From the NCBI GenBank assembly GCA_963666285.1, contig OY762711.1: 64,000 nt of DNA; one strand, given 5' to 3'. The notes under the pieces were generated by a model, which saw nothing but the letters and a program-made list of their open reading frames with translations, made no database searches and was not told the DNA's origin. The DNA is from Sedimentisphaerales bacterium (GTDB taxonomy: Bacteria > Planctomycetota > Phycisphaerae > Sedimentisphaerales > SM23-30). Of the stretch, positions 1 to 64,000 are shown in pieces (the stretch's first letter is position 1; every line of letters starts with the position of its first letter). The position numbers and the translations under genes are program-made.

Positions 1-155
1 ATTTACCAATAGTAACTTATCTTAAGTTATGGCAATTAAAAACAACAAATTATGACATAATTTCGACAAAAACCTGAAAATTGTAAATATTCATAAGTAT
101 ATATTCCATCAGCAGTTCAAGAACATATTACCAAAATGCAGCTTCTGCCGCCCTA

Positions 156-2159
156 TCATTCTGCCTGCTCAAGTCTGATATAATCTATGCCCAGCATATT
201 ACCAGGCTTAGCCTTTGGATTCGGCTTCAATACCTGGAATCTAAATACATGTTCTCCTTTATCCAGCTGGAGAATGCCCAATTCAATCTGTCGCAAATTT
301 ACCCCTTGCGGCACATAGAAATCCTCACTCTTGATCAGTTCCCGCCCATCAAGAGTAACGCAAAAACAACCATAATCAATCGCAGTTATTGTCTGAAGCG
401 TTGCATTGTAACGCCCTTTACCTGGCAGCTGGAAGGCAAATTCCAGCACATCACCGACCTTTGCATCTTTCCACCATAAATGCGTGCCGTTACTGGTGCC
501 CCAGTTACCTTTCTGCGGCTCGGTAAAGCCGCCGGAAACTCTACGCAATTGAGTATCTTCACCTTCGATAAGCAAATTATACTTGCCAACCTTAGCTGCC
601 GCCATTTCCGGCATGACTTCGCCATTATCAATGGCCCCGCCAAAAGCATACCAGTAGGTTGTTGAAGCATAATCAATATCAGTAGCCTGCCAGTGCCAAA
701 GCTCCATATCAAATTTAATCGATTCGGTAAAAGGTATAATATCGAGCAGCCTTACGCGGGTATTTGTACTATGACCGACTTTGCTATTGCCGAAACCCTC
801 AGGCTGGGCATGAAACGGAGAGGTAAAATATTCGGAACAGCACCAGGCATAGCCAAAATAATCTTCGGTACCGGTACCAAAATGAGAAGGAAATTGCTCT
901 CCATCAACAAATACTTTCTCATCACCTTCCCCCCACCATGCATTCGCCCGATTGAATACCGCCAGGGTATCTCCGGCATAGACACCTTTACCTTTAACTG
1001 TTATAAAATTCCAGTCCGACATTCGGGAACGATCAGAACCGTAAACCGGTATTTGCTCATCAGCCCGCCAGGAAGCATGAAAATACATGGTACGATCTGT
1101 CCATTGATATTCTGCGACACCAATCTCACCAAGCTCTACACTCACATCAGCGTTTCCATAATTGGTAATAGTAACGCTCGCTGCATCCTTGTACGGCATA
1201 GGCCAGTAACAGCTCATCCATCCATCAGAACCAACTTCACGCCACCAGCCTTTATAAGGTTTCAACCCAACTCCGGTACCAAAGAATTCGCCTATCGGCA
1301 CCCAAACCGTTTGTTTCCCATCAAATTCAGCACTAATGACAGTTGATCGCATAGCCTGCTCGATATTTTCCGCCCCTATCCTGATTTTTAGAGTGCTGAT
1401 ACAGCCGGAACCTTTCAGATCACGGTTAATCGACTTACCGACAGAAAGCACTGTTTTCTTACCGGTAACAGTTTTCGAGACTGTCATTCTATTGGCCAGC
1501 GGTTCAAGCAATTGTTTCTGTACATTCTCGATCAATTCAGAGTTTTTCTTGAAATCAGCCATTGAGAATGTCTGAATATCTGTACCTTTGGGATACTGCC
1601 GATAATTGATATTATAATATATATTATCATTAAAATCTTTGCTTTCCCTGGCATGCGGGCCATCATAGGTTATTTTACAGTGTTTGCGATACGGTATCGG
1701 CAGATAAAGATTACGCCCCCTGGATGCCTCGGCATTAAGCGGAGGACCTAACAAAATACCACCGCCAATCAATTTATCTGCTTTTCCCTGGAATACAGGC
1801 TCATCTGAGTCATCCAGATAAACGCGAATAGTGCCTTTATATTTGAACCCGGTAATCCACCAGCGGACAATCACTCCCGGACCGTCAACATCCATCATTA
1901 CCCATTCACGTCTGCCATTTATCTCATCACAGCGAACAAAATTCGACCAGTCATCGTTGGCAAACCAGTCCGGATTACCGGGAGTTTTACTCTTAGGGTC
2001 ATAACTGCTTACCTGCCTGCAAGTATAGTCACCAGCCGGATATTCGGCAATAGAATTACGATCCAGCATATCTTCTAGTAAACTGCCAAGCGAAATAACT
2101 TCGGCATTAACAATATTAACTGAAAGCAAACATATAATTACAAAAATACCTTTTTTCAT
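156..2159 (-). CDS. Secreted DUF2961 / GH172-like glycoside hydrolase with a C-terminal beta-sandwich domain
   Basis: 667 aa ORF with signal peptide; DUF2961 signatures DVDGPGVIVRWW and WWGEGDEKVFVDGE...HFGTGTEDYFGYAW; RBS GAGGTGG upstream. Confidence 0.85.
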   Translation of the reverse strand: MKKGIFVIICLLSVNIVNAEVISLGSLLEDMLDRNSIAEYPAGDYTCRQVSSYDPKSKTPGNPDWFANDDWSNFVRCDEINGRREWVMMDVDGPGVIVRWWITGFKYKGTIRVYLDDSDEPVFQGKADKLIGGGILLGPPLNAEASRGRNLYLPIPYRKHCKITYDGPHARESKDFNDNIYYNINYRQYPKGTDIQTFSMADFKKNSELIENVQKQLLEPLANRMTVSKTVTGKKTVLSVGKSINRDLKGSGCISTLKIRIGAENIEQAMRSTVISAEFDGKQTVWVPIGEFFGTGVGLKPYKGWWREVGSDGWMSCYWPMPYKDAASVTITNYGNADVSVELGEIGVAEYQWTDRTMYFHASWRADEQIPVYGSDRSRMSDWNFITVKGKGVYAGDTLAVFNRANAWWGEGDEKVFVDGEQFPSHFGTGTEDYFGYAWCCSEYFTSPFHAQPEGFGNSKVGHSTNTRVRLLDIIPFTESIKFDMELWHWQATDIDYASTTYWYAFGGAIDNGEVMPEMAAAKVGKYNLLIEGEDTQLRRVSGGFTEPQKGNWGTSNGTHLWWKDAKVGDVLEFAFQLPGKGRYNATLQTITAIDYGCFCVTLDGRELIKSEDFYVPQGVNLRQIELGILQLDKGEHVFRFQVLKPNPKAKPGNMLGIDYIRLEQAE

Positions 2160-2215
2160 TTGGCCACCTCAATAAACAGGATTTTAATTCATATAATTAT
2201 ACAGTTTATAAAAAC

Positions 2216-2256
2216 AAAACCCACCTCAAAATTCAATTTCTTTGAGATGGGTTTTT
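2216..2256. terminator. Intrinsic terminator-like hairpin between GH32 and DUF2961
   Basis: AAAACCCACCTCAAA (2216-2230) / TTTGAGATGGGTTTT (2241-2255), flanked by A- and T-rich runs. Confidence 0.7.
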
Positions 2257-2278
2257 ATTTACGGTCAAAAATATTTGT

Positions 2279-4483
2279 TTACCAGACTGGGTTCAATTCA
2301 TAAATATCCATATTTTCAACTGAAGCATTGCCATTAACGCTTAACTCCAATGTATTTTGATTTTCAGATATATCAACACCAATAGGCATGTAAACACTGC
2401 CGCCATTGGCAAATATCTCAATACTCATACGGTCAACAAGCAATTCCAGGCTGATCTTTCCATCCACCAACGCCAAAGAAGCGGTCTTACCCTGACAGTT
2501 AAGCTGCTGCGATGCAACATCGTATGTTACCGGCACACCGCGGATAACAAATTTCACTTCTGCTGCTTCCTGCGGCTTAATTTCAGACTTAATATGGAAA
2601 AGTTCACCTGATAATGAAGAAAGTAAATTACTGCCTGACCGGACAACCTGATTTTCCCAATGTAAATGATTCTTATGCAAGGATGTAATTTCTTCTACCG
2701 GGTTCACAAATACTCGCAGACCGGCATTTGTTGTATGCAGCGTTAACTCTACCGGAAAGAGGATCATCTGGTTGAAAGGCATGCCATGCATTTCAATCCC
2801 ACGTCCCCAGCCCATCTGGATACGTCTGCCGTCTGTTTCAGGTATATTATTAAAAGTCTGAGATGCGTAGAAACAATTTCCATATTCAAATTTAATCATA
2901 TCAGTTTCCGGAATAAATGTTTCGCCATCAAAGCTGCCTATTTTATAGTCGCCGCTTGCTCCGTAAACCACCCATTTGGTATTGCCGGAATCGCCATCAA
3001 CCGGCAGTTCAAACAGTTCAGGACATTCAAAGAAACCTTCGATATCACTCTTTCTTTGCCAAGATTTAAGATCACTGGAATTAAAAATCGAAAGAGTAGA
3101 ACCATCAATATAAACAACCATTACCCATTTACCGCTGACTTCATGCCAGAACACTTTCGGGTCACGAGTACCTCCGGCGATTTGAGAAACAACGGGATTA
3201 TTAGCAAATTTGGACCAGGTATGACCACTGTCATTACTATATGCCATAGACTGTGTAAACGGCTGACTGCTTGACCAGCGACTGGTACCGCCGGCAGAAG
3301 TATAGAAAGCAACCAATGTTTTTTCGCTGCCGGATTGCAGCCCGCTGGTATTATTATAATCAACCAGAGCCGAACCAGAAAAAATCGTACCCAGCTGGTC
3401 TGGATGCAATGCATCGCCCAACTCCTGCCAGTGCAGCATATCCGTACTTACCGCATGTCCCCAGGTCATATTCCCCCAGCCCCATCCATAAGGATTATGC
3501 TGATAGAATAGATGATACTGACCATCATAATAAACCATACCATTAGTATCATTTACCCAGCCCCGACGGGTTGTATAATGGAATTGCGGGCGTTTACTTT
3601 CATTATACATTTCTTCCATCCCCGGAAATGTATCAGAGTTTTTTACGGCATTAAAACCTAATTTCCAATCGGAAGTATACCTGTCTATCCTTACCACACC
3701 GGCTTTACCCTGAAACTCACTTACATCCAGATAAACCCAGAAATCGGCTTCTTCAATCGCAAGTTCGATATCAAACTCCCTTACCATTACTCCATCAATA
3801 AATAGACTAATCCATCGTTTGGCTGCCCCATTCTTTACAGGAAAGATAAGGTATTTATTAGAAAAACTAATCTCAATATCTTTATCTAAAACCACTTCCT
3901 GTTTTTTGCTACTTTGAACTATGTGATCGATGTTTATATGACCCCAACCGCCGGTACGATTATCAACTATCTCTATGTTAACCTTTTTACCCATAAACTC
4001 AGCAACATCCCAGGAGCTCCAATCCAGGTATTCAGTGCCACCGGAAGCTATATTGGGCCCAACTGCCGTCCTGACAACCTGCCCATCTAAAAGGAGATTT
4101 ATACAGGTTTCACCTTCATAGCCGCCACCGCCAATAAGAAAATTGATATAATGACGCACTACCTTGAATTCAGGTGAAGTTAATTTACCAACAGTTCCAT
4201 CTCCACCAAAATATGAATTAACTAAGCCACTGCCTTTATAACCGGAAACCTGCATCTGGTCGGGAAGTGTTCCCTGGGCCGGGCCGGAGCCAAAGGCTTC
4301 ACCTTCAACCAGCCAGCTGCCATAATCACTGCCTTCAAAGTCGGCTATTATTACATCATTTGTATCAGCCTGCCTGAATGTCTCGTAAGCCAGCACTTTT
4401 GCAGACGCCGACAAGACCGGAATTAACACCAGTAAAAGTAAATATCTAATAATCTTATTTTCTGCTTTCTTCATACAATACAA
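2279..4483 (-). CDS. Secreted GH32 levanase/beta-fructofuranosidase with an N-terminal carbohydrate-binding-like domain
   Basis: GH32 catalytic motifs WVNDTNG, RDP and ECP; HLFYQHNP and WGHAVSTD; signal peptide; extra N-terminal domain ending GGWGHINIDHI. Confidence 0.93.
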   Translation of the reverse strand: MYCMKKAENKIIRYLLLLVLIPVLSASAKVLAYETFRQADTNDVIIADFEGSDYGSWLVEGEAFGSGPAQGTLPDQMQVSGYKGSGLVNSYFGGDGTVGKLTSPEFKVVRHYINFLIGGGGYEGETCINLLLDGQVVRTAVGPNIASGGTEYLDWSSWDVAEFMGKKVNIEIVDNRTGGWGHINIDHIVQSSKKQEVVLDKDIEISFSNKYLIFPVKNGAAKRWISLFIDGVMVREFDIELAIEEADFWVYLDVSEFQGKAGVVRIDRYTSDWKLGFNAVKNSDTFPGMEEMYNESKRPQFHYTTRRGWVNDTNGMVYYDGQYHLFYQHNPYGWGWGNMTWGHAVSTDMLHWQELGDALHPDQLGTIFSGSALVDYNNTSGLQSGSEKTLVAFYTSAGGTSRWSSSQPFTQSMAYSNDSGHTWSKFANNPVVSQIAGGTRDPKVFWHEVSGKWVMVVYIDGSTLSIFNSSDLKSWQRKSDIEGFFECPELFELPVDGDSGNTKWVVYGASGDYKIGSFDGETFIPETDMIKFEYGNCFYASQTFNNIPETDGRRIQMGWGRGIEMHGMPFNQMILFPVELTLHTTNAGLRVFVNPVEEITSLHKNHLHWENQVVRSGSNLLSSLSGELFHIKSEIKPQEAAEVKFVIRGVPVTYDVASQQLNCQGKTASLALVDGKISLELLVDRMSIEIFANGGSVYMPIGVDISENQNTLELSVNGNASVENMDIYELNPVW

Positions 4484-4504
4484 TTCCTTTTGAGATATTT
4501 TAAC

Positions 4505-4547
4505 AAAAAAATACCAGCCTTCTGCAATAGACAGCCAAAGGCTGGTA
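4505..4547 (-). terminator. Intrinsic terminator after the LamG gene
   Basis: Perfect 10 bp stem TACCAGCCTT / AAGGCTGGTA; A7 run on + gives a U-tract on -. Confidence 0.75.
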
Positions 4548-4569
4548 CAATTTTAATCATAATAATTGC

Positions 4570-6765
4570 TTATTCAATAACATTTGTGCATGTCGGCAAA
4601 AGACCGCAATCAAGCCATTCTGACATAAACATTGCAAAGTCTTCGAGATTAACTTTACAATCATTATTAAGATCATAATTAAGCTCAACAACACATAGAT
4701 CGCCACCGGCAATAGCTACATAAGATTGAGCTACATCAGTTGCAGATAATGCATAATTATACACTTTCACTTCATCCATTGCACCTGCAAAGTATTCACT
4801 ATCATTTGTAGTATTTGTTCGGCCAATATGGAAGTTAATACTTGAAGGAACTGCATGCGGCTGTGGATTATTTGAGCCGGCCTCAATACCATCTATGTAT
4901 ATTACCTTTGTGACGCCATCATAAGTTGCAACTATCTGATGCCATTTTTCATCTGCCAGGCTATAACCGCGACTGGCAGACAAATCATTATCCCACCAAT
5001 AGTTATTAACCCAGTCAGGAGCACCGGAATAAATCGCAATTGCATTTACCTGGTTATAAGTGCCATAATTGCCCCATCCAATAAAGCCTTCGCTCTTTGG
5101 ACTTGTCTTAGCCCAAACAGACATAGTATATGGTGAATCACCAACTGGTATATCGTTCATTGTACCATCTGCCTTTTTGGTCCCAAGTGAAAATTCACCA
5201 TTAAATACAACTGCACCACTCTCTGAACCATCAGCACCGGCAGTCCATTCGAAAGTATCAGGAACAATACTCAGAGCTGTTAGGTCATTATCAGAATCTG
5301 AAAGATCAAGCCATAAATAATTCGGATCTGTTACTCCCGGATCATCCAGGTCCCAATAACCTACCAAGCGACTTATCTTCAAAGTTACAGTATCTGATGC
5401 AATAGTACCGGCCGAATTTGTAACTTCACAATAGAACGAATCTTCATTTGCAATTTGAGCTCCGGTAATTAACAATGTAGCAGTTTTAGAACCACTGACA
5501 TTCCCACTATCACTGACAGCACCATCCAGATTGAACCATTGATAACTGGCAGTAGAAACAGAATAAACATCAAAAGTAAACTCTGCATTTTCACCGGCAA
5601 ATACCTGTAATGATTCCGGCTGCGACTGAATAACCGGGTATGTCTTATTTGTATCAAATGACCAGATCACACCTGGCACATCATAATTCGGATCATCAGC
5701 AACTTCTGACTCTACCACTGACCAGTAATAAGTTGTATCAGTACTCAAACCATCAACTACAATACTTTCTGTTGAAGGATTACCTTTCAATGCTGCTGAA
5801 GAAGCAGAAATTACTTCATCTATATTATCGCTTACATATACTTTATACTCTACAGGCGATACATTAGTTCCAGAAATCCAGCTAAGAGTAACAGGCTGAC
5901 TCGAATCTACATCAATTCCGCCATCGGCAGGTACCGGAGTATTGGCTTTTGCATCTGTGTTATAAAATCTAACAGCATCTTTATAAGTAGAAGCTACACA
6001 AATTTCATCAAACTGAGCTACACGGCCGGCCGGATCAACCCAGGTTGCAAAAGTAATTGCATTAAAAGTCATATCACCGGCATTTACCAGATCGGGATCT
6101 TTTACCGGCTCTGCATCAAGCGATGGCTGACGATAAACAGTTACATCATCACCATCTGCTTCAAAATCAATCTTTACAACATACAATTCAGTGTCTGTTG
6201 TGCCGTCACCCAGATAATTCAGATGCACGCCTATATTACTTGGGTCGGTATTACGATCTCTATAAGCACATACCTGAATAGTGCTATTCATATCATTACC
6301 AATATATAAAATTGCTCCGCCATCACCAAGGTCATTACGTTTCAATTCGAAAGCAAAAAATGGTGACGTATAGTTCGTTTTCATCAGGAAACTCAGATAA
6401 ATAGTCTGACCATTATTACCAATTACACCACCATTGTTGTATTCACCCAAAGAACCTTCAACATCAAGAAAACGCCCCGCACGAGTACCGTCCCAAACAG
6501 GCACATAAGCCTGAAACATACCGCTGCCATTTTGATAAGCGGTATCTACACCCGGATAAATCAAACTTTCCGGCAATACTGTGCAATTTGAGGCAATACC
6601 GCCACCTGTTCCCCAGGAACCGGTAAAGCCGTATGTCTGAACTGCTTCATCCACTATTTCGCCAGGAGCATAAGTAAATGTATCATAAGCATAAACTTCA
6701 CCAAACACAACATTAACCATACTGAACAATAGTACTAATTGTAAAATTGACAACATTTTCTTCAT
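4570..6765 (-). CDS. Secreted multidomain protein: FN3/Ig-like, LamG-like jellyroll, C-terminal dockerin/EF-hand-like tail
   Basis: Signal peptide; TTYYWSV; Ig motif YQWF...YCEVTNSAG; LamG motifs WHQIVATYDG and FAGAMDEVKVYNYALS; tail YDLNNDCKVNLEDFAMFMSEWL; RBS AAGGAG. Confidence 0.8.
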   Translation of the reverse strand: MKKMLSILQLVLLFSMVNVVFGEVYAYDTFTYAPGEIVDEAVQTYGFTGSWGTGGGIASNCTVLPESLIYPGVDTAYQNGSGMFQAYVPVWDGTRAGRFLDVEGSLGEYNNGGVIGNNGQTIYLSFLMKTNYTSPFFAFELKRNDLGDGGAILYIGNDMNSTIQVCAYRDRNTDPSNIGVHLNYLGDGTTDTELYVVKIDFEADGDDVTVYRQPSLDAEPVKDPDLVNAGDMTFNAITFATWVDPAGRVAQFDEICVASTYKDAVRFYNTDAKANTPVPADGGIDVDSSQPVTLSWISGTNVSPVEYKVYVSDNIDEVISASSAALKGNPSTESIVVDGLSTDTTYYWSVVESEVADDPNYDVPGVIWSFDTNKTYPVIQSQPESLQVFAGENAEFTFDVYSVSTASYQWFNLDGAVSDSGNVSGSKTATLLITGAQIANEDSFYCEVTNSAGTIASDTVTLKISRLVGYWDLDDPGVTDPNYLWLDLSDSDNDLTALSIVPDTFEWTAGADGSESGAVVFNGEFSLGTKKADGTMNDIPVGDSPYTMSVWAKTSPKSEGFIGWGNYGTYNQVNAIAIYSGAPDWVNNYWWDNDLSASRGYSLADEKWHQIVATYDGVTKVIYIDGIEAGSNNPQPHAVPSSINFHIGRTNTTNDSEYFAGAMDEVKVYNYALSATDVAQSYVAIAGGDLCVVELNYDLNNDCKVNLEDFAMFMSEWLDCGLLPTCTNVIE

Positions 6766-6901
6766 TGCTTTCTCCTTAAATCAAATTATTCACATATTTA
6801 ATATTACTTTTTCTATCATAGTCACATCTTAGCCATATATTTGAACAAATATACTTTTTCATTTCATTTAATTAACCTCCGTAAATTATATATTTTTTTC
6901 G

Positions 6902-7717
6902 TTATTTAACATTTTTTACCCAGCCAATACCACCCCATAACGACCTGACAAGTTTATCAATATCCATATTTCCGGTTTCTATCCTGCGCCAATATGAAGC
7001 ATCGTTAGGATTCTCAAGCTGGTCAGCCTCTTCTGCAAAATCGAGTGTGCGTTTATCATCCCATTTCCAATGTTCGGCGTGACCATCAATAAAAGCAAAT
7101 GTTGTACCATTTCCATGACGATTTGGCACAGGATCCCACCATTGCTGTGTGGCATACATTATACTCCACGATGCTGGTGTAGCCCAACCTTCATCAATAA
7201 ACATCATGCGCTCTGAAGGAAATTTGACTCTAGTTAAATTTTTTACTAATCCTGATTCCGGGGCTCCACTAACTGCAAGCAAACCCAGATTATCATATGC
7301 AAAAGAATCTGGAATCGAGTATGATCTCGCCTGACCCTTTCGCGATGTTGGACACCTGAATAACTCAACCTGATCACCGGCATATCGCCATAACAAACCA
7401 CGCTCAATTGCTTCCATTTGCTGCTGTTCTTTTTCGATACTATTATCTAAATTGTAATAGGCAAGACCGCCGGAATGGTCTACCCAGGCAAAGTCACCAT
7501 CAGTACTTCCGGAAGGAACCTTATCGTCATTGTCATTTGCATATAAAACCATAATAGAAGTTAAAGATTTCAAATTCGACAAACAGCTTATTCGCTTACC
7601 GGCTTCCCTGGCACGACTTAAGGCCGGCATTAATATCGAAACCAGTAAAGCAATTATTGAAATCACAACTAACAACTCGATTAACGTAAAACCATTCTTT
7701 TTTGATTGATAATTCAA
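6902..7717 (-). CDS. Prepilin-type N-terminal cleavage/methylation protein with H-X9-DG motif (DUF1559-like)
   Basis: [30 protein letters not shown]...C.SNL and C-terminal [16 protein letters not shown]. Start placed at TTG 7717 (6 nt after GGAGG) rather than 7723, which abuts the RBS. Confidence 0.9.
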
Positions 7718-7762
7718 ATGCAACCTCCGAAATTTACAAAACGCAACTTAATTGTTATATAT

Positions 7763-7791
7763 AAAATAACATCGTTTTACATATATGTCAA
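7763..7791 (-). promoter_or_regulatory. Leftward sigma70-like promoter with an overlapping palindromic operator candidate
   Basis: On the - strand TTGACA-N17-TATTTT with extended TG; near-palindrome TTACATATATGTCA at 7777-7790 overlaps the -35. Confidence 0.5.
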
Positions 7792-7943
7792 TAAATTATT
7801 ACTTTTTTTTATAAATATTTCTCTTTAATTACACAAAATACTAAACATATATTACTATAAACGATTACATTACAATTTGTTACAACACATCACCCCCACC
7901 CTGACACGCCCAAAACAAACTACCCCAATATGTAATTTTATAT

Positions 7944-7972
7944 TTGACATTTACCTTTACTTGTTGTATTAT
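7944..7972 (+). promoter_or_regulatory. Rightward sigma70-like promoter for the fructokinase-transporter genes
   Basis: TTGACA (7944-7949), 17 nt spacer, TATTAT (7967-7972). Confidence 0.6.
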
Positions 7973-8025
7973 TTCATTAGTCAATCATAAGCAATAATTA
8001 TTTTCACACAGAAAACAGGTAAATA

Positions 8026-8991
8026 ATGATACATAATACAAACCATCCAACAATCGTAGGGATAGGCGAACTACTCTGGGATATGCTGCCGGGAAACCCT
8101 AGACTTGGCGGCGCACCAACAAACTTTGCCCTGCACTCAAACGCCTTAGGCGGCAAGGCCGCTATTGTCAGCGCTGTCGGTTCAGACAAACTCGGACAAG
8201 ATATCCTCAACCAACTACAAGCCAAGCAAATCGAAACCAGATACATAGAAACCAATACACTGCCAACAAGTCAGGTAGATGTCCTGGTCTGTGACAAAGG
8301 GCATCCAACATACACTATTCACGAAAATGTGGCATGGGACAACCTAAGCCTTCCCCCTAAATCTATAGAGCTTGCTAAATCATGTAACGCCGTCTGCTTT
8401 GGCACCCTGGCACAGAGAAAACCTATATCTAGAACTGCTATACAGAAATTTCTTGCAAATACAAACAAAGACTGCCTGAAAATATTCGACATCAACCTTC
8501 GACAAAATCACTACACTCCCGACACAATCTACGAATCACTCCAAACGGCAAACATCCTGAAACTTAACGACGACGAACTGATACTGCTACAAAAATTATT
8601 CAACTTGCCGACTGACACAAACTCTGCCCTTGAATCTATACTTAATCACTATAAGCTAAAACTAATCGCCTTGACCAAAGGAGCCGAAGGGAGTATTATG
8701 ATGGACAAAAATAGTATTTCATACTGTCCCGGATTAGAAGTAAATGTAAAAGATACCGTTGGCGCCGGAGATTCGTTCACCGCAGCAATGACTATAGGCT
8801 TATTATCAAAAATGCCGCTCAATACAATCAACCGGGCTGCTACACAAATTGCTGCATATGTTTGCTCACAACCAGGCGCAACCCCAACCCTGCCTGAAAC
8901 TTTAATTTCAGAACTTAAATACAATATGCCGACTATAATTGAAGAAACTAACACTAAAACAGCTAATTCAAAAAAACATTTCAAAAACTAA
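8026..8991 (+). CDS. PfkB-family carbohydrate kinase, probable fructokinase
   Basis: GIGELLWD, GGAPTNFA, FDINLRQ and DTVGAGDSF motifs; adjacent to GH32. Confidence 0.88.
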   Translation: MIHNTNHPTIVGIGELLWDMLPGNPRLGGAPTNFALHSNALGGKAAIVSAVGSDKLGQDILNQLQAKQIETRYIETNTLPTSQVDVLVCDKGHPTYTIHENVAWDNLSLPPKSIELAKSCNAVCFGTLAQRKPISRTAIQKFLANTNKDCLKIFDINLRQNHYTPDTIYESLQTANILKLNDDELILLQKLFNLPTDTNSALESILNHYKLKLIALTKGAEGSIMMDKNSISYCPGLEVNVKDTVGAGDSFTAAMTIGLLSKMPLNTINRAATQIAAYVCSQPGATPTLPETLISELKYNMPTIIEETNTKTANSKKHFKN

Positions 8992-9027
8992 CAGCAACAT
9001 AAAAAGTATTTCTTACAGGAAAATCAC

Positions 9028-10626
9028 ATGCACAGCAAAAAGCTATTTATATGGGCACTAACATCAGCCCTGGCAGGTTTTTTATTCGGTTTTGACACAA
9101 TCGTAATATCGGGAGCAGAAAAAGACTTTCAGGCCTTATGGCAGCTGGACAGCTTCACCCACGGACTGGCTATGAGCATGGCTTTATGGGGTACCGTTAT
9201 TGGTGCAATATTCGGCGGAATACCCACCGCCAAGTTTGGCCGCAAAAAAACACTCGTTACAATTGGTTTTCTTTATTTTATCTCTGCCGTACTGTCTGGA
9301 ATAGCTCCAAATGTGTCATTTTTCATGTTCGCACGACTAATCGGCGGATTGGGAGTTGGGGCCGCTACCGTAGCTGCACCAATGTTCATATCGGAAATCT
9401 CCCCTGCACAAAGCCGCGGAAAACTTTCCGGCATGTTCCAGTTTAATATCGTATTTGGCATACTTGTCGCTTTTTTGTCAAATTTTATCATTGCCAAATG
9501 TATCGACAGTTCAGTTGCATGGAGATGGATGTTAGGCATCGAAGCTGTTCCGGCCCTTATCTATACAATATTATCATTCAGCCTACCCGAAAGCCCTAGA
9601 TGGCTCATAACACATGCCAAAAACATTGAAAAAGGAACAGAAATTTTCAAGCAAGTCAACCCGGACTACAGTGATGCTGAAATAAATGCTATGGTTCGCG
9701 AAGTTGAAGCAACCACTATGGATGAGAAGAAATCTAATGGCTTCTGGTCAACAAGATTAAAAATACCAATACTTTTAGCGTTTCTCGTTGCATTTTTTAA
9801 TCAGTTTTCCGGAATTAACATTATCCTTTATTTTGCTCCGCGACTATTAGGTCTGGCCGGTATGGAAAACGCTTTACTTGCTTCATCTGCATTAGGACTG
9901 ACAAATTTAATATTTACCTTTGTCGGTCTATGGCTTATCGACAAGCTTGGAAGGCGATCTCTACTATATATAGGTTCATTTGGCTACATCCTGTCACTGG
10001 GCATTTGCGCCTACGCATTTCTTACCACACCACTGTTTGAAACCTTTTCAACCGCTGAAAACACAATTGCCAGCACTAAAAATGTCCAGGCCATTGAGAA
10101 CGAAACTCGATATTTCTCAGAAAAAGACAAAGAGAAAATATTAAAAGATTATAAAACTAACCTGTCATTACTGGAAAAAGCTACACTGATAGATGAATAC
10201 AGCGGAGATAAGATAGACATTGCCGACAGTACGGACACTGCATCTGTACTGGAAATCGCAAAACAGGTAAAAACCCAGGCATCAGAAGGCCTTGGCATCA
10301 AAAGCTCACTGGTACTTGTGTGCCTGCTGGCATTCATCGCTGCTCATGCCGTAGGACAGGGAACTGTTATTTGGGTCCTGATCTCAGAAATATTCCCTAA
10401 CGACCATCGAGCCGCCGGCCAGGCTCTGGGCAGCTCTACCCACTGGGTATGTGCCGCCGGACTTACATTTTTGTTCCCGATTGCACTTGACTTCTTCGGC
10501 CCTGGAATACTTTTTGGCTTTTTCTGCTTCATGATGATCTTGCACCTCATCTGGGTTAAAACTATGGTTCCGGAAACCAAGGGAATATCACTGGAGCAGA
10601 TCCAGAAAGAACTTGGAATTGAATAA
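9028..10626 (+). CDS. MFS sugar porter (probable fructose permease) with a long inserted loop
   Basis: GFLFGFD, FISEISP, PESPRWL, QFSGIN, DKLGRR, SEIFP and PETKG sugar-porter motifs. Confidence 0.92.
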   Translation: MHSKKLFIWALTSALAGFLFGFDTIVISGAEKDFQALWQLDSFTHGLAMSMALWGTVIGAIFGGIPTAKFGRKKTLVTIGFLYFISAVLSGIAPNVSFFMFARLIGGLGVGAATVAAPMFISEISPAQSRGKLSGMFQFNIVFGILVAFLSNFIIAKCIDSSVAWRWMLGIEAVPALIYTILSFSLPESPRWLITHAKNIEKGTEIFKQVNPDYSDAEINAMVREVEATTMDEKKSNGFWSTRLKIPILLAFLVAFFNQFSGINIILYFAPRLLGLAGMENALLASSALGLTNLIFTFVGLWLIDKLGRRSLLYIGSFGYILSLGICAYAFLTTPLFETFSTAENTIASTKNVQAIENETRYFSEKDKEKILKDYKTNLSLLEKATLIDEYSGDKIDIADSTDTASVLEIAKQVKTQASEGLGIKSSLVLVCLLAFIAAHAVGQGTVIWVLISEIFPNDHRAAGQALGSSTHWVCAAGLTFLFPIALDFFGPGILFGFFCFMMILHLIWVKTMVPETKGISLEQIQKELGIE

Positions 10627-10773
10627 ACCATGAAACCACACCGACATACTGCAGCAAAGAAAAAAAATGCTTTTCAGGTCATTATATTTTGTGTAGAATG
10701 TAATCTTCGCATAAGATATGTTTAATTAACAATTTACAGATTGACCGTTCTTCGGTTGCAATATGGAATTCCG

Positions 10774-11901
10774 ATGTGTGCAAAAAAAACGACACCTGAT
10801 ATCAGTTTTGACTCAAATCAAAAATTCTACAAGCTATACAAACTGCTTAAAGATGATATCGAGAATAATCTTTACTCCGACTCTAATAAACTTCCAACCG
10901 AAATCGAGCTCGCAGAACAACATAGCGTTTCCAGACCGACAGTAGCAAAAGCCCTCGAACTTCTTAGACGATCGGGATACATCGAACGAGTCAGCGGCGT
11001 TGGTACGTTTGTCAAATACAAACCCAACTCGGATATCAAAAATTTCGCCCTGCTTATCCCGGGCCTCGGCGAAACCGAAATATTTGAATCTATCTGCAGC
11101 CACATGTCAAACCTGGCCCAGACCAGAAACTTTAATCTTATTTGGAGCGGCTCAATCCAGGAAGATGCCGAAATGCGCCGCCAGCATATCAAACAGCTCG
11201 CTCAACGCTACATCGAACAACAAAACATAGACGGCGTTTTCTTTACACCACTGGAACTCACCTGCGAAAAAGACCTGGTCAATATGGAAATTGTCCAACT
11301 TTTTGACAAAGCAGGAATTCCCGTAATCCTAATGGACCGCGACATTGTCTCATTTCCTTTGAGGAGCAACTACGATATTGTCTGTGTAGACAACTTCAGG
11401 CTGACTTTTCTCTTAACTCAACATCTGATCCAGCAAGGGTGCGAAGATATAATTTTTGTTGCCAGACCATACTCTGCACCCACTGTCCAAATGAGAATTT
11501 TTGGCTACAAACAAGCCATGAATGATACCAAGCCGAATGCAAGGCCAACCAGGGTCGCTATCGAAGACAATTTTAACACCGACTTCATCAACAACCTTCT
11601 AAAAGACTGCTGCAAACCGGGAATAATATGTGCTAACGATACAACCGCATCCAAACTCATGCACGCAATTGAAGAATGCGGCTACTCCATACCAAATGAT
11701 GTTAAAGTTGTCGGCGTAGACGACATAAAATACGCCAACTACCTGCGCGTTCCGCTAACTACCTACAAACAGCCATGCAAAGACATCGCAGAAGAAGCGA
11801 TAGAACTCATGTTCAGTAGAATCCAGGAGCCGGCACACTGCGCCCGCACAGTTTACCTTGCCGGCGAACTGATCGTTCGCAAATCAACGTCAAATCAATA
11901 A
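10774..11901 (+). CDS. GntR-HTH / LacI-type effector domain transcriptional regulator (AraR-like)
   Basis: LPTEIELAEQHSVSRPTV..AL...G.I.R..G.GTFV plus a periplasmic-binding-like C-terminus (CAND, VVGVDD, PLTT). ATG 10774 preferred over TTG 10741. Confidence 0.88.
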   Translation: MCAKKTTPDISFDSNQKFYKLYKLLKDDIENNLYSDSNKLPTEIELAEQHSVSRPTVAKALELLRRSGYIERVSGVGTFVKYKPNSDIKNFALLIPGLGETEIFESICSHMSNLAQTRNFNLIWSGSIQEDAEMRRQHIKQLAQRYIEQQNIDGVFFTPLELTCEKDLVNMEIVQLFDKAGIPVILMDRDIVSFPLRSNYDIVCVDNFRLTFLLTQHLIQQGCEDIIFVARPYSAPTVQMRIFGYKQAMNDTKPNARPTRVAIEDNFNTDFINNLLKDCCKPGIICANDTTASKLMHAIEECGYSIPNDVKVVGVDDIKYANYLRVPLTTYKQPCKDIAEEAIELMFSRIQEPAHCARTVYLAGELIVRKSTSNQ

Positions 11902-11913
11902 TTGAGTATTCAT

Positions 11914-11964
11914 AAAAAAAGCACTCATCCCAATTCACAATCAGGATGAATGCTTTGTTATTTT
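11914..11964. terminator. Bidirectional terminator between the convergent regulator and DUF1080 genes
   Basis: AAAGCACTCATCC / GGATGAATGCTTT stem with flanking A and T runs. Confidence 0.7.
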
Positions 11965-12029
11965 ATCTTATTCTACCCAGACAGTTTCTTGTCCTTCAAA
12001 ACCCCTGCCTGAATAATAACAATCACTTA

Positions 12030-12911
12030 TCAGTCTTCCAATGGTCTTATCCAGATATTCCTGAATCTTACCGGATTGCCATGGTCCTGTAACTTAATCG
12101 GCAACGCATCATCATGCGGAAAATATTCCGAAACTGAATGATGACCTGTCCAGTTGGTACCGCCAGTCAAAAACACATGGTCCTGAATCAGTACACCATT
12201 ATGAAGAACTGTAAAGGTAGCCTGACGGATAACCTTGCCATCATCTCCAAAAATCGGACGGTGGAAAATAATATCATATGTCTGCCACTGACCCGGACCG
12301 CGAGATGCATTTACTAACGGCTTACTTCTTCCATATAGCGCCCCGGCCTGACCATCCGGATAAGTTTGATTGTTATAACAATCCAAAACCTGAACTTCAT
12401 AGATACCCTGCAAAAACACCCCGCTATTACCCCTGCCTTGGCCGTCACCTTTCACTGTTGAAGGAGATGCCCATTCTACATGCAGCTGACATGAGCCAAA
12501 CTTCTGTTTGGTCTGAATCATACCGGCCTTGTCAACCGACTCAAGCGCTCCGTCAACATACTTCCACTTAGTCTTACTGCCGTCAGTCGCTTCCCAGTTT
12601 TCCATAGATTCCTTACTGCCGTCAAACAATACAACAGCATCGGAAGGAGCACTGCCGACCTTATCGCCACAACTAGGCTCACCCGGAGTCACTACTTTAG
12701 GCTGCGGCTGCTTGGCCGGGTCTGTCTCATGAACCAGGACTCCGTTAATTGACGTCATCTCATGAGTTTTACCTTCACTATCTGTTACAGTCCATTTTTT
12801 TATAACAGGTGCAGTTTTGCCTTTACAGCTTTCACATAGCTCTGCCGTAGCATTAGCGACCAACAATGAAAACACCAAACCCAACTGTAATACAGCAATA
12901 TAAAACTTCAT
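12030..12911 (-). CDS. Secreted DUF1080 (3-keto-disaccharide hydrolase family) protein
   Basis: VLFDG, GNSGVF, YEVQVLD, GQWQTYDI and LQDHGNPVRFRNIWIR motifs; signal peptide. Confidence 0.88.
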   Translation of the reverse strand: MKFYIAVLQLGLVFSLLVANATAELCESCKGKTAPVIKKWTVTDSEGKTHEMTSINGVLVHETDPAKQPQPKVVTPGEPSCGDKVGSAPSDAVVLFDGSKESMENWEATDGSKTKWKYVDGALESVDKAGMIQTKQKFGSCQLHVEWASPSTVKGDGQGRGNSGVFLQGIYEVQVLDCYNNQTYPDGQAGALYGRSKPLVNASRGPGQWQTYDIIFHRPIFGDDGKVIRQATFTVLHNGVLIQDHVFLTGGTNWTGHHSVSEYFPHDDALPIKLQDHGNPVRFRNIWIRPLED

Positions 12912-13120
12912 AGAAACTCCTAAAAATAAACATACATTTTTTCAAAAACAGAAAAACTTTAAACACAGTTACAAACAGATAACTGAGAATAATACTATTG
13001 TATAAACCTCAGAAAAGAAAACAAGAAAAAACAACGCATAGTACAATATTAGCTTACTATCTGCAATATAACAACAAATATCAATAATGCATAAGATTGT
13101 GCAAATTTATTACAAACGTT

Positions 13121-13523
13121 CTAAAACTGCCTCCGACGACGCCTATGAAGTATAATAAAAACGCCAAGAACCAGGCTGCCTACTACAGCAGGTCCAGGAA
13201 CATACCCTACCACATAACCCGGAACAATATCACCAAAATCGTTCCGATTTTCTCCTTTGGAATTACCGCAACCATAGCTTACTTTCACAGTTTTAAGTTG
13301 CAATAACGAAGCACCTTTGGCAAATAGCCCTCATGCAATGTTATCGCAGCCAGACAACCTCCCGCTGATTCGGCAGCCGTTTTTGCATCACCCCCCAAAA
13401 TACTCCCATCAATCACTACAACCTTATACCCATAACCACTACTCGCTTCAGACCGCTCAAACAGATCTGCATGCAAACCTGAAACAAACAAAAAATAGAC
13501 AACAAAAATATCAAACTTCTCAT
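13121..13523 (-). pseudogene. Frameshifted C-type-lectin-like PEP-CTERM surface protein remnant
   Basis: RBS GGTGGAG and ATG at 13523 give MRSLIFLLSIF; a T6 run shifts the frame to LFVSGLHAD...GYKVVVIDGS..DAKTAAESAGGCLAAIT; another frame ends GYVVGYVPGPAVVGSLVLGVFIILHRRRRR (VPEP-TM-basic pattern). Confidence 0.65.
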
Positions 13524-14040
13524 AACTCCACCATCTCCACCATATAATAATCAGGAAACTTAAGAACCTGATTTTATCACATATTGCACCACCACTGTCC
13601 ACATATGGATCACATTCACAGTTATAACTACTTATGCCACACAAGCAATACCAGCTTAAAATCAACATATAATAAGCAAACATAAACATCTGTCAGCCTG
13701 TCAATATAACAAATTTATTATTAAATAGTGAAATACAGATATATATCACTAATCTACACCCTTGGATAATTAACAAATAAAGTAATAAATACGGACAAAA
13801 CCTATCTACTTCACCCACGGTCCCCAAGCAATAATCACCTTAAACTATTTATTTACCATACTTTGCGACGCTGCTAGACAGGAAAGTAAAAAATATATCA
13901 GAAAAAATATATTATTTAGGAAAAATATAATGACTCTGCCATATGGATTAATGTAGTTGATGATTTTAAAGTAAGCTCTCTTAATTAATTTGTTTCTGTG
14001 ATATTTATTCAAAAAACAATAACCTGAATATGGTGATATT

Positions 14041-14655
14041 TTGAACAGATTTAGAAATCACATAATAACAGCCTGTCTGGCAGCATTACTATTGACCATA
14101 CATTCAAGCTTAATGTTGCGTAAAACCACACCGGCTATTGCAGAATTTACATGCCACACAGATAAATCTGGCAGTATAGATATCTTCTATAATGTTGTAC
14201 CTGTACAATTCGGAACAATACTGAAATTCTCCCAACCGGCATCAGCCTGGTCAAACCAATACCTCGAAATACACCTTCAGGTTCCGCTAACAGGTACAGC
14301 AACTGCTGGATATTTTTCTAAATACATATATACAATCAATCTACCCGTTAAAATTGTAGCAAACAATAGAATGTATAACAGCTTTAGTAAAACATTAAAA
14401 TCAAAAAATGATATTACTGAAATTGTATTGCTTGGTGCCAATCCTAACGAATTAGATCCTCCGACACCAAGTCCAATGTCATGGGCAGTTGCTTCTTATA
14501 CGGACAGTATAAGTTCTACCGCAATAAGAGCAACTGTCACCTCTGAAATAAAAAGTGAAGAATACGATTGTTCAAACACTTATAGCAGCAACCTGATTTA
14601 CACTATTAAAGATAAAGCCATAAATTATTATAGAAATATACCTGTGAGTGTATAA
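14041..14655 (+). CDS. Hypothetical protein with an N-terminal hydrophobic segment
   Basis: 204 aa ORF with TTG start, followed by a terminator; no recognisable motif. Confidence 0.55.
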   Translation: MNRFRNHIITACLAALLLTIHSSLMLRKTTPAIAEFTCHTDKSGSIDIFYNVVPVQFGTILKFSQPASAWSNQYLEIHLQVPLTGTATAGYFSKYIYTINLPVKIVANNRMYNSFSKTLKSKNDITEIVLLGANPNELDPPTPSPMSWAVASYTDSISSTAIRATVTSEIKSEEYDCSNTYSSNLIYTIKDKAINYYRNIPVSV

Positions 14656-14742
14656 GCCTGTAAGAGCTTATTTTGAAAGTAGAGTATTAGCTTCTAGCGA
14701 GTAGATAGATGGAGAGACTGAAAGTTAGATAGAAGCAATTAT

Positions 14743-14781
14743 CCCGCTTGTATGATTTTTTGTGCAAGCGGGTATTTTTTT
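14743..14781 (+). terminator. Intrinsic terminator
   Basis: CCCGCTTGTAT / GTGCAAGCGGG stem followed by T7. Confidence 0.75.
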
Positions 14782-14825
14782 CTTAATATTATTTATTGAA
14801 TTCCAATACTACCGCTATTATTATT

Positions 14826-14992
14826 TAAGGATACCTTTGGAAATTGCTTTTGATGTGAGAACTAAATATTTTGTTTGCTGACAAGGAAGGTAAAACTGCT
14901 CATATTTAATGATATTTGCGGTTTTGTATGACGCAGTTCAGCGAGCAAAAGAGTAGTTCGCAACACAAAATGATTTTTTAGAGGTGACTCTA
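14826..14992 (+). repeat. Dispersed palindromic (MITE/REP-like) element, copy 1
   Basis: Shares TGGAAATTGCTTTT...TTTTGTTTGCTG.CAAG...CATATT...GCGGTTTT...GACGCAG...GCAAAAGA...AAAATGATTTTTTAGAG with copy 2; imperfect terminal inverted repeats; TA at both ends. Confidence 0.8.
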
Positions 14993-15046
14993 TAGTTATC
15001 TTTCACAATTTTCAAGTGGAAATTTATATTTTACAAAAGGCTACTT

Positions 15047-17965
15047 ATGTTTACCTCAAAAACAATTACATATTATTTGATAATCAGCAATATACTGTTT
15101 ATTGCTATCAACAGCGGCTGCCAACATACAAACACATGTTCCCAAAAGGTACCTTCCCAGAATTCTGACAATACCGCATCCTCCTTTTCTGATAGAAATT
15201 TTGATTCAAACTGGCATTTCCTTCGCGGCGACGCTGCCGGCGCAGCATTACCGGATTTTGATGACTCCCAATGGCGAATATTAGATGTGCCTCATGATTG
15301 GACCATCGAAGATCTTCCAGCCCCGAAAAACTCCGTTCCGGAGCTGTCGATAGTAGCAGGACAATGGCGGTTCCAAAAAGGTGATAATGCCGCATGGAAC
15401 TCTCCTGGATTCAACGACAGCAGTTGGCAGCTGGTAACTTTACCTGACAACTGGGAAGCTCACTCTAATTACACCGACGAAAACGTCTACGGCTGGTTTC
15501 GCCGTAAAATAAATATTCCTTCATACTGCATCGGCAAAGACTTTAACCTCCTGCTCGGCTGTATCGATGATGTAGATCAGACCTGGCTCAATGGCGTTCT
15601 TATCGGCAGTACCGGAACATTCCCGCCCAACTACCAGACGGCATGGAATATTGAACGAAAATACCTTATACCCGCTTCCCTGGTCAAAGGTGATGGCACA
15701 GATATTCTTGCAGTTCGGGTTTTCGACGGTAGCGGCAACGGAGGCATTAACCAGGCTGGAACGACTTTCACCCAAATCGGACCGTTTAACCCAGCCATAA
15801 GTCCGAGCAAACATTTTACCGGTAACACCGTTGGCGGTACCGGCTGGTATCGCAAACACTTTACCCTGGACGAAACCAACAAGCAGGTATCCGTAATCTT
15901 TGATGGCGTTTACATGAACTCAGAAATATGGCTTAACGACCATCGCCTGGGCGAACACCCTCACGGCTATACCGGCTTTATATTCGACCTTACACCTTAT
16001 CTAAATAAACCGGGCCAGGAAAACATACTTGCCGTGAAAGTTCGCAACGAAGGACGCAACAGCCGATGGTATTCTGGTTCAGGCATATATCGTCATGTAT
16101 GGCTGTCAGTAAATGAACCGGTACATATCCCTGACTGGGGAGTTTTTATCACCACTCCGAAAGTCTCTAAACAAAATGCACAAGTAAATATTTCAACTGA
16201 AATCAAAAACAACACACAATCAACTGTTAACGCAAGTGTCAAAACTAAAATACTCAATCACTCAGGCCAGACTATAGCAAACATTCAAAATACGGTTTCT
16301 ATTCAGCCCAATGCTATGATCACCCCTGAATATTCAATCGAAATAACTAATCCGCGACTATGGAGTACAGACACTCCCTATCTGTATACCGCAGAAACAT
16401 CCATTATCGTCAACGGTAAAATCAATGACATAAAAAACACGCCTTTCGGCATCCGCAAAATTGAAATTGATACCGTAAACGGGTTTCGACTTAATGACAG
16501 CAAAATACTACTCAAGGGCGGGTGCATCCATCACGATAACGGCCCGCTTGGCTCTGCCGCTATTGACCGCGCTGAATACCGACGAATTGAGCTGCTCAAA
16601 GCCAACGGTTATAACGCTATCCGCAGCAGCCACAACCCGCCCTCTTCTACTATGCTTCAAGCCTGCGACCAACTGGGAATGATGGTTATCGATGAGGCCT
16701 TTGACCAGTGGACCGTATCAAAGGAAAACAACCCGCAGGACTACAGCAGTTTCTTTAAGCAATGGCACACCCGCGACATTGCCGCTATGGTACGCCGCGA
16801 CCGCAACCACCCATCCGTTATCATGTGGTCTATCGGTAACGAAATACCAGAACAATTCAATGCCGAAGCCACCCAAAAAATGCTACGCGAAGAAGTTCTT
16901 TCGCATGACAATACTCGACCAATCACACAAGCCATTAGCGTCACCCACGATTGGGCCAAACGTTCCGACCCGGCATTCAAATACCTGGACGTCGCCGGTT
17001 ATAACTACCTCCTCCAGCATTATGAAGCTGACCACACCCGCAACCCGGAACGTGTTATTCTAACAACCGAATCATACCCCAAAGAAGCTTATGCCAATTG
17101 GGACAAAGTAGAAAGACTGCCATTCGTAATCGGCGATTTCGTCTGGACCGCCATGGATTATCTCGGCGAAGCCGGACTGGCACACAGCATTCTCAGCAAC
17201 GAACAAAACAGCTTCTTTATGCCATGGCCATATTTTAATGCCTGGTGCGGCGACCTCGACCTCTGCGGATTCAAAAAGCCTCAATCTTTATATCGCGATG
17301 TCGTTTGGGGCCGCAGCAAAATTGAAATGGTTGTTCACGCCCCTATCCCTGACGGCCTTACCGAGGTTCTTAGCTGGTGGGCATGGCCAAATGAATCTCA
17401 ATCCTGGAACTGGACCGGCAATGAAGGTAAACCACTACAGGTCTCGGTATATTCCAGCTGCGATACTGTCAGACTCGAATTAAACGGAAAAAATATCGGT
17501 GAAAAGTCTGTATCAGGCGAAACAAACCTTACCGCAAAATTTGACGTACCCTACGCCCCCGGCCAACTCCGTGCTGTAGGGCTGACAGATGGAAATATCG
17601 TCTCAGAAACTTCCTTAACTACCACTGGCAAACCTGTCGGAATTAAACTTACTGCCGACCGCAATATTATCAACGCCGACCGCAACGATCTTTCCTATAT
17701 CTCTGTTGAAATTGTCGATTCAAATGGCAATCGCGTCCCAAATGCCGAGATACCAATACGCTTCTCTGTCAGCGGTGCAGGAACCCTCGCCGGACAGGCC
17801 AGTGCTGCCCCCAATAAACCGGCAAGCTTCCAGTCACCTGCAAGAGAAACCTTCCAAGGCAGATGCATTGCTATTGTTCGCCCTACCGGCTCAAAAGGGA
17901 CTATTACTTTAAATGCCGCAGCTGAAGGACTAAAAACCGCTGCTATTACCATACAAACCAAATAG
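15047..17965 (+). CDS. GH2 glycoside hydrolase (beta-galactosidase-like) with a nested extra sugar-binding domain
   Basis: VPHDW, GWYRKHF, RWYSGSGIYRHV, GCIHHD, RSSHNP, RDRNHPSVIMWSIGNE and GDFVWTAMDYLGE; possible lipobox NSGC. Confidence 0.92.
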   Translation: MFTSKTITYYLIISNILFIAINSGCQHTNTCSQKVPSQNSDNTASSFSDRNFDSNWHFLRGDAAGAALPDFDDSQWRILDVPHDWTIEDLPAPKNSVPELSIVAGQWRFQKGDNAAWNSPGFNDSSWQLVTLPDNWEAHSNYTDENVYGWFRRKINIPSYCIGKDFNLLLGCIDDVDQTWLNGVLIGSTGTFPPNYQTAWNIERKYLIPASLVKGDGTDILAVRVFDGSGNGGINQAGTTFTQIGPFNPAISPSKHFTGNTVGGTGWYRKHFTLDETNKQVSVIFDGVYMNSEIWLNDHRLGEHPHGYTGFIFDLTPYLNKPGQENILAVKVRNEGRNSRWYSGSGIYRHVWLSVNEPVHIPDWGVFITTPKVSKQNAQVNISTEIKNNTQSTVNASVKTKILNHSGQTIANIQNTVSIQPNAMITPEYSIEITNPRLWSTDTPYLYTAETSIIVNGKINDIKNTPFGIRKIEIDTVNGFRLNDSKILLKGGCIHHDNGPLGSAAIDRAEYRRIELLKANGYNAIRSSHNPPSSTMLQACDQLGMMVIDEAFDQWTVSKENNPQDYSSFFKQWHTRDIAAMVRRDRNHPSVIMWSIGNEIPEQFNAEATQKMLREEVLSHDNTRPITQAISVTHDWAKRSDPAFKYLDVAGYNYLLQHYEADHTRNPERVILTTESYPKEAYANWDKVERLPFVIGDFVWTAMDYLGEAGLAHSILSNEQNSFFMPWPYFNAWCGDLDLCGFKKPQSLYRDVVWGRSKIEMVVHAPIPDGLTEVLSWWAWPNESQSWNWTGNEGKPLQVSVYSSCDTVRLELNGKNIGEKSVSGETNLTAKFDVPYAPGQLRAVGLTDGNIVSETSLTTTGKPVGIKLTADRNIINADRNDLSYISVEIVDSNGNRVPNAEIPIRFSVSGAGTLAGQASAAPNKPASFQSPARETFQGRCIAIVRPTGSKGTITLNAAAEGLKTAAITIQTK

Positions 17966-18123
17966 CACAACTCATGTCATTATCCTCCAATAAATAGTAC
18001 ATAAATTGCATTTTATATCCCTGTTTTAGTAATTATAATCTAATACATGTCATATTGAGCAATATATATAATTTTGACTCAATGTGAGCCCTCACCCAAA
18101 AGAGAATTATATTTACTAAGGCA

Positions 18124-20193
18124 ATGATAGATATGAAAAATGCATATAACGTTACACAACCGGACCTGGAACTCAGCCCTTTCACCGGCATGACCAGGAC
18201 ACACTATATTGACTGTGCTAAATACGTACTCGAACGAGCCTTCACCAAACACGTAAAATCATTTGAAGATCCGATTGTTTTCCCTACGCTGCCCGGCAGT
18301 AAAACATACCCGCTGCCAGGCGCCCCGGCATGGCGGCATCGCTCACACGAATGGGAAGCGTTTGAACGAACCTTCACTCTTGCCGGACCGCTTATACACG
18401 TTGACCCTGATATCAGCATCAACGGCATTAAACTCGATGATTACTACAAGCATCATCTCTATCAGGCCCTTACCCCCGGCAATCCCACCAGCCTGCCACT
18501 GCCGGAAGAGCTACCCGACGCAACCTACCAGTTCACCTGCGAATTCGGCGGACTGGCCAAAACGCTACTGCTCCTGCCCGACGTACTATGGCCGTCTTTC
18601 ACCCGACAGCAGAAAGACGAAATGGCTGTCACACTATCGAAATGGGCTCACCATCGAACAACCCAGAACAACTGGCGGATCTTCAATATCTGCGTACTGT
18701 CGTTCCTTAAGCTTAACGGCTATACCATCGACGAAGATCTCCTCAAAAGTCATCTCCTGTGGGTCGCCTCCTACCACGCAGGTGATGGCTGGTATCTCGA
18801 ACAGACTTACAACTACTACACCATCAGCCTATTTGTCGTTTACGGGGCTATCTGGTGCAGGGCTTTCGGCGATCAATACTACCCGGAAATTGTCGAAGTA
18901 CTCGAAAACAGCTTTCAGCAACTCATGAAAACATACACCAATTTCTTTGCCAGGGACGGATATATCAATATGTGGGCCCGAAGTATTTGCTATCGACTCT
19001 GGATCGCCGGCGGATTCCCCGTGTCGTTCATGCTTAAAAATAAGGCTCCGCTCGATCCGGGTTTTGCCCGCCGACTTTGCTCCGGAGCCATACTGCAGTT
19101 CACCGGCCGGGAACAGTTCTACCACAACGACATACCCAGCCTGGGCTTCTACGGCTACCGTGAATATGCCCTGCAAAGCTACAGCTGCCCCGCCAGCCCG
19201 TTTATTATGTTCCTGCCGTTTATCAGCCTGGCCCTACCCAAAGATTCGCCTTTCTGGACCGCTGCTGAAAACGAAGGCTACTGGCCCGAACTCGGCAATA
19301 AATCCCAAAGATCGGTTCTAACCAAACCCGGCCTGGTACTGGTCAATCACGGCAGCACCGGCACCTCTGAGATCATCTCCGGCAAGGTTTACGACGATGA
19401 CCACAACTATTCAAAACTAGTTTTCAATACCCATTTCCCATGGGAAGACCACAACCCGGACGGCGGCACATCACAGGAATACAGCTTCCGCAGCCTCGAC
19501 CCGCGCGACCTGGAAGGCGTCGATATTAACTTCTACCTTACCGGCAAAACCGTTGACAACGAAGCCTCCAAAAAGGCTGAGTTTACCACCTCGCAAAGCA
19601 TCCTGTTCAACGGCGTCCGCGACAACGTCCTGTACCGCCAGCTGATTATGCGCAAACCGCCCTTTAACGGCGTTGGCTACATTATCGACCTGGCTGAAAT
19701 AACCATCCCCGGCGGCGTTATACGCGTCGACCGCTGCCGACTCGCATTTGAACATGAAATGACTCTCGGACATTTCGCTCTGCCGCATTTCGACGGCCAA
19801 CCCGCCGAAATTGAGCAGATAAACGACCAGCACAAAACAGCACTCATCGCCTCCATCCCCGGCAGAAAAGTCGCTCTTATCGCTTATAACGGCTGGGACC
19901 GGCTCGAAACCCTTCAGCAGTCCGGCCGCAACGCTGAAGCCGACGAAAGTACCGTACTCTACGCTTATCGTAAACGAACCGAGCAAAACCCCGCTATGGA
20001 ACTCATGATCACCGCCATGCTGCACAAAACCGATGATATTCCCTGGACCGGCGACGAACTCAACATTGTCAAAAATATCAAAATCATGGACATTACCCCT
20101 ACCGGCTCGGTACTCGGTGCCATAATAACCCTCTCTGACGACACGACATATTCAGTAGACTTCAAAGACATCGACGGCTATAAATCATGCTGA
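18124..20193 (+). CDS. DUF2264 domain protein (GH154-like)
   Basis: LSPFTGMTR, QNNWRIF, GDGWY and WARSICYR motifs typical of DUF2264; no signal peptide. Confidence 0.75.
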   Translation: MIDMKNAYNVTQPDLELSPFTGMTRTHYIDCAKYVLERAFTKHVKSFEDPIVFPTLPGSKTYPLPGAPAWRHRSHEWEAFERTFTLAGPLIHVDPDISINGIKLDDYYKHHLYQALTPGNPTSLPLPEELPDATYQFTCEFGGLAKTLLLLPDVLWPSFTRQQKDEMAVTLSKWAHHRTTQNNWRIFNICVLSFLKLNGYTIDEDLLKSHLLWVASYHAGDGWYLEQTYNYYTISLFVVYGAIWCRAFGDQYYPEIVEVLENSFQQLMKTYTNFFARDGYINMWARSICYRLWIAGGFPVSFMLKNKAPLDPGFARRLCSGAILQFTGREQFYHNDIPSLGFYGYREYALQSYSCPASPFIMFLPFISLALPKDSPFWTAAENEGYWPELGNKSQRSVLTKPGLVLVNHGSTGTSEIISGKVYDDDHNYSKLVFNTHFPWEDHNPDGGTSQEYSFRSLDPRDLEGVDINFYLTGKTVDNEASKKAEFTTSQSILFNGVRDNVLYRQLIMRKPPFNGVGYIIDLAEITIPGGVIRVDRCRLAFEHEMTLGHFALPHFDGQPAEIEQINDQHKTALIASIPGRKVALIAYNGWDRLETLQQSGRNAEADESTVLYAYRKRTEQNPAMELMITAMLHKTDDIPWTGDELNIVKNIKIMDITPTGSVLGAIITLSDDTTYSVDFKDIDGYKSC

Positions 20194-20217
20194 AATTACA
20201 GATCAAATCAGCTGCTG

Positions 20218-20556
20218 CTAAAACTTCTTCATTATCGTTATCGCCAGATAATAGCATCCGATCATTATCCCGGTAGCCACCGTCATCGACAGAAAAAAGT
20301 TTACTCCGCGACTAAGCAAATACGGCAAAGCCAGGAAAAACACCAGCGACGGTATCACCAGCCAGAATATGTCTTTGGATAACGCTATGATCGGAGTAAC
20401 ATCTTTGTTCTCGCCATACATCCACAATATCGCCAAAAATGAGGTCAAAGGTATAGAGGCCAGTATCCCTCCCATCAGCGAGCTCCTCTTGCCAAATTCC
20501 GATATCAACACAATCAAAACTGCCGATACAACTAACTTAATAATGTAATATATCAT
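20218..20556 (-). CDS. Small membrane protein (DUF3147-like)
   Basis: IIKLVVSAVLIVLISE..KRS..MGGILASIPLTS; several hydrophobic helices. Confidence 0.75.
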   Translation of the reverse strand: MIYYIIKLVVSAVLIVLISEFGKRSSLMGGILASIPLTSFLAILWMYGENKDVTPIIALSKDIFWLVIPSLVFFLALPYLLSRGVNFFLSMTVATGIMIGCYYLAITIMKKF

Positions 20557-20642
20557 TCGCTATGCTTCCATAATGGTAATCCAAAATGCTCAGAATAATG
20601 AAAATATACTATATCATAAAGCTAAATCGAACTCAATAACTC

Positions 20643-20806
20643 AAAACTACTTCTGGAAATTGCTTTTATTGCGAAAGTGAAGTGTTTTGTTTGCTGGCAA
20701 GAAAGATAAAATCGTGCATATTGGCTATATTCGCGGTTTTATCTGACGCAGACCGGCAAGCAAAAGATCCATCTTTCGCTAAAAATGATTTTTTAGAGCT
20801 GCCCTA
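20643..20806 (+). repeat. Dispersed palindromic element, copy 2
   Basis: Same orientation and conserved blocks as copy 1; right end TTTTTTAGAGCTGCCCTA. Confidence 0.8.
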
Positions 20807-20848
20807 AATACATTACAAGGATATAAATATAGAACAAAAGTTAAATAA

Positions 20849-21700
20849 TTATCTTTTAATATCAGCCTTCAGTTTTTCTGCATCAATAAAATCATCTAAT
20901 GATTTTTGGCGATATTCTTCATTTAACTGTTCTGCCAGATGTTTTTTTACCTGTTCAAATGGAACTGTTTGTTCTGGAGATTTATCTATTACACGCGCGA
21001 TATGCCATCCAAATTCAGTTTCAAATGGTTCACTGGTTGCTCCCGGTTCTAATGCAAAAACAATATCTTCAAAAGCCTGAACCATATGCCCGCGAGGAAA
21101 CCAGCCCAGGTCCCCGGCATTATCCGGACAGGATGAATACTGTGATGCTATAGCTTCAAATGAGACACCTTCCTGAATTTGCTGGTAAAATTCAAATATT
21201 TTCTTTTGTAACTTATCTCTATCATTGCCGGAGCCGGGGTGAAGTACAATATGGGCGGCATGAACTAATTCCGGCTGGATAAACTGCTCTGGATTCTGTT
21301 CATAATATTCTCTGAGATATGATTCGGTCGGCTTTATTGAATTTTCCAGGATTTGATTATGCAAACGTTGAATTTTTAGACTATCGCATATTTGTTCGCG
21401 AAGTGTTGATTCCGCAACACCGGCCTTTTCCAGAAATTGCTCCTTGCTTTCAGATTGACTACTCATTTCCTGGAATATTTCGTCAATACTTGCCTGATCT
21501 ACTGGTAATTCATCAGCTAAGGCAACCTGCCGAAACAATACCTGCTCGATAAGATTTTCACATGCCCACTCATATAGCTGAAATTGCTTCTGTTCTCCAG
21601 TTAAATCTGAATCGAGCCTGTCATAATGAGGTTTCACCCTTTGGATTTCACGTTGAATATCGCTGTCAGATATTTCTTCACCGTTCACAAAAATTGCCAT
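20849..21700 (-). CDS. PpiC/parvulin-type peptidyl-prolyl isomerase (SurA/PrsA-like)
   Basis: HAAHIV, FEAIASQYS, GDLGWF, AFE and ETEFGWHI. Likely start ATG 21700 (MAIFVNG) after GGAG; the ORF-track start overlaps the upstream gene. Confidence 0.88.
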   Translation of the reverse strand: MAIFVNGEEISDSDIQREIQRVKPHYDRLDSDLTGEQKQFQLYEWACENLIEQVLFRQVALADELPVDQASIDEIFQEMSSQSESKEQFLEKAGVAESTLREQICDSLKIQRLHNQILENSIKPTESYLREYYEQNPEQFIQPELVHAAHIVLHPGSGNDRDKLQKKIFEFYQQIQEGVSFEAIASQYSSCPDNAGDLGWFPRGHMVQAFEDIVFALEPGATSEPFETEFGWHIARVIDKSPEQTVPFEQVKKHLAEQLNEEYRQKSLDDFIDAEKLKADIKR

Positions 21701-21743
21701 TATTTCTCCATACTTGTAGGGACTTCTTCTAACAACAGGCGGA

Positions 21744-22721
21744 TTAAATACCTCGATATTCCTCTTCAAGAACCATTGTCGGCAGTAAATAAAACTCACC
21801 CTTAAACTCGTCGATTCTTCCTGAAATCTTATATTTTACCGAACGGTTATTCGCCCGAATAGCTGACTCCATTAATTCCAGATACTGACAAGGTTGGATT
21901 ATCAGCGGCTTCTGACCGGTATTTCCATCACCACTTTCAAACATGAAATAGATTCGCCCCTCTGACTGATTGGGGACCAAACGGCCAACTCGATTGGTTA
22001 TTGTTGTATCATTCTCAAACTCATCAATTGCTCCCTGAGTGTCATTAATTGTCACGGAATCTTCATCAATGCTTTTCATCTTAAAGGGAAAAGGCATAAC
22101 GTTGACCCTGGGAACCTTCATTAGTTTATCTCTAACATACTGGGGAACAATACCCACATCTTCAGGATTTTGTTTATTGTCATTTTCCGGTTGGGTATAA
22201 TAAAATGGTGATGTCTGAGAATCTTTTTGCTTTGCAATCGCAGCTTCACTAAAAAGAGATTCAGTAGCAACCATAGTCAGCATAATAAAATTCCGCTTCT
22301 GGTATGAGGTAGCTTCACCCCATATGCGAAATACAATTCCATAGTCTGACTTATTATTTACTACTCGCAGCATAGTCTCCAGCCAACGGGAAGGTAACAC
22401 TTCAATAACTGAAACTTCAGGATTCTGCCTTACAACATCTAAATCTGCCTTCCCGTCTGAATTCGCCTGAATTTCGGTAATTGCCTTCTGTGTGTCTTTT
22501 GTAAACACCAGAAACCACTTGTCACCATCAGGATGTTCTATTAAACGAGCCTGCCTTCCAGAGAAGTAAAATCCTTCATTATATAGTTTATCAGTAATTG
22601 TCTTTTCTTTTACTGCACTAATTTGAGATTTCGACTCTTCTTCCGCGGCAAAACAATTTGAACTGTAAATACAAAACAGTGCAAATATTAAACATGCTAA
22701 AAAAAGTGATATCGGTTTCAT
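21744..22721 (-). CDS. Hypothetical exported protein
   Basis: 325 aa with signal peptide; internal similarity (VLPSRWLETM / IQPCQYLELM); overlaps the LOG stop codon. Confidence 0.7.
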   Translation of the reverse strand: MKPISLFLACLIFALFCIYSSNCFAAEEESKSQISAVKEKTITDKLYNEGFYFSGRQARLIEHPDGDKWFLVFTKDTQKAITEIQANSDGKADLDVVRQNPEVSVIEVLPSRWLETMLRVVNNKSDYGIVFRIWGEATSYQKRNFIMLTMVATESLFSEAAIAKQKDSQTSPFYYTQPENDNKQNPEDVGIVPQYVRDKLMKVPRVNVMPFPFKMKSIDEDSVTINDTQGAIDEFENDTTITNRVGRLVPNQSEGRIYFMFESGDGNTGQKPLIIQPCQYLELMESAIRANNRSVKYKISGRIDEFKGEFYLLPTMVLEEEYRGI

Positions 22722-23248
22722 ATTAAATATTTCGATTCCAGCAAATCAATTGCTTCTTCTACGTTATCAACACAATCTATATATCCTGATGATTTGTCAT
22801 CATGATTAATTACCTCACATATGACATTTTTCCAGGATTGACCTACTAAAACAAATGGCCTGGACTTAATGAACTTTTTATTCATCATTTCCCAGACCAT
22901 TGATATTTCCAATAAAGTGCCAGTTCCACCAGGCAATGCAACAAAACAATCTCCAAGCTCAATCAGTTTCATTAACCGATCATTAAGATTATCAGTACGG
23001 ATTTCTCTAGTCAACCACTTATTAGGACCACTCCTGTCAAACGCTGTGCATGTCACTCCAATTATCTCAACTGGAAATGAAGATGCTCCATATGACACCG
23101 CTGCCATGGTTCCTCCATAGCCACCATTGCTGACATTATATCCTTTTTCCGCTAAAATATGACCCAACTTATAAGCTTGCTCATATTCGGCTTCTACAGG
23201 CAATGGTTTTGATGATCCAAAAACAGTTATTGTTTTAGAGATAGCCAT
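22718..23248 (-). CDS. LOG family protein
   Basis: VFGSS, GGYGGTM and PGGTGTLLE motifs. Confidence 0.88.
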   Translation of the reverse strand: MAISKTITVFGSSKPLPVEAEYEQAYKLGHILAEKGYNVSNGGYGGTMAAVSYGASSFPVEIIGVTCTAFDRSGPNKWLTREIRTDNLNDRLMKLIELGDCFVALPGGTGTLLEISMVWEMMNKKFIKSRPFVLVGQSWKNVICEVINHDDKSSGYIDCVDNVEEAIDLLESKYLI

Positions 23249-23273
23249 CTTAATGCTATATCCGGATTAATTA

Positions 23274-23870
23274 TTATTCGGCCTGAACAGACTGTGCCGG
23301 CATAGAAGATTCATTTGCATTTTCAGAGTTATTCACAGGCTTACTTGGCTTTTCGGCTTTCGCAACAGGACCAAGTACCATGTTCATTCTCCTGCCGGCT
23401 CGTTTCGGCAGTGAATCCACCTTACTGCAATCTGAGAGTTCCTTAACAATAAGGTCGAACATTTCATTTGCCATGCCAAGATGCATCATCTCACGACCCT
23501 TAAACATCATGGTAAATTGAACCTTATTACCTTTTTCAAGGAACTTTCTGGCATTATTAATCTTAGTATCCCTGTCATGCTGGTCAATTTTGGGCCTTAA
23601 CCTGACCTCTTTCAGAACAACATTATGCTGTTTGACCTTAGCTTTATGCTCTTTCTTTTTCTGGTCGTATTTCCATTTACCGTAATCCATCAGTCTGCAA
23701 ACCGGCGGTTTACTTGTCGCTGAAACCTCTACCAGATCAAGCTCTGCTTCGCGGGCCATGCCCAATGCTTCTACTGTTCTGATGATACCTACCTGATTAT
23801 TATCCTGGTCAATCAACCTGACCTCAGGCACTCTAATACGTTCGTTGATTCTTAAATCTTTGGAAGCTAT
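23274..23870 (-). CDS. infC: Translation initiation factor IF-3, non-canonical AUA start
   Basis: LDLVEVS..SKPPVCRLMDYGK, KEVRLRPKID.HD and FKGRE. In-frame ATA at 23870, 8 nt after AAGGAG, restores the conserved LRINERIR. Confidence 0.95.
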   Translation of the reverse strand: MASKDLRINERIRVPEVRLIDQDNNQVGIIRTVEALGMAREAELDLVEVSATSKPPVCRLMDYGKWKYDQKKKEHKAKVKQHNVVLKEVRLRPKIDQHDRDTKINNARKFLEKGNKVQFTMMFKGREMMHLGMANEMFDLIVKELSDCSKVDSLPKRAGRRMNMVLGPVAKAEKPSKPVNNSENANESSMPAQSVQAE

Positions 23871-23935
23871 CGCTGTATCTCCTTGTTAATCAATAACTTA
23901 ACCGAATGACTCACACTGAGCCCTTTTTACGGTAT

Positions 23936-25879
23936 TTATAATACTGTTGATTCTAGCGAGCGACTGGCAATTTCACAAGTGATTTTTTCGATAAAGTCTT
24001 GTAGTGCAATCGCTTGCTGATCTTCACGCCCTCGGACGCGAACAGTTACTTTATTATTTTCGGCTTCATTTGGCCCCATGATTAGCATATAAGGAATTCT
24101 TTCATTATAAGCTTTCTTGATCTTGGCATTAATCTTATCATCTGCCAAGTCTAATGTTGCCCTGACACCGGCATCCTTCAGTTGTTTACAGACTATTTGG
24201 GCATAATCATTGGTCTTTTCACTTATAGGCATAACCCGAATCTGTTCCGGTGACAGCCAGGTAGGAAATGAACCGGCGAAATGCTCGACAATAATACCGA
24301 AAAACCTGTCTAATGAACCGTAAAGTGCTCGATGCAGCATTACCGGACGTTGTTCTGTATTATTATTATCTGTATAAGTCAGGTCAAAACGCTCTGGCAA
24401 GGCAAAATCACATTGAATTGTACCTATCTGCCAGCTTCTGCCCAGACAGTCACGAACATGAAAATCGATTTTAGGCCCATAAAACGCCCCATCTCCGGGA
24501 TTTAGCTGGTAATCCAGACCTTTCTCTTCTAGAGCATTTTTTAGAGCTTCTGTTGCCATTTCCCAGATATCATCACCGCCAATAGATTTGGCCGGTCGTG
24601 TAGATAACTCCAGCTTGATATCTGTCAGCCCAAAAGCATTATATATCCGGAATGCCAGATCAATTACTTTCTTTACCTCATCTGTAACCTGACCTGGTGT
24701 GCTGTAAATATGGGCATCATCCTGGGTAAAACGTCTAACGCGGAACAATCCATGTAAAACTCCGCTGGCTTCATGACGATGAACAGTTCCCAGCTCGGCA
24801 CAACGAATTGGAAGCTCGCGATAAGAGTGATGACGAGATTTATATACCAGACATCCGCCAGGACAGTTCATTGGCTTTATAGCGTACCTGTCATCATCTA
24901 TGTCAACAAAATACATGTTTTCCTTATAATTATCCCAGTGACCGGATTGATGCCAAAGCTTCTCGTTTAGCATAGTAGGTGTACTGATCTCACAATAATC
25001 ATCCTTGGCGTGTTCTTCACGCCAGAACTTCAGCATTTCGTTCCAGATTACCATACCCTTCGGATGATAAAACGCAAAGCCTGGACCTTCTTCATGGAAA
25101 CTAAACAGATCAAACTGCTTACCAATAGTTCTATGGTCACGTTTTTTCGCTTCTTCAAGCAAATGTAAATACTGCTTAAGCTCTTTTTTATCAGCAAAGG
25201 CGGTACCATATACCCGCTGGAGCATCTTCTCGCTGGCATCACCTCTGAAATACGCACCGGCAATACTCATAATCTTATATGCACCTATCTGTCCGGTACG
25301 TGCTATATGCGGGCCGCGGCATAGATCTTCAAAACTACTCTGTTCCCTGCTGCCGGTAACGTAAAAACTTATTACATCGCCTTTCGCCGCTTTGGCGTTT
25401 TCTATCTTGTATCGATTACCCTCATTTTCGAGATATGGCATCGCATCATCGCGTGACATTTCATATCGCGTAAAAGGACGATCTTCCTTAATTATAGATT
25501 TCATTTCAGATTCTATCTTACTGAAATCATCAGGAGTAATTGGCGTATCTAAATCAATATCATAATAAAAGCCATTTTCAACTGTTGGGCCGTAAACCAG
25601 CTTAGCCTCAGGAAACAGCTTACAAATTGCTTCCGCCATCACATGTGCACAACTGTGCCTGATAAGCTCTAAGGCCATTTCAGGATCACTCTTGGCTGTT
25701 ATAAGCTCAAGACTAAAATCACAATCCATTTGTCTGGTTACATCTGTTAGTTCACCATCTATCTTAGCAGCCAAAGAAGCCTTCGCTAAACCTGGACTAA
25801 TATCAGACGCTACATCAAATGCTGATACAGGGTTTTCATATTCTCTTACAGTTTTATCCGGTAATGTTACTCTTATCAT
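23936..25879 (-). CDS. thrS: Threonyl-tRNA synthetase
   Basis: TGS domain, RHSCAH, DLCRGPH, LQRVYGT, RDHR, KPMNCP and GAFYGPKID. Confidence 0.98.
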   Translation of the reverse strand: MIRVTLPDKTVREYENPVSAFDVASDISPGLAKASLAAKIDGELTDVTRQMDCDFSLELITAKSDPEMALELIRHSCAHVMAEAICKLFPEAKLVYGPTVENGFYYDIDLDTPITPDDFSKIESEMKSIIKEDRPFTRYEMSRDDAMPYLENEGNRYKIENAKAAKGDVISFYVTGSREQSSFEDLCRGPHIARTGQIGAYKIMSIAGAYFRGDASEKMLQRVYGTAFADKKELKQYLHLLEEAKKRDHRTIGKQFDLFSFHEEGPGFAFYHPKGMVIWNEMLKFWREEHAKDDYCEISTPTMLNEKLWHQSGHWDNYKENMYFVDIDDDRYAIKPMNCPGGCLVYKSRHHSYRELPIRCAELGTVHRHEASGVLHGLFRVRRFTQDDAHIYSTPGQVTDEVKKVIDLAFRIYNAFGLTDIKLELSTRPAKSIGGDDIWEMATEALKNALEEKGLDYQLNPGDGAFYGPKIDFHVRDCLGRSWQIGTIQCDFALPERFDLTYTDNNNTEQRPVMLHRALYGSLDRFFGIIVEHFAGSFPTWLSPEQIRVMPISEKTNDYAQIVCKQLKDAGVRATLDLADDKINAKIKKAYNERIPYMLIMGPNEAENNKVTVRVRGREDQQAIALQDFIEKITCEIASRSLESTVL

Positions 25880-25930
25880 GTCTAATTCTATTATTCCCTT
25901 TTATAGATAGGATTATTATCTATATCATTA

Positions 25931-26404
25931 TTATTCTTGTGTGATTATTTTATATACTTCTTCCGCAGTCCAGTCTTTACCTGTATCCGGGTTAATATCG
26001 TTCCATAGTTTATCACGCACGCCCGCAGTTGTTATTATTCTGGAAATACCGGCTAGAGCCTGAATATGCTCTCCGGTCTTGGCTGTCGGGCTTATCAAAA
26101 GAGCTATCAGCTTCACCGGCTCTTTATCAATGCTGTCAAAATTAACCGGCTCGGCACACCTGCCAAAAGCAAGGACTATTTCATCAACCAGCATTGTCTT
26201 GCAATGCGGAATAGCAAATCCCTTACCAACACCAGTGCTTCGAATATTTTCCCTTTCCATTATTGCATTAAATACGCCGTCACGACTGGAAACTAAACCG
26301 TTGTCACAAACCAGGTCTACCAGTTCCGCTATGACAGATTTTTTATCTGTACCAACCAGTGGCGTCTTAATGCTCTTTATATCAATAACTTGTGATAATA
26401 TCAT
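25931..26404 (-). CDS. PTS EIIA (fructose/nitrogen-type) domain protein
   Basis: RE..RSTGVGKGFAIPHC with the phospho-His; FDSID. Confidence 0.88.
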   Translation of the reverse strand: MILSQVIDIKSIKTPLVGTDKKSVIAELVDLVCDNGLVSSRDGVFNAIMERENIRSTGVGKGFAIPHCKTMLVDEIVLAFGRCAEPVNFDSIDKEPVKLIALLISPTAKTGEHIQALAGISRIITTAGVRDKLWNDINPDTGKDWTAEEVYKIITQE

Positions 26405-26576
26405 AATTTTCTTCTATCAATAAATTCATTTTCTTTTTTACTTATATATATAATTTTTCTATTTTAATGATTCTAGCTATTATATATAGCATAGCAACAT
26501 AAATTTATATATTTTTTTTGATTAAATTATTATAGTAGAAGAACTTAATCACATATAGACCTGCTTAAAGCAACAG

Positions 26577-27296
26577 TCAGCTAACTCCCTGAATCTGGCT
26601 TCTTAATTTAAGCGATTTTGCTATTTTAATTGTCCGGGCAAGCAATACGGCTATCCTTAGATTTGATTGCACCCTTTCAGACCACACAATAACCTTACTC
26701 CCTTGAATCTCAATACTTACATGCTTTAACATGGACAATCTTTCCAACACCTTATCGTCAAATATTTTATCCAGCAAATGAAGCTGCTCTGAATATATGT
26801 GATATTTACAAAAATGGGATAAAACCGATTTCTTTTGAATTTTACCGGCATATGCTTTTATAAAGTCCAATCTATGAAATGATGAATATTCTCCAATAGG
26901 AGAAATATGGTGTTCTGGCAATATTAATATATGCGGCAATCGTAAACCGGTCTCAGCTACAAAAACTGTCTTATATTCATATTTCCTGCGAACCTTACTT
27001 CCTAATTCGTATTCATAATCAAAAACGACAACTGGAATATCTTTGTACTTGCCAACAATACTTGCCGAGACTTTTCTTGAATGCCCAAAAGCTCCATGAT
27101 AGATGCCGGTAATAACAGACTGAAGTCCGACATAATCTTTCCTGGAAAATCGCATATTCCAGCGCAATGCTAACGCCCCAAATAATAAATCCCTTTTATT
27201 GGCAGTTACTAGTCTGCACAATACAGGTGCAGTAACTATTACAAATAAGGATGTTATACTTACTATAGAGACATAAGTTGATGCTGATCCCAACAT
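26577..27296 (-). CDS. Hypothetical membrane-anchored protein
   Basis: 239 aa with an N-terminal transmembrane segment; co-directional with neighbours. Confidence 0.65.
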   Translation of the reverse strand: MLGSASTYVSIVSITSLFVIVTAPVLCRLVTANKRDLLFGALALRWNMRFSRKDYVGLQSVITGIYHGAFGHSRKVSASIVGKYKDIPVVVFDYEYELGSKVRRKYEYKTVFVAETGLRLPHILILPEHHISPIGEYSSFHRLDFIKAYAGKIQKKSVLSHFCKYHIYSEQLHLLDKIFDDKVLERLSMLKHVSIEIQGSKVIVWSERVQSNLRIAVLLARTIKIAKSLKLRSQIQGVS

Positions 27297-27314
27297 AAAG
27301 CTATACCATTTTGT

Positions 27315-28400
27315 TTAATTGTCGTCATAATCATCGAGCCAGTATGCATTAGGATTTGACTTGAATACTAAAAATGAGGCCGAATTGCCATCCTGTGCTG
27401 CTCGATGATACTTAAAATAAACATGCCCATCATTAACACCAACAATTTCTATTTTGCCGGTTCTGTGTGACATTACATATCTCGCACGCTTAGCCAGACC
27501 GGAAACATAAGATCTGGCTTTCTCAAAAATATCATAACCCTTTTCCAGTGGTACCGCATAATCTTTATTACCCATCGCGGGACGACACTGAAATACATAA
27601 TAAGGTGGAACCCCTATATCTGCTAGAACAGTAAACAGTTCAGCAAGTACTTCTGAATTATCATTTATACCACGAATTATCGGATTCTGGTTTGTCAAAA
27701 CAACATTTGCATTCATCATGCTCTTTACTGCTTTTATCGCTAGATCTGTTAACTCATTCGGGTGACTAAAATGGTTCATTAAATATATCTGCTGATGAGT
27801 ATTCTCATTATGATTTTTTAATATACTTAACAGATTGGTGTCATCTACTACTCTTTGAGGATTGAATGCAAGCATTTTCGACCCAAACCTCAGTATTTTA
27901 ACATGTTTCACTGCTTGTAATTTGTCGAGAATAATTTCCAAGCGGGAATTGCTCAACATAAAAGGATCACCACCAGTTAACAAAATATTATTAATCTCTT
28001 TATGCTGCTGAATATATTCAATCGCTGAATCTATATTCTGAATAATTTCATCTTCTATAAACACCCGTTTTCGAAAACAATATCGACAAATCCCTCCACA
28101 CAAATTACTTATCAGCATTAAGGCAGTCGATGAATATTTATGTTCCAAACCTGGCAGAATTGTATACTTCGCCTCATCTGATGGGTCAGCGGTACCCCAT
28201 TCTTCCAATTCAGAAAGGTCCGGTATTATCAACCGGCGGATTGGATCATTTGCATTACTCCAATCTATTAAAGAAAGATAGTATTTACTTGCCTGAAAAC
28301 GATATCTATTGGAAACCTGATCTATTTCCTGCATAACATCTTGTGGGATTTCAAACTTTTTCGATAGAGATTCCTTACAATATATCATAGACTCTTTCAT
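27315..28400 (-). CDS. KamA-family radical SAM aminomutase-like protein
   Basis: GLEHKY, CGGICRYCFRKR (CxxxCxxC), LLTGGDP, NHFSHPNE, PYYVFQ and GKIEI. Confidence 0.9.
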   Translation of the reverse strand: MKESMIYCKESLSKKFEIPQDVMQEIDQVSNRYRFQASKYYLSLIDWSNANDPIRRLIIPDLSELEEWGTADPSDEAKYTILPGLEHKYSSTALMLISNLCGGICRYCFRKRVFIEDEIIQNIDSAIEYIQQHKEINNILLTGGDPFMLSNSRLEIILDKLQAVKHVKILRFGSKMLAFNPQRVVDDTNLLSILKNHNENTHQQIYLMNHFSHPNELTDLAIKAVKSMMNANVVLTNQNPIIRGINDNSEVLAELFTVLADIGVPPYYVFQCRPAMGNKDYAVPLEKGYDIFEKARSYVSGLAKRARYVMSHRTGKIEIVGVNDGHVYFKYHRAAQDGNSASFLVFKSNPNAYWLDDYDDN

Positions 28401-28871
28401 TAGAATACCTTAACTCCCTATTTTCAAAACGCTTATGTGTTCGGTAATGAAATTAATTGTGTACTTATATATTATTGCTTGCGTTTTCTTATCTGGTTTA
28501 AAATCTCAACATTACCGTAGCAAGGCTATTATAAGGCAAAAGTACAATTAATTCAAATTCTAATTTAACTTCTTATTCCACAGAACATTACGATCTATTC
28601 CATGACACATTCACCTCAAAACGGCTATCTCTGACTGCCTATTGTAATCATTCCACTGCTTGCAGCGTTACCAACTATTATCCAACCTACAAACCACATA
28701 CTCAAACCTTTAATATACAATTACTTATAAAATTAACAGATATTAACTCGTACCCAATATATTCCTCAAATCATTTCTTAAACCTTAATAAATACTAAAG
28801 TCGTCATGAAATAATATCGAAAAATAATCTGGATAACCAAACTATAACTCTTTAACCAGTTAGGTATTGCA

Positions 28872-29831
28872 ATGAACACAATGGGGAATATTTTGCCAAG
28901 AATAGTCGTAATTGGAGGTGGAAGCATTGACTATAGTTCGAGATGCTCTAAAATTCCTTCTACAAACGAAACTGTACCTGCAAGTGAACATATTTCTAAC
29001 CCTGGCGGAAAAGGTGCAACTCAATCAGTAGCAGCTGCCAGGCTCGGGGCTGAAGTTCACTTTATTGGATGCCTGGGTAAAGATGAGAATGGAGATAGAA
29101 TACTTACAACCCTAAATGATTCCGGGGTCAATACAGAGTTTGTTGAACGTTCTGCCAAACCTACGTCATCCAGCCTGGTAATTGTTAATTATGATGGAGA
29201 AACTATAACTGCTTATCATCCTGGTGCTAACCTGGATTTATCAGTCAATACAATTAACAATGCAAAAGGAATAATTGCAGAAGCCGATATTGTTTTGTGC
29301 CAGTTAGAAAACCATAACAGCATTCTCGAACACTCAATTGCTACTGCAAGACAATTTGGTGTACCGGTTATATTAAACTGTTCACCGGCCCTACCTTTTG
29401 ACTCTAACCTCTATACAGATATTTCTGCCCTGGTAATGAACCAGGTCGAAGCCGAATACTACACTGACACTGAAATACTAACCGTTGAAGATGCTAAAAT
29501 CGCCGCCAAACTATTGTTGGATGAAGGTGTAGAATCTATCGTTTTAACATTGGGAAGACTTGGCTGCCTGGCCGCTGACAAGAGCAGTATGAAACATATA
29601 GTCGTATCTACAGCCAAAGTAATTGATTCAACTTCTGCTGATGATGTTTTCGCCGGCGCTTTGGGGTGGTCAATAGCAAAAGGCTATGAACTTGCTCAAG
29701 CATCTGATTTTGCCTGCAAATGTGCTTCTTTGTGTAAAAAACAGCAAGGAGCAATCCAATCTGTTCCGGATCTATGTGAAATCAACAATATATTTGGCAA
29801 CTCACTGGAACTTGAACATAGCTTGTCATAG
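28872..29831 (+). CDS. Ribokinase-like PfkB protein with a degenerate anion-hole motif
   Basis: PGGKGATQSVAAARLG, CQLE, NQVEA and TLGRLG; C-terminal motif reads DSTSADDVF instead of DTTGAGDxF. Confidence 0.8.
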   Translation: MNTMGNILPRIVVIGGGSIDYSSRCSKIPSTNETVPASEHISNPGGKGATQSVAAARLGAEVHFIGCLGKDENGDRILTTLNDSGVNTEFVERSAKPTSSSLVIVNYDGETITAYHPGANLDLSVNTINNAKGIIAEADIVLCQLENHNSILEHSIATARQFGVPVILNCSPALPFDSNLYTDISALVMNQVEAEYYTDTEILTVEDAKIAAKLLLDEGVESIVLTLGRLGCLAADKSSMKHIVVSTAKVIDSTSADDVFAGALGWSIAKGYELAQASDFACKCASLCKKQQGAIQSVPDLCEINNIFGNSLELEHSLS

Positions 29832-29996
29832 TACTGAAAGCACTCTCTTTCATTATCGTAATATAAATGACAATAATAGTTTTATCTGTTTAATCCAATA
29901 GCTAACTTTCGCCGTTTTTAATCTGCAATCTATGGGTTAATCACCTAATAAGTACTTTTACTGTAATATTGAAAAGTCAATAATTACGGTACCGCC

Positions 29997-31343
29997 CTAA
30001 TACTCTCTCCAATAAAGATAATTGGGAGTCATAGAAGAGACATCTACCGTAGCTTCAACTGTATGGCTGACATTGGAATCATTACACATGCCAACAGATA
30101 CTATCGTAAATACATTACCTTGAACTGTAAGTTTACCAAGTATATCCTTGAATTGCTGAAAATCAAGAACTCCTGCTGAAAATATCTCAGCCGGCGAATA
30201 AAAACCAGTAATTAAAGAATCTCGTTTTTTTATTACTTTATCTGCCTGCTCTTCTGTAATACCCAGAAATGCCGCTAATACTTTCTTGCCGGCTGTGTTT
30301 ATATTGACTTTACCTGGAATTATAGAGTCATCTAATACAGTTATTTTATTAAATATACGCCTTAACGTTTGCACAGACAAGGGCGCAGAAATTATTTCTT
30401 CTGTACCATCTTCATTTAATTTTACCTGATTAGCCTTTTGGGAACTGGCTGTATTGTTTATATCACTATTAAAATCTTCAGGTACAATATTTACAGGAAA
30501 CAATTCAGCCACACTTTCATATGGAGAATTTTCAACAATCCACATTGCCTCTGAAAGACTAATCTCTAAAATATCTGACAAATCCGCCTCACTGGCAAAG
30601 TTGATATTAATCCTGGGTTCTCCATCACGATCGATATTTCTCTCATATGAATACAATGTAGAATAGTGAAGTAACCCGGTTTCTAATCTGCCGTCTGCAT
30701 TGTCACTCGGAGGAAATACAGCACCATCATTTTCATTCCAATCGAGTATACCGTTTAAATTAATGTCTTCACCAAAACAATCTTCCAGGGATAACTGACT
30801 GTCACTGGCTATTATCCGTATATTTTTTGCATAATACTCAGAAGCCTTCAACTCTTTCAAACTTTTACTATCAGTAAATCCTGACAAAGTTTCCAGGCCA
30901 GAAATATTAAAATTTTGTTTTACTGTATCTGGAGAAACTTTTAATAACTCTGATATTTGCTTGTCGCTGGCAGTCAAAAGATTGATCTTCGACGACTCAT
31001 CGCTAATACCGTTTTCTACTTGTTCTATATTGGGATTATATACATACAGTGAAAAATAGCTTTCTGGTGAAACTTGTCTTTTCCCGGAACCCTTAAACTT
31101 TTGTAAAATATAATACGAATCATTAAAGCTGGTTGGATTTTGCGTAATTATATCCACTGCATACTGTATACCTGCGCGAGCTGACCACTTCGCCCTAACT
31201 TCCGCTTCCTTATTAACAGCACTAAAACTATCTAGTCTGCTTATGTGCACTACACTCATTACAATAATTATCATTAGCACGAGGAGCCAGATACACAAAA
31301 CCAGCACCATAGATTTTATTTTTTTATTCTGTTTCATTATCAT
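29997..31343 (-). CDS. Type II secretion GspK-like minor pseudopilin
   Basis: Hydrophobic N-terminal helix, A..SARAGI, DESSKINL, ININFAS and GKVNINTA; EDINLNGILD insert; start probably 31343 or 31337. Confidence 0.8.
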   Translation of the reverse strand: MIMKQNKKIKSMVLVLCIWLLVLMIIIVMSVVHISRLDSFSAVNKEAEVRAKWSARAGIQYAVDIITQNPTSFNDSYYILQKFKGSGKRQVSPESYFSLYVYNPNIEQVENGISDESSKINLLTASDKQISELLKVSPDTVKQNFNISGLETLSGFTDSKSLKELKASEYYAKNIRIIASDSQLSLEDCFGEDINLNGILDWNENDGAVFPPSDNADGRLETGLLHYSTLYSYERNIDRDGEPRININFASEADLSDILEISLSEAMWIVENSPYESVAELFPVNIVPEDFNSDINNTASSQKANQVKLNEDGTEEIISAPLSVQTLRRIFNKITVLDDSIIPGKVNINTAGKKVLAAFLGITEEQADKVIKKRDSLITGFYSPAEIFSAGVLDFQQFKDILGKLTVQGNVFTIVSVGMCNDSNVSHTVEATVDVSSMTPNYLYWREY

Positions 31344-31983
31344 AAGTATGAATATCGTCAGGTATTGGTAATAGTGATATCTGCCTGCTGATAGCAGACT
31401 GTCCTGTCGCCCAGATATGGCCATCCAATTCCAAAGTAACTCTTACCATTACCGGTAAAGAACCATTCAGGGGTGAAGTTCTAAGCCATTTTTCTCCATC
31501 CCAGCATTCAAAAAGTAAAGACTTTATCGAATCAGCTATTACGATAACTTTGCCTCGCTTGTTACCAGTGGCCCTATCATTTACCACTCCAACTCGTTTT
31601 CCCAGTTGATAGGAATCCCGTTGATCCGATGATTTCAATAAACCGTACTCTACTTCATATATATAGGATTTGTTTGCAGTAATATTGTCTCCAACAGTAT
31701 AAAAACATATACGATCACATGCCGTTTTAACGCTCCCTCCTACTTTTAATCTAAAACTATAACGACCGTTTTGTTTTTCGCGACAAATATTAGACAAGTC
31801 ATTTTCAATTTTATCCAAAACATCCAAAGCCTGGGTCAGGGCTCTGTCATGTATTTTGATCCGGTTTTTCATCTCAAGGATAGTTCGTGTTCCAGCAGCT
31901 GCAACAAGTATTATTATTGCAGTTAGCATTACCGCTAACATGAGTTCAACTAAAGTAAAGGCCTTATCTTTATTATAATTCAA
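31324..31983 (-). CDS. GspJ-like prepilin-type protein
   Basis: A|FTLVELMLA; IENDL; C-terminal WDGEKW...LPVMVRVTL. Confidence 0.78.
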   Translation of the reverse strand: MNYNKDKAFTLVELMLAVMLTAIIILVAAAGTRTILEMKNRIKIHDRALTQALDVLDKIENDLSNICREKQNGRYSFRLKVGGSVKTACDRICFYTVGDNITANKSYIYEVEYGLLKSSDQRDSYQLGKRVGVVNDRATGNKRGKVIVIADSIKSLLFECWDGEKWLRTSPLNGSLPVMVRVTLELDGHIWATGQSAISRQISLLPIPDDIHTYDNETE

Positions 31984-32390
31984 TGTTTACTACCTTTATG
32001 AAGTAGTGTTGATATTCGGTAACTATTAGCCTTACCGTTTAACTCCCATGTGACCAATACATTCACTTTTAGTAAATCTCCGTTTATCGTCTCTAATTTT
32101 GCTTCCCAGGAGTAATTAGGATAGTTTTTTGAAAAATCTCCGGAAAGACCGGTAGCTTCCTCAGGCAAATTCACTAAACCGGCACTAATGCGGCTCAATG
32201 TTTCGTCTGCAAGGACAACCGCTATTTCCTTACCGGCCATTTCACTATGAATAAATACCGAACGATTAACTATTGAAAACAGTAATACCAACCCGGCAGC
32301 TACTAATAATGCCGCTAATAATGCTTCTAATATTGTAAAGCCTTTATTAAAACTTGTAATTTGATTGTATTTTCTATTTAAAAACATCAT
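31980..32390 (-). CDS. GspI/PilV-like prepilin-type protein
   Basis: G|FTILEALLA; SGDF...YSW...V.VLVTW; start moved to the in-frame ATG. Confidence 0.75.
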   Translation of the reverse strand: MMFLNRKYNQITSFNKGFTILEALLAALLVAAGLVLLFSIVNRSVFIHSEMAGKEIAVVLADETLSRISAGLVNLPEEATGLSGDFSKNYPNYSWEAKLETINGDLLKVNVLVTWELNGKANSYRISTLLHKGSKH

Positions 32391-32925
32391 CAACTGACAA
32401 TCCAAGCTCATCTAAATCTATCATTCTGGAATACAATCCTTCACTTTCTTCGGATACTATTCCAGTATATGGACATATTAAATAATTTACGACTTTATCT
32501 CCTACTATTATTTGAACACTGGCTCTATCTGATGTCCCATTAGGATAAAACTGTACAATGTCTGGCACAAAGGAAGTGCTGCCATTAGCTATCTTACCTA
32601 TCTTGACAGAAGACGGTGATGTGTATGATGTCATTATATTGATTACATCCGGCACTGACTCTTTTCTAACAGGCACATTCGGTGAATTAGGCACAATCAA
32701 AGAAATTGTGTTCTCTTCTCGGCCAAAAGCCATGGCAACTGGTACCCCATAAGAACAGCTTAAAAGTTTGGCATTATCGGCAAGATAACTTATTTGCCCC
32801 TTAACGGTTTCTTCTGACGCCACTTTGACATGCCTGTAGAGAGTCACGGCTACCGGAACGGCTAAGATGGATATTATCATTAATGATAACAAAATCTCTA
32901 TTAATGTAAACGCTTTAATCTTCAT
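32374..32925 (-). CDS. GspH/FimT-like prepilin-type protein
   Basis: A|FTLIEILLS; VQFYPNGTSD; PYTG. Confidence 0.78.
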   Translation of the reverse strand: MKIKAFTLIEILLSLMIISILAVPVAVTLYRHVKVASEETVKGQISYLADNAKLLSCSYGVPVAMAFGREENTISLIVPNSPNVPVRKESVPDVINIMTSYTSPSSVKIGKIANGSTSFVPDIVQFYPNGTSDRASVQIIVGDKVVNYLICPYTGIVSEESEGLYSRMIDLDELGLSVDDVFK

Positions 32926-33127
32926 AAATAAATACTATTAAATAGTTTATCGAACAATAATGTTGCTGTCGAGAATAAAATTTTTCTTAAAATACCACCA
33001 ATAATATACCACTAATAATAATTAATTACCTTATCTATTTACAATTTTACTTTGTTGAATAAAGGTTTATATATTATTGCCTGTGTACTTTGATGCCAAA
33101 AATAGGTATTGTCTACTCACTTTTTTA

Positions 33128-33157
33128 TTGACTTAAACGATACACCAAATTTATAAT
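33128..33157 (+). promoter_or_regulatory. sigma70-like promoter upstream of nrdR
   Basis: TTGACT-N18-TATAAT. Confidence 0.5.
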
Positions 33158-33242
33158 TATGTAAAAGACAAAAGGTTAAACATAATATATAATTTGGAAT
33201 TATATTGCCTTCACTATCTCGAAGGGAGAATTTGAAACTAAT

Positions 33243-33707
33243 ATGCGTTGTCCGTTCTGTAAAAATGATGATGATCGGGTTGTTGACTCTCGTTCAGGTG
33301 AAGGTGGCCAGATAATCCGTAGGCGTAGAGAGTGCCTTAGTTGCAAAAGACGCTTTACGACTTATGAAAGAGTCGAAGAAATAATTAAACTTACTGTCGT
33401 TAAAAAAGACGGAAGCAGGGTTCCATATAATAGGGAAAAAGTTAAAGAAGGTATTAGAAAATCCTGTTATAAACGCCCTGTTTCTGCTGAAGAAATTGCA
33501 AACACTGCGGAAGCTGTAGAAGATGACATTCTCCATTTGAATGCCCTCGAGGTAACTTCATCAAATATCGGTGCTATTACTATGAAGCACCTTAAAGATC
33601 TTGACAAAGTAGCATATATCAGATTTGCGAGTGTGTATCAGGAATTTGAGCAAGTTGGCCAGTTCATTAAAGAGGTTAACGAAATCATGCATCCTGACGG
33701 AGACTGA
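33243..33707 (+). CDS. nrdR: Transcriptional repressor NrdR
   Basis: MRCPFC...VVDSR...IRRRRECLSC..RFTTYE, ATP cone VVKKDG, DKVAYIRFASVY. Confidence 0.97.
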   Translation: MRCPFCKNDDDRVVDSRSGEGGQIIRRRRECLSCKRRFTTYERVEEIIKLTVVKKDGSRVPYNREKVKEGIRKSCYKRPVSAEEIANTAEAVEDDILHLNALEVTSSNIGAITMKHLKDLDKVAYIRFASVYQEFEQVGQFIKEVNEIMHPDGD

Positions 33708-33709
33708 AT

Positions 33710-34438
33710 TTGTCTTTAACTGTTATAAAATCAGATGGTTCAACCGAAGCGTATATTCATACGCGCGTAATGGCGACAATTTCATCAGCTATCAGCGACG
33801 CTGGATGCTATAGCGAGCAGACTGTCAGCGCTCTTGCAGATGCTGTTAGAATGTACATAGAAGACTGTCGTGACGATTCTTCAGTTAACCTGCAAATTTC
33901 CAGTGATGATATTTATTCCATGATTCTTGCAACCTTACAGGAAACTGGTCATGGCCGTGCTGCTGTTATTCTTAAGCTGCACAGAATTAATCGGCAAATT
34001 CATAGACAAAGACAACTGGTGCTGCATTGTCTTGCCCCACATTTACCTAAGGAAGACATTTTAATTCATGAGTGCTGTCTGGACAATTTTAAGCAGAGCT
34101 GTAACGTTGAAGACTGCCCTTATCTTGAACTTGAACCATGGAATAAATCCAGGCTTGCCGCCAAAGTATTAAAAGACTATAACCTTACTAAAAATGCCGC
34201 TCGTGTTGTTGCCGCTAATGTCGAAGAAAAATTATTCAGGCTTAATATTAGCGTTGCCAGATGCATGCTGATTAAACAACTTATCCTAAATGAATTATTC
34301 TTATTTCGCAATGCGCCTGATTTCATTCGCCAGAGCACAAAAACTAATCCAACAAAGACTATTGATATTGATGAAGTGCCAGGCAAAAAGGCCGATAATG
34401 CCAACCTGGTTTCCAACCGTGATTCAAAACCTGAATAA
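33710..34438 (+). CDS. Tandem ATP-cone-like domain protein
   Basis: N-terminal VIKSDGSTEAY and a second EPWNKSRLA...A..VA..VE.KL segment; begins 2 nt after the nrdR stop. Confidence 0.65.
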   Translation: MSLTVIKSDGSTEAYIHTRVMATISSAISDAGCYSEQTVSALADAVRMYIEDCRDDSSVNLQISSDDIYSMILATLQETGHGRAAVILKLHRINRQIHRQRQLVLHCLAPHLPKEDILIHECCLDNFKQSCNVEDCPYLELEPWNKSRLAAKVLKDYNLTKNAARVVAANVEEKLFRLNISVARCMLIKQLILNELFLFRNAPDFIRQSTKTNPTKTIDIDEVPGKKADNANLVSNRDSKPE

Positions 34439-34505
34439 ATACAAAGAATCTTAAATTACATGCACTTCTTTTACTCTCAAGTTTTATTTTAATAGAAATA
34501 AATAC

Positions 34506-35630
34506 ATGTTTACTAATAAACTGAATATATCTTCGATCGTGATTTTATTACTAATATCCTGTAATACTATTATCGCTGGAAATACTAATACTGTATCATA
34601 TCGATATTCTCCCTCGTTAACTGGCAATGCCGATGTCATTATTACTCAAAAGCCTAAATATAAATGGAATATTCAATTACCTGATACAATCAACAGCTGC
34701 CCGATAATTAATAATGAAAAAATGTTTGTTGGATGTAATAATAAAACTTTATATTGTCTTGATTCAACAAATGGCAAAACTATCTGGACATTCACTACCG
34801 ATGGCGGCATTGAAGCTTCTCCGGCTATACACAACAATATTGTACTGGCATGCTCGGCAGAAGGTACATTATATGCTCTTGATAAGAATGATGGAACCTT
34901 GCTATGGAAATTTACTACCGGGGCTAAAATTGCTGGAGCTGCAAATATATTTATTGACACAGAAAATAATACTGCCTTCACTCTCATTGGCAGCTACGAT
35001 AACAATATTTACTGTATTAATATATCAGATGGAAAATTAAAATGGAAATACGAAGCTGATAATTACATCAACAGCATGATTTCAATATACAACACAACAG
35101 CAATTACTGGCAGCTGTGATGGTTTTTTATATTTTATTGACATCAGAACTGGAGAGCTAAACAAAAAGATTGATTGCGAAACTTACATACCCGGATGGGC
35201 AGCTGTCAATAATGATATATGCTTTGTTGGCAATTACGATGGAAGCTTTTTCGCCTATGACACTAAAACTTACACCCTAAAATGGGTTCAAAAAGCAACT
35301 GAAAGCCCTTTCATGGAAGGTCCGGCAGTAAACGAAACTATGGTTATTGTCTCTGACAACGATGGAAAAATAAATGCACTCGACATTAACAACGGCAATG
35401 TCAAATGGAGTTTCTCTATTGATAACAAAAGACTATTTGCTCCTTGTATTGCTGGTCAATACATACTGACAAGCTCAGAAAATGGCAACCTGTACATAAT
35501 AAACATTAATGATGGTACCATCTTCTGGAAATATCTCATAGGCGACATATTAAGCACCCCTGTTTTTGTCAACTCTAAATATATTATGGTTGCTGATTCC
35601 GGCGGCAGAGTATATTGTTTTTCTTTTTAA
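34506..35630 (+). CDS. Secreted PQQ-like beta-propeller repeat protein (BamB-like)
   Basis: About 8 repeats of LY(C/A)L(D/N)..(D/N)G...W.(F/Y); signal peptide. Confidence 0.85.
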   Translation: MFTNKLNISSIVILLLISCNTIIAGNTNTVSYRYSPSLTGNADVIITQKPKYKWNIQLPDTINSCPIINNEKMFVGCNNKTLYCLDSTNGKTIWTFTTDGGIEASPAIHNNIVLACSAEGTLYALDKNDGTLLWKFTTGAKIAGAANIFIDTENNTAFTLIGSYDNNIYCINISDGKLKWKYEADNYINSMISIYNTTAITGSCDGFLYFIDIRTGELNKKIDCETYIPGWAAVNNDICFVGNYDGSFFAYDTKTYTLKWVQKATESPFMEGPAVNETMVIVSDNDGKINALDINNGNVKWSFSIDNKRLFAPCIAGQYILTSSENGNLYIININDGTIFWKYLIGDILSTPVFVNSKYIMVADSGGRVYCFSF

Positions 35631-38600
35631 CGCCCCCTCCGATCAACACCTTCACTGGAACGCATTATCCTTGTATAAGGAAGTCTGCCAAGCGAATCCA
35701 GGCGTTTTTCAATTATTTTTGAGGTCTCACTGTCTCCACAATAATAATATGCATCGGCAAGCCATAAATCATTTATTGAATCATAATTCGATAAAGAATT
35801 TGCTTTATTCAGGTATACCTTCGATGTTTCAGGAGATTTATCATATACAGAAATAGCTAACAATGAATAATTTCTTATTGCTATACTGGCTCTCATCACC
35901 TCATTATCTAGCTGTAAATTAATTTTCTCAAATACTATGTCAGAAAAATCTTTTATATCATCTGGATCGACATCTGCTAAAATATAATCATAATAAAAAT
36001 AATCATCATCCTGATTGGTACGCCCAATACAATCAGAAACTATATTCTTAAATATATCCATCTTACCTTTTCTTGCGCAATATCGTAAAGTTTCTTCTAT
36101 AAGCATGTGATCTTTACTTATCGTGTTAATGATATTATCTATAATATACATAACCAGTTTATCGGCTTCATCATCATTGCCGCAGAGCATTAACAATTTT
36201 AATTTTGCTGCCAATGCAGAAGATTCGTCAGGATTTTGTCTCAAAAAGCAATTAAGTAAATTTAGACTAACATGAATTCCATCTAGTTCTTTTTCATGAA
36301 GTTCACATAAATAATACAGAATTTCATGATAGTTAATTCGATACAGATTTTTCCCATAAGAAAAAACGTTAGAAGCAAATTGCATTTGCGCATACCTGAT
36401 TGCCTTTTCGTAATCTGCATTGTTATAATATGCTTTGGAAATTAACATCAAACCATCATCAAAAGCTGTTAATAGTACGCCAAAAGAATTTTCTACCATA
36501 TCGCAATGTCGGTTGTTCGTCAAATGCTTATGATAAAATAATGAAAATATCAGATAATTATCTATAAGAGAAAGTAATTGTTTCTTATATCTATATGATA
36601 AATCATCCTCAATTTTATTCAATAATTCTGGATCATATAGATATCTTGCATATGCTTGTGCATATGTTAATATATTAGTATTATTATCATCAATAACCGT
36701 CATCCAGAATCGTTGCAATTCTCTGAAAACTGGTTTGTTTTGAGCTATTTTATAAACTAACTTATGTTCAAAAGGCATAATAACAGTATTATCCAATTGA
36801 CGACTGGTTATTCCACCAAAAGTAAACATTTCTGGCCATTTACACGCATAACTGCTCGTAGAATTAGTACTAAATGAATCTCTAAAATATTGAAGCATAA
36901 ATTCATTATTAGACATTAAATAATAAACTGTTAAGTAATCCATTTTTCTTAGTTTATCAGGAACATTTTTCGCCATTTGAACTGCTAAATCAGATTTTCC
37001 TGCAAGACTATAATATCCGACTAAATTGTGATAGACAATAGGAGTAATGCCAGCCTTAGGTTCCAAGTTAGCCCTGAATATATCAGCTAATTCTTGATAA
37101 TCTCCTGTAGATTCGTATATACTGGCAACATTTTTTCTATATACTAAACAATTTGGTTCTTTGATATAAGCATAACCGGCATATACTTTTGCGTTTATAT
37201 AATCACCTTGATAATAATAAATTAAAGACCTTAAATAATCACATGCAGCAATATTTTTACAATTCTCCCATTGAATATTATCTGCAATAACTAATAATTC
37301 TTTTGGAGATAAAACTAAAACAAGAGTTTCTAGCATACGTGAAGAATTAACATTAATAATGGAATTATTAATTATATTTTCTATTGAAGCTATAACATCA
37401 ATAATATATTTATCCCTATCGTATGAATATTGAAAACATTTCAATTTAATAACTTGATAAGCAGGTTCTGTAGGATATTCATCAATTAGTTTAGTAATAA
37501 GCAGTAATGATAGATTCTTATTAATTACAGCACTGCTAAAAAAATTAATATAATCGTTAAAAGTATTTTCTGCATTTTCATTGCTGAATGAATATGTTTT
37601 TATCTTCTGTTCTAACAAAACGGATATGTCATCATCAATATTGGCTCCTAAATAGATAATCAATTTAAGAAATTGTAACGCAGCCTTATCTCCCAGGCTC
37701 TGCAAAAAGCGATTAATTATATTTTCGTACGATGTCATGGCTGATTTGCTTAATATTTCAATTGTGCTGATAGCAGGATCACTTGTAATATTAATAGAAC
37801 TCAAAATACAATCGTCTGGATATTGTCCTAACACACCTGAATCAAGTTTAATTAGAATAACATAATGATTATGCTCATAAGAAACACCTGCTACCACATC
37901 ATAAAATGCTAAATGCTGCTCATCCGACAATCTACTCCATATCGAATAATAGAATTGCCTGATTATTTTCTTATCAACATTTTTATTTATCTGTAGATTT
38001 TCCAAAAACACTTTTGCCGAATTAAAAACAGAATTATTTGACTGCATAACCGCACAATTGCTTAAATATAACTTTAATATATCATTATTGACAGAATAGT
38101 AGGACAACTTGGAAAACTCAGTATCAATATTAAAGTCATCAGATGCAATGTTAAAACCTGCTGGCTCCAAATCTTCAAATATCTTATCAAAGAAACTCTG
38201 TAGTTTGTCATAACAATCAAAATTGACTACTCTAATTTTATCTGCTAGTTTTAGCAAATACTCATAGCGGGAAGTCTGTCTGCAAACATAAGTCATATCC
38301 AGTATAAACTGCATCATTCGAGTGTAAACATTTTGATCACTGCAATATTCACAGCACATCATTATTTCATCTTCAATCAGGCTGACAACTTGACGATCTA
38401 TATCGCTCGCCGAATACATCATGCCGTTTAGCACGGTTTGCCTTAATTTGTTCATCTCGGCATAATTTGATGTTTGAGTTTCTCCTGAAATAGAAACTGC
38501 ATAATTCTGGTATATTAAACGAAACAATTTAAATGCTTCCTGGTATTGGCCCTCGGATACATATGTATATGCCTGCATTAATAATAAATCGTTATTATCT

Positions 38601-41600
38601 GGACTATATGTTAAAGCTTCCTGGAGAATCAAACGGCATCGATCTGTCATGCCTTCATTTCGATAATATTCTGCAACATCCATATATTCTTGCGGGTTAT
38701 ACGTATCACTTAGATAACATTTTAGTACATATTCAGCTTCATAATACATACCATTATTTAACAGGGTCATACATATCCCAAAATAATCCTGACTGGATAA
38801 TTTGCAATTTGTTATGAGTAATATTCTTGACAAATCAATTCGCAAATCTTCAGGAATATCAGCATAACGCAGCGCATGTCTGATGAGCTGGTAACTTCTA
38901 TCTGGCGCATAAACCATCGCGGTCAAAACAACATTTGATATAAGTTCATATTGCTTCATCGAATCAATTATGTCAAGAGCAAGATAATATAACATTGTAT
39001 TTTCAGGCGAATGAGTTATATATTCATACACAACATATAATGTATCGTAAAGTTCTTCTTCGGCAATATCCATATTCAAAATTGAATCTACCGCATAACT
39101 CAATAATACAATATCTGGATTGCCATGTATAACTTCTTTTACCCTGGATAGTGCTTCAGCCTGCTTACCTGCTGCTATCGAAGCATTAACCCAGGAAAGC
39201 AGCAGTTCTCCATTATCCGGATATTTATCTAACATTGGCTGCAAAAGCTGCATTGCTCGCTCGTGATCTCCGATCAAACCGGCTGCGCAGGATTGTTGAT
39301 ATACTTTAATTAAATTGTTAATCGAAATCTCTTTTAGCTCGTTACGGACAAAATTAATTACTCCTGATTCACCTCTGAGAGAAGCCAATACTCCAAGCTT
39401 TCGCAAGTACATATCATAATTATCTTTATCTTTTTCAAGAAGCTGCATAAGCATTTGTTCGCACAAATTATAATCCTGGGTGATTAGATATGCCTGATGC
39501 TTAATCTGCAATGATTCTACTGTATCACTACCGTAATACTGATCTATCAAATCTGTTACTGAAACGGAATCCTGGATACTAAGATATATTGACATTAGAA
39601 GATAAAAAGTATCTACATCTTTTGTTTGTTCATATTCATATTCGAGATCAACTGTTAATTCCGGCAGTTTCCCTGTTTTCCTGGCAAGATCCAGTAGCTT
39701 TGTCTCTGCCGATACACCATCTGAATTTTTTGTCAGCTTCCATATTTCCTGCCATGCCTGATACGCCTTATCTAAATTATTAAACTTCTCGTATAGCATA
39801 GCTACAGACACATAATATTTTATATCAGAAGACTTATTGTATGCTTGTTTTAAAAGATCTATTGCTTTTTCCGGCTCGCCAACTTTCTCGTAAATTTGTG
39901 CAATTTCAGACTGCAAACTGTAAGGAAGAGTTTCCGATTCTAATAGATATTCAAGTATTTCAAAGAGTTCTGTTTTCTTGTTTTGCGCAATTAAAGATTC
40001 AGCGTACAGAATAGCCGCCTGAAAACCGATACCCTGATCTATTTCCATCATTTTTTTGGCGGCCTTTTCTGCTGTAGAAAATAAGGAATACCTCAATGAA
40101 AAATATGCCAGACTTATCAGATTGTCAGTATCAATATTGGTATCAATATAATCACTTAACATCTGACCGGCCTCATTTCGACGCCCTGCCATTATTTTCA
40201 GTCTTGCCTGAAACAAAATACTCAGCTTGATATCTGCAAATAATTTACCTACTTCATCATGCATATCGTTATCGGAAATCGAGTATGCTGATATTAATTG
40301 CTGATCCCAGAATTTATTATTAGAAATATCTGATTCCTGCTTGTTCCTTTGCCTGTTATAGATATTAATAAATTCACGATATTCTTTATTTAATATATAT
40401 GAGACGGCTATCATATCCGAATATTTTCCACTGTCTTTTTCAGGTTCGGCGACAGCTTTTATAATATTTCCCATATGCTGGCCGTTTTTATCGGCAGACA
40501 GCAATCCCCAGGCTAAAACCATTCTCCCAAAATAATACTCCAAATCGCCTGTAAGTATCTCGCTGAACATATCTGTTGACCTGGTAAAATCACCACACTG
40601 ATAATGAGCGATTGCACTTAAACATTTCAAATGATCATCATCAATGTCTTTATAATATAGGTCTTTAGTGGCAGCAGAATAATCACCATTTAAAATAGAA
40701 CTCAATAAATAATTCTTAGATTGGGCCGGATTTAGATCGCTTCTATCTAAATCTCGTCCCTTATCGTTAACTTCACCTGCAATGGTGTTACCTGCCAGTG
40801 ATAATGTTAAAACTATAAATATCACAGCATTGAGAAATTCGACATTTTTTCTTCTGAAATATATGCCAAACAAAAAGATAGATAATGAAATCAGGACAAA
40901 AAACTGCCAGATGTTTATACTTTCCGTAATATCCACCTCATTTACAGATCCTATTTCTGGCATATTATCATTCCATGGCATTCTATTTTTTTCGTTTATT
41001 AAATTATACGAACACTGAGCGCTGTCTAACACTCTGCCGCTGGAATCTGCTATTGCAACCGAATAAAAACCTGACTCCAAATCATCAAACTCAGCATGCA
41101 AACTAATGTTGCCGGTAGATGAGCAATACATTTGTTGTTCTGCTATTACCTTATTATCCATGATTAGCCTCGCTTTGGGCTTCTGAATACAGCATTCTAC
41201 CCCTGCTTCTAATCTATATTTTATATTAAGTTTATCTCCGACCTGGGCATATTCAAGAGTATCAGTTTTGTTTTTCCTGACTAACTGCTTACATAAATTC
41301 TGAAACAAAATGCTGGTACTATCATTATTATAAAAAAGAGTATTTCCGGTACAAAAAACCACCTGTCCCAAACCATAATGCCTTATACTTAAAACCGGGT
41401 TACCGTTATTGTCATACAAGATATTCTGGCTGTCCTGTTTAGATTTTGAAAAATAATAATTCTTCGATAAACTGAGACCGGCAAAATCAACATTGCTCAT
41501 AACCCTGTGTGGTAATCCAGGTAATAGATTAACTGAATCTATTCCTGCTGCATCTCCAATATTGGAATATACCGAGTTAAAATTTAACACCGGCATCGAA

Positions 41601-43267
41601 AACCTGTCTCTGGAATGGAAGAAAACCCCTTTACCAAGATTACTGATATTATACATCTTAGAGGCATTGACAGAATTATTAACACATATTGTTGAAAGCG
41701 TAATTTTATCTTTTGTGATAAGATTTATATCTCTGGACAAATCAATCTTTTCTATATTCCCGTCTGTAATAACGACTATATGCCTGGTAGATGAGTTAAC
41801 ATTTAATAGACCATAATAAGCTTCCTGCAAAGCTGGATATAATATTGTCGAACCTCCGTACGTGAGCCGATTGATTGCACGGTTTATCTCTAATGTGTTT
41901 GCTGCAGACTGCATTGGCGCTGCCCAACGCCTATTACCATAAAATTCGACAATTCCGGCCAGATCACGTTCTGATAGATTAGCAATAGTATTCCTTATTA
42001 TCTCTTTTGCAATTAATAATCGGTCACCCTCCATACTTTTTGATGTATCAATTACAAAGACTATTGCATTAGTCGAAACGGCATTCTGATTCTTTTGGTA
42101 AATATCAACCGGAAGCATTTCTTTCATATCTTTATTGTTTATAACTTTGTCATTAAAGAAGTTAGGACTTGGCAGAATCAACAACCCCATTCCTTCAAGC
42201 AATCTCTGCTGTATTACTTCAATAAATTCACTAATATTATTATCGATTCCCATATCTTGTACTACCAGTAAATCGGCTGAGAGCAAGTCTGACACTTCAT
42301 TCAATCTGCTTAGCTCCAGGTATCCGCCCAGTACTTGCTGAATATTTTCATAAACAGCGTCTTCTTCAACAAGCACAGAAACTTTGGGCATATCGCAGGC
42401 ATTAATGGACTTATAAATTCTATCATTAAGAATATCACATTCTTTGCCTTGAAGTTCAAATTCAAGATTTACATTTTTATTACTGACAGAAACCGGAATA
42501 TTTATAATATTTCTGCCTTCAGCAATAAGTAATTCGCCATCAATAACAACTGGATTATCGTTATTTTTTACTAAAACAGTAACATTGCATTCAATATTTG
42601 AATCGACAACTAATCTTGCCGTTATATTCTGGCCAACTGATATCGATGCTGGTAAAAATACATTTTCTAATGAAATACGTGGTTTCTTATCGGGGCTGGC
42701 AAGTTCAGTGTGAACCGATATGCCGGGATATACTCTGGCCAACTCATGAAAATTAATTATATTCTGAGTTTCAACTCCATCGGTATATAAATATATATCT
42801 CCTTTCCCTTCTAATATACTTACTGCATATAGAACAGCATCCCTGATATTTGACTGGTGAAAATATGTATCTGATACATTAGAAAATATCCCGCTCTTTC
42901 GCTTCCTCATATCTGGAAGTCTGCCTGTGTTTACATCATTAGAACCAACATGCAATGGCTTTTCTGCAAAAACTATATATTCCAGCTGATCGTAGTATTC
43001 TTTTTTCAATTCACTGGAAACTAATTCATTTGCACTATCTAAACCATGGTCGGTTATGCTTGCTGACACATCTATCAAACCTACAGCTTTCCTTGCTTTT
43101 TTTGTAAAACTGAGAACTGGCTGGCAATAAGCGGCAAAAATCATAAATATGCATGAAAATGTAATTAATAGCATTATCTTCCGGCGTCTTTGCAATTTTA
43201 AAAAGAACACCACGCTTAATATTGCAAGTGATATAAATAATATGACATAATTATTCCCTGCAAACAT
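35627..43267 (-). CDS. Giant membrane protein: two vWA domains, a CARDB/GATase-like region, a transmembrane hairpin and a long TPR-like helical tail
   Basis: MIDAS motifs IDVSAS...YTDG and IDTSKSM...ITDG; RHYGLGQV; two TM segments near residues 785-830; about 1700 aa of helical repeats. Confidence 0.8.
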   Translation of the reverse strand: MFAGNNYVILFISLAILSVVFFLKLQRRRKIMLLITFSCIFMIFAAYCQPVLSFTKKARKAVGLIDVSASITDHGLDSANELVSSELKKEYYDQLEYIVFAEKPLHVGSNDVNTGRLPDMRKRKSGIFSNVSDTYFHQSNIRDAVLYAVSILEGKGDIYLYTDGVETQNIINFHELARVYPGISVHTELASPDKKPRISLENVFLPASISVGQNITARLVVDSNIECNVTVLVKNNDNPVVIDGELLIAEGRNIINIPVSVSNKNVNLEFELQGKECDILNDRIYKSINACDMPKVSVLVEEDAVYENIQQVLGGYLELSRLNEVSDLLSADLLVVQDMGIDNNISEFIEVIQQRLLEGMGLLILPSPNFFNDKVINNKDMKEMLPVDIYQKNQNAVSTNAIVFVIDTSKSMEGDRLLIAKEIIRNTIANLSERDLAGIVEFYGNRRWAAPMQSAANTLEINRAINRLTYGGSTILYPALQEAYYGLLNVNSSTRHIVVITDGNIEKIDLSRDINLITKDKITLSTICVNNSVNASKMYNISNLGKGVFFHSRDRFSMPVLNFNSVYSNIGDAAGIDSVNLLPGLPHRVMSNVDFAGLSLSKNYYFSKSKQDSQNILYDNNGNPVLSIRHYGLGQVVFCTGNTLFYNNDSTSILFQNLCKQLVRKNKTDTLEYAQVGDKLNIKYRLEAGVECCIQKPKARLIMDNKVIAEQQMYCSSTGNISLHAEFDDLESGFYSVAIADSSGRVLDSAQCSYNLINEKNRMPWNDNMPEIGSVNEVDITESINIWQFFVLISLSIFLFGIYFRRKNVEFLNAVIFIVLTLSLAGNTIAGEVNDKGRDLDRSDLNPAQSKNYLLSSILNGDYSAATKDLYYKDIDDDHLKCLSAIAHYQCGDFTRSTDMFSEILTGDLEYYFGRMVLAWGLLSADKNGQHMGNIIKAVAEPEKDSGKYSDMIAVSYILNKEYREFINIYNRQRNKQESDISNNKFWDQQLISAYSISDNDMHDEVGKLFADIKLSILFQARLKIMAGRRNEAGQMLSDYIDTNIDTDNLISLAYFSLRYSLFSTAEKAAKKMMEIDQGIGFQAAILYAESLIAQNKKTELFEILEYLLESETLPYSLQSEIAQIYEKVGEPEKAIDLLKQAYNKSSDIKYYVSVAMLYEKFNNLDKAYQAWQEIWKLTKNSDGVSAETKLLDLARKTGKLPELTVDLEYEYEQTKDVDTFYLLMSIYLSIQDSVSVTDLIDQYYGSDTVESLQIKHQAYLITQDYNLCEQMLMQLLEKDKDNYDMYLRKLGVLASLRGESGVINFVRNELKEISINNLIKVYQQSCAAGLIGDHERAMQLLQPMLDKYPDNGELLLSWVNASIAAGKQAEALSRVKEVIHGNPDIVLLSYAVDSILNMDIAEEELYDTLYVVYEYITHSPENTMLYYLALDIIDSMKQYELISNVVLTAMVYAPDRSYQLIRHALRYADIPEDLRIDLSRILLITNCKLSSQDYFGICMTLLNNGMYYEAEYVLKCYLSDTYNPQEYMDVAEYYRNEGMTDRCRLILQEALTYSPDNNDLLLMQAYTYVSEGQYQEAFKLFRLIYQNYAVSISGETQTSNYAEMNKLRQTVLNGMMYSASDIDRQVVSLIEDEIMMCCEYCSDQNVYTRMMQFILDMTYVCRQTSRYEYLLKLADKIRVVNFDCYDKLQSFFDKIFEDLEPAGFNIASDDFNIDTEFSKLSYYSVNNDILKLYLSNCAVMQSNNSVFNSAKVFLENLQINKNVDKKIIRQFYYSIWSRLSDEQHLAFYDVVAGVSYEHNHYVILIKLDSGVLGQYPDDCILSSINITSDPAISTIEILSKSAMTSYENIINRFLQSLGDKAALQFLKLIIYLGANIDDDISVLLEQKIKTYSFSNENAENTFNDYINFFSSAVINKNLSLLLITKLIDEYPTEPAYQVIKLKCFQYSYDRDKYIIDVIASIENIINNSIINVNSSRMLETLVLVLSPKELLVIADNIQWENCKNIAACDYLRSLIYYYQGDYINAKVYAGYAYIKEPNCLVYRKNVASIYESTGDYQELADIFRANLEPKAGITPIVYHNLVGYYSLAGKSDLAVQMAKNVPDKLRKMDYLTVYYLMSNNEFMLQYFRDSFSTNSTSSYACKWPEMFTFGGITSRQLDNTVIMPFEHKLVYKIAQNKPVFRELQRFWMTVIDDNNTNILTYAQAYARYLYDPELLNKIEDDLSYRYKKQLLSLIDNYLIFSLFYHKHLTNNRHCDMVENSFGVLLTAFDDGLMLISKAYYNNADYEKAIRYAQMQFASNVFSYGKNLYRINYHEILYYLCELHEKELDGIHVSLNLLNCFLRQNPDESSALAAKLKLLMLCGNDDEADKLVMYIIDNIINTISKDHMLIEETLRYCARKGKMDIFKNIVSDCIGRTNQDDDYFYYDYILADVDPDDIKDFSDIVFEKINLQLDNEVMRASIAIRNYSLLAISVYDKSPETSKVYLNKANSLSNYDSINDLWLADAYYYCGDSETSKIIEKRLDSLGRLPYTRIMRSSEGVDRRGR

Positions 43268-44859
43268 TACTCGATAACCTCCCTTTGATATAAAACCGAT
43301 TCTAATAGCAATAAAGAGATTACTAGCAATGAGAATATTCCGTATAGACTTTTATGTTTGGACTTGAATATATTACTATCCTTTATTTTCTCAGTATTTG
43401 TGCTTATTTCATAAGTATCGAGTAACATATCCGCATTAGATTTTCCTGCCAATTCACTAAACGTATCACTTATCATATAATTCATAAACTTTATATAACT
43501 GCTTTGCTTCCAAAAACTCGATTCTAAATCAAACAAGGCCCCTGAAATATATAAATTCTCAATTTTGCCTATTTTACTTTTTGCAGCCAGATACTGACCA
43601 TTTGCATGCAATAGATACGGCCAAACACTAATATCACAAGAAAAACCGTCAGTTGATTTGATAAATATATTATCATATTCATTACTATATCCTGGAGAGT
43701 CAAAACCCATAGCAGGAGTTGCTTTAGAGTATGATTCTGCTGTTTCGTATGGCTTGACAACTATCCGAGAGTGTGTTTCATCAGCATCATCAGCAGTTAT
43801 TAGAATGTCTGCATTTGTCTTGGTTTTTACCGACTTAAACCTGATATCCGAATCCAGATAAAGCTTCAAAGAAACCGGTAATTCTATTTCAGAATAATAA
43901 TTAACATTGCACGTTGCATCTTCTAATGTGTTATCTCCGGGAAATAGGTCTTTACTCAGCAATCGAAAAACCGGCTCGTGCAAGCCAGTGGGAATTGTGT
44001 ACGCGAAGGTCTGATAGGTACCGCTTTTCATTTTTTCTGGAAATGACAATACCTCCTGATTACCATCAAATAATTTAACAGTAAAATTATACTCTTGCTC
44101 ATCCGGACCAAAGCATACTAATGACAACATCGCTTTGTCAATTGCTAATTCTTCGCTTGTAATTATTTTGACATCTAAAATCGCAATATTGAAATTAGTT
44201 TCAATCGGGTTTAAAACATAAAAACCGCCATAATCGTCAATATCTCCCGCTATACCCAAACCCTTGTCAGAAAATACAAATACCTGTGTTTCAGGCATAG
44301 AACCGACAATTGACTTGGCTGTAGCAAGGGCATAAATACAACTGCTGTCTCCGGAGTTTTTTCCAATTTTCAATTGAGCGATATTATTTAAAACTAAATT
44401 TTTATTACCTGATTGTTCTGTGTATATATCGACAGTATCACTATAACTGATTATAGTTATTTGATCATAATGATCTATATTTTCCAAAAGATCGTAGCAG
44501 TCCAGTTTTGCCTTGTCTAAACGTGAAATACCTTTCCCGGGTATAATTTCACCCATAGTATCTCTGGTATCAAAGACAAATATGTAATTTTGGTTAATCC
44601 CACGGGTTATTACCGGGTGCAGTAGTGTTATACAATAAAATATTAATATCAGTATTAAAAATAGAAAGGTTCTGATATTATAAAATTTACCGGAGATTTT
44701 ATTATATTTTACACCGCCGGATACCTGACTCCAAAAATATAATCCAGCTACTGTAATTCTTCTTCGCCTTGTATGCAAAAAATGACAGCAAAACAATACT
44801 ACTGCGCTTATTAGAAACACCAATGCAGTAATATATATTGTCAAACCACTAAAGATCAA
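43267..44859 (-). CDS. BatA-like N-terminal double-TM + vWA domain protein
   Basis: HFL..RRRRITV.GLYFW BatA-like N-terminus; degenerate MIDAS FDTRDTM...FSD; C-terminal TM ending LLLES; RBS AGGAG before TTG. Confidence 0.75.
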   Translation of the reverse strand: MIFSGLTIYITALVFLISAVVLFCCHFLHTRRRRITVAGLYFWSQVSGGVKYNKISGKFYNIRTFLFLILILIFYCITLLHPVITRGINQNYIFVFDTRDTMGEIIPGKGISRLDKAKLDCYDLLENIDHYDQITIISYSDTVDIYTEQSGNKNLVLNNIAQLKIGKNSGDSSCIYALATAKSIVGSMPETQVFVFSDKGLGIAGDIDDYGGFYVLNPIETNFNIAILDVKIITSEELAIDKAMLSLVCFGPDEQEYNFTVKLFDGNQEVLSFPEKMKSGTYQTFAYTIPTGLHEPVFRLLSKDLFPGDNTLEDATCNVNYYSEIELPVSLKLYLDSDIRFKSVKTKTNADILITADDADETHSRIVVKPYETAESYSKATPAMGFDSPGYSNEYDNIFIKSTDGFSCDISVWPYLLHANGQYLAAKSKIGKIENLYISGALFDLESSFWKQSSYIKFMNYMISDTFSELAGKSNADMLLDTYEISTNTEKIKDSNIFKSKHKSLYGIFSLLVISLLLLESVLYQREVIE

Positions 44860-44879
44860 TCAGCAAACTCCTAATAATA

Positions 44880-45036
44880 TAGATAACCTCTGGAAATCGT
44901 TTTGATGCGATAATTTCTGGTTGCTGACAAGAAACATGAAATCGTGCATATTGGCCTGTATTCACTGTTATATGTGGCACATGTCAGCAGACATAAGAAA
45001 AACTTCACGCTTCTAATGAGTTTTCATAGGTTACCT
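44880..45036 (+). repeat. Dispersed palindromic element, copy 3, inside the MoxR operon
   Basis: Ends AGATAACCTCTGGAAA / TTTCATAGGTTACCT; shares TTGCTG.CAAGAAA.AT.AAATCGTGCATATTGGC with copy 2. Confidence 0.75.
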
Positions 45037-45897
45037 TTATATATATAACATACCATTTGTAGTAATCTGTTTTAAGTTATCTATCATATCCAAATCTGCA
45101 TTGATATCATAATATGGCCAGTTATTCCTGGCTGCGCAATGCCTGATTATCTCAAAATACTTTCTATAAATCTTCTTATACTCTGATATAATATCGTTAT
45201 CCACAAAGACTGATAGTTGGCTGTCATTTTCAGCATCATCTAATATATATGAACCAGATAAGTCAGGTTGGGTCTCTATACCGGTAAAAATATTAAATAT
45301 TACGGTCTGCTGACTTTTGCCTGCCAATGCACTTAACAGATATTCCGGGCCTTGTGGGCATACCAGATCTGAGATAATGATTAATCTTTCTCCTGGCATA
45401 ACAGTAGATAATGATTCCTTTATTTTACCGGCACCTTTATCACCACCTGGAATCATATTTTCTACTACGTAAAACAAATATTCTGCATATTGAACCGGTA
45501 AAGTACTTACTTTTGAAGGGATATCAGCATTAACTAATTTTATTTTCATATTGTACTGCAATAAAAGATATATCAATACGGCTGCCGTCTTTTTTACTGC
45601 TAATATCTTTTTCTCACCTCCACATACAACTGAATCTGACAAATCTATATAAATACTAAATACCGGCGATTCTATGCGTTCACGTTCTTTTAGCACAAGC
45701 ATTCTTTTGTCTGTATAATGATGCCAGTCAATATTTCTAATATCATCACCCGGCATAAAATGCCGGTAATCTGCAAAATCATTATTACCACCTGCCCGTG
45801 AATTGGTAATACCGCCTTCAAAATTCAAACCAGCTGATTTATTGAAACTGACTGAAAGTGATTTTGTTATTTCTAATTCTTCTTTACTTAAAATCAA
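45037..45897 (-). CDS. DUF58 domain protein
   Basis: DFADYRHFMPGDDIRNIDW, IDLSDS and IISD motifs. Confidence 0.9.
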   Translation of the reverse strand: MILSKEELEITKSLSVSFNKSAGLNFEGGITNSRAGGNNDFADYRHFMPGDDIRNIDWHHYTDKRMLVLKERERIESPVFSIYIDLSDSVVCGGEKKILAVKKTAAVLIYLLLQYNMKIKLVNADIPSKVSTLPVQYAEYLFYVVENMIPGGDKGAGKIKESLSTVMPGERLIIISDLVCPQGPEYLLSALAGKSQQTVIFNIFTGIETQPDLSGSYILDDAENDSQLSVFVDNDIISEYKKIYRKYFEIIRHCAARNNWPYYDINADLDMIDNLKQITTNGMLYI

Positions 45898-45942
45898 ATT
45901 TTCCGGCCCTCATTTATAGATCAATTGGCATTGGCTTTACCT

Positions 45943-46953
45943 TCACCGTTCATCCAGAACATCGATTATTTCAGTAATAAGCTTATCAATATTCCCAGTT
46001 GTCGAAATAACTGAAAAATGTGTTAACAATCTGTGTCTTAGAACTGCATGAGCCATTTTCTTTATATCTGACTTGGACACAGCTGTCCTGCCGTCAATCA
46101 GAGCCTTGACTTTACCGGTCATTACCAGGGCTTGAACTGCTCTGGGTCCGGCTCCCAGCACAATATCATCCCGGACTGATGTTAACCTGCTGTTTTCTGG
46201 CTGTGTATTCAAAACCAGTTGTACGGCAAAGTCTAATACGTCGTCAACTATATGCACACTTCGTACCAGTTTCCTCATCTCCATTAACACATCAACATCA
46301 ACAACTTTTACTGGCACATATGTTTTTAGTGATGTTGTTTGTGATATAATTGCCCGATAATCAGACCCGCTGGGATATTGAACCTGAAGTTTTACCATAA
46401 ATCTGTCAACTTCTGACTCAGGTAAAGGATATGTTCCTGAATGCTCTATTGGGTTTTGTGTGGCAATTATCAAATTTGGTTGCGGTAAACCATATGTCTC
46501 TCTGCCTATTGTTATCTGCCCTTCCTGCATCGCCTGCAATAATGCGGATTGAGTCTTCGGCGTTGCCCGGTTAATCTCATCTACCAGGACGTAATGCGCC
46601 ATAATCGGACCCTGCTGAAATGTTAACTCGTGTACGCCTCCTTCGGATTCAACCAGAGTTTTATACCCCAGCACATCTGCCGGCATAAGATCAGGCGTAC
46701 ATTGGATACGTTCAAAAGTAAGATTCATTGAACGAGCCAGGCTGTGAGCAAGTACGGTCTTGCCAACTCCCGGTACTCCTTCTAACAGCACATGACCTCC
46801 TGCAAAAAAAGCTGTTAACAAATTATCAACCAGCTCGTCCTGTCCGTAATAGGCCTTTTGAACCTGATCTTTTATTCTGTTATATGTCGTTACAAATAAT
46901 TCTATTTGCTCTTCAACAGACATGCCGCTGTCTATGAAATTTTTTCTCATCAT
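45943..46953 (-). CDS. moxR: MoxR-family AAA+ ATPase
   Basis: GGHVLLEGVPGVGKT, RIQCTPDLMPAD, DEINRATPKTQSALL, ATQNPIE.SGTYPLPE..DRF and VLRHR. Confidence 0.95.
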   Translation of the reverse strand: MMRKNFIDSGMSVEEQIELFVTTYNRIKDQVQKAYYGQDELVDNLLTAFFAGGHVLLEGVPGVGKTVLAHSLARSMNLTFERIQCTPDLMPADVLGYKTLVESEGGVHELTFQQGPIMAHYVLVDEINRATPKTQSALLQAMQEGQITIGRETYGLPQPNLIIATQNPIEHSGTYPLPESEVDRFMVKLQVQYPSGSDYRAIISQTTSLKTYVPVKVVDVDVLMEMRKLVRSVHIVDDVLDFAVQLVLNTQPENSRLTSVRDDIVLGAGPRAVQALVMTGKVKALIDGRTAVSKSDIKKMAHAVLRHRLLTHFSVISTTGNIDKLITEIIDVLDER

Positions 46954-46986
46954 ACATATTCCAATTATTGTAATAAATTCTGAATG

Positions 46987-48408
46987 CTAATTACAACCAG
47001 CAGCAGAATTGCCTGAAGTACTGAAACTCTTTCTAACCAAATCAAAATAACGTTTTTGTTGTTTTATGAAATCAGTTGTATACGTAAAATTTTCAATAGA
47101 ATTCTCTGATGCAGTTCCAACTATGGGTGTTTCAAACTCGTCACTTGATGCCGGCTTTACTGCATTTACTATTCCAATATGTTCGCCTTTAGAAACCATA
47201 GGTGTTACATATATATCTTTTGTTATGCCTGTCAATACCATTGATATTGTTCGAGATTTTTTTATTTGAGACTCGTACTTTACTGTTGAATTTGTTAACC
47301 TGTTCTCATTTCTGTTACCAATATTGAAACCGGAAATATCGCTATTGGTATCTGGTAAAGATACATCACGCCTATTATTCTTATCATTTTGAAATAAACT
47401 CTGATTTTTTAAGCCGGATGAAAAATTAAATGTAAAATATTCTGGAGAATCAACCTGCCAGTTGCCCTTTTTGCTTTTAAGCGAAGAATCTACAGCATCT
47501 TGACTGCCGTCCTTTGAATTCGTGCCAAAAGTCTGGTTAGTAATATCGCTGGGAATTGATTGCTGGTTATTATATCTGTCGGTATTATTATTTACTGCTG
47601 AAGCAAGGTTAGTGCCTGCTATTTTAGAATTTGTGTGAATTTCAGCTTTGCTGTCAATAAAACCCGAATTATCGGGAGCTGCATAAGGAGATTTAAAACC
47701 GGAAATATTTGATACTTTTAACGCTGCAGAATCGCTATTTTTTAATGATTTACTATCAATTATACCGGTATTTTCCAAAGATTTAGTATCAATCGCAGTT
47801 GAAATTGAATATATTTCATCCGGCGTTTTATCAATATCCAATGAAACAACACTACTATTATTTACATTCGATTTCAATATAACATTGTCAACCAGACTGA
47901 CAGCACTCAAAATAGAAATTAGAACAATATTAAAAACCAGCAGCAATGGTAAATTAATTTTTTTCTTTTCAATTAAAACCGGAATATCATTACAACCCTG
48001 CAAGCATCTTATACCTTTATTTATCGCGTATAATGCATAATTATCTTTTTCTTGACTCTTACTTAAATAATATGAATTCAGAATAACATTGTGTAAATTG
48101 GATTCACGATCAATGACTGATATTATTTCTTCATCTGTTATTTTTTTTAACATTGAAAAAATCATTGTGACAACTATTGCTGCAATAAAAATGCATTCGT
48201 TGACAGCTATCATAACTACCCATGAAACATCGTAGTCCAGCATTAGAACAAAGCACACTTGCAATATGGCAAAAATCACTATCAATGACATAAATTTAAA
48301 AATATTCGTAACAACATTATTCCATATTATTCTGCGATGATATCTGTACTTAAAACCTGATGCCATCTCGATAATCTGGTTGTGATAATTATTATTAGAA
48401 ATATTCAT
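46987..48408 (-). CDS. Hypothetical membrane protein with a low-complexity S/N-rich region
   Basis: Three N-terminal hydrophobic segments, IDRESNL motif, C-terminal QKRYFD; position upstream of moxR; start uncertain (48408 or 48447). Confidence 0.65.
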   Translation of the reverse strand: MNISNNNYHNQIIEMASGFKYRYHRRIIWNNVVTNIFKFMSLIVIFAILQVCFVLMLDYDVSWVVMIAVNECIFIAAIVVTMIFSMLKKITDEEIISVIDRESNLHNVILNSYYLSKSQEKDNYALYAINKGIRCLQGCNDIPVLIEKKKINLPLLLVFNIVLISILSAVSLVDNVILKSNVNNSSVVSLDIDKTPDEIYSISTAIDTKSLENTGIIDSKSLKNSDSAALKVSNISGFKSPYAAPDNSGFIDSKAEIHTNSKIAGTNLASAVNNNTDRYNNQQSIPSDITNQTFGTNSKDGSQDAVDSSLKSKKGNWQVDSPEYFTFNFSSGLKNQSLFQNDKNNRRDVSLPDTNSDISGFNIGNRNENRLTNSTVKYESQIKKSRTISMVLTGITKDIYVTPMVSKGEHIGIVNAVKPASSDEFETPIVGTASENSIENFTYTTDFIKQQKRYFDLVRKSFSTSGNSAAGCN

Positions 48409-50620
48409 AATAAGCCCTTGACTCATCGATAAAATTGACTTTTGCATATGCTATGCATTTTTTATCAGCATCATAAAACTTAACAATCAAAAAGCTGCGA
48501 CCTGTAAAAACAGCGTTTAAGGTTTCATCATTTTTTAATAATTCTTTATTTTCAGTATTCAGATTATTTCTTTGCCAAATATAAAAATTATCCGGAAATT
48601 CTTTAATAGAATATACAGAATCAGCCTCCAGTTCAGTTCTTTCGATAGCAACAAGCATATTTCTATGAGTCCATCTATAACTTCCTGAATAGTTATCATA
48701 AAAACTAAAACCATTAAAAAACAACAACTCGGCTTCAACTGGTTTATTGCCGGGCATTTTACTAATGTCAATTTCTACAGCTTTGATTTCATCTGCGATA
48801 CGTATTATGTTACCTTCCAGAATACAGGGAATAAAGGATCTGTCACGGTCAAGAAGCTTTTGAATACCTAGTTCCTGATTTATTATATCTTCTTCGTGCA
48901 AATATATCTTGTCACCATTAATTACTATAATTGCCGGACAATCTGAAATGTCAGGCATAAGAGATTCATCCTGATGATAACCGAATGGATAATCAACCAG
49001 GTCTTTAAATTGATAATTTACAAATAAAAGATTCTCAAATTCAAATCTCTTCATAATATTTGAAAACAACTTTGATAAATTTTCTTCCTGTCGTTTATAT
49101 GCATAATGATATACTTCAATGCTTACAATATCTGAAAAGTCAGATCTGATTATTTCAATTTTCGGCTCTACTTCATGAACTTTAGTCAGATATTTTGGTC
49201 TATCATCCGACTTCATAAATAGATTTGTAAATGTTGTATCGTTACATACAGTTTCTATCTGCTCCAGATAATCATCATTATAATCATCTCCAATGCAAGC
49301 TTTCATAAATCTCGACCTTGCTCGAACAAATAAACCTTTTTTCAAAAAATAATTACCCAATGCAAAGTTATAATTAGACTTGGAAGGGTTAACAAACAAT
49401 GCCGACAATAATTGCGTATATCCTTTTTTTAATTCATTTTGATGCAGGAATATTATGCCTAGACTATAATCTATGTCGCTCACTAAATACGGGCTTACTT
49501 CGAATTCCCGAACATATAATTTGCTGGTTTCCAGAATTTTTATTATATTTTTGGAATACGATTCATCTAATATGTATTTATCAACCTTCAGGATTATAGT
49601 TCGTATCGCATGTTCCTCACTGTAAAGTCTCACTAATGCATCAAGCACACTCTTATATAGAGACAGATCGGTTATTTCACCTCTAAATATTTTGTCTAAA
49701 ATTAAATCAATTCTTTGCGAGGCTAACAGCGACTCTGAACAACGATCAAAATATCGTTTAATTGCATTATAGTCATTATTATTTATGGCATTATTAAACT
49801 CAAACTCTAATATATCGATACTGGTACCAGAATTATGAGTTAAGTGAAACTGACGAGCTTCTTTATCTATAAATAATAAATAGTCCTTTAAGTAATTATT
49901 CCCAATTTTAATATCTGAAAAACTCTCGCGTATAAGATTACTATTATCCGCGGCTTTATATGCATAATTTATTGAACCCAAATGATCAAAAACGATTTTT
50001 CCATCATTACCGTCAGAAAGCAAAATATCATTAGATAACTGGCATAAATACGTTGTAGTTTTGAAACTAAAAGTATAATCATTTTCATTCTGCAAAGTAT
50101 CTTTGAAACAGGCAAAACCATTATTGCTCTTATAGTCAAAAGACATGTCATAATTATCTGGAAACTCGACATTGTCATAATATATTATCTTATTGCTGAA
50201 ATCATATATTATTTTATCCGAAAATAGATTAGCCCCTATAATTCCAACCACTGGATACCCTGTTGTATTAAGTATCTTTATTATCGATTTGACATTATCA
50301 GTACATTTTGCAAAACTGGCATCTTTTGCAGAAAATTTATTCCCGGTATCTGTTTCAAATATATAGTCGGCTTTCTTATCTTGCTTAAATTCTCCCTCAT
50401 AAGCACACAAAAAGCAAAAGGAAGTTTCCATGCCAACATCAATCAGAAATGATACATTATATTCATATCCGGCTGCATTTAATTTACCAGTAACATATGA
50501 TACGTCCTGGACCACCTTAAATTCCAGCATCTCGGCATGACAGTTTAAATTAAATATTATTAAAATAGATAAAATAAAAAGATGCAAAAATTTATTCTTA
50601 TGTAGAAAATGTAAGCTCAT
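48395..50620 (-). CDS. Secreted protein with a degenerate aspartyl-protease-like N-terminus and TPR-like repeats
   Basis: Signal peptide; FLIDVG (cf. FLxDTG) and GIIGANLF; TPR-like YSLG...LLSALF.NP...NFALGNYF. Confidence 0.55.
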   Translation of the reverse strand: MSLHFLHKNKFLHLFILSILIIFNLNCHAEMLEFKVVQDVSYVTGKLNAAGYEYNVSFLIDVGMETSFCFLCAYEGEFKQDKKADYIFETDTGNKFSAKDASFAKCTDNVKSIIKILNTTGYPVVGIIGANLFSDKIIYDFSNKIIYYDNVEFPDNYDMSFDYKSNNGFACFKDTLQNENDYTFSFKTTTYLCQLSNDILLSDGNDGKIVFDHLGSINYAYKAADNSNLIRESFSDIKIGNNYLKDYLLFIDKEARQFHLTHNSGTSIDILEFEFNNAINNNDYNAIKRYFDRCSESLLASQRIDLILDKIFRGEITDLSLYKSVLDALVRLYSEEHAIRTIILKVDKYILDESYSKNIIKILETSKLYVREFEVSPYLVSDIDYSLGIIFLHQNELKKGYTQLLSALFVNPSKSNYNFALGNYFLKKGLFVRARSRFMKACIGDDYNDDYLEQIETVCNDTTFTNLFMKSDDRPKYLTKVHEVEPKIEIIRSDFSDIVSIEVYHYAYKRQEENLSKLFSNIMKRFEFENLLFVNYQFKDLVDYPFGYHQDESLMPDISDCPAIIVINGDKIYLHEEDIINQELGIQKLLDRDRSFIPCILEGNIIRIADEIKAVEIDISKMPGNKPVEAELLFFNGFSFYDNYSGSYRWTHRNMLVAIERTELEADSVYSIKEFPDNFYIWQRNNLNTENKELLKNDETLNAVFTGRSFLIVKFYDADKKCIAYAKVNFIDESRAYYEYF

Positions 50621-50660
50621 TTAAATGATTGTGTATGATACACATCTGAAAAATATAATA

Positions 50661-52139
50661 TCAATAATGTTTGATTGCACTTTCAACTATCTTGTCAATA
50701 ACTGAATTCGATGCTGCTGGGCTGTTTGTCAATACCGAAAAAACAAGCCAATTCCCGGCATCAGTCTGGCAGTAACCGCTTAAGGTATTTGCGCCGGAAA
50801 TATACCCGGTTTTGCCATAAAGCCTGCCTGTATAGTCACTGAACCGTCTTTTCTTAGCAAGTGTACCTGACTCAGGGTTTGCTAGTGACTTTTTATATAT
50901 TTCGTAATACTCTGATTGAGAAATCTTTCGTAATACCTTGCAAAAACCGTTTGCACTCATTCGATTTTCATGGCTTAAACCGCAGCCGTCATCAATAATA
51001 TATTCATTCTCAGGAACTCCTGCTCTTTCCAGGTAATCCATTACTGCCGCACGACCGTTTGCCCAGCTTCCCGGTCGATATCGTTCTCCGGGTTTACCTG
51101 GATGATCCATTTCCGGATGACTATAAACTCCTATCGTCTTAAACAGGCATTCCGCAGCCAGATTCAAACTTCGCTTATTGCTCTCGTTAAGCACATCTAC
51201 AATTGATGTTTTATGTGCGTACAATTCTTCAAATGCTGCCGGGATATTCCCAGCTTTATCCGTTAACTGGCGAATTACAAGCTGGCCTTTTATCGCTATC
51301 CCGTATTTCAAAAGATATTCAGCAAGTAGAAATCCATGATACGCCGCCGGACGATCAACCGTAACATATATCGGTACTTTCAAAGCCGTCCGGCATTTAC
51401 CTATCAGCATAACCTCGTTAGTATCAAGTTTCCTCACAGCTCCAACCGCAGTTTTCCCGCTGGTTGTCGTCTTACAGGTATTCTCAATCGCTAAATACCC
51501 TGTATCTGGAAAAAGCTTATAGTTTGCAGGCTTACCTTGCGAGCCCGGACTAAACAATATATCGACACAATTGTCATTAAAGTTCAGACCTGAAACCTGG
51601 GCTTCATACCAACGGTTCGCCTGGCTTTCCGGCCAGGATGGATGAAATCTAACATCATCAAAGATAAATGAGTCAACTACCAGGTCTCCTTCAATCTCTG
51701 ATATTCCTTTAGCCGAAAGTGCATTATATACTGCACGAAATATCTCAAATATATCACTGCCGTTCCTTTCCGCCAGAACCGGGTCTCCTGTCAACGGATC
51801 TCCTGACCCTATTATGACCAGGTCCTTGCCAAACAGGCCGTAGCGGGTAACATAGTCAAAATCTTCACCCAGTACGGATAATGCTGTCGCTGTTGTCAAA
51901 AGCTTCAAGTTACTTGCGGGTTTCAGCGGCGTACTGCTGTTATAACTGTATACACTTTCGCCAGAATCCAAACGGTTAAATGAAATCGAAAATTCCGGCT
52001 TCGCCTTAGCTTTTCTGGCATTAGCAACTATCGAATCTATGCTTTCGGCATATATAATACCTGAAAGCAAAAATACAAGTATGGGAATAATCTTTTCTTT
52101 CCTGCTAACATGTTTCATAGCTGATAAAAGAACCTTCAC
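50661..52139 (-). CDS. dacB: D-alanyl-D-alanine carboxypeptidase/endopeptidase (PBP4, peptidase S13)
   Basis: PASNLK (SxxK), GSGDP, SLN (SxN), DGCGLS and KTG motifs. Confidence 0.93.
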   Translation of the reverse strand: MKVLLSAMKHVSRKEKIIPILVFLLSGIIYAESIDSIVANARKAKAKPEFSISFNRLDSGESVYSYNSSTPLKPASNLKLLTTATALSVLGEDFDYVTRYGLFGKDLVIIGSGDPLTGDPVLAERNGSDIFEIFRAVYNALSAKGISEIEGDLVVDSFIFDDVRFHPSWPESQANRWYEAQVSGLNFNDNCVDILFSPGSQGKPANYKLFPDTGYLAIENTCKTTTSGKTAVGAVRKLDTNEVMLIGKCRTALKVPIYVTVDRPAAYHGFLLAEYLLKYGIAIKGQLVIRQLTDKAGNIPAAFEELYAHKTSIVDVLNESNKRSLNLAAECLFKTIGVYSHPEMDHPGKPGERYRPGSWANGRAAVMDYLERAGVPENEYIIDDGCGLSHENRMSANGFCKVLRKISQSEYYEIYKKSLANPESGTLAKKRRFSDYTGRLYGKTGYISGANTLSGYCQTDAGNWLVFSVLTNSPAASNSVIDKIVESAIKHY

Positions 52140-52142
52140 TGA

Positions 52143-53141
52143 TTAACCCTTGTCTACCTTCCAGCAAGCGCACCAGTGTCCCGGCTCAACCTCTACTAGA
52201 GGCGGTTCTTCTGCGAAACATTTTTCAAAACCCTGACAATGCTCGCATCTGGTATTAAACTTACATCCTTTGGGAAACTCCAGTGGATCTGGCACCACAC
52301 CCGGTATCACATCCAGCCTGTCACGCTTCTCGTTAAGCTTTGGCAGGCTGTTCAGCAATCCCTTGGTATAAGGATGCAGTGGTTTCTTAAACGTAGTAAC
52401 AACATCAGTCTTCTCGACGATCTTGGAAGCATACATTACTGCAACCTCATCGGCATTTTCTGCCACTACCCCCAGGTCGTGCGTTATCAATATTACACTC
52501 ATATTATTCTGCTTCTGCAGGTCTTTTATCAAATCCAGAATCTGTGCCTGTATTGTTACATCCAGTGCCGTTGTCGGTTCGTCTGCTATCAGCAGTGCCG
52601 GATCGCAGCTTAGAGCCATTGCTATCATAACACGTTGACGCATTCCACCCGACAACTGATGGGGATACTCATTTACCCGCTTTTGCGGATCGGATATACC
52701 AACTTTTCGCAGCATTTCCACCGCATGCTTCAAGGCATCATGTTTATTTTTATTCTGATGCAGCATTACTGCCTCGGCTATCTGGTCTCCAACCGTATAA
52801 ACCGGGTTCAGCGATGTCATCGGTTCCTGGAAAATCATTGCTATATCATTGCCGCGAATACTCCTCATACGCTTCTCGGTATAGTCCAGCAGGTTCATCC
52901 CTCGAAACAATATCTTGCCGTTATCAACCATTCCCGGCGGCATCGGAATCAGCCGCAAGATTGACATCGCCGTTACGCTTTTGCCGCAACCGCTCTCTCC
53001 TACAACTGCCAGGGTCTTTCCTGAATATGCCGAATAACTTACATCATTTACTACTGTCACCTTACCGGCTTCTGTCTTAAATGATACTGTCAAATTTCTA
53101 ATTTCCAGTAATGGAATCGATTCTGTCATTTTTGTCACCAA
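52143..53141 (-). CDS. oppD: Oligopeptide/dipeptide ABC transporter ATP-binding protein
   Basis: GESGCGKS, FQEPMTSLNP, LSGGMRQR, DEPTTALD, HPYT and the C-terminal Cys cluster. Confidence 0.92.
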   Translation of the reverse strand: MVTKMTESIPLLEIRNLTVSFKTEAGKVTVVNDVSYSAYSGKTLAVVGESGCGKSVTAMSILRLIPMPPGMVDNGKILFRGMNLLDYTEKRMRSIRGNDIAMIFQEPMTSLNPVYTVGDQIAEAVMLHQNKNKHDALKHAVEMLRKVGISDPQKRVNEYPHQLSGGMRQRVMIAMALSCDPALLIADEPTTALDVTIQAQILDLIKDLQKQNNMSVILITHDLGVVAENADEVAVMYASKIVEKTDVVTTFKKPLHPYTKGLLNSLPKLNEKRDRLDVIPGVVPDPLEFPKGCKFNTRCEHCQGFEKCFAEEPPLVEVEPGHWCACWKVDKG

Positions 53142-53254
53142 AAAATACTATTAAAAATATATTTACTTTTGTATTTTATTCTAGTTCAGTTCCGCATTTT
53201 GCGAACACCTTAACTTTTCAATCATACAAGCTGGACTTACTGCCTGTCTATAAA

Positions 53255-54325
53255 TTACCTGTTCTTTAATCTCGGATCTATCGCATCTCGCAATGCATCT
53301 CCAACAAGGTTATAGCTAAACACACCAAGGAATATAGCTATACACGGTGGATACATCAAGTGCGGCGCTGTTTGCAGATAAGATGTTGCCACCCGAAGAA
53401 TATTACCCCACGAAGGCGCCGGTGGCTGTACGCCAAAGCCAAGCCAGCTCAATCCGGCCTCGGTCAAAATCGCAGCAGCGATACCAAAAGTTATACTTAC
53501 CATAACCGGTGCCAGGGAATTCGGCAGCATATGCTTGAACATTATCCGCAGATCACCAAAACCCAATGACTTCGCCGCTAATACATAATCTGCATTTTTC
53601 AGCCTGATAAACTCACCTCGCGTATACCTCGCAATCGAAGTCCAGCGAGTCAAACCTATCACTATCATCACATTATTAATATTCGGTTCCAGCCATACCA
53701 TAATAATTAAAATAAGGAAAAACAGCGGAAAACATATCACAATTTCTATTACCCTGCTTATGATTATATCTACCCAGCCGCCGAAATAACCGGCCAGCCC
53801 GCCTATGAAAATTCCAACTGCTGCCGCAATCCCCATTGAGATAAATCCTACCCGGACCGCCACACTTGTACCATGTATCATTCTCGACGCCAAGTCTCTC
53901 CCGACATGATCTGTTCCCAGCCAGTGCTTCGCTGATGGTGGTGCAGGCCAGCAGCCACAGTTATCATCTATCTCGTATTCACCAAATGGTATCAGCGGCC
54001 ATATCGCCCAATTGTCTTCATTTGCTTCCAGGGCCGCCTTGACATTAAATGACGGTTTATCGAAATCGCCGCCTATCTTGATCCAGTGATCCACCAGACC
54101 TCTTGACTGAAATATCTGGATTATACCGGGAAAATACATCTTCCCTTCATATTTACAGATTATCGGCTTATCATTCGCAAGTAGCGGGCTGAATATCGTT
54201 ACCGCAAACATCAGCAGTACAAAACATAGACCTGCCATTGCCCGGCGGTTCTTTTTTAATCTATGCCAGATAATAGCGCGAAAACTTTTTGATTTTTGTG
54301 TTTCTTCTTGTTGTTTTTCTTCCAT
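53255..54325 (-). CDS. oppC: Oligopeptide ABC transporter permease
   Basis: HWLGTD..GRD, EAA-loop region YVLAAKSLG, HMLPN and GDALRDAIDP. Confidence 0.92.
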   Translation of the reverse strand: MEEKQQEETQKSKSFRAIIWHRLKKNRRAMAGLCFVLLMFAVTIFSPLLANDKPIICKYEGKMYFPGIIQIFQSRGLVDHWIKIGGDFDKPSFNVKAALEANEDNWAIWPLIPFGEYEIDDNCGCWPAPPSAKHWLGTDHVGRDLASRMIHGTSVAVRVGFISMGIAAAVGIFIGGLAGYFGGWVDIIISRVIEIVICFPLFFLILIIMVWLEPNINNVMIVIGLTRWTSIARYTRGEFIRLKNADYVLAAKSLGFGDLRIMFKHMLPNSLAPVMVSITFGIAAAILTEAGLSWLGFGVQPPAPSWGNILRVATSYLQTAPHLMYPPCIAIFLGVFSYNLVGDALRDAIDPRLKNR

Positions 54326-54399
54326 TTTTACGCCTTTGGTAAGTCTTTTGCCTTTTGGCTAACACCTTGACTTTAATTCATTACATTTTCTAAACCTGA

Positions 54400-55473
54400 T
54401 CAATCATATTTTATTCTTGGATCTATCAGACCATAACTCAAATCTGCCAGCAGTGTGCCAAGCAGTACCAATGACGCCGTTATTGTCGTCAATGCCATTA
54501 CGGTTGTAAAATCCCTAATCATTATACTCTCAAACATCAAACGCCCCATGCCAGGCCAAGAAAATATCGTCTCCAGTATTACTGAACCGCCTACAATTGC
54601 CGGCAGTATCATACCCATCAAGGTCACTACTGGAATCAAAGTATTCCTGAATACATGTTTTATCGTTATATCAGCCTCGCTTACTCCTTTTGCCCTCGCC
54701 GTCCGAACATAATCCTGCCTTACAACTTCGAGCATGTTCTGGCGTACAAATCGTGAATAATACGCCCAAGCTCCATAACTGCTGCACAAACCTATCAATA
54801 CATAATGTTTTGCCAGGTCAAGAAATTGCCCCCACGCATTCATCTCATCAAAACCTTCTGACCGCATACCCTGAAACGGCAATAGCTTTAATTGAACCGC
54901 AAAAATCAATATCAACGGCAAGGCCATTACATAAGAAGGCACGGAATACAGTGCATACAATATAGTACTCGATATTTTATCAAAAGCACTATCCTGCTTC
55001 ATAGCCTGTAAAATGCCTATTGGAATAGCCAAAACTAAACTTGAACCTATAGCAAGTAGGGCCAGAGACATTGTAGCCCAAAACCGGGAACGCCAGAATT
55101 CGCCTGCACTCTTACCAAACATCTTTTCTGATACCGGCCTCCGGTCTGGCGCCATAGATGTTCCAAAATCGCCAAATAGCATGCCCTTAACACGATTTTC
55201 TTCATTTATTACTTCGCCTGCTTCATTATACTCCTTCGGATGACCTACCAGCCAGTACCAGTATCGCAATGGTATCGGTTTATCAAGCAGCAGTTCTTTA
55301 CGCAGCATCTGATATGCTTCCTGGCTCATATCACTGCTTATCTGACCTCCTGCCTGGGCTGCAATCATCGCCGGGTCACCAGGCGCAAGCGCCATTGTCA
55401 AAAATGTTATGACCGTTATACCGAACATTGTCGGTATTGCTAATAATAATCTTTTTAGAATATACTTTATCAT
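54400..55473 (-). CDS. oppB: Oligopeptide ABC transporter permease
   Basis: YILKRLL, PGDP, GDFGTS, QDYVRTARAKG, ETIFSWPGMG and DPRI; ATG 55473 likely. Confidence 0.92.
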   Translation of the reverse strand: MIKYILKRLLLAIPTMFGITVITFLTMALAPGDPAMIAAQAGGQISSDMSQEAYQMLRKELLLDKPIPLRYWYWLVGHPKEYNEAGEVINEENRVKGMLFGDFGTSMAPDRRPVSEKMFGKSAGEFWRSRFWATMSLALLAIGSSLVLAIPIGILQAMKQDSAFDKISSTILYALYSVPSYVMALPLILIFAVQLKLLPFQGMRSEGFDEMNAWGQFLDLAKHYVLIGLCSSYGAWAYYSRFVRQNMLEVVRQDYVRTARAKGVSEADITIKHVFRNTLIPVVTLMGMILPAIVGGSVILETIFSWPGMGRLMFESIMIRDFTTVMALTTITASLVLLGTLLADLSYGLIDPRIKYD

Positions 55474-55545
55474 TAGTTTTCTTTCACATTTCAATTTGAT
55501 ACTAACGCAGTGAGATTACGACTGCACCGTATCTATTAACTGCCG

Positions 55546-57447
55546 CTATTTATCTTTAACTGGCCGCATTTCCTCACCCTTCGGCACCCACAGGCTTCTG
55601 AAACCCGGCGCCGTGGTACTGCAAAAACCAAAACTGTTAAACAACATGCCACGCATACGTTTGTGTACTATTGAAACTGATAAGCGATTACTGGCAAATA
55701 AATATGGCTGGTCATCATAAATAATCTTATGTATCTTACGGTATATCTCTGCCCGTTTCTCATGATCAAATTCCAGCATCCCTTCTTCATACAATTTATC
55801 TACTTCAGGATTGGCATAACCTCCATAATTCCTGCCATTGTCATAATCGATTATTCGCCAGCAGCCTTTACCGCCATCTGGATCAGTACCCGAACCCCAC
55901 GCTGCCCCCCACGACTGCACATCATGCTTGAGAACTCTGTCCATAAAACTGGTCCACTCCATCAGCCTTACTTTCATATCTACCCCAATTTTTCGTAAAT
56001 CCGTCTGATATACAGTTGTAGAAGGCCTCGGCAGACCATTCGATGGTGTTGACAAATATGTATATTCAAACTTCCTTCGCTCTTTTTTCTCTTCTTTAAC
56101 CTTTTCGCCATCTTTACATTTGTATTCTGAATCATCAGCCAAAAATACTTTTCTAATCTTTGTTACCGGATCTCCCGTCAACTCATCAACTTCCTCATTT
56201 TCCACCAGTACGTACCGAACATCCTTGTAACGCCAACCATCACTTTCCAGCATCCATCCGGCCTCGTCCAGCATCTGGGCGGCCTTTTCCAGATCATAGT
56301 TAATTGGATCTACTTTATCATTAAACATCCATGACGTTGGATGATAGTTGCCATTGCATTTTGTTATCAGGTTATAGTACAGCTTGGTCTTTATCAGATC
56401 AAAATTATACGCATGAGCCAAAGCTCGTCTAACTTTTTTATCCAGGAAAAATGGATTCGAACCATCCATGTTCCATCCCTGATAGTCATATATCCACTCA
56501 GGCATCACGTACTTGCGGCCTATAGCGGCAAATTCTTCATCATTGGTCTCTCTCGCACACTGCTTTGCTAACAGCACATACATAGCATCAATATCTCCTG
56601 ACTTAAACGCCAGCAGCGCCATCGAAACATCTGGTACTATCTTATAAATAATTCTTTTCAGATATGGTTTTGGTCCGGGGTAATCTTCCCAACGCTCAAA
56701 TACAATCTTATCATTTTCTACCCACTCAATAATCTTATAAGGACCATTACCAACTGGGTTCACTGCAAGGTTCTGATAGTATTTGCCCTTCTTCAAATCT
56801 GGGTTAGCTTCCATATCTTTTTCAAATAAGTGCTTTGGTATCGGACATCCGGGATACGTCACCAGTTCCCGCCTGGTAGCCATAGGTTTATTTAGATAAT
56901 ACTTTACTGTAAGTTCATCTATTGCCTCTGCCTTATCAATATTAACTACCTCTGTCTTGAATGTATAACACGGTACCTTATCATTTTTTAGCATATCAAC
57001 TGTAAACACAAGGTCCGCAGAGGTCAGCGGATGACCATCCTGCCAGGTCAAACCTTCTTTCAGTTTTACCGTGATAATCTTGTGGTCCTCGGTCTCTTCC
57101 CAACTTTCCACCATATTAGGATTATGGTACATATTCAGCTTGGTATCTACCTCGAAAATACCATCATAAACAAGCGACATCAGAATATTATCGTAACCAG
57201 AAGAAACAAACAGCGGATTTGCTGTACTTGGCCCGCTCCTAAACGATATTATAAACGTTTCGTCCATCGCTATCTTACTTAGATCGTCCGGCGCCTGCTC
57301 AAACATCTCCGGAGTATTTACCAGCGGATCCTTATCCGGGTCATATTCACTATCATACTTCTCAGTACATCCGCCCAAAACGGCAAACAATGCCAATACC
57401 AAAACAAATAATGTTTTTCTAAATATTTCTTTTATCATACTAAACAC
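55546..57447 (-). CDS. oppA: Oligopeptide ABC transporter substrate-binding lipoprotein
   Basis: Lipobox LGGC; WQDGHPLTSAD, PVGNGPY, VRRALAHA, LDEAGW and GYANPEVD. Confidence 0.9.
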   Translation of the reverse strand: MFSMIKEIFRKTLFVLVLALFAVLGGCTEKYDSEYDPDKDPLVNTPEMFEQAPDDLSKIAMDETFIISFRSGPSTANPLFVSSGYDNILMSLVYDGIFEVDTKLNMYHNPNMVESWEETEDHKIITVKLKEGLTWQDGHPLTSADLVFTVDMLKNDKVPCYTFKTEVVNIDKAEAIDELTVKYYLNKPMATRRELVTYPGCPIPKHLFEKDMEANPDLKKGKYYQNLAVNPVGNGPYKIIEWVENDKIVFERWEDYPGPKPYLKRIIYKIVPDVSMALLAFKSGDIDAMYVLLAKQCARETNDEEFAAIGRKYVMPEWIYDYQGWNMDGSNPFFLDKKVRRALAHAYNFDLIKTKLYYNLITKCNGNYHPTSWMFNDKVDPINYDLEKAAQMLDEAGWMLESDGWRYKDVRYVLVENEEVDELTGDPVTKIRKVFLADDSEYKCKDGEKVKEEKKERRKFEYTYLSTPSNGLPRPSTTVYQTDLRKIGVDMKVRLMEWTSFMDRVLKHDVQSWGAAWGSGTDPDGGKGCWRIIDYDNGRNYGGYANPEVDKLYEEGMLEFDHEKRAEIYRKIHKIIYDDQPYLFASNRLSVSIVHKRMRGMLFNSFGFCSTTAPGFRSLWVPKGEEMRPVKDK

Positions 57448-57509
57448 TTAATAAATAATATTGTTATATAAAATCGATAGCAAAAACTTATCTATATTTC
57501 ATGAATTGC

Positions 57510-58559
57510 TTACTTCCAATGCACCGCGCCTATATCAGCACTCGTCCCGTCATCCCACTTATGCTCGCGGATCTTCTCTCCTATCATTTCTGCCAGCTCC
57601 ATTGCCATTACGGCATCTTCCGCCGAAACCTCCGGTCTGGACTTCTCCTGAACTGACTTGACAAACGCTTCCTGCTCCAGCCTCAACGGCTCGGAATCAT
57701 CTATATCTAAATTCTCAACTTTTATCATATTCGTCCAGTCAGCACCATTCAGCTCAAGCTCTCCTTCGGAGTTCATATGCTTGCGTATCTCCTGCAGCAT
57801 ATCAATATTAGCCGTCTTACTGATCACGGTCCCGGTCTTCTTGAAATAATCCAGCGACAGATAAGCATCCTCGCTGAATACCCTTACCTTTCGTTCTGTC
57901 TTTAACGCCAGACGCGATGCTGTCATATTTGCCACACACCCGCTCTCAAACACTATTCGCACATTCGCGATATCTTCATGTTTGCCGATTACATTCACAC
58001 CCGCAGCCGAAATACTTTTTATTGGCGACTTCGCCATCGATAGGATAATATCAATATCATGGATCATCATATCCAGAACCACGCCAATATCTGTCGAACG
58101 GAAAGTAAACGGTGAAATTCGCTGTGACTCGATAAACCTGGGCTTGAAATTCAATCGTTTCATCGCCTGGGCTACCGGGTTGAACCGTTCCGAATAACCT
58201 ACCTGCAATACGCAATTATTAGTCTTCGACAACTCCAGCATCTCACGGGCAACTTCCAGGGAATCTGCCAGCGGCTTTTCTACCAAAACGGCAATTCCTC
58301 TTTCCAGAAACGGCTTCGCTATCGAATAATGATGTTCGGTGGGAACCGAGACCGTTATAGCGTCAATCTGATCCAGCAGCTCTGCCGGATCAGAAAAAGC
58401 TGATGTACCATATTCGGATGCGACCTCTTTTGCCTTTTCAAGGTTCGCATCAACCACACCAACCAGCTCTACCTGGTCCATCTGGCTGTATATCCGGCTA
58501 TGCAGTTTCCCCATTCTTCCTGCACCAACCACGGCTGTTTTCACTTTATTTACGGTCAT
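57510..58559 (-). CDS. Gfo/Idh/MocA NAD(P)-dependent oxidoreductase (GnnA-like)
   Basis: VVGAGRMG..H, VPTEHH, VEKP, ERFNP and VVLDMMIHDID. Confidence 0.85.
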   Translation of the reverse strand: MTVNKVKTAVVGAGRMGKLHSRIYSQMDQVELVGVVDANLEKAKEVASEYGTSAFSDPAELLDQIDAITVSVPTEHHYSIAKPFLERGIAVLVEKPLADSLEVAREMLELSKTNNCVLQVGYSERFNPVAQAMKRLNFKPRFIESQRISPFTFRSTDIGVVLDMMIHDIDIILSMAKSPIKSISAAGVNVIGKHEDIANVRIVFESGCVANMTASRLALKTERKVRVFSEDAYLSLDYFKKTGTVISKTANIDMLQEIRKHMNSEGELELNGADWTNMIKVENLDIDDSEPLRLEQEAFVKSVQEKSRPEVSAEDAVMAMELAEMIGEKIREHKWDDGTSADIGAVHWK

Positions 58560-58994
58560 AATATGACTTTTCCGTATATTCGGTATAAAATATTGACAAT
58601 AAATGCATTACATAATATTAAACTATATATTTCAATGGAAATTAGCCCTGTTGTCAAGACAACTTTTCTCCCGTGTAAAATAAATTTTACTATCAGACTA
58701 TTATTCAATTTTTCTGAATTATTCTTTAATTATTCTCTTACACATTAGCCACTGATAAAACTATTTAACATGTCTTCAAATTTTCATCTCAACTGCAATA
58801 TGTTCGTTATACGCTAGCCTCATACCTCTGCTTATTTCTTATTACTTCCCCCTATCCCATTAACAGTTAAAAATGCCCGCTCGAGCCCGGTATAAATGAT
58901 TACACTATCATTATTTACCTTTCTGGCGATCGGGCAAGCTCATACACTCCTCCTGCAATTACTCAAAATAATATCAATCTTTTATGAAAAATAT

Positions 58995-59023
58995 TTGACT
59001 AAAACCAAAACAAGAGATATAGT
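58995..59023 (+). promoter_or_regulatory. Near-consensus sigma70 promoter with no adjacent CDS
   Basis: TTGACT (58995-59000), 17 nt spacer, TATAGT (59018-59023); AT-rich upstream. Confidence 0.65.
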
Positions 59024-59029
59024 TTGATA

Positions 59030-59250
59030 GTTGGTTAACAGATAACTGATGAATGTTGCAATTGCAAATGACCGAAAACCTCAGAGTATCTACAACGAGG
59101 TAGGTCGGTGCGGTGGTTGATCGATTGTAGGATCGTCACGCTAAACATTTACCGCGTAATGCGGTTTTGTGTGTTGGACGCTTGAGTGTTTGAGTGTAAG
59201 TTATGTATTTCTTTACACTTAACTCCTCAACATCTCCCACACCAAACTCC
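59030..59250 (+). ncRNA. Candidate structured non-coding RNA, family not recognised
   Basis: Directly after the promoter; manually folded three-way junction 59057-59163 followed by a long hairpin 59164-59248. Confidence 0.45.
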
Positions 59251-60101
59251 TGCGCGAGTTAATGTTTATAAATAGATGATATAAGATACTGTATATCAGA
59301 TATTTAGATGCTTTCCTGCACACCTGCAAACTACGATCTTGTGAGTATAATGACAGAATATGTACGCCTGTTAAGCCGGCTTCTGATGGCAAGGCTGTCG
59401 GTAAATAAATCGCCTGACAATGGCAATTTACGCAGGATTGCATATTGAGACGAAACCCGCCGTGAAAGAGACTCACCATCATGGCATGTGTCCCGGCAAA
59501 ACACCAGGAAATATACAACGGGGTTCGTAGGCTGCTGATTTTGTCGGCAATCTTTGTAAAATGCTTCTTCAGGCCGGCATTATCGACCATATCCGGAACT
59601 TTCCGGGCATGAGAAAGCAGCAAACGCGGCACAAGGAACGCAACGGAATAGGTTATTGTCATTATTCCGATTGCAAGAAATGCTTTGTACTGCCAAAATA
59701 GATTGAGGAATTGCCAGACGCAGTGTACTCTGCTTTTGGCCGGTTACCCTCGGTTATTACCGGGAAACCGCACCATATATCTTGTTTCTGGCATAACAAA
59801 GCTCAATGCCCGGAGAAGCTCACGCTATTGCAGCACGATTCAGTTTTCTGAAACCAGCTAAAACTTAAAACTGAAAACAAAACAAAGAAAGGAAACACAG
59901 TTACCCGCAAAAACCTGATATACATGAATAACAAAAATAATCTTGTCACCTCAATGGTTGTTTTATAAACTATTCAACAGTAAACAACATGAATAGGATT
60001 TCCATATGTGAACCTTTGCGCGCGAGGCGTTTATATATTCTCATAATTTACATCAATACATATTTGGAAATTGTCTATCTAATTTTATAGGAAAGGCAGC
60101 C

Positions 60102-63056
60102 ATGAGATCTAATATTCAATTATTTAAAGCTCTATCTATCGTACTGGTTTCTGCATCTCTATGTACACAGCTTTACGCCCGAACCTCTGAATCTTTCGAC
60201 AAAGGCTGGCTGTTCGCTCGTTTCGGCGACACCCCTGCCGGTAAAGTTGACGAACCTGCCAATCTTGAAACTCCAAACCTTGACGATTCCTCCTGGCGAA
60301 AACTCAACGTCCCGCACGACTGGGGTATTGAAACTGATTTCATCGAAAGTGAAGAAAACAGTACCGGCAAACTCATGTTCTACGGCATAGGTTGGTATCG
60401 CAAACACTTCTTCGTTCCTGAATCTGACAATGGCAAAAGCTTTTTCATCCAGTTTGACGGTGTTATGAGCCACCCTACTATCTACCTGAACGGCCAATTA
60501 GTCGGCCAATGGGAATATGGCTACAGCTCTTTTGGTTTCGACCTTTCACCCTACATCAAATTCGGCCGGGAAAACGTCATTGCCGTCAGAGTCGATAACC
60601 CGCCCAAGTCTTCTCGATGGTATCCAGGCGGCGGCATATACCGTCACACGTGGCTCACTAAATCCGACCCTGTCCATGTCAGCCATTGGGGAACTTACAT
60701 TACAACACCGATAATCAGTAAAGATAACGCTACTGTTAAAATTGAAACTTCTATCGATAACTTATACAACACCGATGTCATTGTTAACATCAGCCATGTG
60801 ATCAAGGAAAAGAACACCGGCAAAGTCATAGCCGGCTCTTCCAGCCTTGAGTGTGTTGTCCCTATGGGCACTGAAACTAAATCCTGCACTCAGGATATCA
60901 CAATTAGCAATCCAAATTTATGGGATATCCAAAACCCGAACCTCTATATCGCTGAAACCAGGATTGCCAAAGATGGCTTTATTGTTGATACTTACCAATC
61001 TACTTTCGGTATTCGTTCTATCGAATGGAATCCCGACAAAGGCTTTCTGCTCAACGGTGAAATTGTAAAACTCAACGGCGTTTGTCTTCATCACGATCTC
61101 GGACCGCTCGGTTCGGCCGTTCACGACCGGGCTATACAGCGTCAGATTGAGATCATGCAGGATATGGGCGTCAATAGTATCCGTACCAGCCATAATCCGC
61201 CTGCCCCGGAACTTATCAAATACTGCGATGAGATGGGCATAGTCGTCCTCGACGAAATGTTTGACTGCTGGGAACGCGGCAAAACCGATAATGATTACCA
61301 CAAGTGGTTCAAAGACTGGTATGAAAAAGATATTACAAACCTTATCAAAAGAGATAGAAACCATCCTTGTGTTATCGCATGGAGCAGTGGTAATGAAATA
61401 CTGGAACAATGGAAAGGCAACCATGTCTCACAGATGCTTACCGACCTTTACCATAAACTGGAACCTACCAGGCTGGTTACCGCCGGATGCAATAGCACCT
61501 CCAGCTATAAAACTGGTTTTAATGAAACCTTCGACGTCTACGGCTTCAACTACAAGCCTCACCTGTACGCCGAATTTAAACAAATGCACCCCAACCAGCC
61601 GGTATACAGTAGCGAGTCTGCGTCCTGTATCAGCTCTCGCGGTGAATATTACTTCCCTGTCAGCGATGTTAAAAGCGAAGGGTTCTTTAATTTCCAGGTC
61701 AGCTCTTACGATCTCTATGCTCCCGGATGGGCAATGAAACCTGATATCGAATTCTACGGCCAGGATAAATATCCTTTCGTTGCGGGCGAATATGTTTGGA
61801 CCGGATTTGATTATATCGGCGAACCTACCCCGTATAACAATGACAAGACTCTGCTTATCAATTACCATACAGAAGAAGAACGTAAAGCCATTGAAGAAAA
61901 ACTAGCTAATATCAAAGGCAGCCCTTCTCGAAGTTCTTATTTCGGCATCGTAGACCTGTGCGGATTCAAAAAGGATAGATTCTATCTGTATCAGGCACGC
62001 TGGAGACCGCAGCTGCCTATGGCACATATTCTCCCTCACTGGAACTGGCCCGGCCGTGAAGGTGAAATTACACCTGTTCACGTATATACTTCAGGCGATG
62101 AAGCTGAACTGTTCCTGAATGGAAAATCTCTCGGCAAAAAGAAAAAAGCAATCATTGGTCAGGCTGAATCAAAAGAGATCATGCCAATCTCACTTTCCTC
62201 AAAGAAAACTGCCTCTGCTTCCTCTGTTCAGGAAGGCAACCTGGTAGCAAATGGCAACGACAACAATATGAAAACTCGATGGTGTGCAAGCAGTGAAAAC
62301 AAAAATGAAGCATGGACGACCGATCTCGGCAGTATCCAGCCCGTCAAAAGCTGTGTTATATACTGGGAAAAGCAGGCAGGCAACTACTCATATACCGTTG
62401 AAGTTTCTAATAACGAATCCGACTGGTCTGTAGTAGCAGAATCGAAATTCAAAGGCAAAAACAACTGCTCCATCCATACTTTCGATACAAATGCTCGCTA
62501 CCTGAAAGTCAATATCAATGACCTTAACGATAGCACCTGGGCCAGCTTCTACGAATGCCAGGTGTTCAATACCGATAAACCGGATATATACAAGGTTACC
62601 AGCCCCGAATACTATCGCCTGCGATGGGACGATGTCAAATACCAGCCCGGCACACTAAAAGCTGTTGCCTATAAGGATGGTAAAGTATGGGCAACTGACA
62701 CTGTCAGCACTACCGGCGAAGCTGATGCTGTCAAACTCTCACCAGACGCAACCACCATCAAAGCCGACGGTTCTGACCTCTGCTACATAACTGCTGAGAT
62801 CATCGATTCAAACGGCGAAATGGTGCCGCGCACAAACAATTTCGTCCAATTTGAAATCTCTGGTCCTGGCGAAATAATCGCTACCGGTAATGGGGACGCT
62901 ACCAACCCTGATTGCTTCAAAAACACTGGACGCAATGCCTACAACGGCATGGTACTGGCTATTGTCAGATCGATTGAAGGACAAAAAGGAACGATCACCG
63001 TTACCGCCAAATCTGAAGGGTTAAAAACTGATACTGTCTCTTTCAAGGCAAAATAG
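60102..63056 (+). CDS. Secreted GH2 beta-galactosidase-like enzyme with an inserted F5/8 type C (CBM32-like) domain
   Basis: VPHDW, GWYRKHF, SRWYPGGGIYR, GVCLHHD, RTSHNP, WSSGNE, SES and WTGFDYIGEPTP; discoidin motifs TRW, W..DLG, ARYLKV; RBS GGAAAGG. Confidence 0.93.
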   Translation: MRSNIQLFKALSIVLVSASLCTQLYARTSESFDKGWLFARFGDTPAGKVDEPANLETPNLDDSSWRKLNVPHDWGIETDFIESEENSTGKLMFYGIGWYRKHFFVPESDNGKSFFIQFDGVMSHPTIYLNGQLVGQWEYGYSSFGFDLSPYIKFGRENVIAVRVDNPPKSSRWYPGGGIYRHTWLTKSDPVHVSHWGTYITTPIISKDNATVKIETSIDNLYNTDVIVNISHVIKEKNTGKVIAGSSSLECVVPMGTETKSCTQDITISNPNLWDIQNPNLYIAETRIAKDGFIVDTYQSTFGIRSIEWNPDKGFLLNGEIVKLNGVCLHHDLGPLGSAVHDRAIQRQIEIMQDMGVNSIRTSHNPPAPELIKYCDEMGIVVLDEMFDCWERGKTDNDYHKWFKDWYEKDITNLIKRDRNHPCVIAWSSGNEILEQWKGNHVSQMLTDLYHKLEPTRLVTAGCNSTSSYKTGFNETFDVYGFNYKPHLYAEFKQMHPNQPVYSSESASCISSRGEYYFPVSDVKSEGFFNFQVSSYDLYAPGWAMKPDIEFYGQDKYPFVAGEYVWTGFDYIGEPTPYNNDKTLLINYHTEEERKAIEEKLANIKGSPSRSSYFGIVDLCGFKKDRFYLYQARWRPQLPMAHILPHWNWPGREGEITPVHVYTSGDEAELFLNGKSLGKKKKAIIGQAESKEIMPISLSSKKTASASSVQEGNLVANGNDNNMKTRWCASSENKNEAWTTDLGSIQPVKSCVIYWEKQAGNYSYTVEVSNNESDWSVVAESKFKGKNNCSIHTFDTNARYLKVNINDLNDSTWASFYECQVFNTDKPDIYKVTSPEYYRLRWDDVKYQPGTLKAVAYKDGKVWATDTVSTTGEADAVKLSPDATTIKADGSDLCYITAEIIDSNGEMVPRTNNFVQFEISGPGEIIATGNGDATNPDCFKNTGRNAYNGMVLAIVRSIEGQKGTITVTAKSEGLKTDTVSFKAK

Positions 63057-63080
63057 CAGTAATTCAAAGCTAGAATAAAT

Positions 63081-63113
63081 GGGCGTATTGCTTCAATGTA
63101 ATCGCCCTTTTTT
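63081..63113 (+). terminator. Intrinsic terminator after GH2
   Basis: GGGCG(T)ATTGC / GTAATCGCCC stem followed by T6. Confidence 0.7.
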
Positions 63114-63642
63114 ATAATTTGGGAGGTCGCCTGAAACGTACTTTCCACACAACTGCCAAATTGTTAATATTAGCTTGCCGCTTAGCGGCAATCCTTCCCT
63201 AATACCAAATAACAGGGTTATGCAGTATATAACTCTGATTTTTTATTTTAAACTCACCGCTTATTATTTGACTTCTTACATAAAACGTTACTATATAATA
63301 AATTAAATATTCATTTTGTTTTTTAACCTAAACCCCCACACCCTATATTGCCCATATTAACACTTATTTGATTTGATAAAAATATAGCGATTTTTTTACC
63401 TACATATCTCGTTTTATTACACTTACTTACATCACACCAATCAATCTAAACCGCCAGTATCGATAAAAAAATATCAGATAATCCTTGCTTTTTTATCGAA
63501 CTCGAGTTACATTATTATTATAGATATTCGATACTTGATCGTTCAGCGCATTATCATCTTGCTATAACTTTCTGTTTTTTGCGCTTTGGTATAAAAAGTT
63601 TTTGGGCTTTCTTAACATTCTATTTAGAGAAAGGTTTAAGCT

Positions 63643-64000
63643 ATGTTTGTTACTGAACAGCAAAACCTGATAAATGAGATAAGCCAGCTGGTGAAATCTC
63701 ATGGGACCAATCGCAGTGCACTTATTCCTATCCTGTCACAAATCCAGAAAGAGTATTCTTACATATCAGAACACGCCATGTTGGTAGTCGCTGATATGCT
63801 TGAAATTCCACCTGTAGAAGTATACGGTGTCGCTTCTTTCTACAGCTTCCTGGACCAGAAACCAAAAGGCAAATTCATCATCAGGCTATGCAAAACTATT
63901 TCTTGCGATATGCTTGGCAAAGATAAAGTTGCCGGCCAGCTGGAAAACGAACTGGGTATTAAATTTGGCGAAACCACTAAGGATGGCAAATTCACTCTCG
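63643..64000 (+). CDS. NuoE/24 kDa-like [2Fe-2S] subunit of an NAD(P)-linked hydrogenase or dehydrogenase; partial, runs off the window
   Basis: Manual translation from ATG 63643: MFVTEQ...ALIPILSQIQKEYSYIS...VYGVASFYSF...KGKFIIRLCKTISCDMLG...GETTKDGKFTL; RBS GAAAGG; absent from the ORF track. Confidence 0.88.
   Translation, partial: MFVTEQQNLINEISQLVKSHGTNRSALIPILSQIQKEYSYISEHAMLVVADMLEIPPVEVYGVASFYSFLDQKPKGKFIIRLCKTISCDMLGKDKVAGQLENELGIKFGETTKDGKFTL

Follow-up and report, generated by a model that had tools for sequence, protein, structure and literature searches.

The window analysed here is a stretch of 64,000 nucleotides from a Sedimentisphaerales bacterium (contig OY762711.1), which carries three copies of a MITE (Table 1). 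All three are present on the + strand in the same orientation, as the original prediction stated, and their locations were correct; its edges were not, since the GG..CC ends and the flanking 4-mers show that a few target-site bases had been wrongly included. Copies 2 and 3 do lie among - strand genes, copy 2 between two of them and copy 3 adjoining a DUF58 gene that ends at 45037, the TAA stop of which is contained in the right target site of this copy (TTTA, 45036-45039). The window copies are without perfect target duplications, with flanks TTAA/CTAT (copy 1), TCAA/TAAA (copy 2) and TATA/TTTA (copy 3), and rank among the more decayed members of the family.

Table 1. Features of the three MITE copies, in positions of the window.
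Feature	Position	Strand	Remarks
MITE copy 1	14829..14989	+	161 bp; flanked by 204-aa ORF and GH2 beta-galactosidase-like gene, both +
Copy 1 left terminal repeat	14829..14845	+	17 bp; matches IS5 left end
Copy 1 structured core	14870..14948	+	outer stem, then internal loop, then inner stem; CATATT in apical hairpin
Copy 1 internal loop	CAAG 14882-14885 / GACGCAG 14930-14936	+	
Copy 1 right terminal repeat	14973..14989	+	17 bp; matches IS5 right end
MITE copy 2	20645..20804	+	160 bp; decayed left end; neighbours are PPIase and PRK09272-type genes, both -
Copy 2 structured core	20686..20763	+	CAAG 20698-20701; GACGCAG 20745-20751
MITE copy 3	44882..45035	+	154 bp; left arm with 6-bp deletion
Copy 3 decayed core	44916..44994	+	GGCACAT replaces GACGCAG; core-model E 6e-4

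In the source genome the family is confined to contig C1, with 60 full-length copies (~161 bp) plus 26 partial loci; C2-C4 have none. The element is intergenic and non-coding, with none of the 60 full copies reaching further than 20 bp into a called gene (by rough gene calls), and is bounded by 17-bp terminal inverted repeats of the GG..CC type. Identical 4-bp AT-rich flanks were found at 34 of the 58 copies with both ends found (shuffle mean 9.6, maximum 19). An empty-site comparison within the genome recovered a paralogous site for 1 of 60 copies tested: TTTA flanks the copy at C1:1255535-1255695 on each side and is present once at C1:3884359. Contigs of three runs contained no empty site at copies 1 and 2. 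The full-length model detected the element in 3 of 151 genomes across the phylum, counting its own genome, and in just 2 of 20 genomes with the IS5 clade described below; plasmids, phages and viral contigs gave no matches.

These are the features of a type II MITE: a short, non-coding, multi-copy, intergenic element with terminal repeats, target duplication, an empty site and an IS with the same ends. The earlier description of a “MITE/REP-like” family therefore stands in its first half; REP and RAYT are not supported, as the ends and the 4-bp duplication match IS5-family DDE elements. REP/REPIN sequences are defined in the accessible part of PMC3733652 as palindromes of 20-40 bp carrying a GTAG/CGTC tag, unlike a 161-bp unit with GG..CC ends and a 4-bp duplication. 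By size and ends the element also differs from ERIC/IRU, given as 127 bp with TA termini in the part of PMC2229807 available. Identity with integron attC sites was rejected as well, since attC sites form cassette-flanking arrays without target duplication, whereas our copies are dispersed in all gene contexts, with duplications.

IS-type ends were predicted from the letters alone and are upheld by the 17-bp repeats, which match IS5-family ends. Matching ends bound a 342-aa transposase in two relatives, G015 and G017; this protein scores 277.7 bits against NF033581 (IS5; cut-off 140) and misses the cut-off for IS1182 (157 vs 270 required). Across 45 homologous loci that were examined, many have GG(G/C)NNCCTCTAAAAA-type ends and AT-rich duplications of 4 bp often accompany them, and the 3' end of the MITE matches the IS right end at E 6.5e-4. 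With G352, where the IS coexists with >30 MITE matches, the proposed look for a transposase with the same ends thus yielded IS5-family elements in three relatives. The IS5 elements (NF033581) and the MITE are alike in their ends and AT-rich 4-bp duplication, but the MITE has no transposase and no core was detected in the autonomous IS elements examined. Neither the source genome (97% complete) nor G003, a second genome with the MITE, yielded a homologue of the IS5 transposase; the ends of other transposases in the source genome (DUF772 and DDE_Tnp_1 matches) differ. From these sequence matches, the MITE is likely mobilised in trans by an IS5-family transposase.

Each window copy folds as one interrupted hairpin on the + strand, with RNA fold z-scores of -6.5, -5.2 and -3.5 for copies 1, 2 and 3 (0 of 200 shuffles equally stable) and weaker scores on the - strand (-3.0, -1.4 and -1.5). 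Family-wide, the RNA fold energy is -60.8 kcal/mol on the folding strand vs -45.1 kcal/mol on the other, a difference seen in 58 of 60 copies, and mismatch types across the fold number 123 G-T and 19 A-C, so the claim of strand-specific folding holds; as DNA, the two strands are ~4 kcal/mol apart. The element strand is G-rich (+0.18) yet located on the C-rich strand, and mutation bias in place therefore does not explain the G-T pairs. The motifs singled out earlier are all present (CAAG and CATATT in all three copies, GACGCAG in copies 1 and 2). The unpaired CAAG/ACGCAG loop is the most conserved part of the element, and a lone G-C pair within it is GC in 40 of 41 cores and UA in 1; a GNA-triloop reading of the right motif in DNA fits just 27 of the 41 and was discarded. 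Rfam searches at the gathering score gave no matches in the window and none on elements in 20 loci, so the Rfam match that the prediction had named as contrary evidence was not encountered.

The predicted covariation is confirmed by 35 pair-keeping double changes on tree branches, against a null mean of 5.2 (maximum 21 in 5000). In an alignment of 36 sequences from 17 genomes, 26 of 45 pairs have double changes, and 90.1% of cells are paired, compared with 79.5% when shuffled and 42-54% when slid. Of the stem swaps first described, those of the inner stem are true double substitutions, whereas GAACTA/TAGTTC vs GCGAAAG/CTTTCGC is in part a one-base register shift between subfamilies. The proposal that the fold is under selection rather than in neutral decay must likewise be divided: stems covary between subfamilies and genomes, while resident copies decay. 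Among private mutations in 40 main-subfamily copies, 88 break a pair and 42 keep it (32% vs 26% expected), with 0.96-1.18 rare variants per site at paired and 0.70 at unpaired positions. Pairs are broken at a nearly neutral rate, which indicates that selection acts on copying and not on resident copies. Internal deletions occur among the copies, and 3 of 22 truncated ones are template-switch products in which part of one arm has been copied from the other, pointing to pairing between the arms in DNA.

The orientation of the element follows replication. By global replichore, 51 of 60 copies in the source genome are in the preferred orientation (p 3e-8). When fork direction is read from local fourfold-site skew, which is a proxy, the folding strand is on the leading-strand template, equivalent to the nascent lagging-strand sequence, in 48 of 50 clear copies of the source genome, 40 of 40 in G003 (15 of them in blocks opposed to the global replichore) and 22 of 22 in G159, or 110 of 112 clear cases combined. 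The skew of G003 and G159 is mosaic, and local skew resolves the apparent absence of bias in the global replichore of G003 (24 of 42) and the scattered orientations of G159. G352 has a weaker bias (11 of its 16 elements with clear skew, out of 23 in total), and truncated loci of the source genome are as biased as full copies (23 of 26). Of 13 copies near lagging-strand genes 12 have the sense orientation relative to transcription, and of 28 near leading-strand genes 23 have the antisense one; co-directional contexts contain 17 sense and 24 antisense copies (p 0.35). Since orientation follows replication direction and not transcription, the data favor ssDNA over RNA, narrowing the “RNA or ssDNA structure” first suggested to its second member. 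A second repeat family of the source genome is also biased (43:17, 40:9 and 32:5 by k-mer), so the host replisome may account for part of the orientation effect.

In three phyla, terminal repeats that are unrelated also enclose the CAAG/ACGCAG core. The core model gave 0 of 41 genomes across the phylum of G340, and a pattern-plus-pairing descriptor returned 11 sites at known copies of the source genome vs 3 in a reversed control, with no new family. Certain E. coli repeats, which we take to be ERIC/IRU, resemble the core in forming a single long hairpin where CAAG faces AACGCAG around an inner stem, and some copies add an outer CAAGG/AACGCCG loop. Their best match to core model R2 is not significant (E 1.7), the descriptor found 1 of 13 loci, and their replication bias is weak (9 of 13).

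The explanation that we prefer, and to which we give an even chance, is that a 161-bp IS5-type MITE is copied in trans and that a single-stranded hairpin core at the replication fork fixes its insertion polarity. N-terminal QxxLF/QxxFF sequences, close to the beta-clamp motif described in PMC3971601, are found in 20 of 30 transposase homologues and would tether the transposase to the beta clamp. Recognition of the core in its folded form, including the unpaired CAAG/ACGCAG loop, by the transposase or a fork protein of the host would then raise the rate of copying and impose polarity on insertion. Because the core is found inside several unrelated terminal repeats, a host factor is a more probable reader than any one transposase. 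Tentatively, the hairpin could be an undescribed cross-phylum ssDNA signal, read by a host fork factor and captured by MITEs of unrelated transposase families (perhaps including ERIC) for copying and insertion at fixed polarity; if true, such capture would explain why MITEs outnumber their parent IS elements. Against the preferred explanation, the 4-bp duplication entails DDE strand transfer of double-stranded DNA, which does not account for a polarity set by a single-stranded fold. Also weighing against it are the missing transposase homologue in the source genome and G003, the weaker bias of G352 and of the E. coli repeats, the second biased repeat family, and the small difference between the strands when folded as DNA.

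The main alternative is that both orientations insert and one is purged, with the stronger hairpin folding at the fork when on the template of the lagging strand and being deleted or counter-selected, as with attC sites of large chromosomal integrons. The orientation that survives matches that reported for the bottom strands of attC sites of sedentary integrons, in the part of PMC5371416 available, the internal deletions and template-switch products are of the expected kind, and 3 of 4 local exceptions in the source genome are among the 26 youngest copies (small numbers). We nonetheless consider this unlikely: a difference of ~4 kcal/mol would have to cause >95% loss of one orientation, the truncated remnants, some with one end only, are equally biased, and neither the conserved unpaired loop nor the covariation between subfamilies is explained.

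Polarity could also arise from asymmetric ends and the beta clamp alone, the core being carried along passively, with template switching maintaining the complementarity of its arms. The clamp-type motif, the second biased family and the opposite-arm sequence in truncated copies agree with this, as does the accessible part of PMC3971601, in which IS5a peptides bind beta and IS5a is biased on some chromosomes. However, autonomous elements of the clade show no bias (6 lagging and 7 leading among 13 clear of 20), a weak control that is small and drawn from the weakly biased G352 and a distant host. Template switching would moreover erase the loop, which is the most conserved part and recurs in three phyla, and the excess of G-T over A-C requires a strand-specific constraint, making this improbable.

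A structured RNA, either with a cis effect on mRNA stability (as ERIC in Yersinia) or as a transcript assisting mobility, would account for the large strand difference in RNA fold energy, and the G-U pairs and tandem G-A loops recall RNA motifs. ERIC affects mRNA in an orientation-dependent manner according to the accessible parts of PMC2229807 and PMC10969869, and roughly half of 41 cores have a sigma70-like hexamer pair at the same register as their best site. Yet promoter scores barely exceed those of shuffles (7.3 vs 6.8), and the indifference to transcription, the near-neutral decay of resident copies and the lack of a gathering-level Rfam family render an RNA quite improbable. Very improbable is a single-strand priming signal that makes a peeled strand double-stranded before transposase insertion: the core resembles ssi, sso and primosome assembly sites in being a long imperfect hairpin, strand-specific and containing conserved unpaired bases, that does not depend on its transposase shell and is tied to replication polarity, but the skew neither flips nor turns one-sided at the element, which excludes an active origin in place, and the promoter-like signal is weak.

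These findings bear on how bacterial MITEs copy and on why many fold end to end. A 2007 review describes MITE mobilisation as without experimental support in its accessible part (PMC2229807), and our literature search, with few subscription papers within reach, returned nothing on this family, on a core common to MITE shells or on the use of GC skew to examine MITE polarity. Such folds are usually taken as RNA. In the present element selection on the fold operates from lineage to lineage rather than within resident copies, and the folding strand tracks the fork, which offers a direct assay through insertion polarity and rate and a defined motif for a binding-protein search. The element could also mark past replication direction in rearranged genomes.

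Several known systems share parts of this behavior. The orientation of bcr1 in the Bacillus cereus group is fixed relative to replication. As described in the accessible part of PMC3184786, bcr1 is likewise a mobile repeat with compensatory changes, but forms a cruciform double hairpin and has a 5-bp duplication and no IS5-type ends. The attC sites of sedentary integrons, in the available part of PMC5371416, are similar as strand-specific ssDNA hairpins with unpaired features and the active strand on the template of the leading strand, and differ as cassette arrays recombined by IntI, whereas the MITE is dispersed with terminal repeats and duplications. IS200/IS605 and REP/RAYT, as far as the sources at hand describe them, also have an orientation linked to the fork and a recognised hairpin, but use HUH chemistry and short hairpins, in contrast to the DDE-type ends and 4-bp duplication of the MITE. 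With type II MITEs, as described in the accessible part of PMC10969869, the element shares its short, non-coding, intergenic nature, terminal repeats, target duplication, long stem-loop and partner IS acting in trans, the similarity to the IS being confined in such MITEs to the terminal repeats; it is unlike them, as described there, in its near-absolute replication orientation and in a covarying core common to unrelated ends, the words “replication” and “orientation” being absent from that review. The class of the element is itself ordinary, and the surprise is its polarity and shared core.

The 161-bp non-coding hairpin element of the window is an IS5-type MITE, as the original prediction of a MITE with IS-type ends had anticipated in broader terms. 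Its termini are 17-bp GG..CC inverted repeats, and 1.3-kb elements with matching ends and a transposase gene inside occur in two other genomes (G015 and G017). Both ends could be placed for 58 of the 60 copies, and 34 of these are bordered by identical 4-bp flanks (e.g. TTAA, TAAA, TTTA, TATA), a count that under shuffled pairing averages 9.6 and reaches at most 19; at a paralogous empty site for one copy, the 4-mer is present once, with one extra T in an adjacent run. The 342-aa G015 transposase passes the IS5 model NF033581, the nearest transposase relatives come from records of Phycisphaerae and Sedimentisphaerales, and the same end type was found at many of 45 homologous loci examined. A further genome, G352, holds eight fetched IS copies alongside more than 30 MITE matches. 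Similarity between IS and MITE is restricted to the ends, the MITE 3' end matching the IS right end, and no homologue of the transposase was found in the host genome (G000) or in G003. Given the GG..CC ends and the 4-bp duplication, the MITE would be copied in trans by an IS5 transposase, via DDE strand transfer.

The three copies first noticed are all present in one orientation, each forming a single interrupted hairpin that folds better on the + than on the - strand; the MITE has no Rfam match; finding one had been named as a possible refutation. A profile built from these copies finds 60 full-length copies (mean pairwise identity 82%) and 26 partial loci on host contig C1, and none on contigs C2-C4. 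Copy 3 lies inside a cluster of MoxR AAA, DUF58 and vWA genes (window 35627-46953) that encodes a 2546-aa vWA/TPR protein, and its target 4-mer (window 45036-45039) contains a TAA stop; for roughly 9 of the 60 copies the distance to an end of a called gene is at most 2 bp.

Positions of MITE copies in the window and of template-switch truncated copies in the host genome
Feature	Position	Strand	Remark
MITE copy 1	14829-14989	+	limits determined in window
MITE copy 2	20645-20804	+	limits determined in window
MITE copy 3	44882-45035	+	limits determined in window
Template-switch truncated copies	G000 C1:786849, 866567, 3549099 (loci L395, L396)		left arm continues as reverse complement of right arm

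Across 36 sequences from 17 genomes, paired cells amount to 90.1%, against 79.5% when shuffled and 42-54% in slid registers, with both-side changes at 26 of 45 base pairs. On the tree, pairing survives 35 branch-level double changes (null mean 5.2, maximum 21), a register-shifted helix being excluded from both covariation counts. The predicted covariation is thus borne out, and so is strand-specific folding: G-T pairs number 123 against 19 A-C, and of the 60 copies 58 have the better fold on + when treated as RNA, 53 when treated as DNA. Selection as opposed to neutral decay, also predicted, holds for the covarying stems but not for resident copies; in 40 copies of the main subfamily, rare variants per site reach 0.96-1.18 at paired and 0.70 at unpaired positions, with 88 of the 130 disrupting pairing. 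These comparisons indicate that structure is selected at the copying stage, the fold being kept only by spreading copies while resident ones decay. Opposite-arm sequence, found in 3 of 22 truncated copies, is consistent with arm pairing in DNA. GATC occurs, possibly by chance, at many truncation or deletion junctions (G000 C1:869768, 917034, 1736441, 4230552, 5181682, 5550920, 5796658).

MITE orientation follows replication, whatever the flanking gene arrangement. With the host origin (~5.742 Mb) and terminus (~2.698 Mb) placed by GC skew, the folding strand, which forms the better hairpin, lies on the leading-strand template in 51 of 60 copies by global replichore: 23/28 among leading, 12/13 lagging, 11/13 divergent and 5/6 convergent flanking genes, on rough gene calls that missed a 112-aa gene adjoining copy 2. 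Local skew, taken at fourfold-degenerate sites and signed for gene strand, agrees in 48 of 50 clear host cases (10 unclear, split 8 and 2), in 40/40 clear cases in G003 (2 unclear; 42 full copies from regions around 51 pattern hits) and in 22/22 copies in G159, of another family (6-kb windows; 24 pattern hits, 2 not fetched). Fifteen of the 40 agreeing G003 copies sit in blocks whose polarity runs counter to the global replichore. In G003 and G159, both single-contig genomes, GC skew on C1 flips in blocks, and does so for genes of either strand; many inversions, acquired blocks or mis-assembly are the alternatives. Over +/-30 kb around them, the 60 host copies sit in wide regions where replication skew is exceptionally strong (-0.22 versus -0.09 for lagging-oriented gaps; 0/300 random sets as strong); G159 loci L429-L448 behave likewise (0.20 versus 0.14, p 0.004), and G003 copies do not (p 0.12). 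Against generality stand 11 of 16 clear cases in G352, among 23 elements of several shells (terminal repeats), 9/13 E. coli ERIC-like repeats, and a second high-copy k-mer family on host C1, with IS701-like ends, whose replichore bias is 70-86%; heptamer-array families show little bias. Autonomous IS5 copies, a weak control, divide 6 to 7 among 13 clear of 20.

The core, an inner hairpin unit with unpaired CAAG opposite ACGCAG, is a module separate from its terminal repeats. In G352 and G449, at least five other terminal repeats enclose the stem-CAAG-stem-hairpin-stem-ACGCAG-stem unit, and the core model matches, with unrelated ends, 4/41 genomes in the gammaproteobacterial class of G338 and 4/40 in the phylum of G345 (Smithella), several at E 0.001-0.02; 0/41 matched in the phylum of G340. 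E. coli repeats with CAAG opposite AACGCAG, some with a second outer loop, are presumably ERIC; the core model found no significant match among them. The Vibrio antisense RNA family V_AS5 of Rfam may be ERIC-derived, since it matches one such repeat (L338:1465-1584, E 2e-6, below gathering). Host locus L274 (C1:5229562-5229657) is a longer core variant without IS5-type ends, adjoining tRNA-like sequence. Many G003 copies carry a short CCCCGA..TCGGGG-type palindrome at the apex (e.g. C1:324231), and a similar palindrome lies in the left arm of locus L259.

A folded single-stranded core read at the fork, setting polarity, is the explanation we prefer, at roughly even odds. That copies oriented to fold on the lagging-strand template are purged, by analogy with attC (PMC5371416), is unlikely. 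Against purging, the bias is common to truncated loci (23/26); in its favour, three of four local exceptions fall among the 26 youngest host copies. An N-terminal QxxLF/QxxFF motif, present in 20/30 IS5 transposase homologues, resembles the motif whose clamp binding was tested with IS5a peptides (PMC3971601), and would bring the transposase to the fork. Polarity set by clamp asymmetry, with the core a passenger, seems rather improbable. Slightly less probable again is an RNA function of the core, and we give very little weight to the core as a priming signal. Literature searches, with two relevant papers outside their coverage, returned no description of the MITE family, the shared core or MITE polarity by skew. 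The orientation of bcr1 is fixed. Because this is so, and an orientation bias of IS elements is known (PMC3971601), polarity as such is not new; what stands out beside these systems is how strong it is in a DDE-type MITE that also carries a transferable core.
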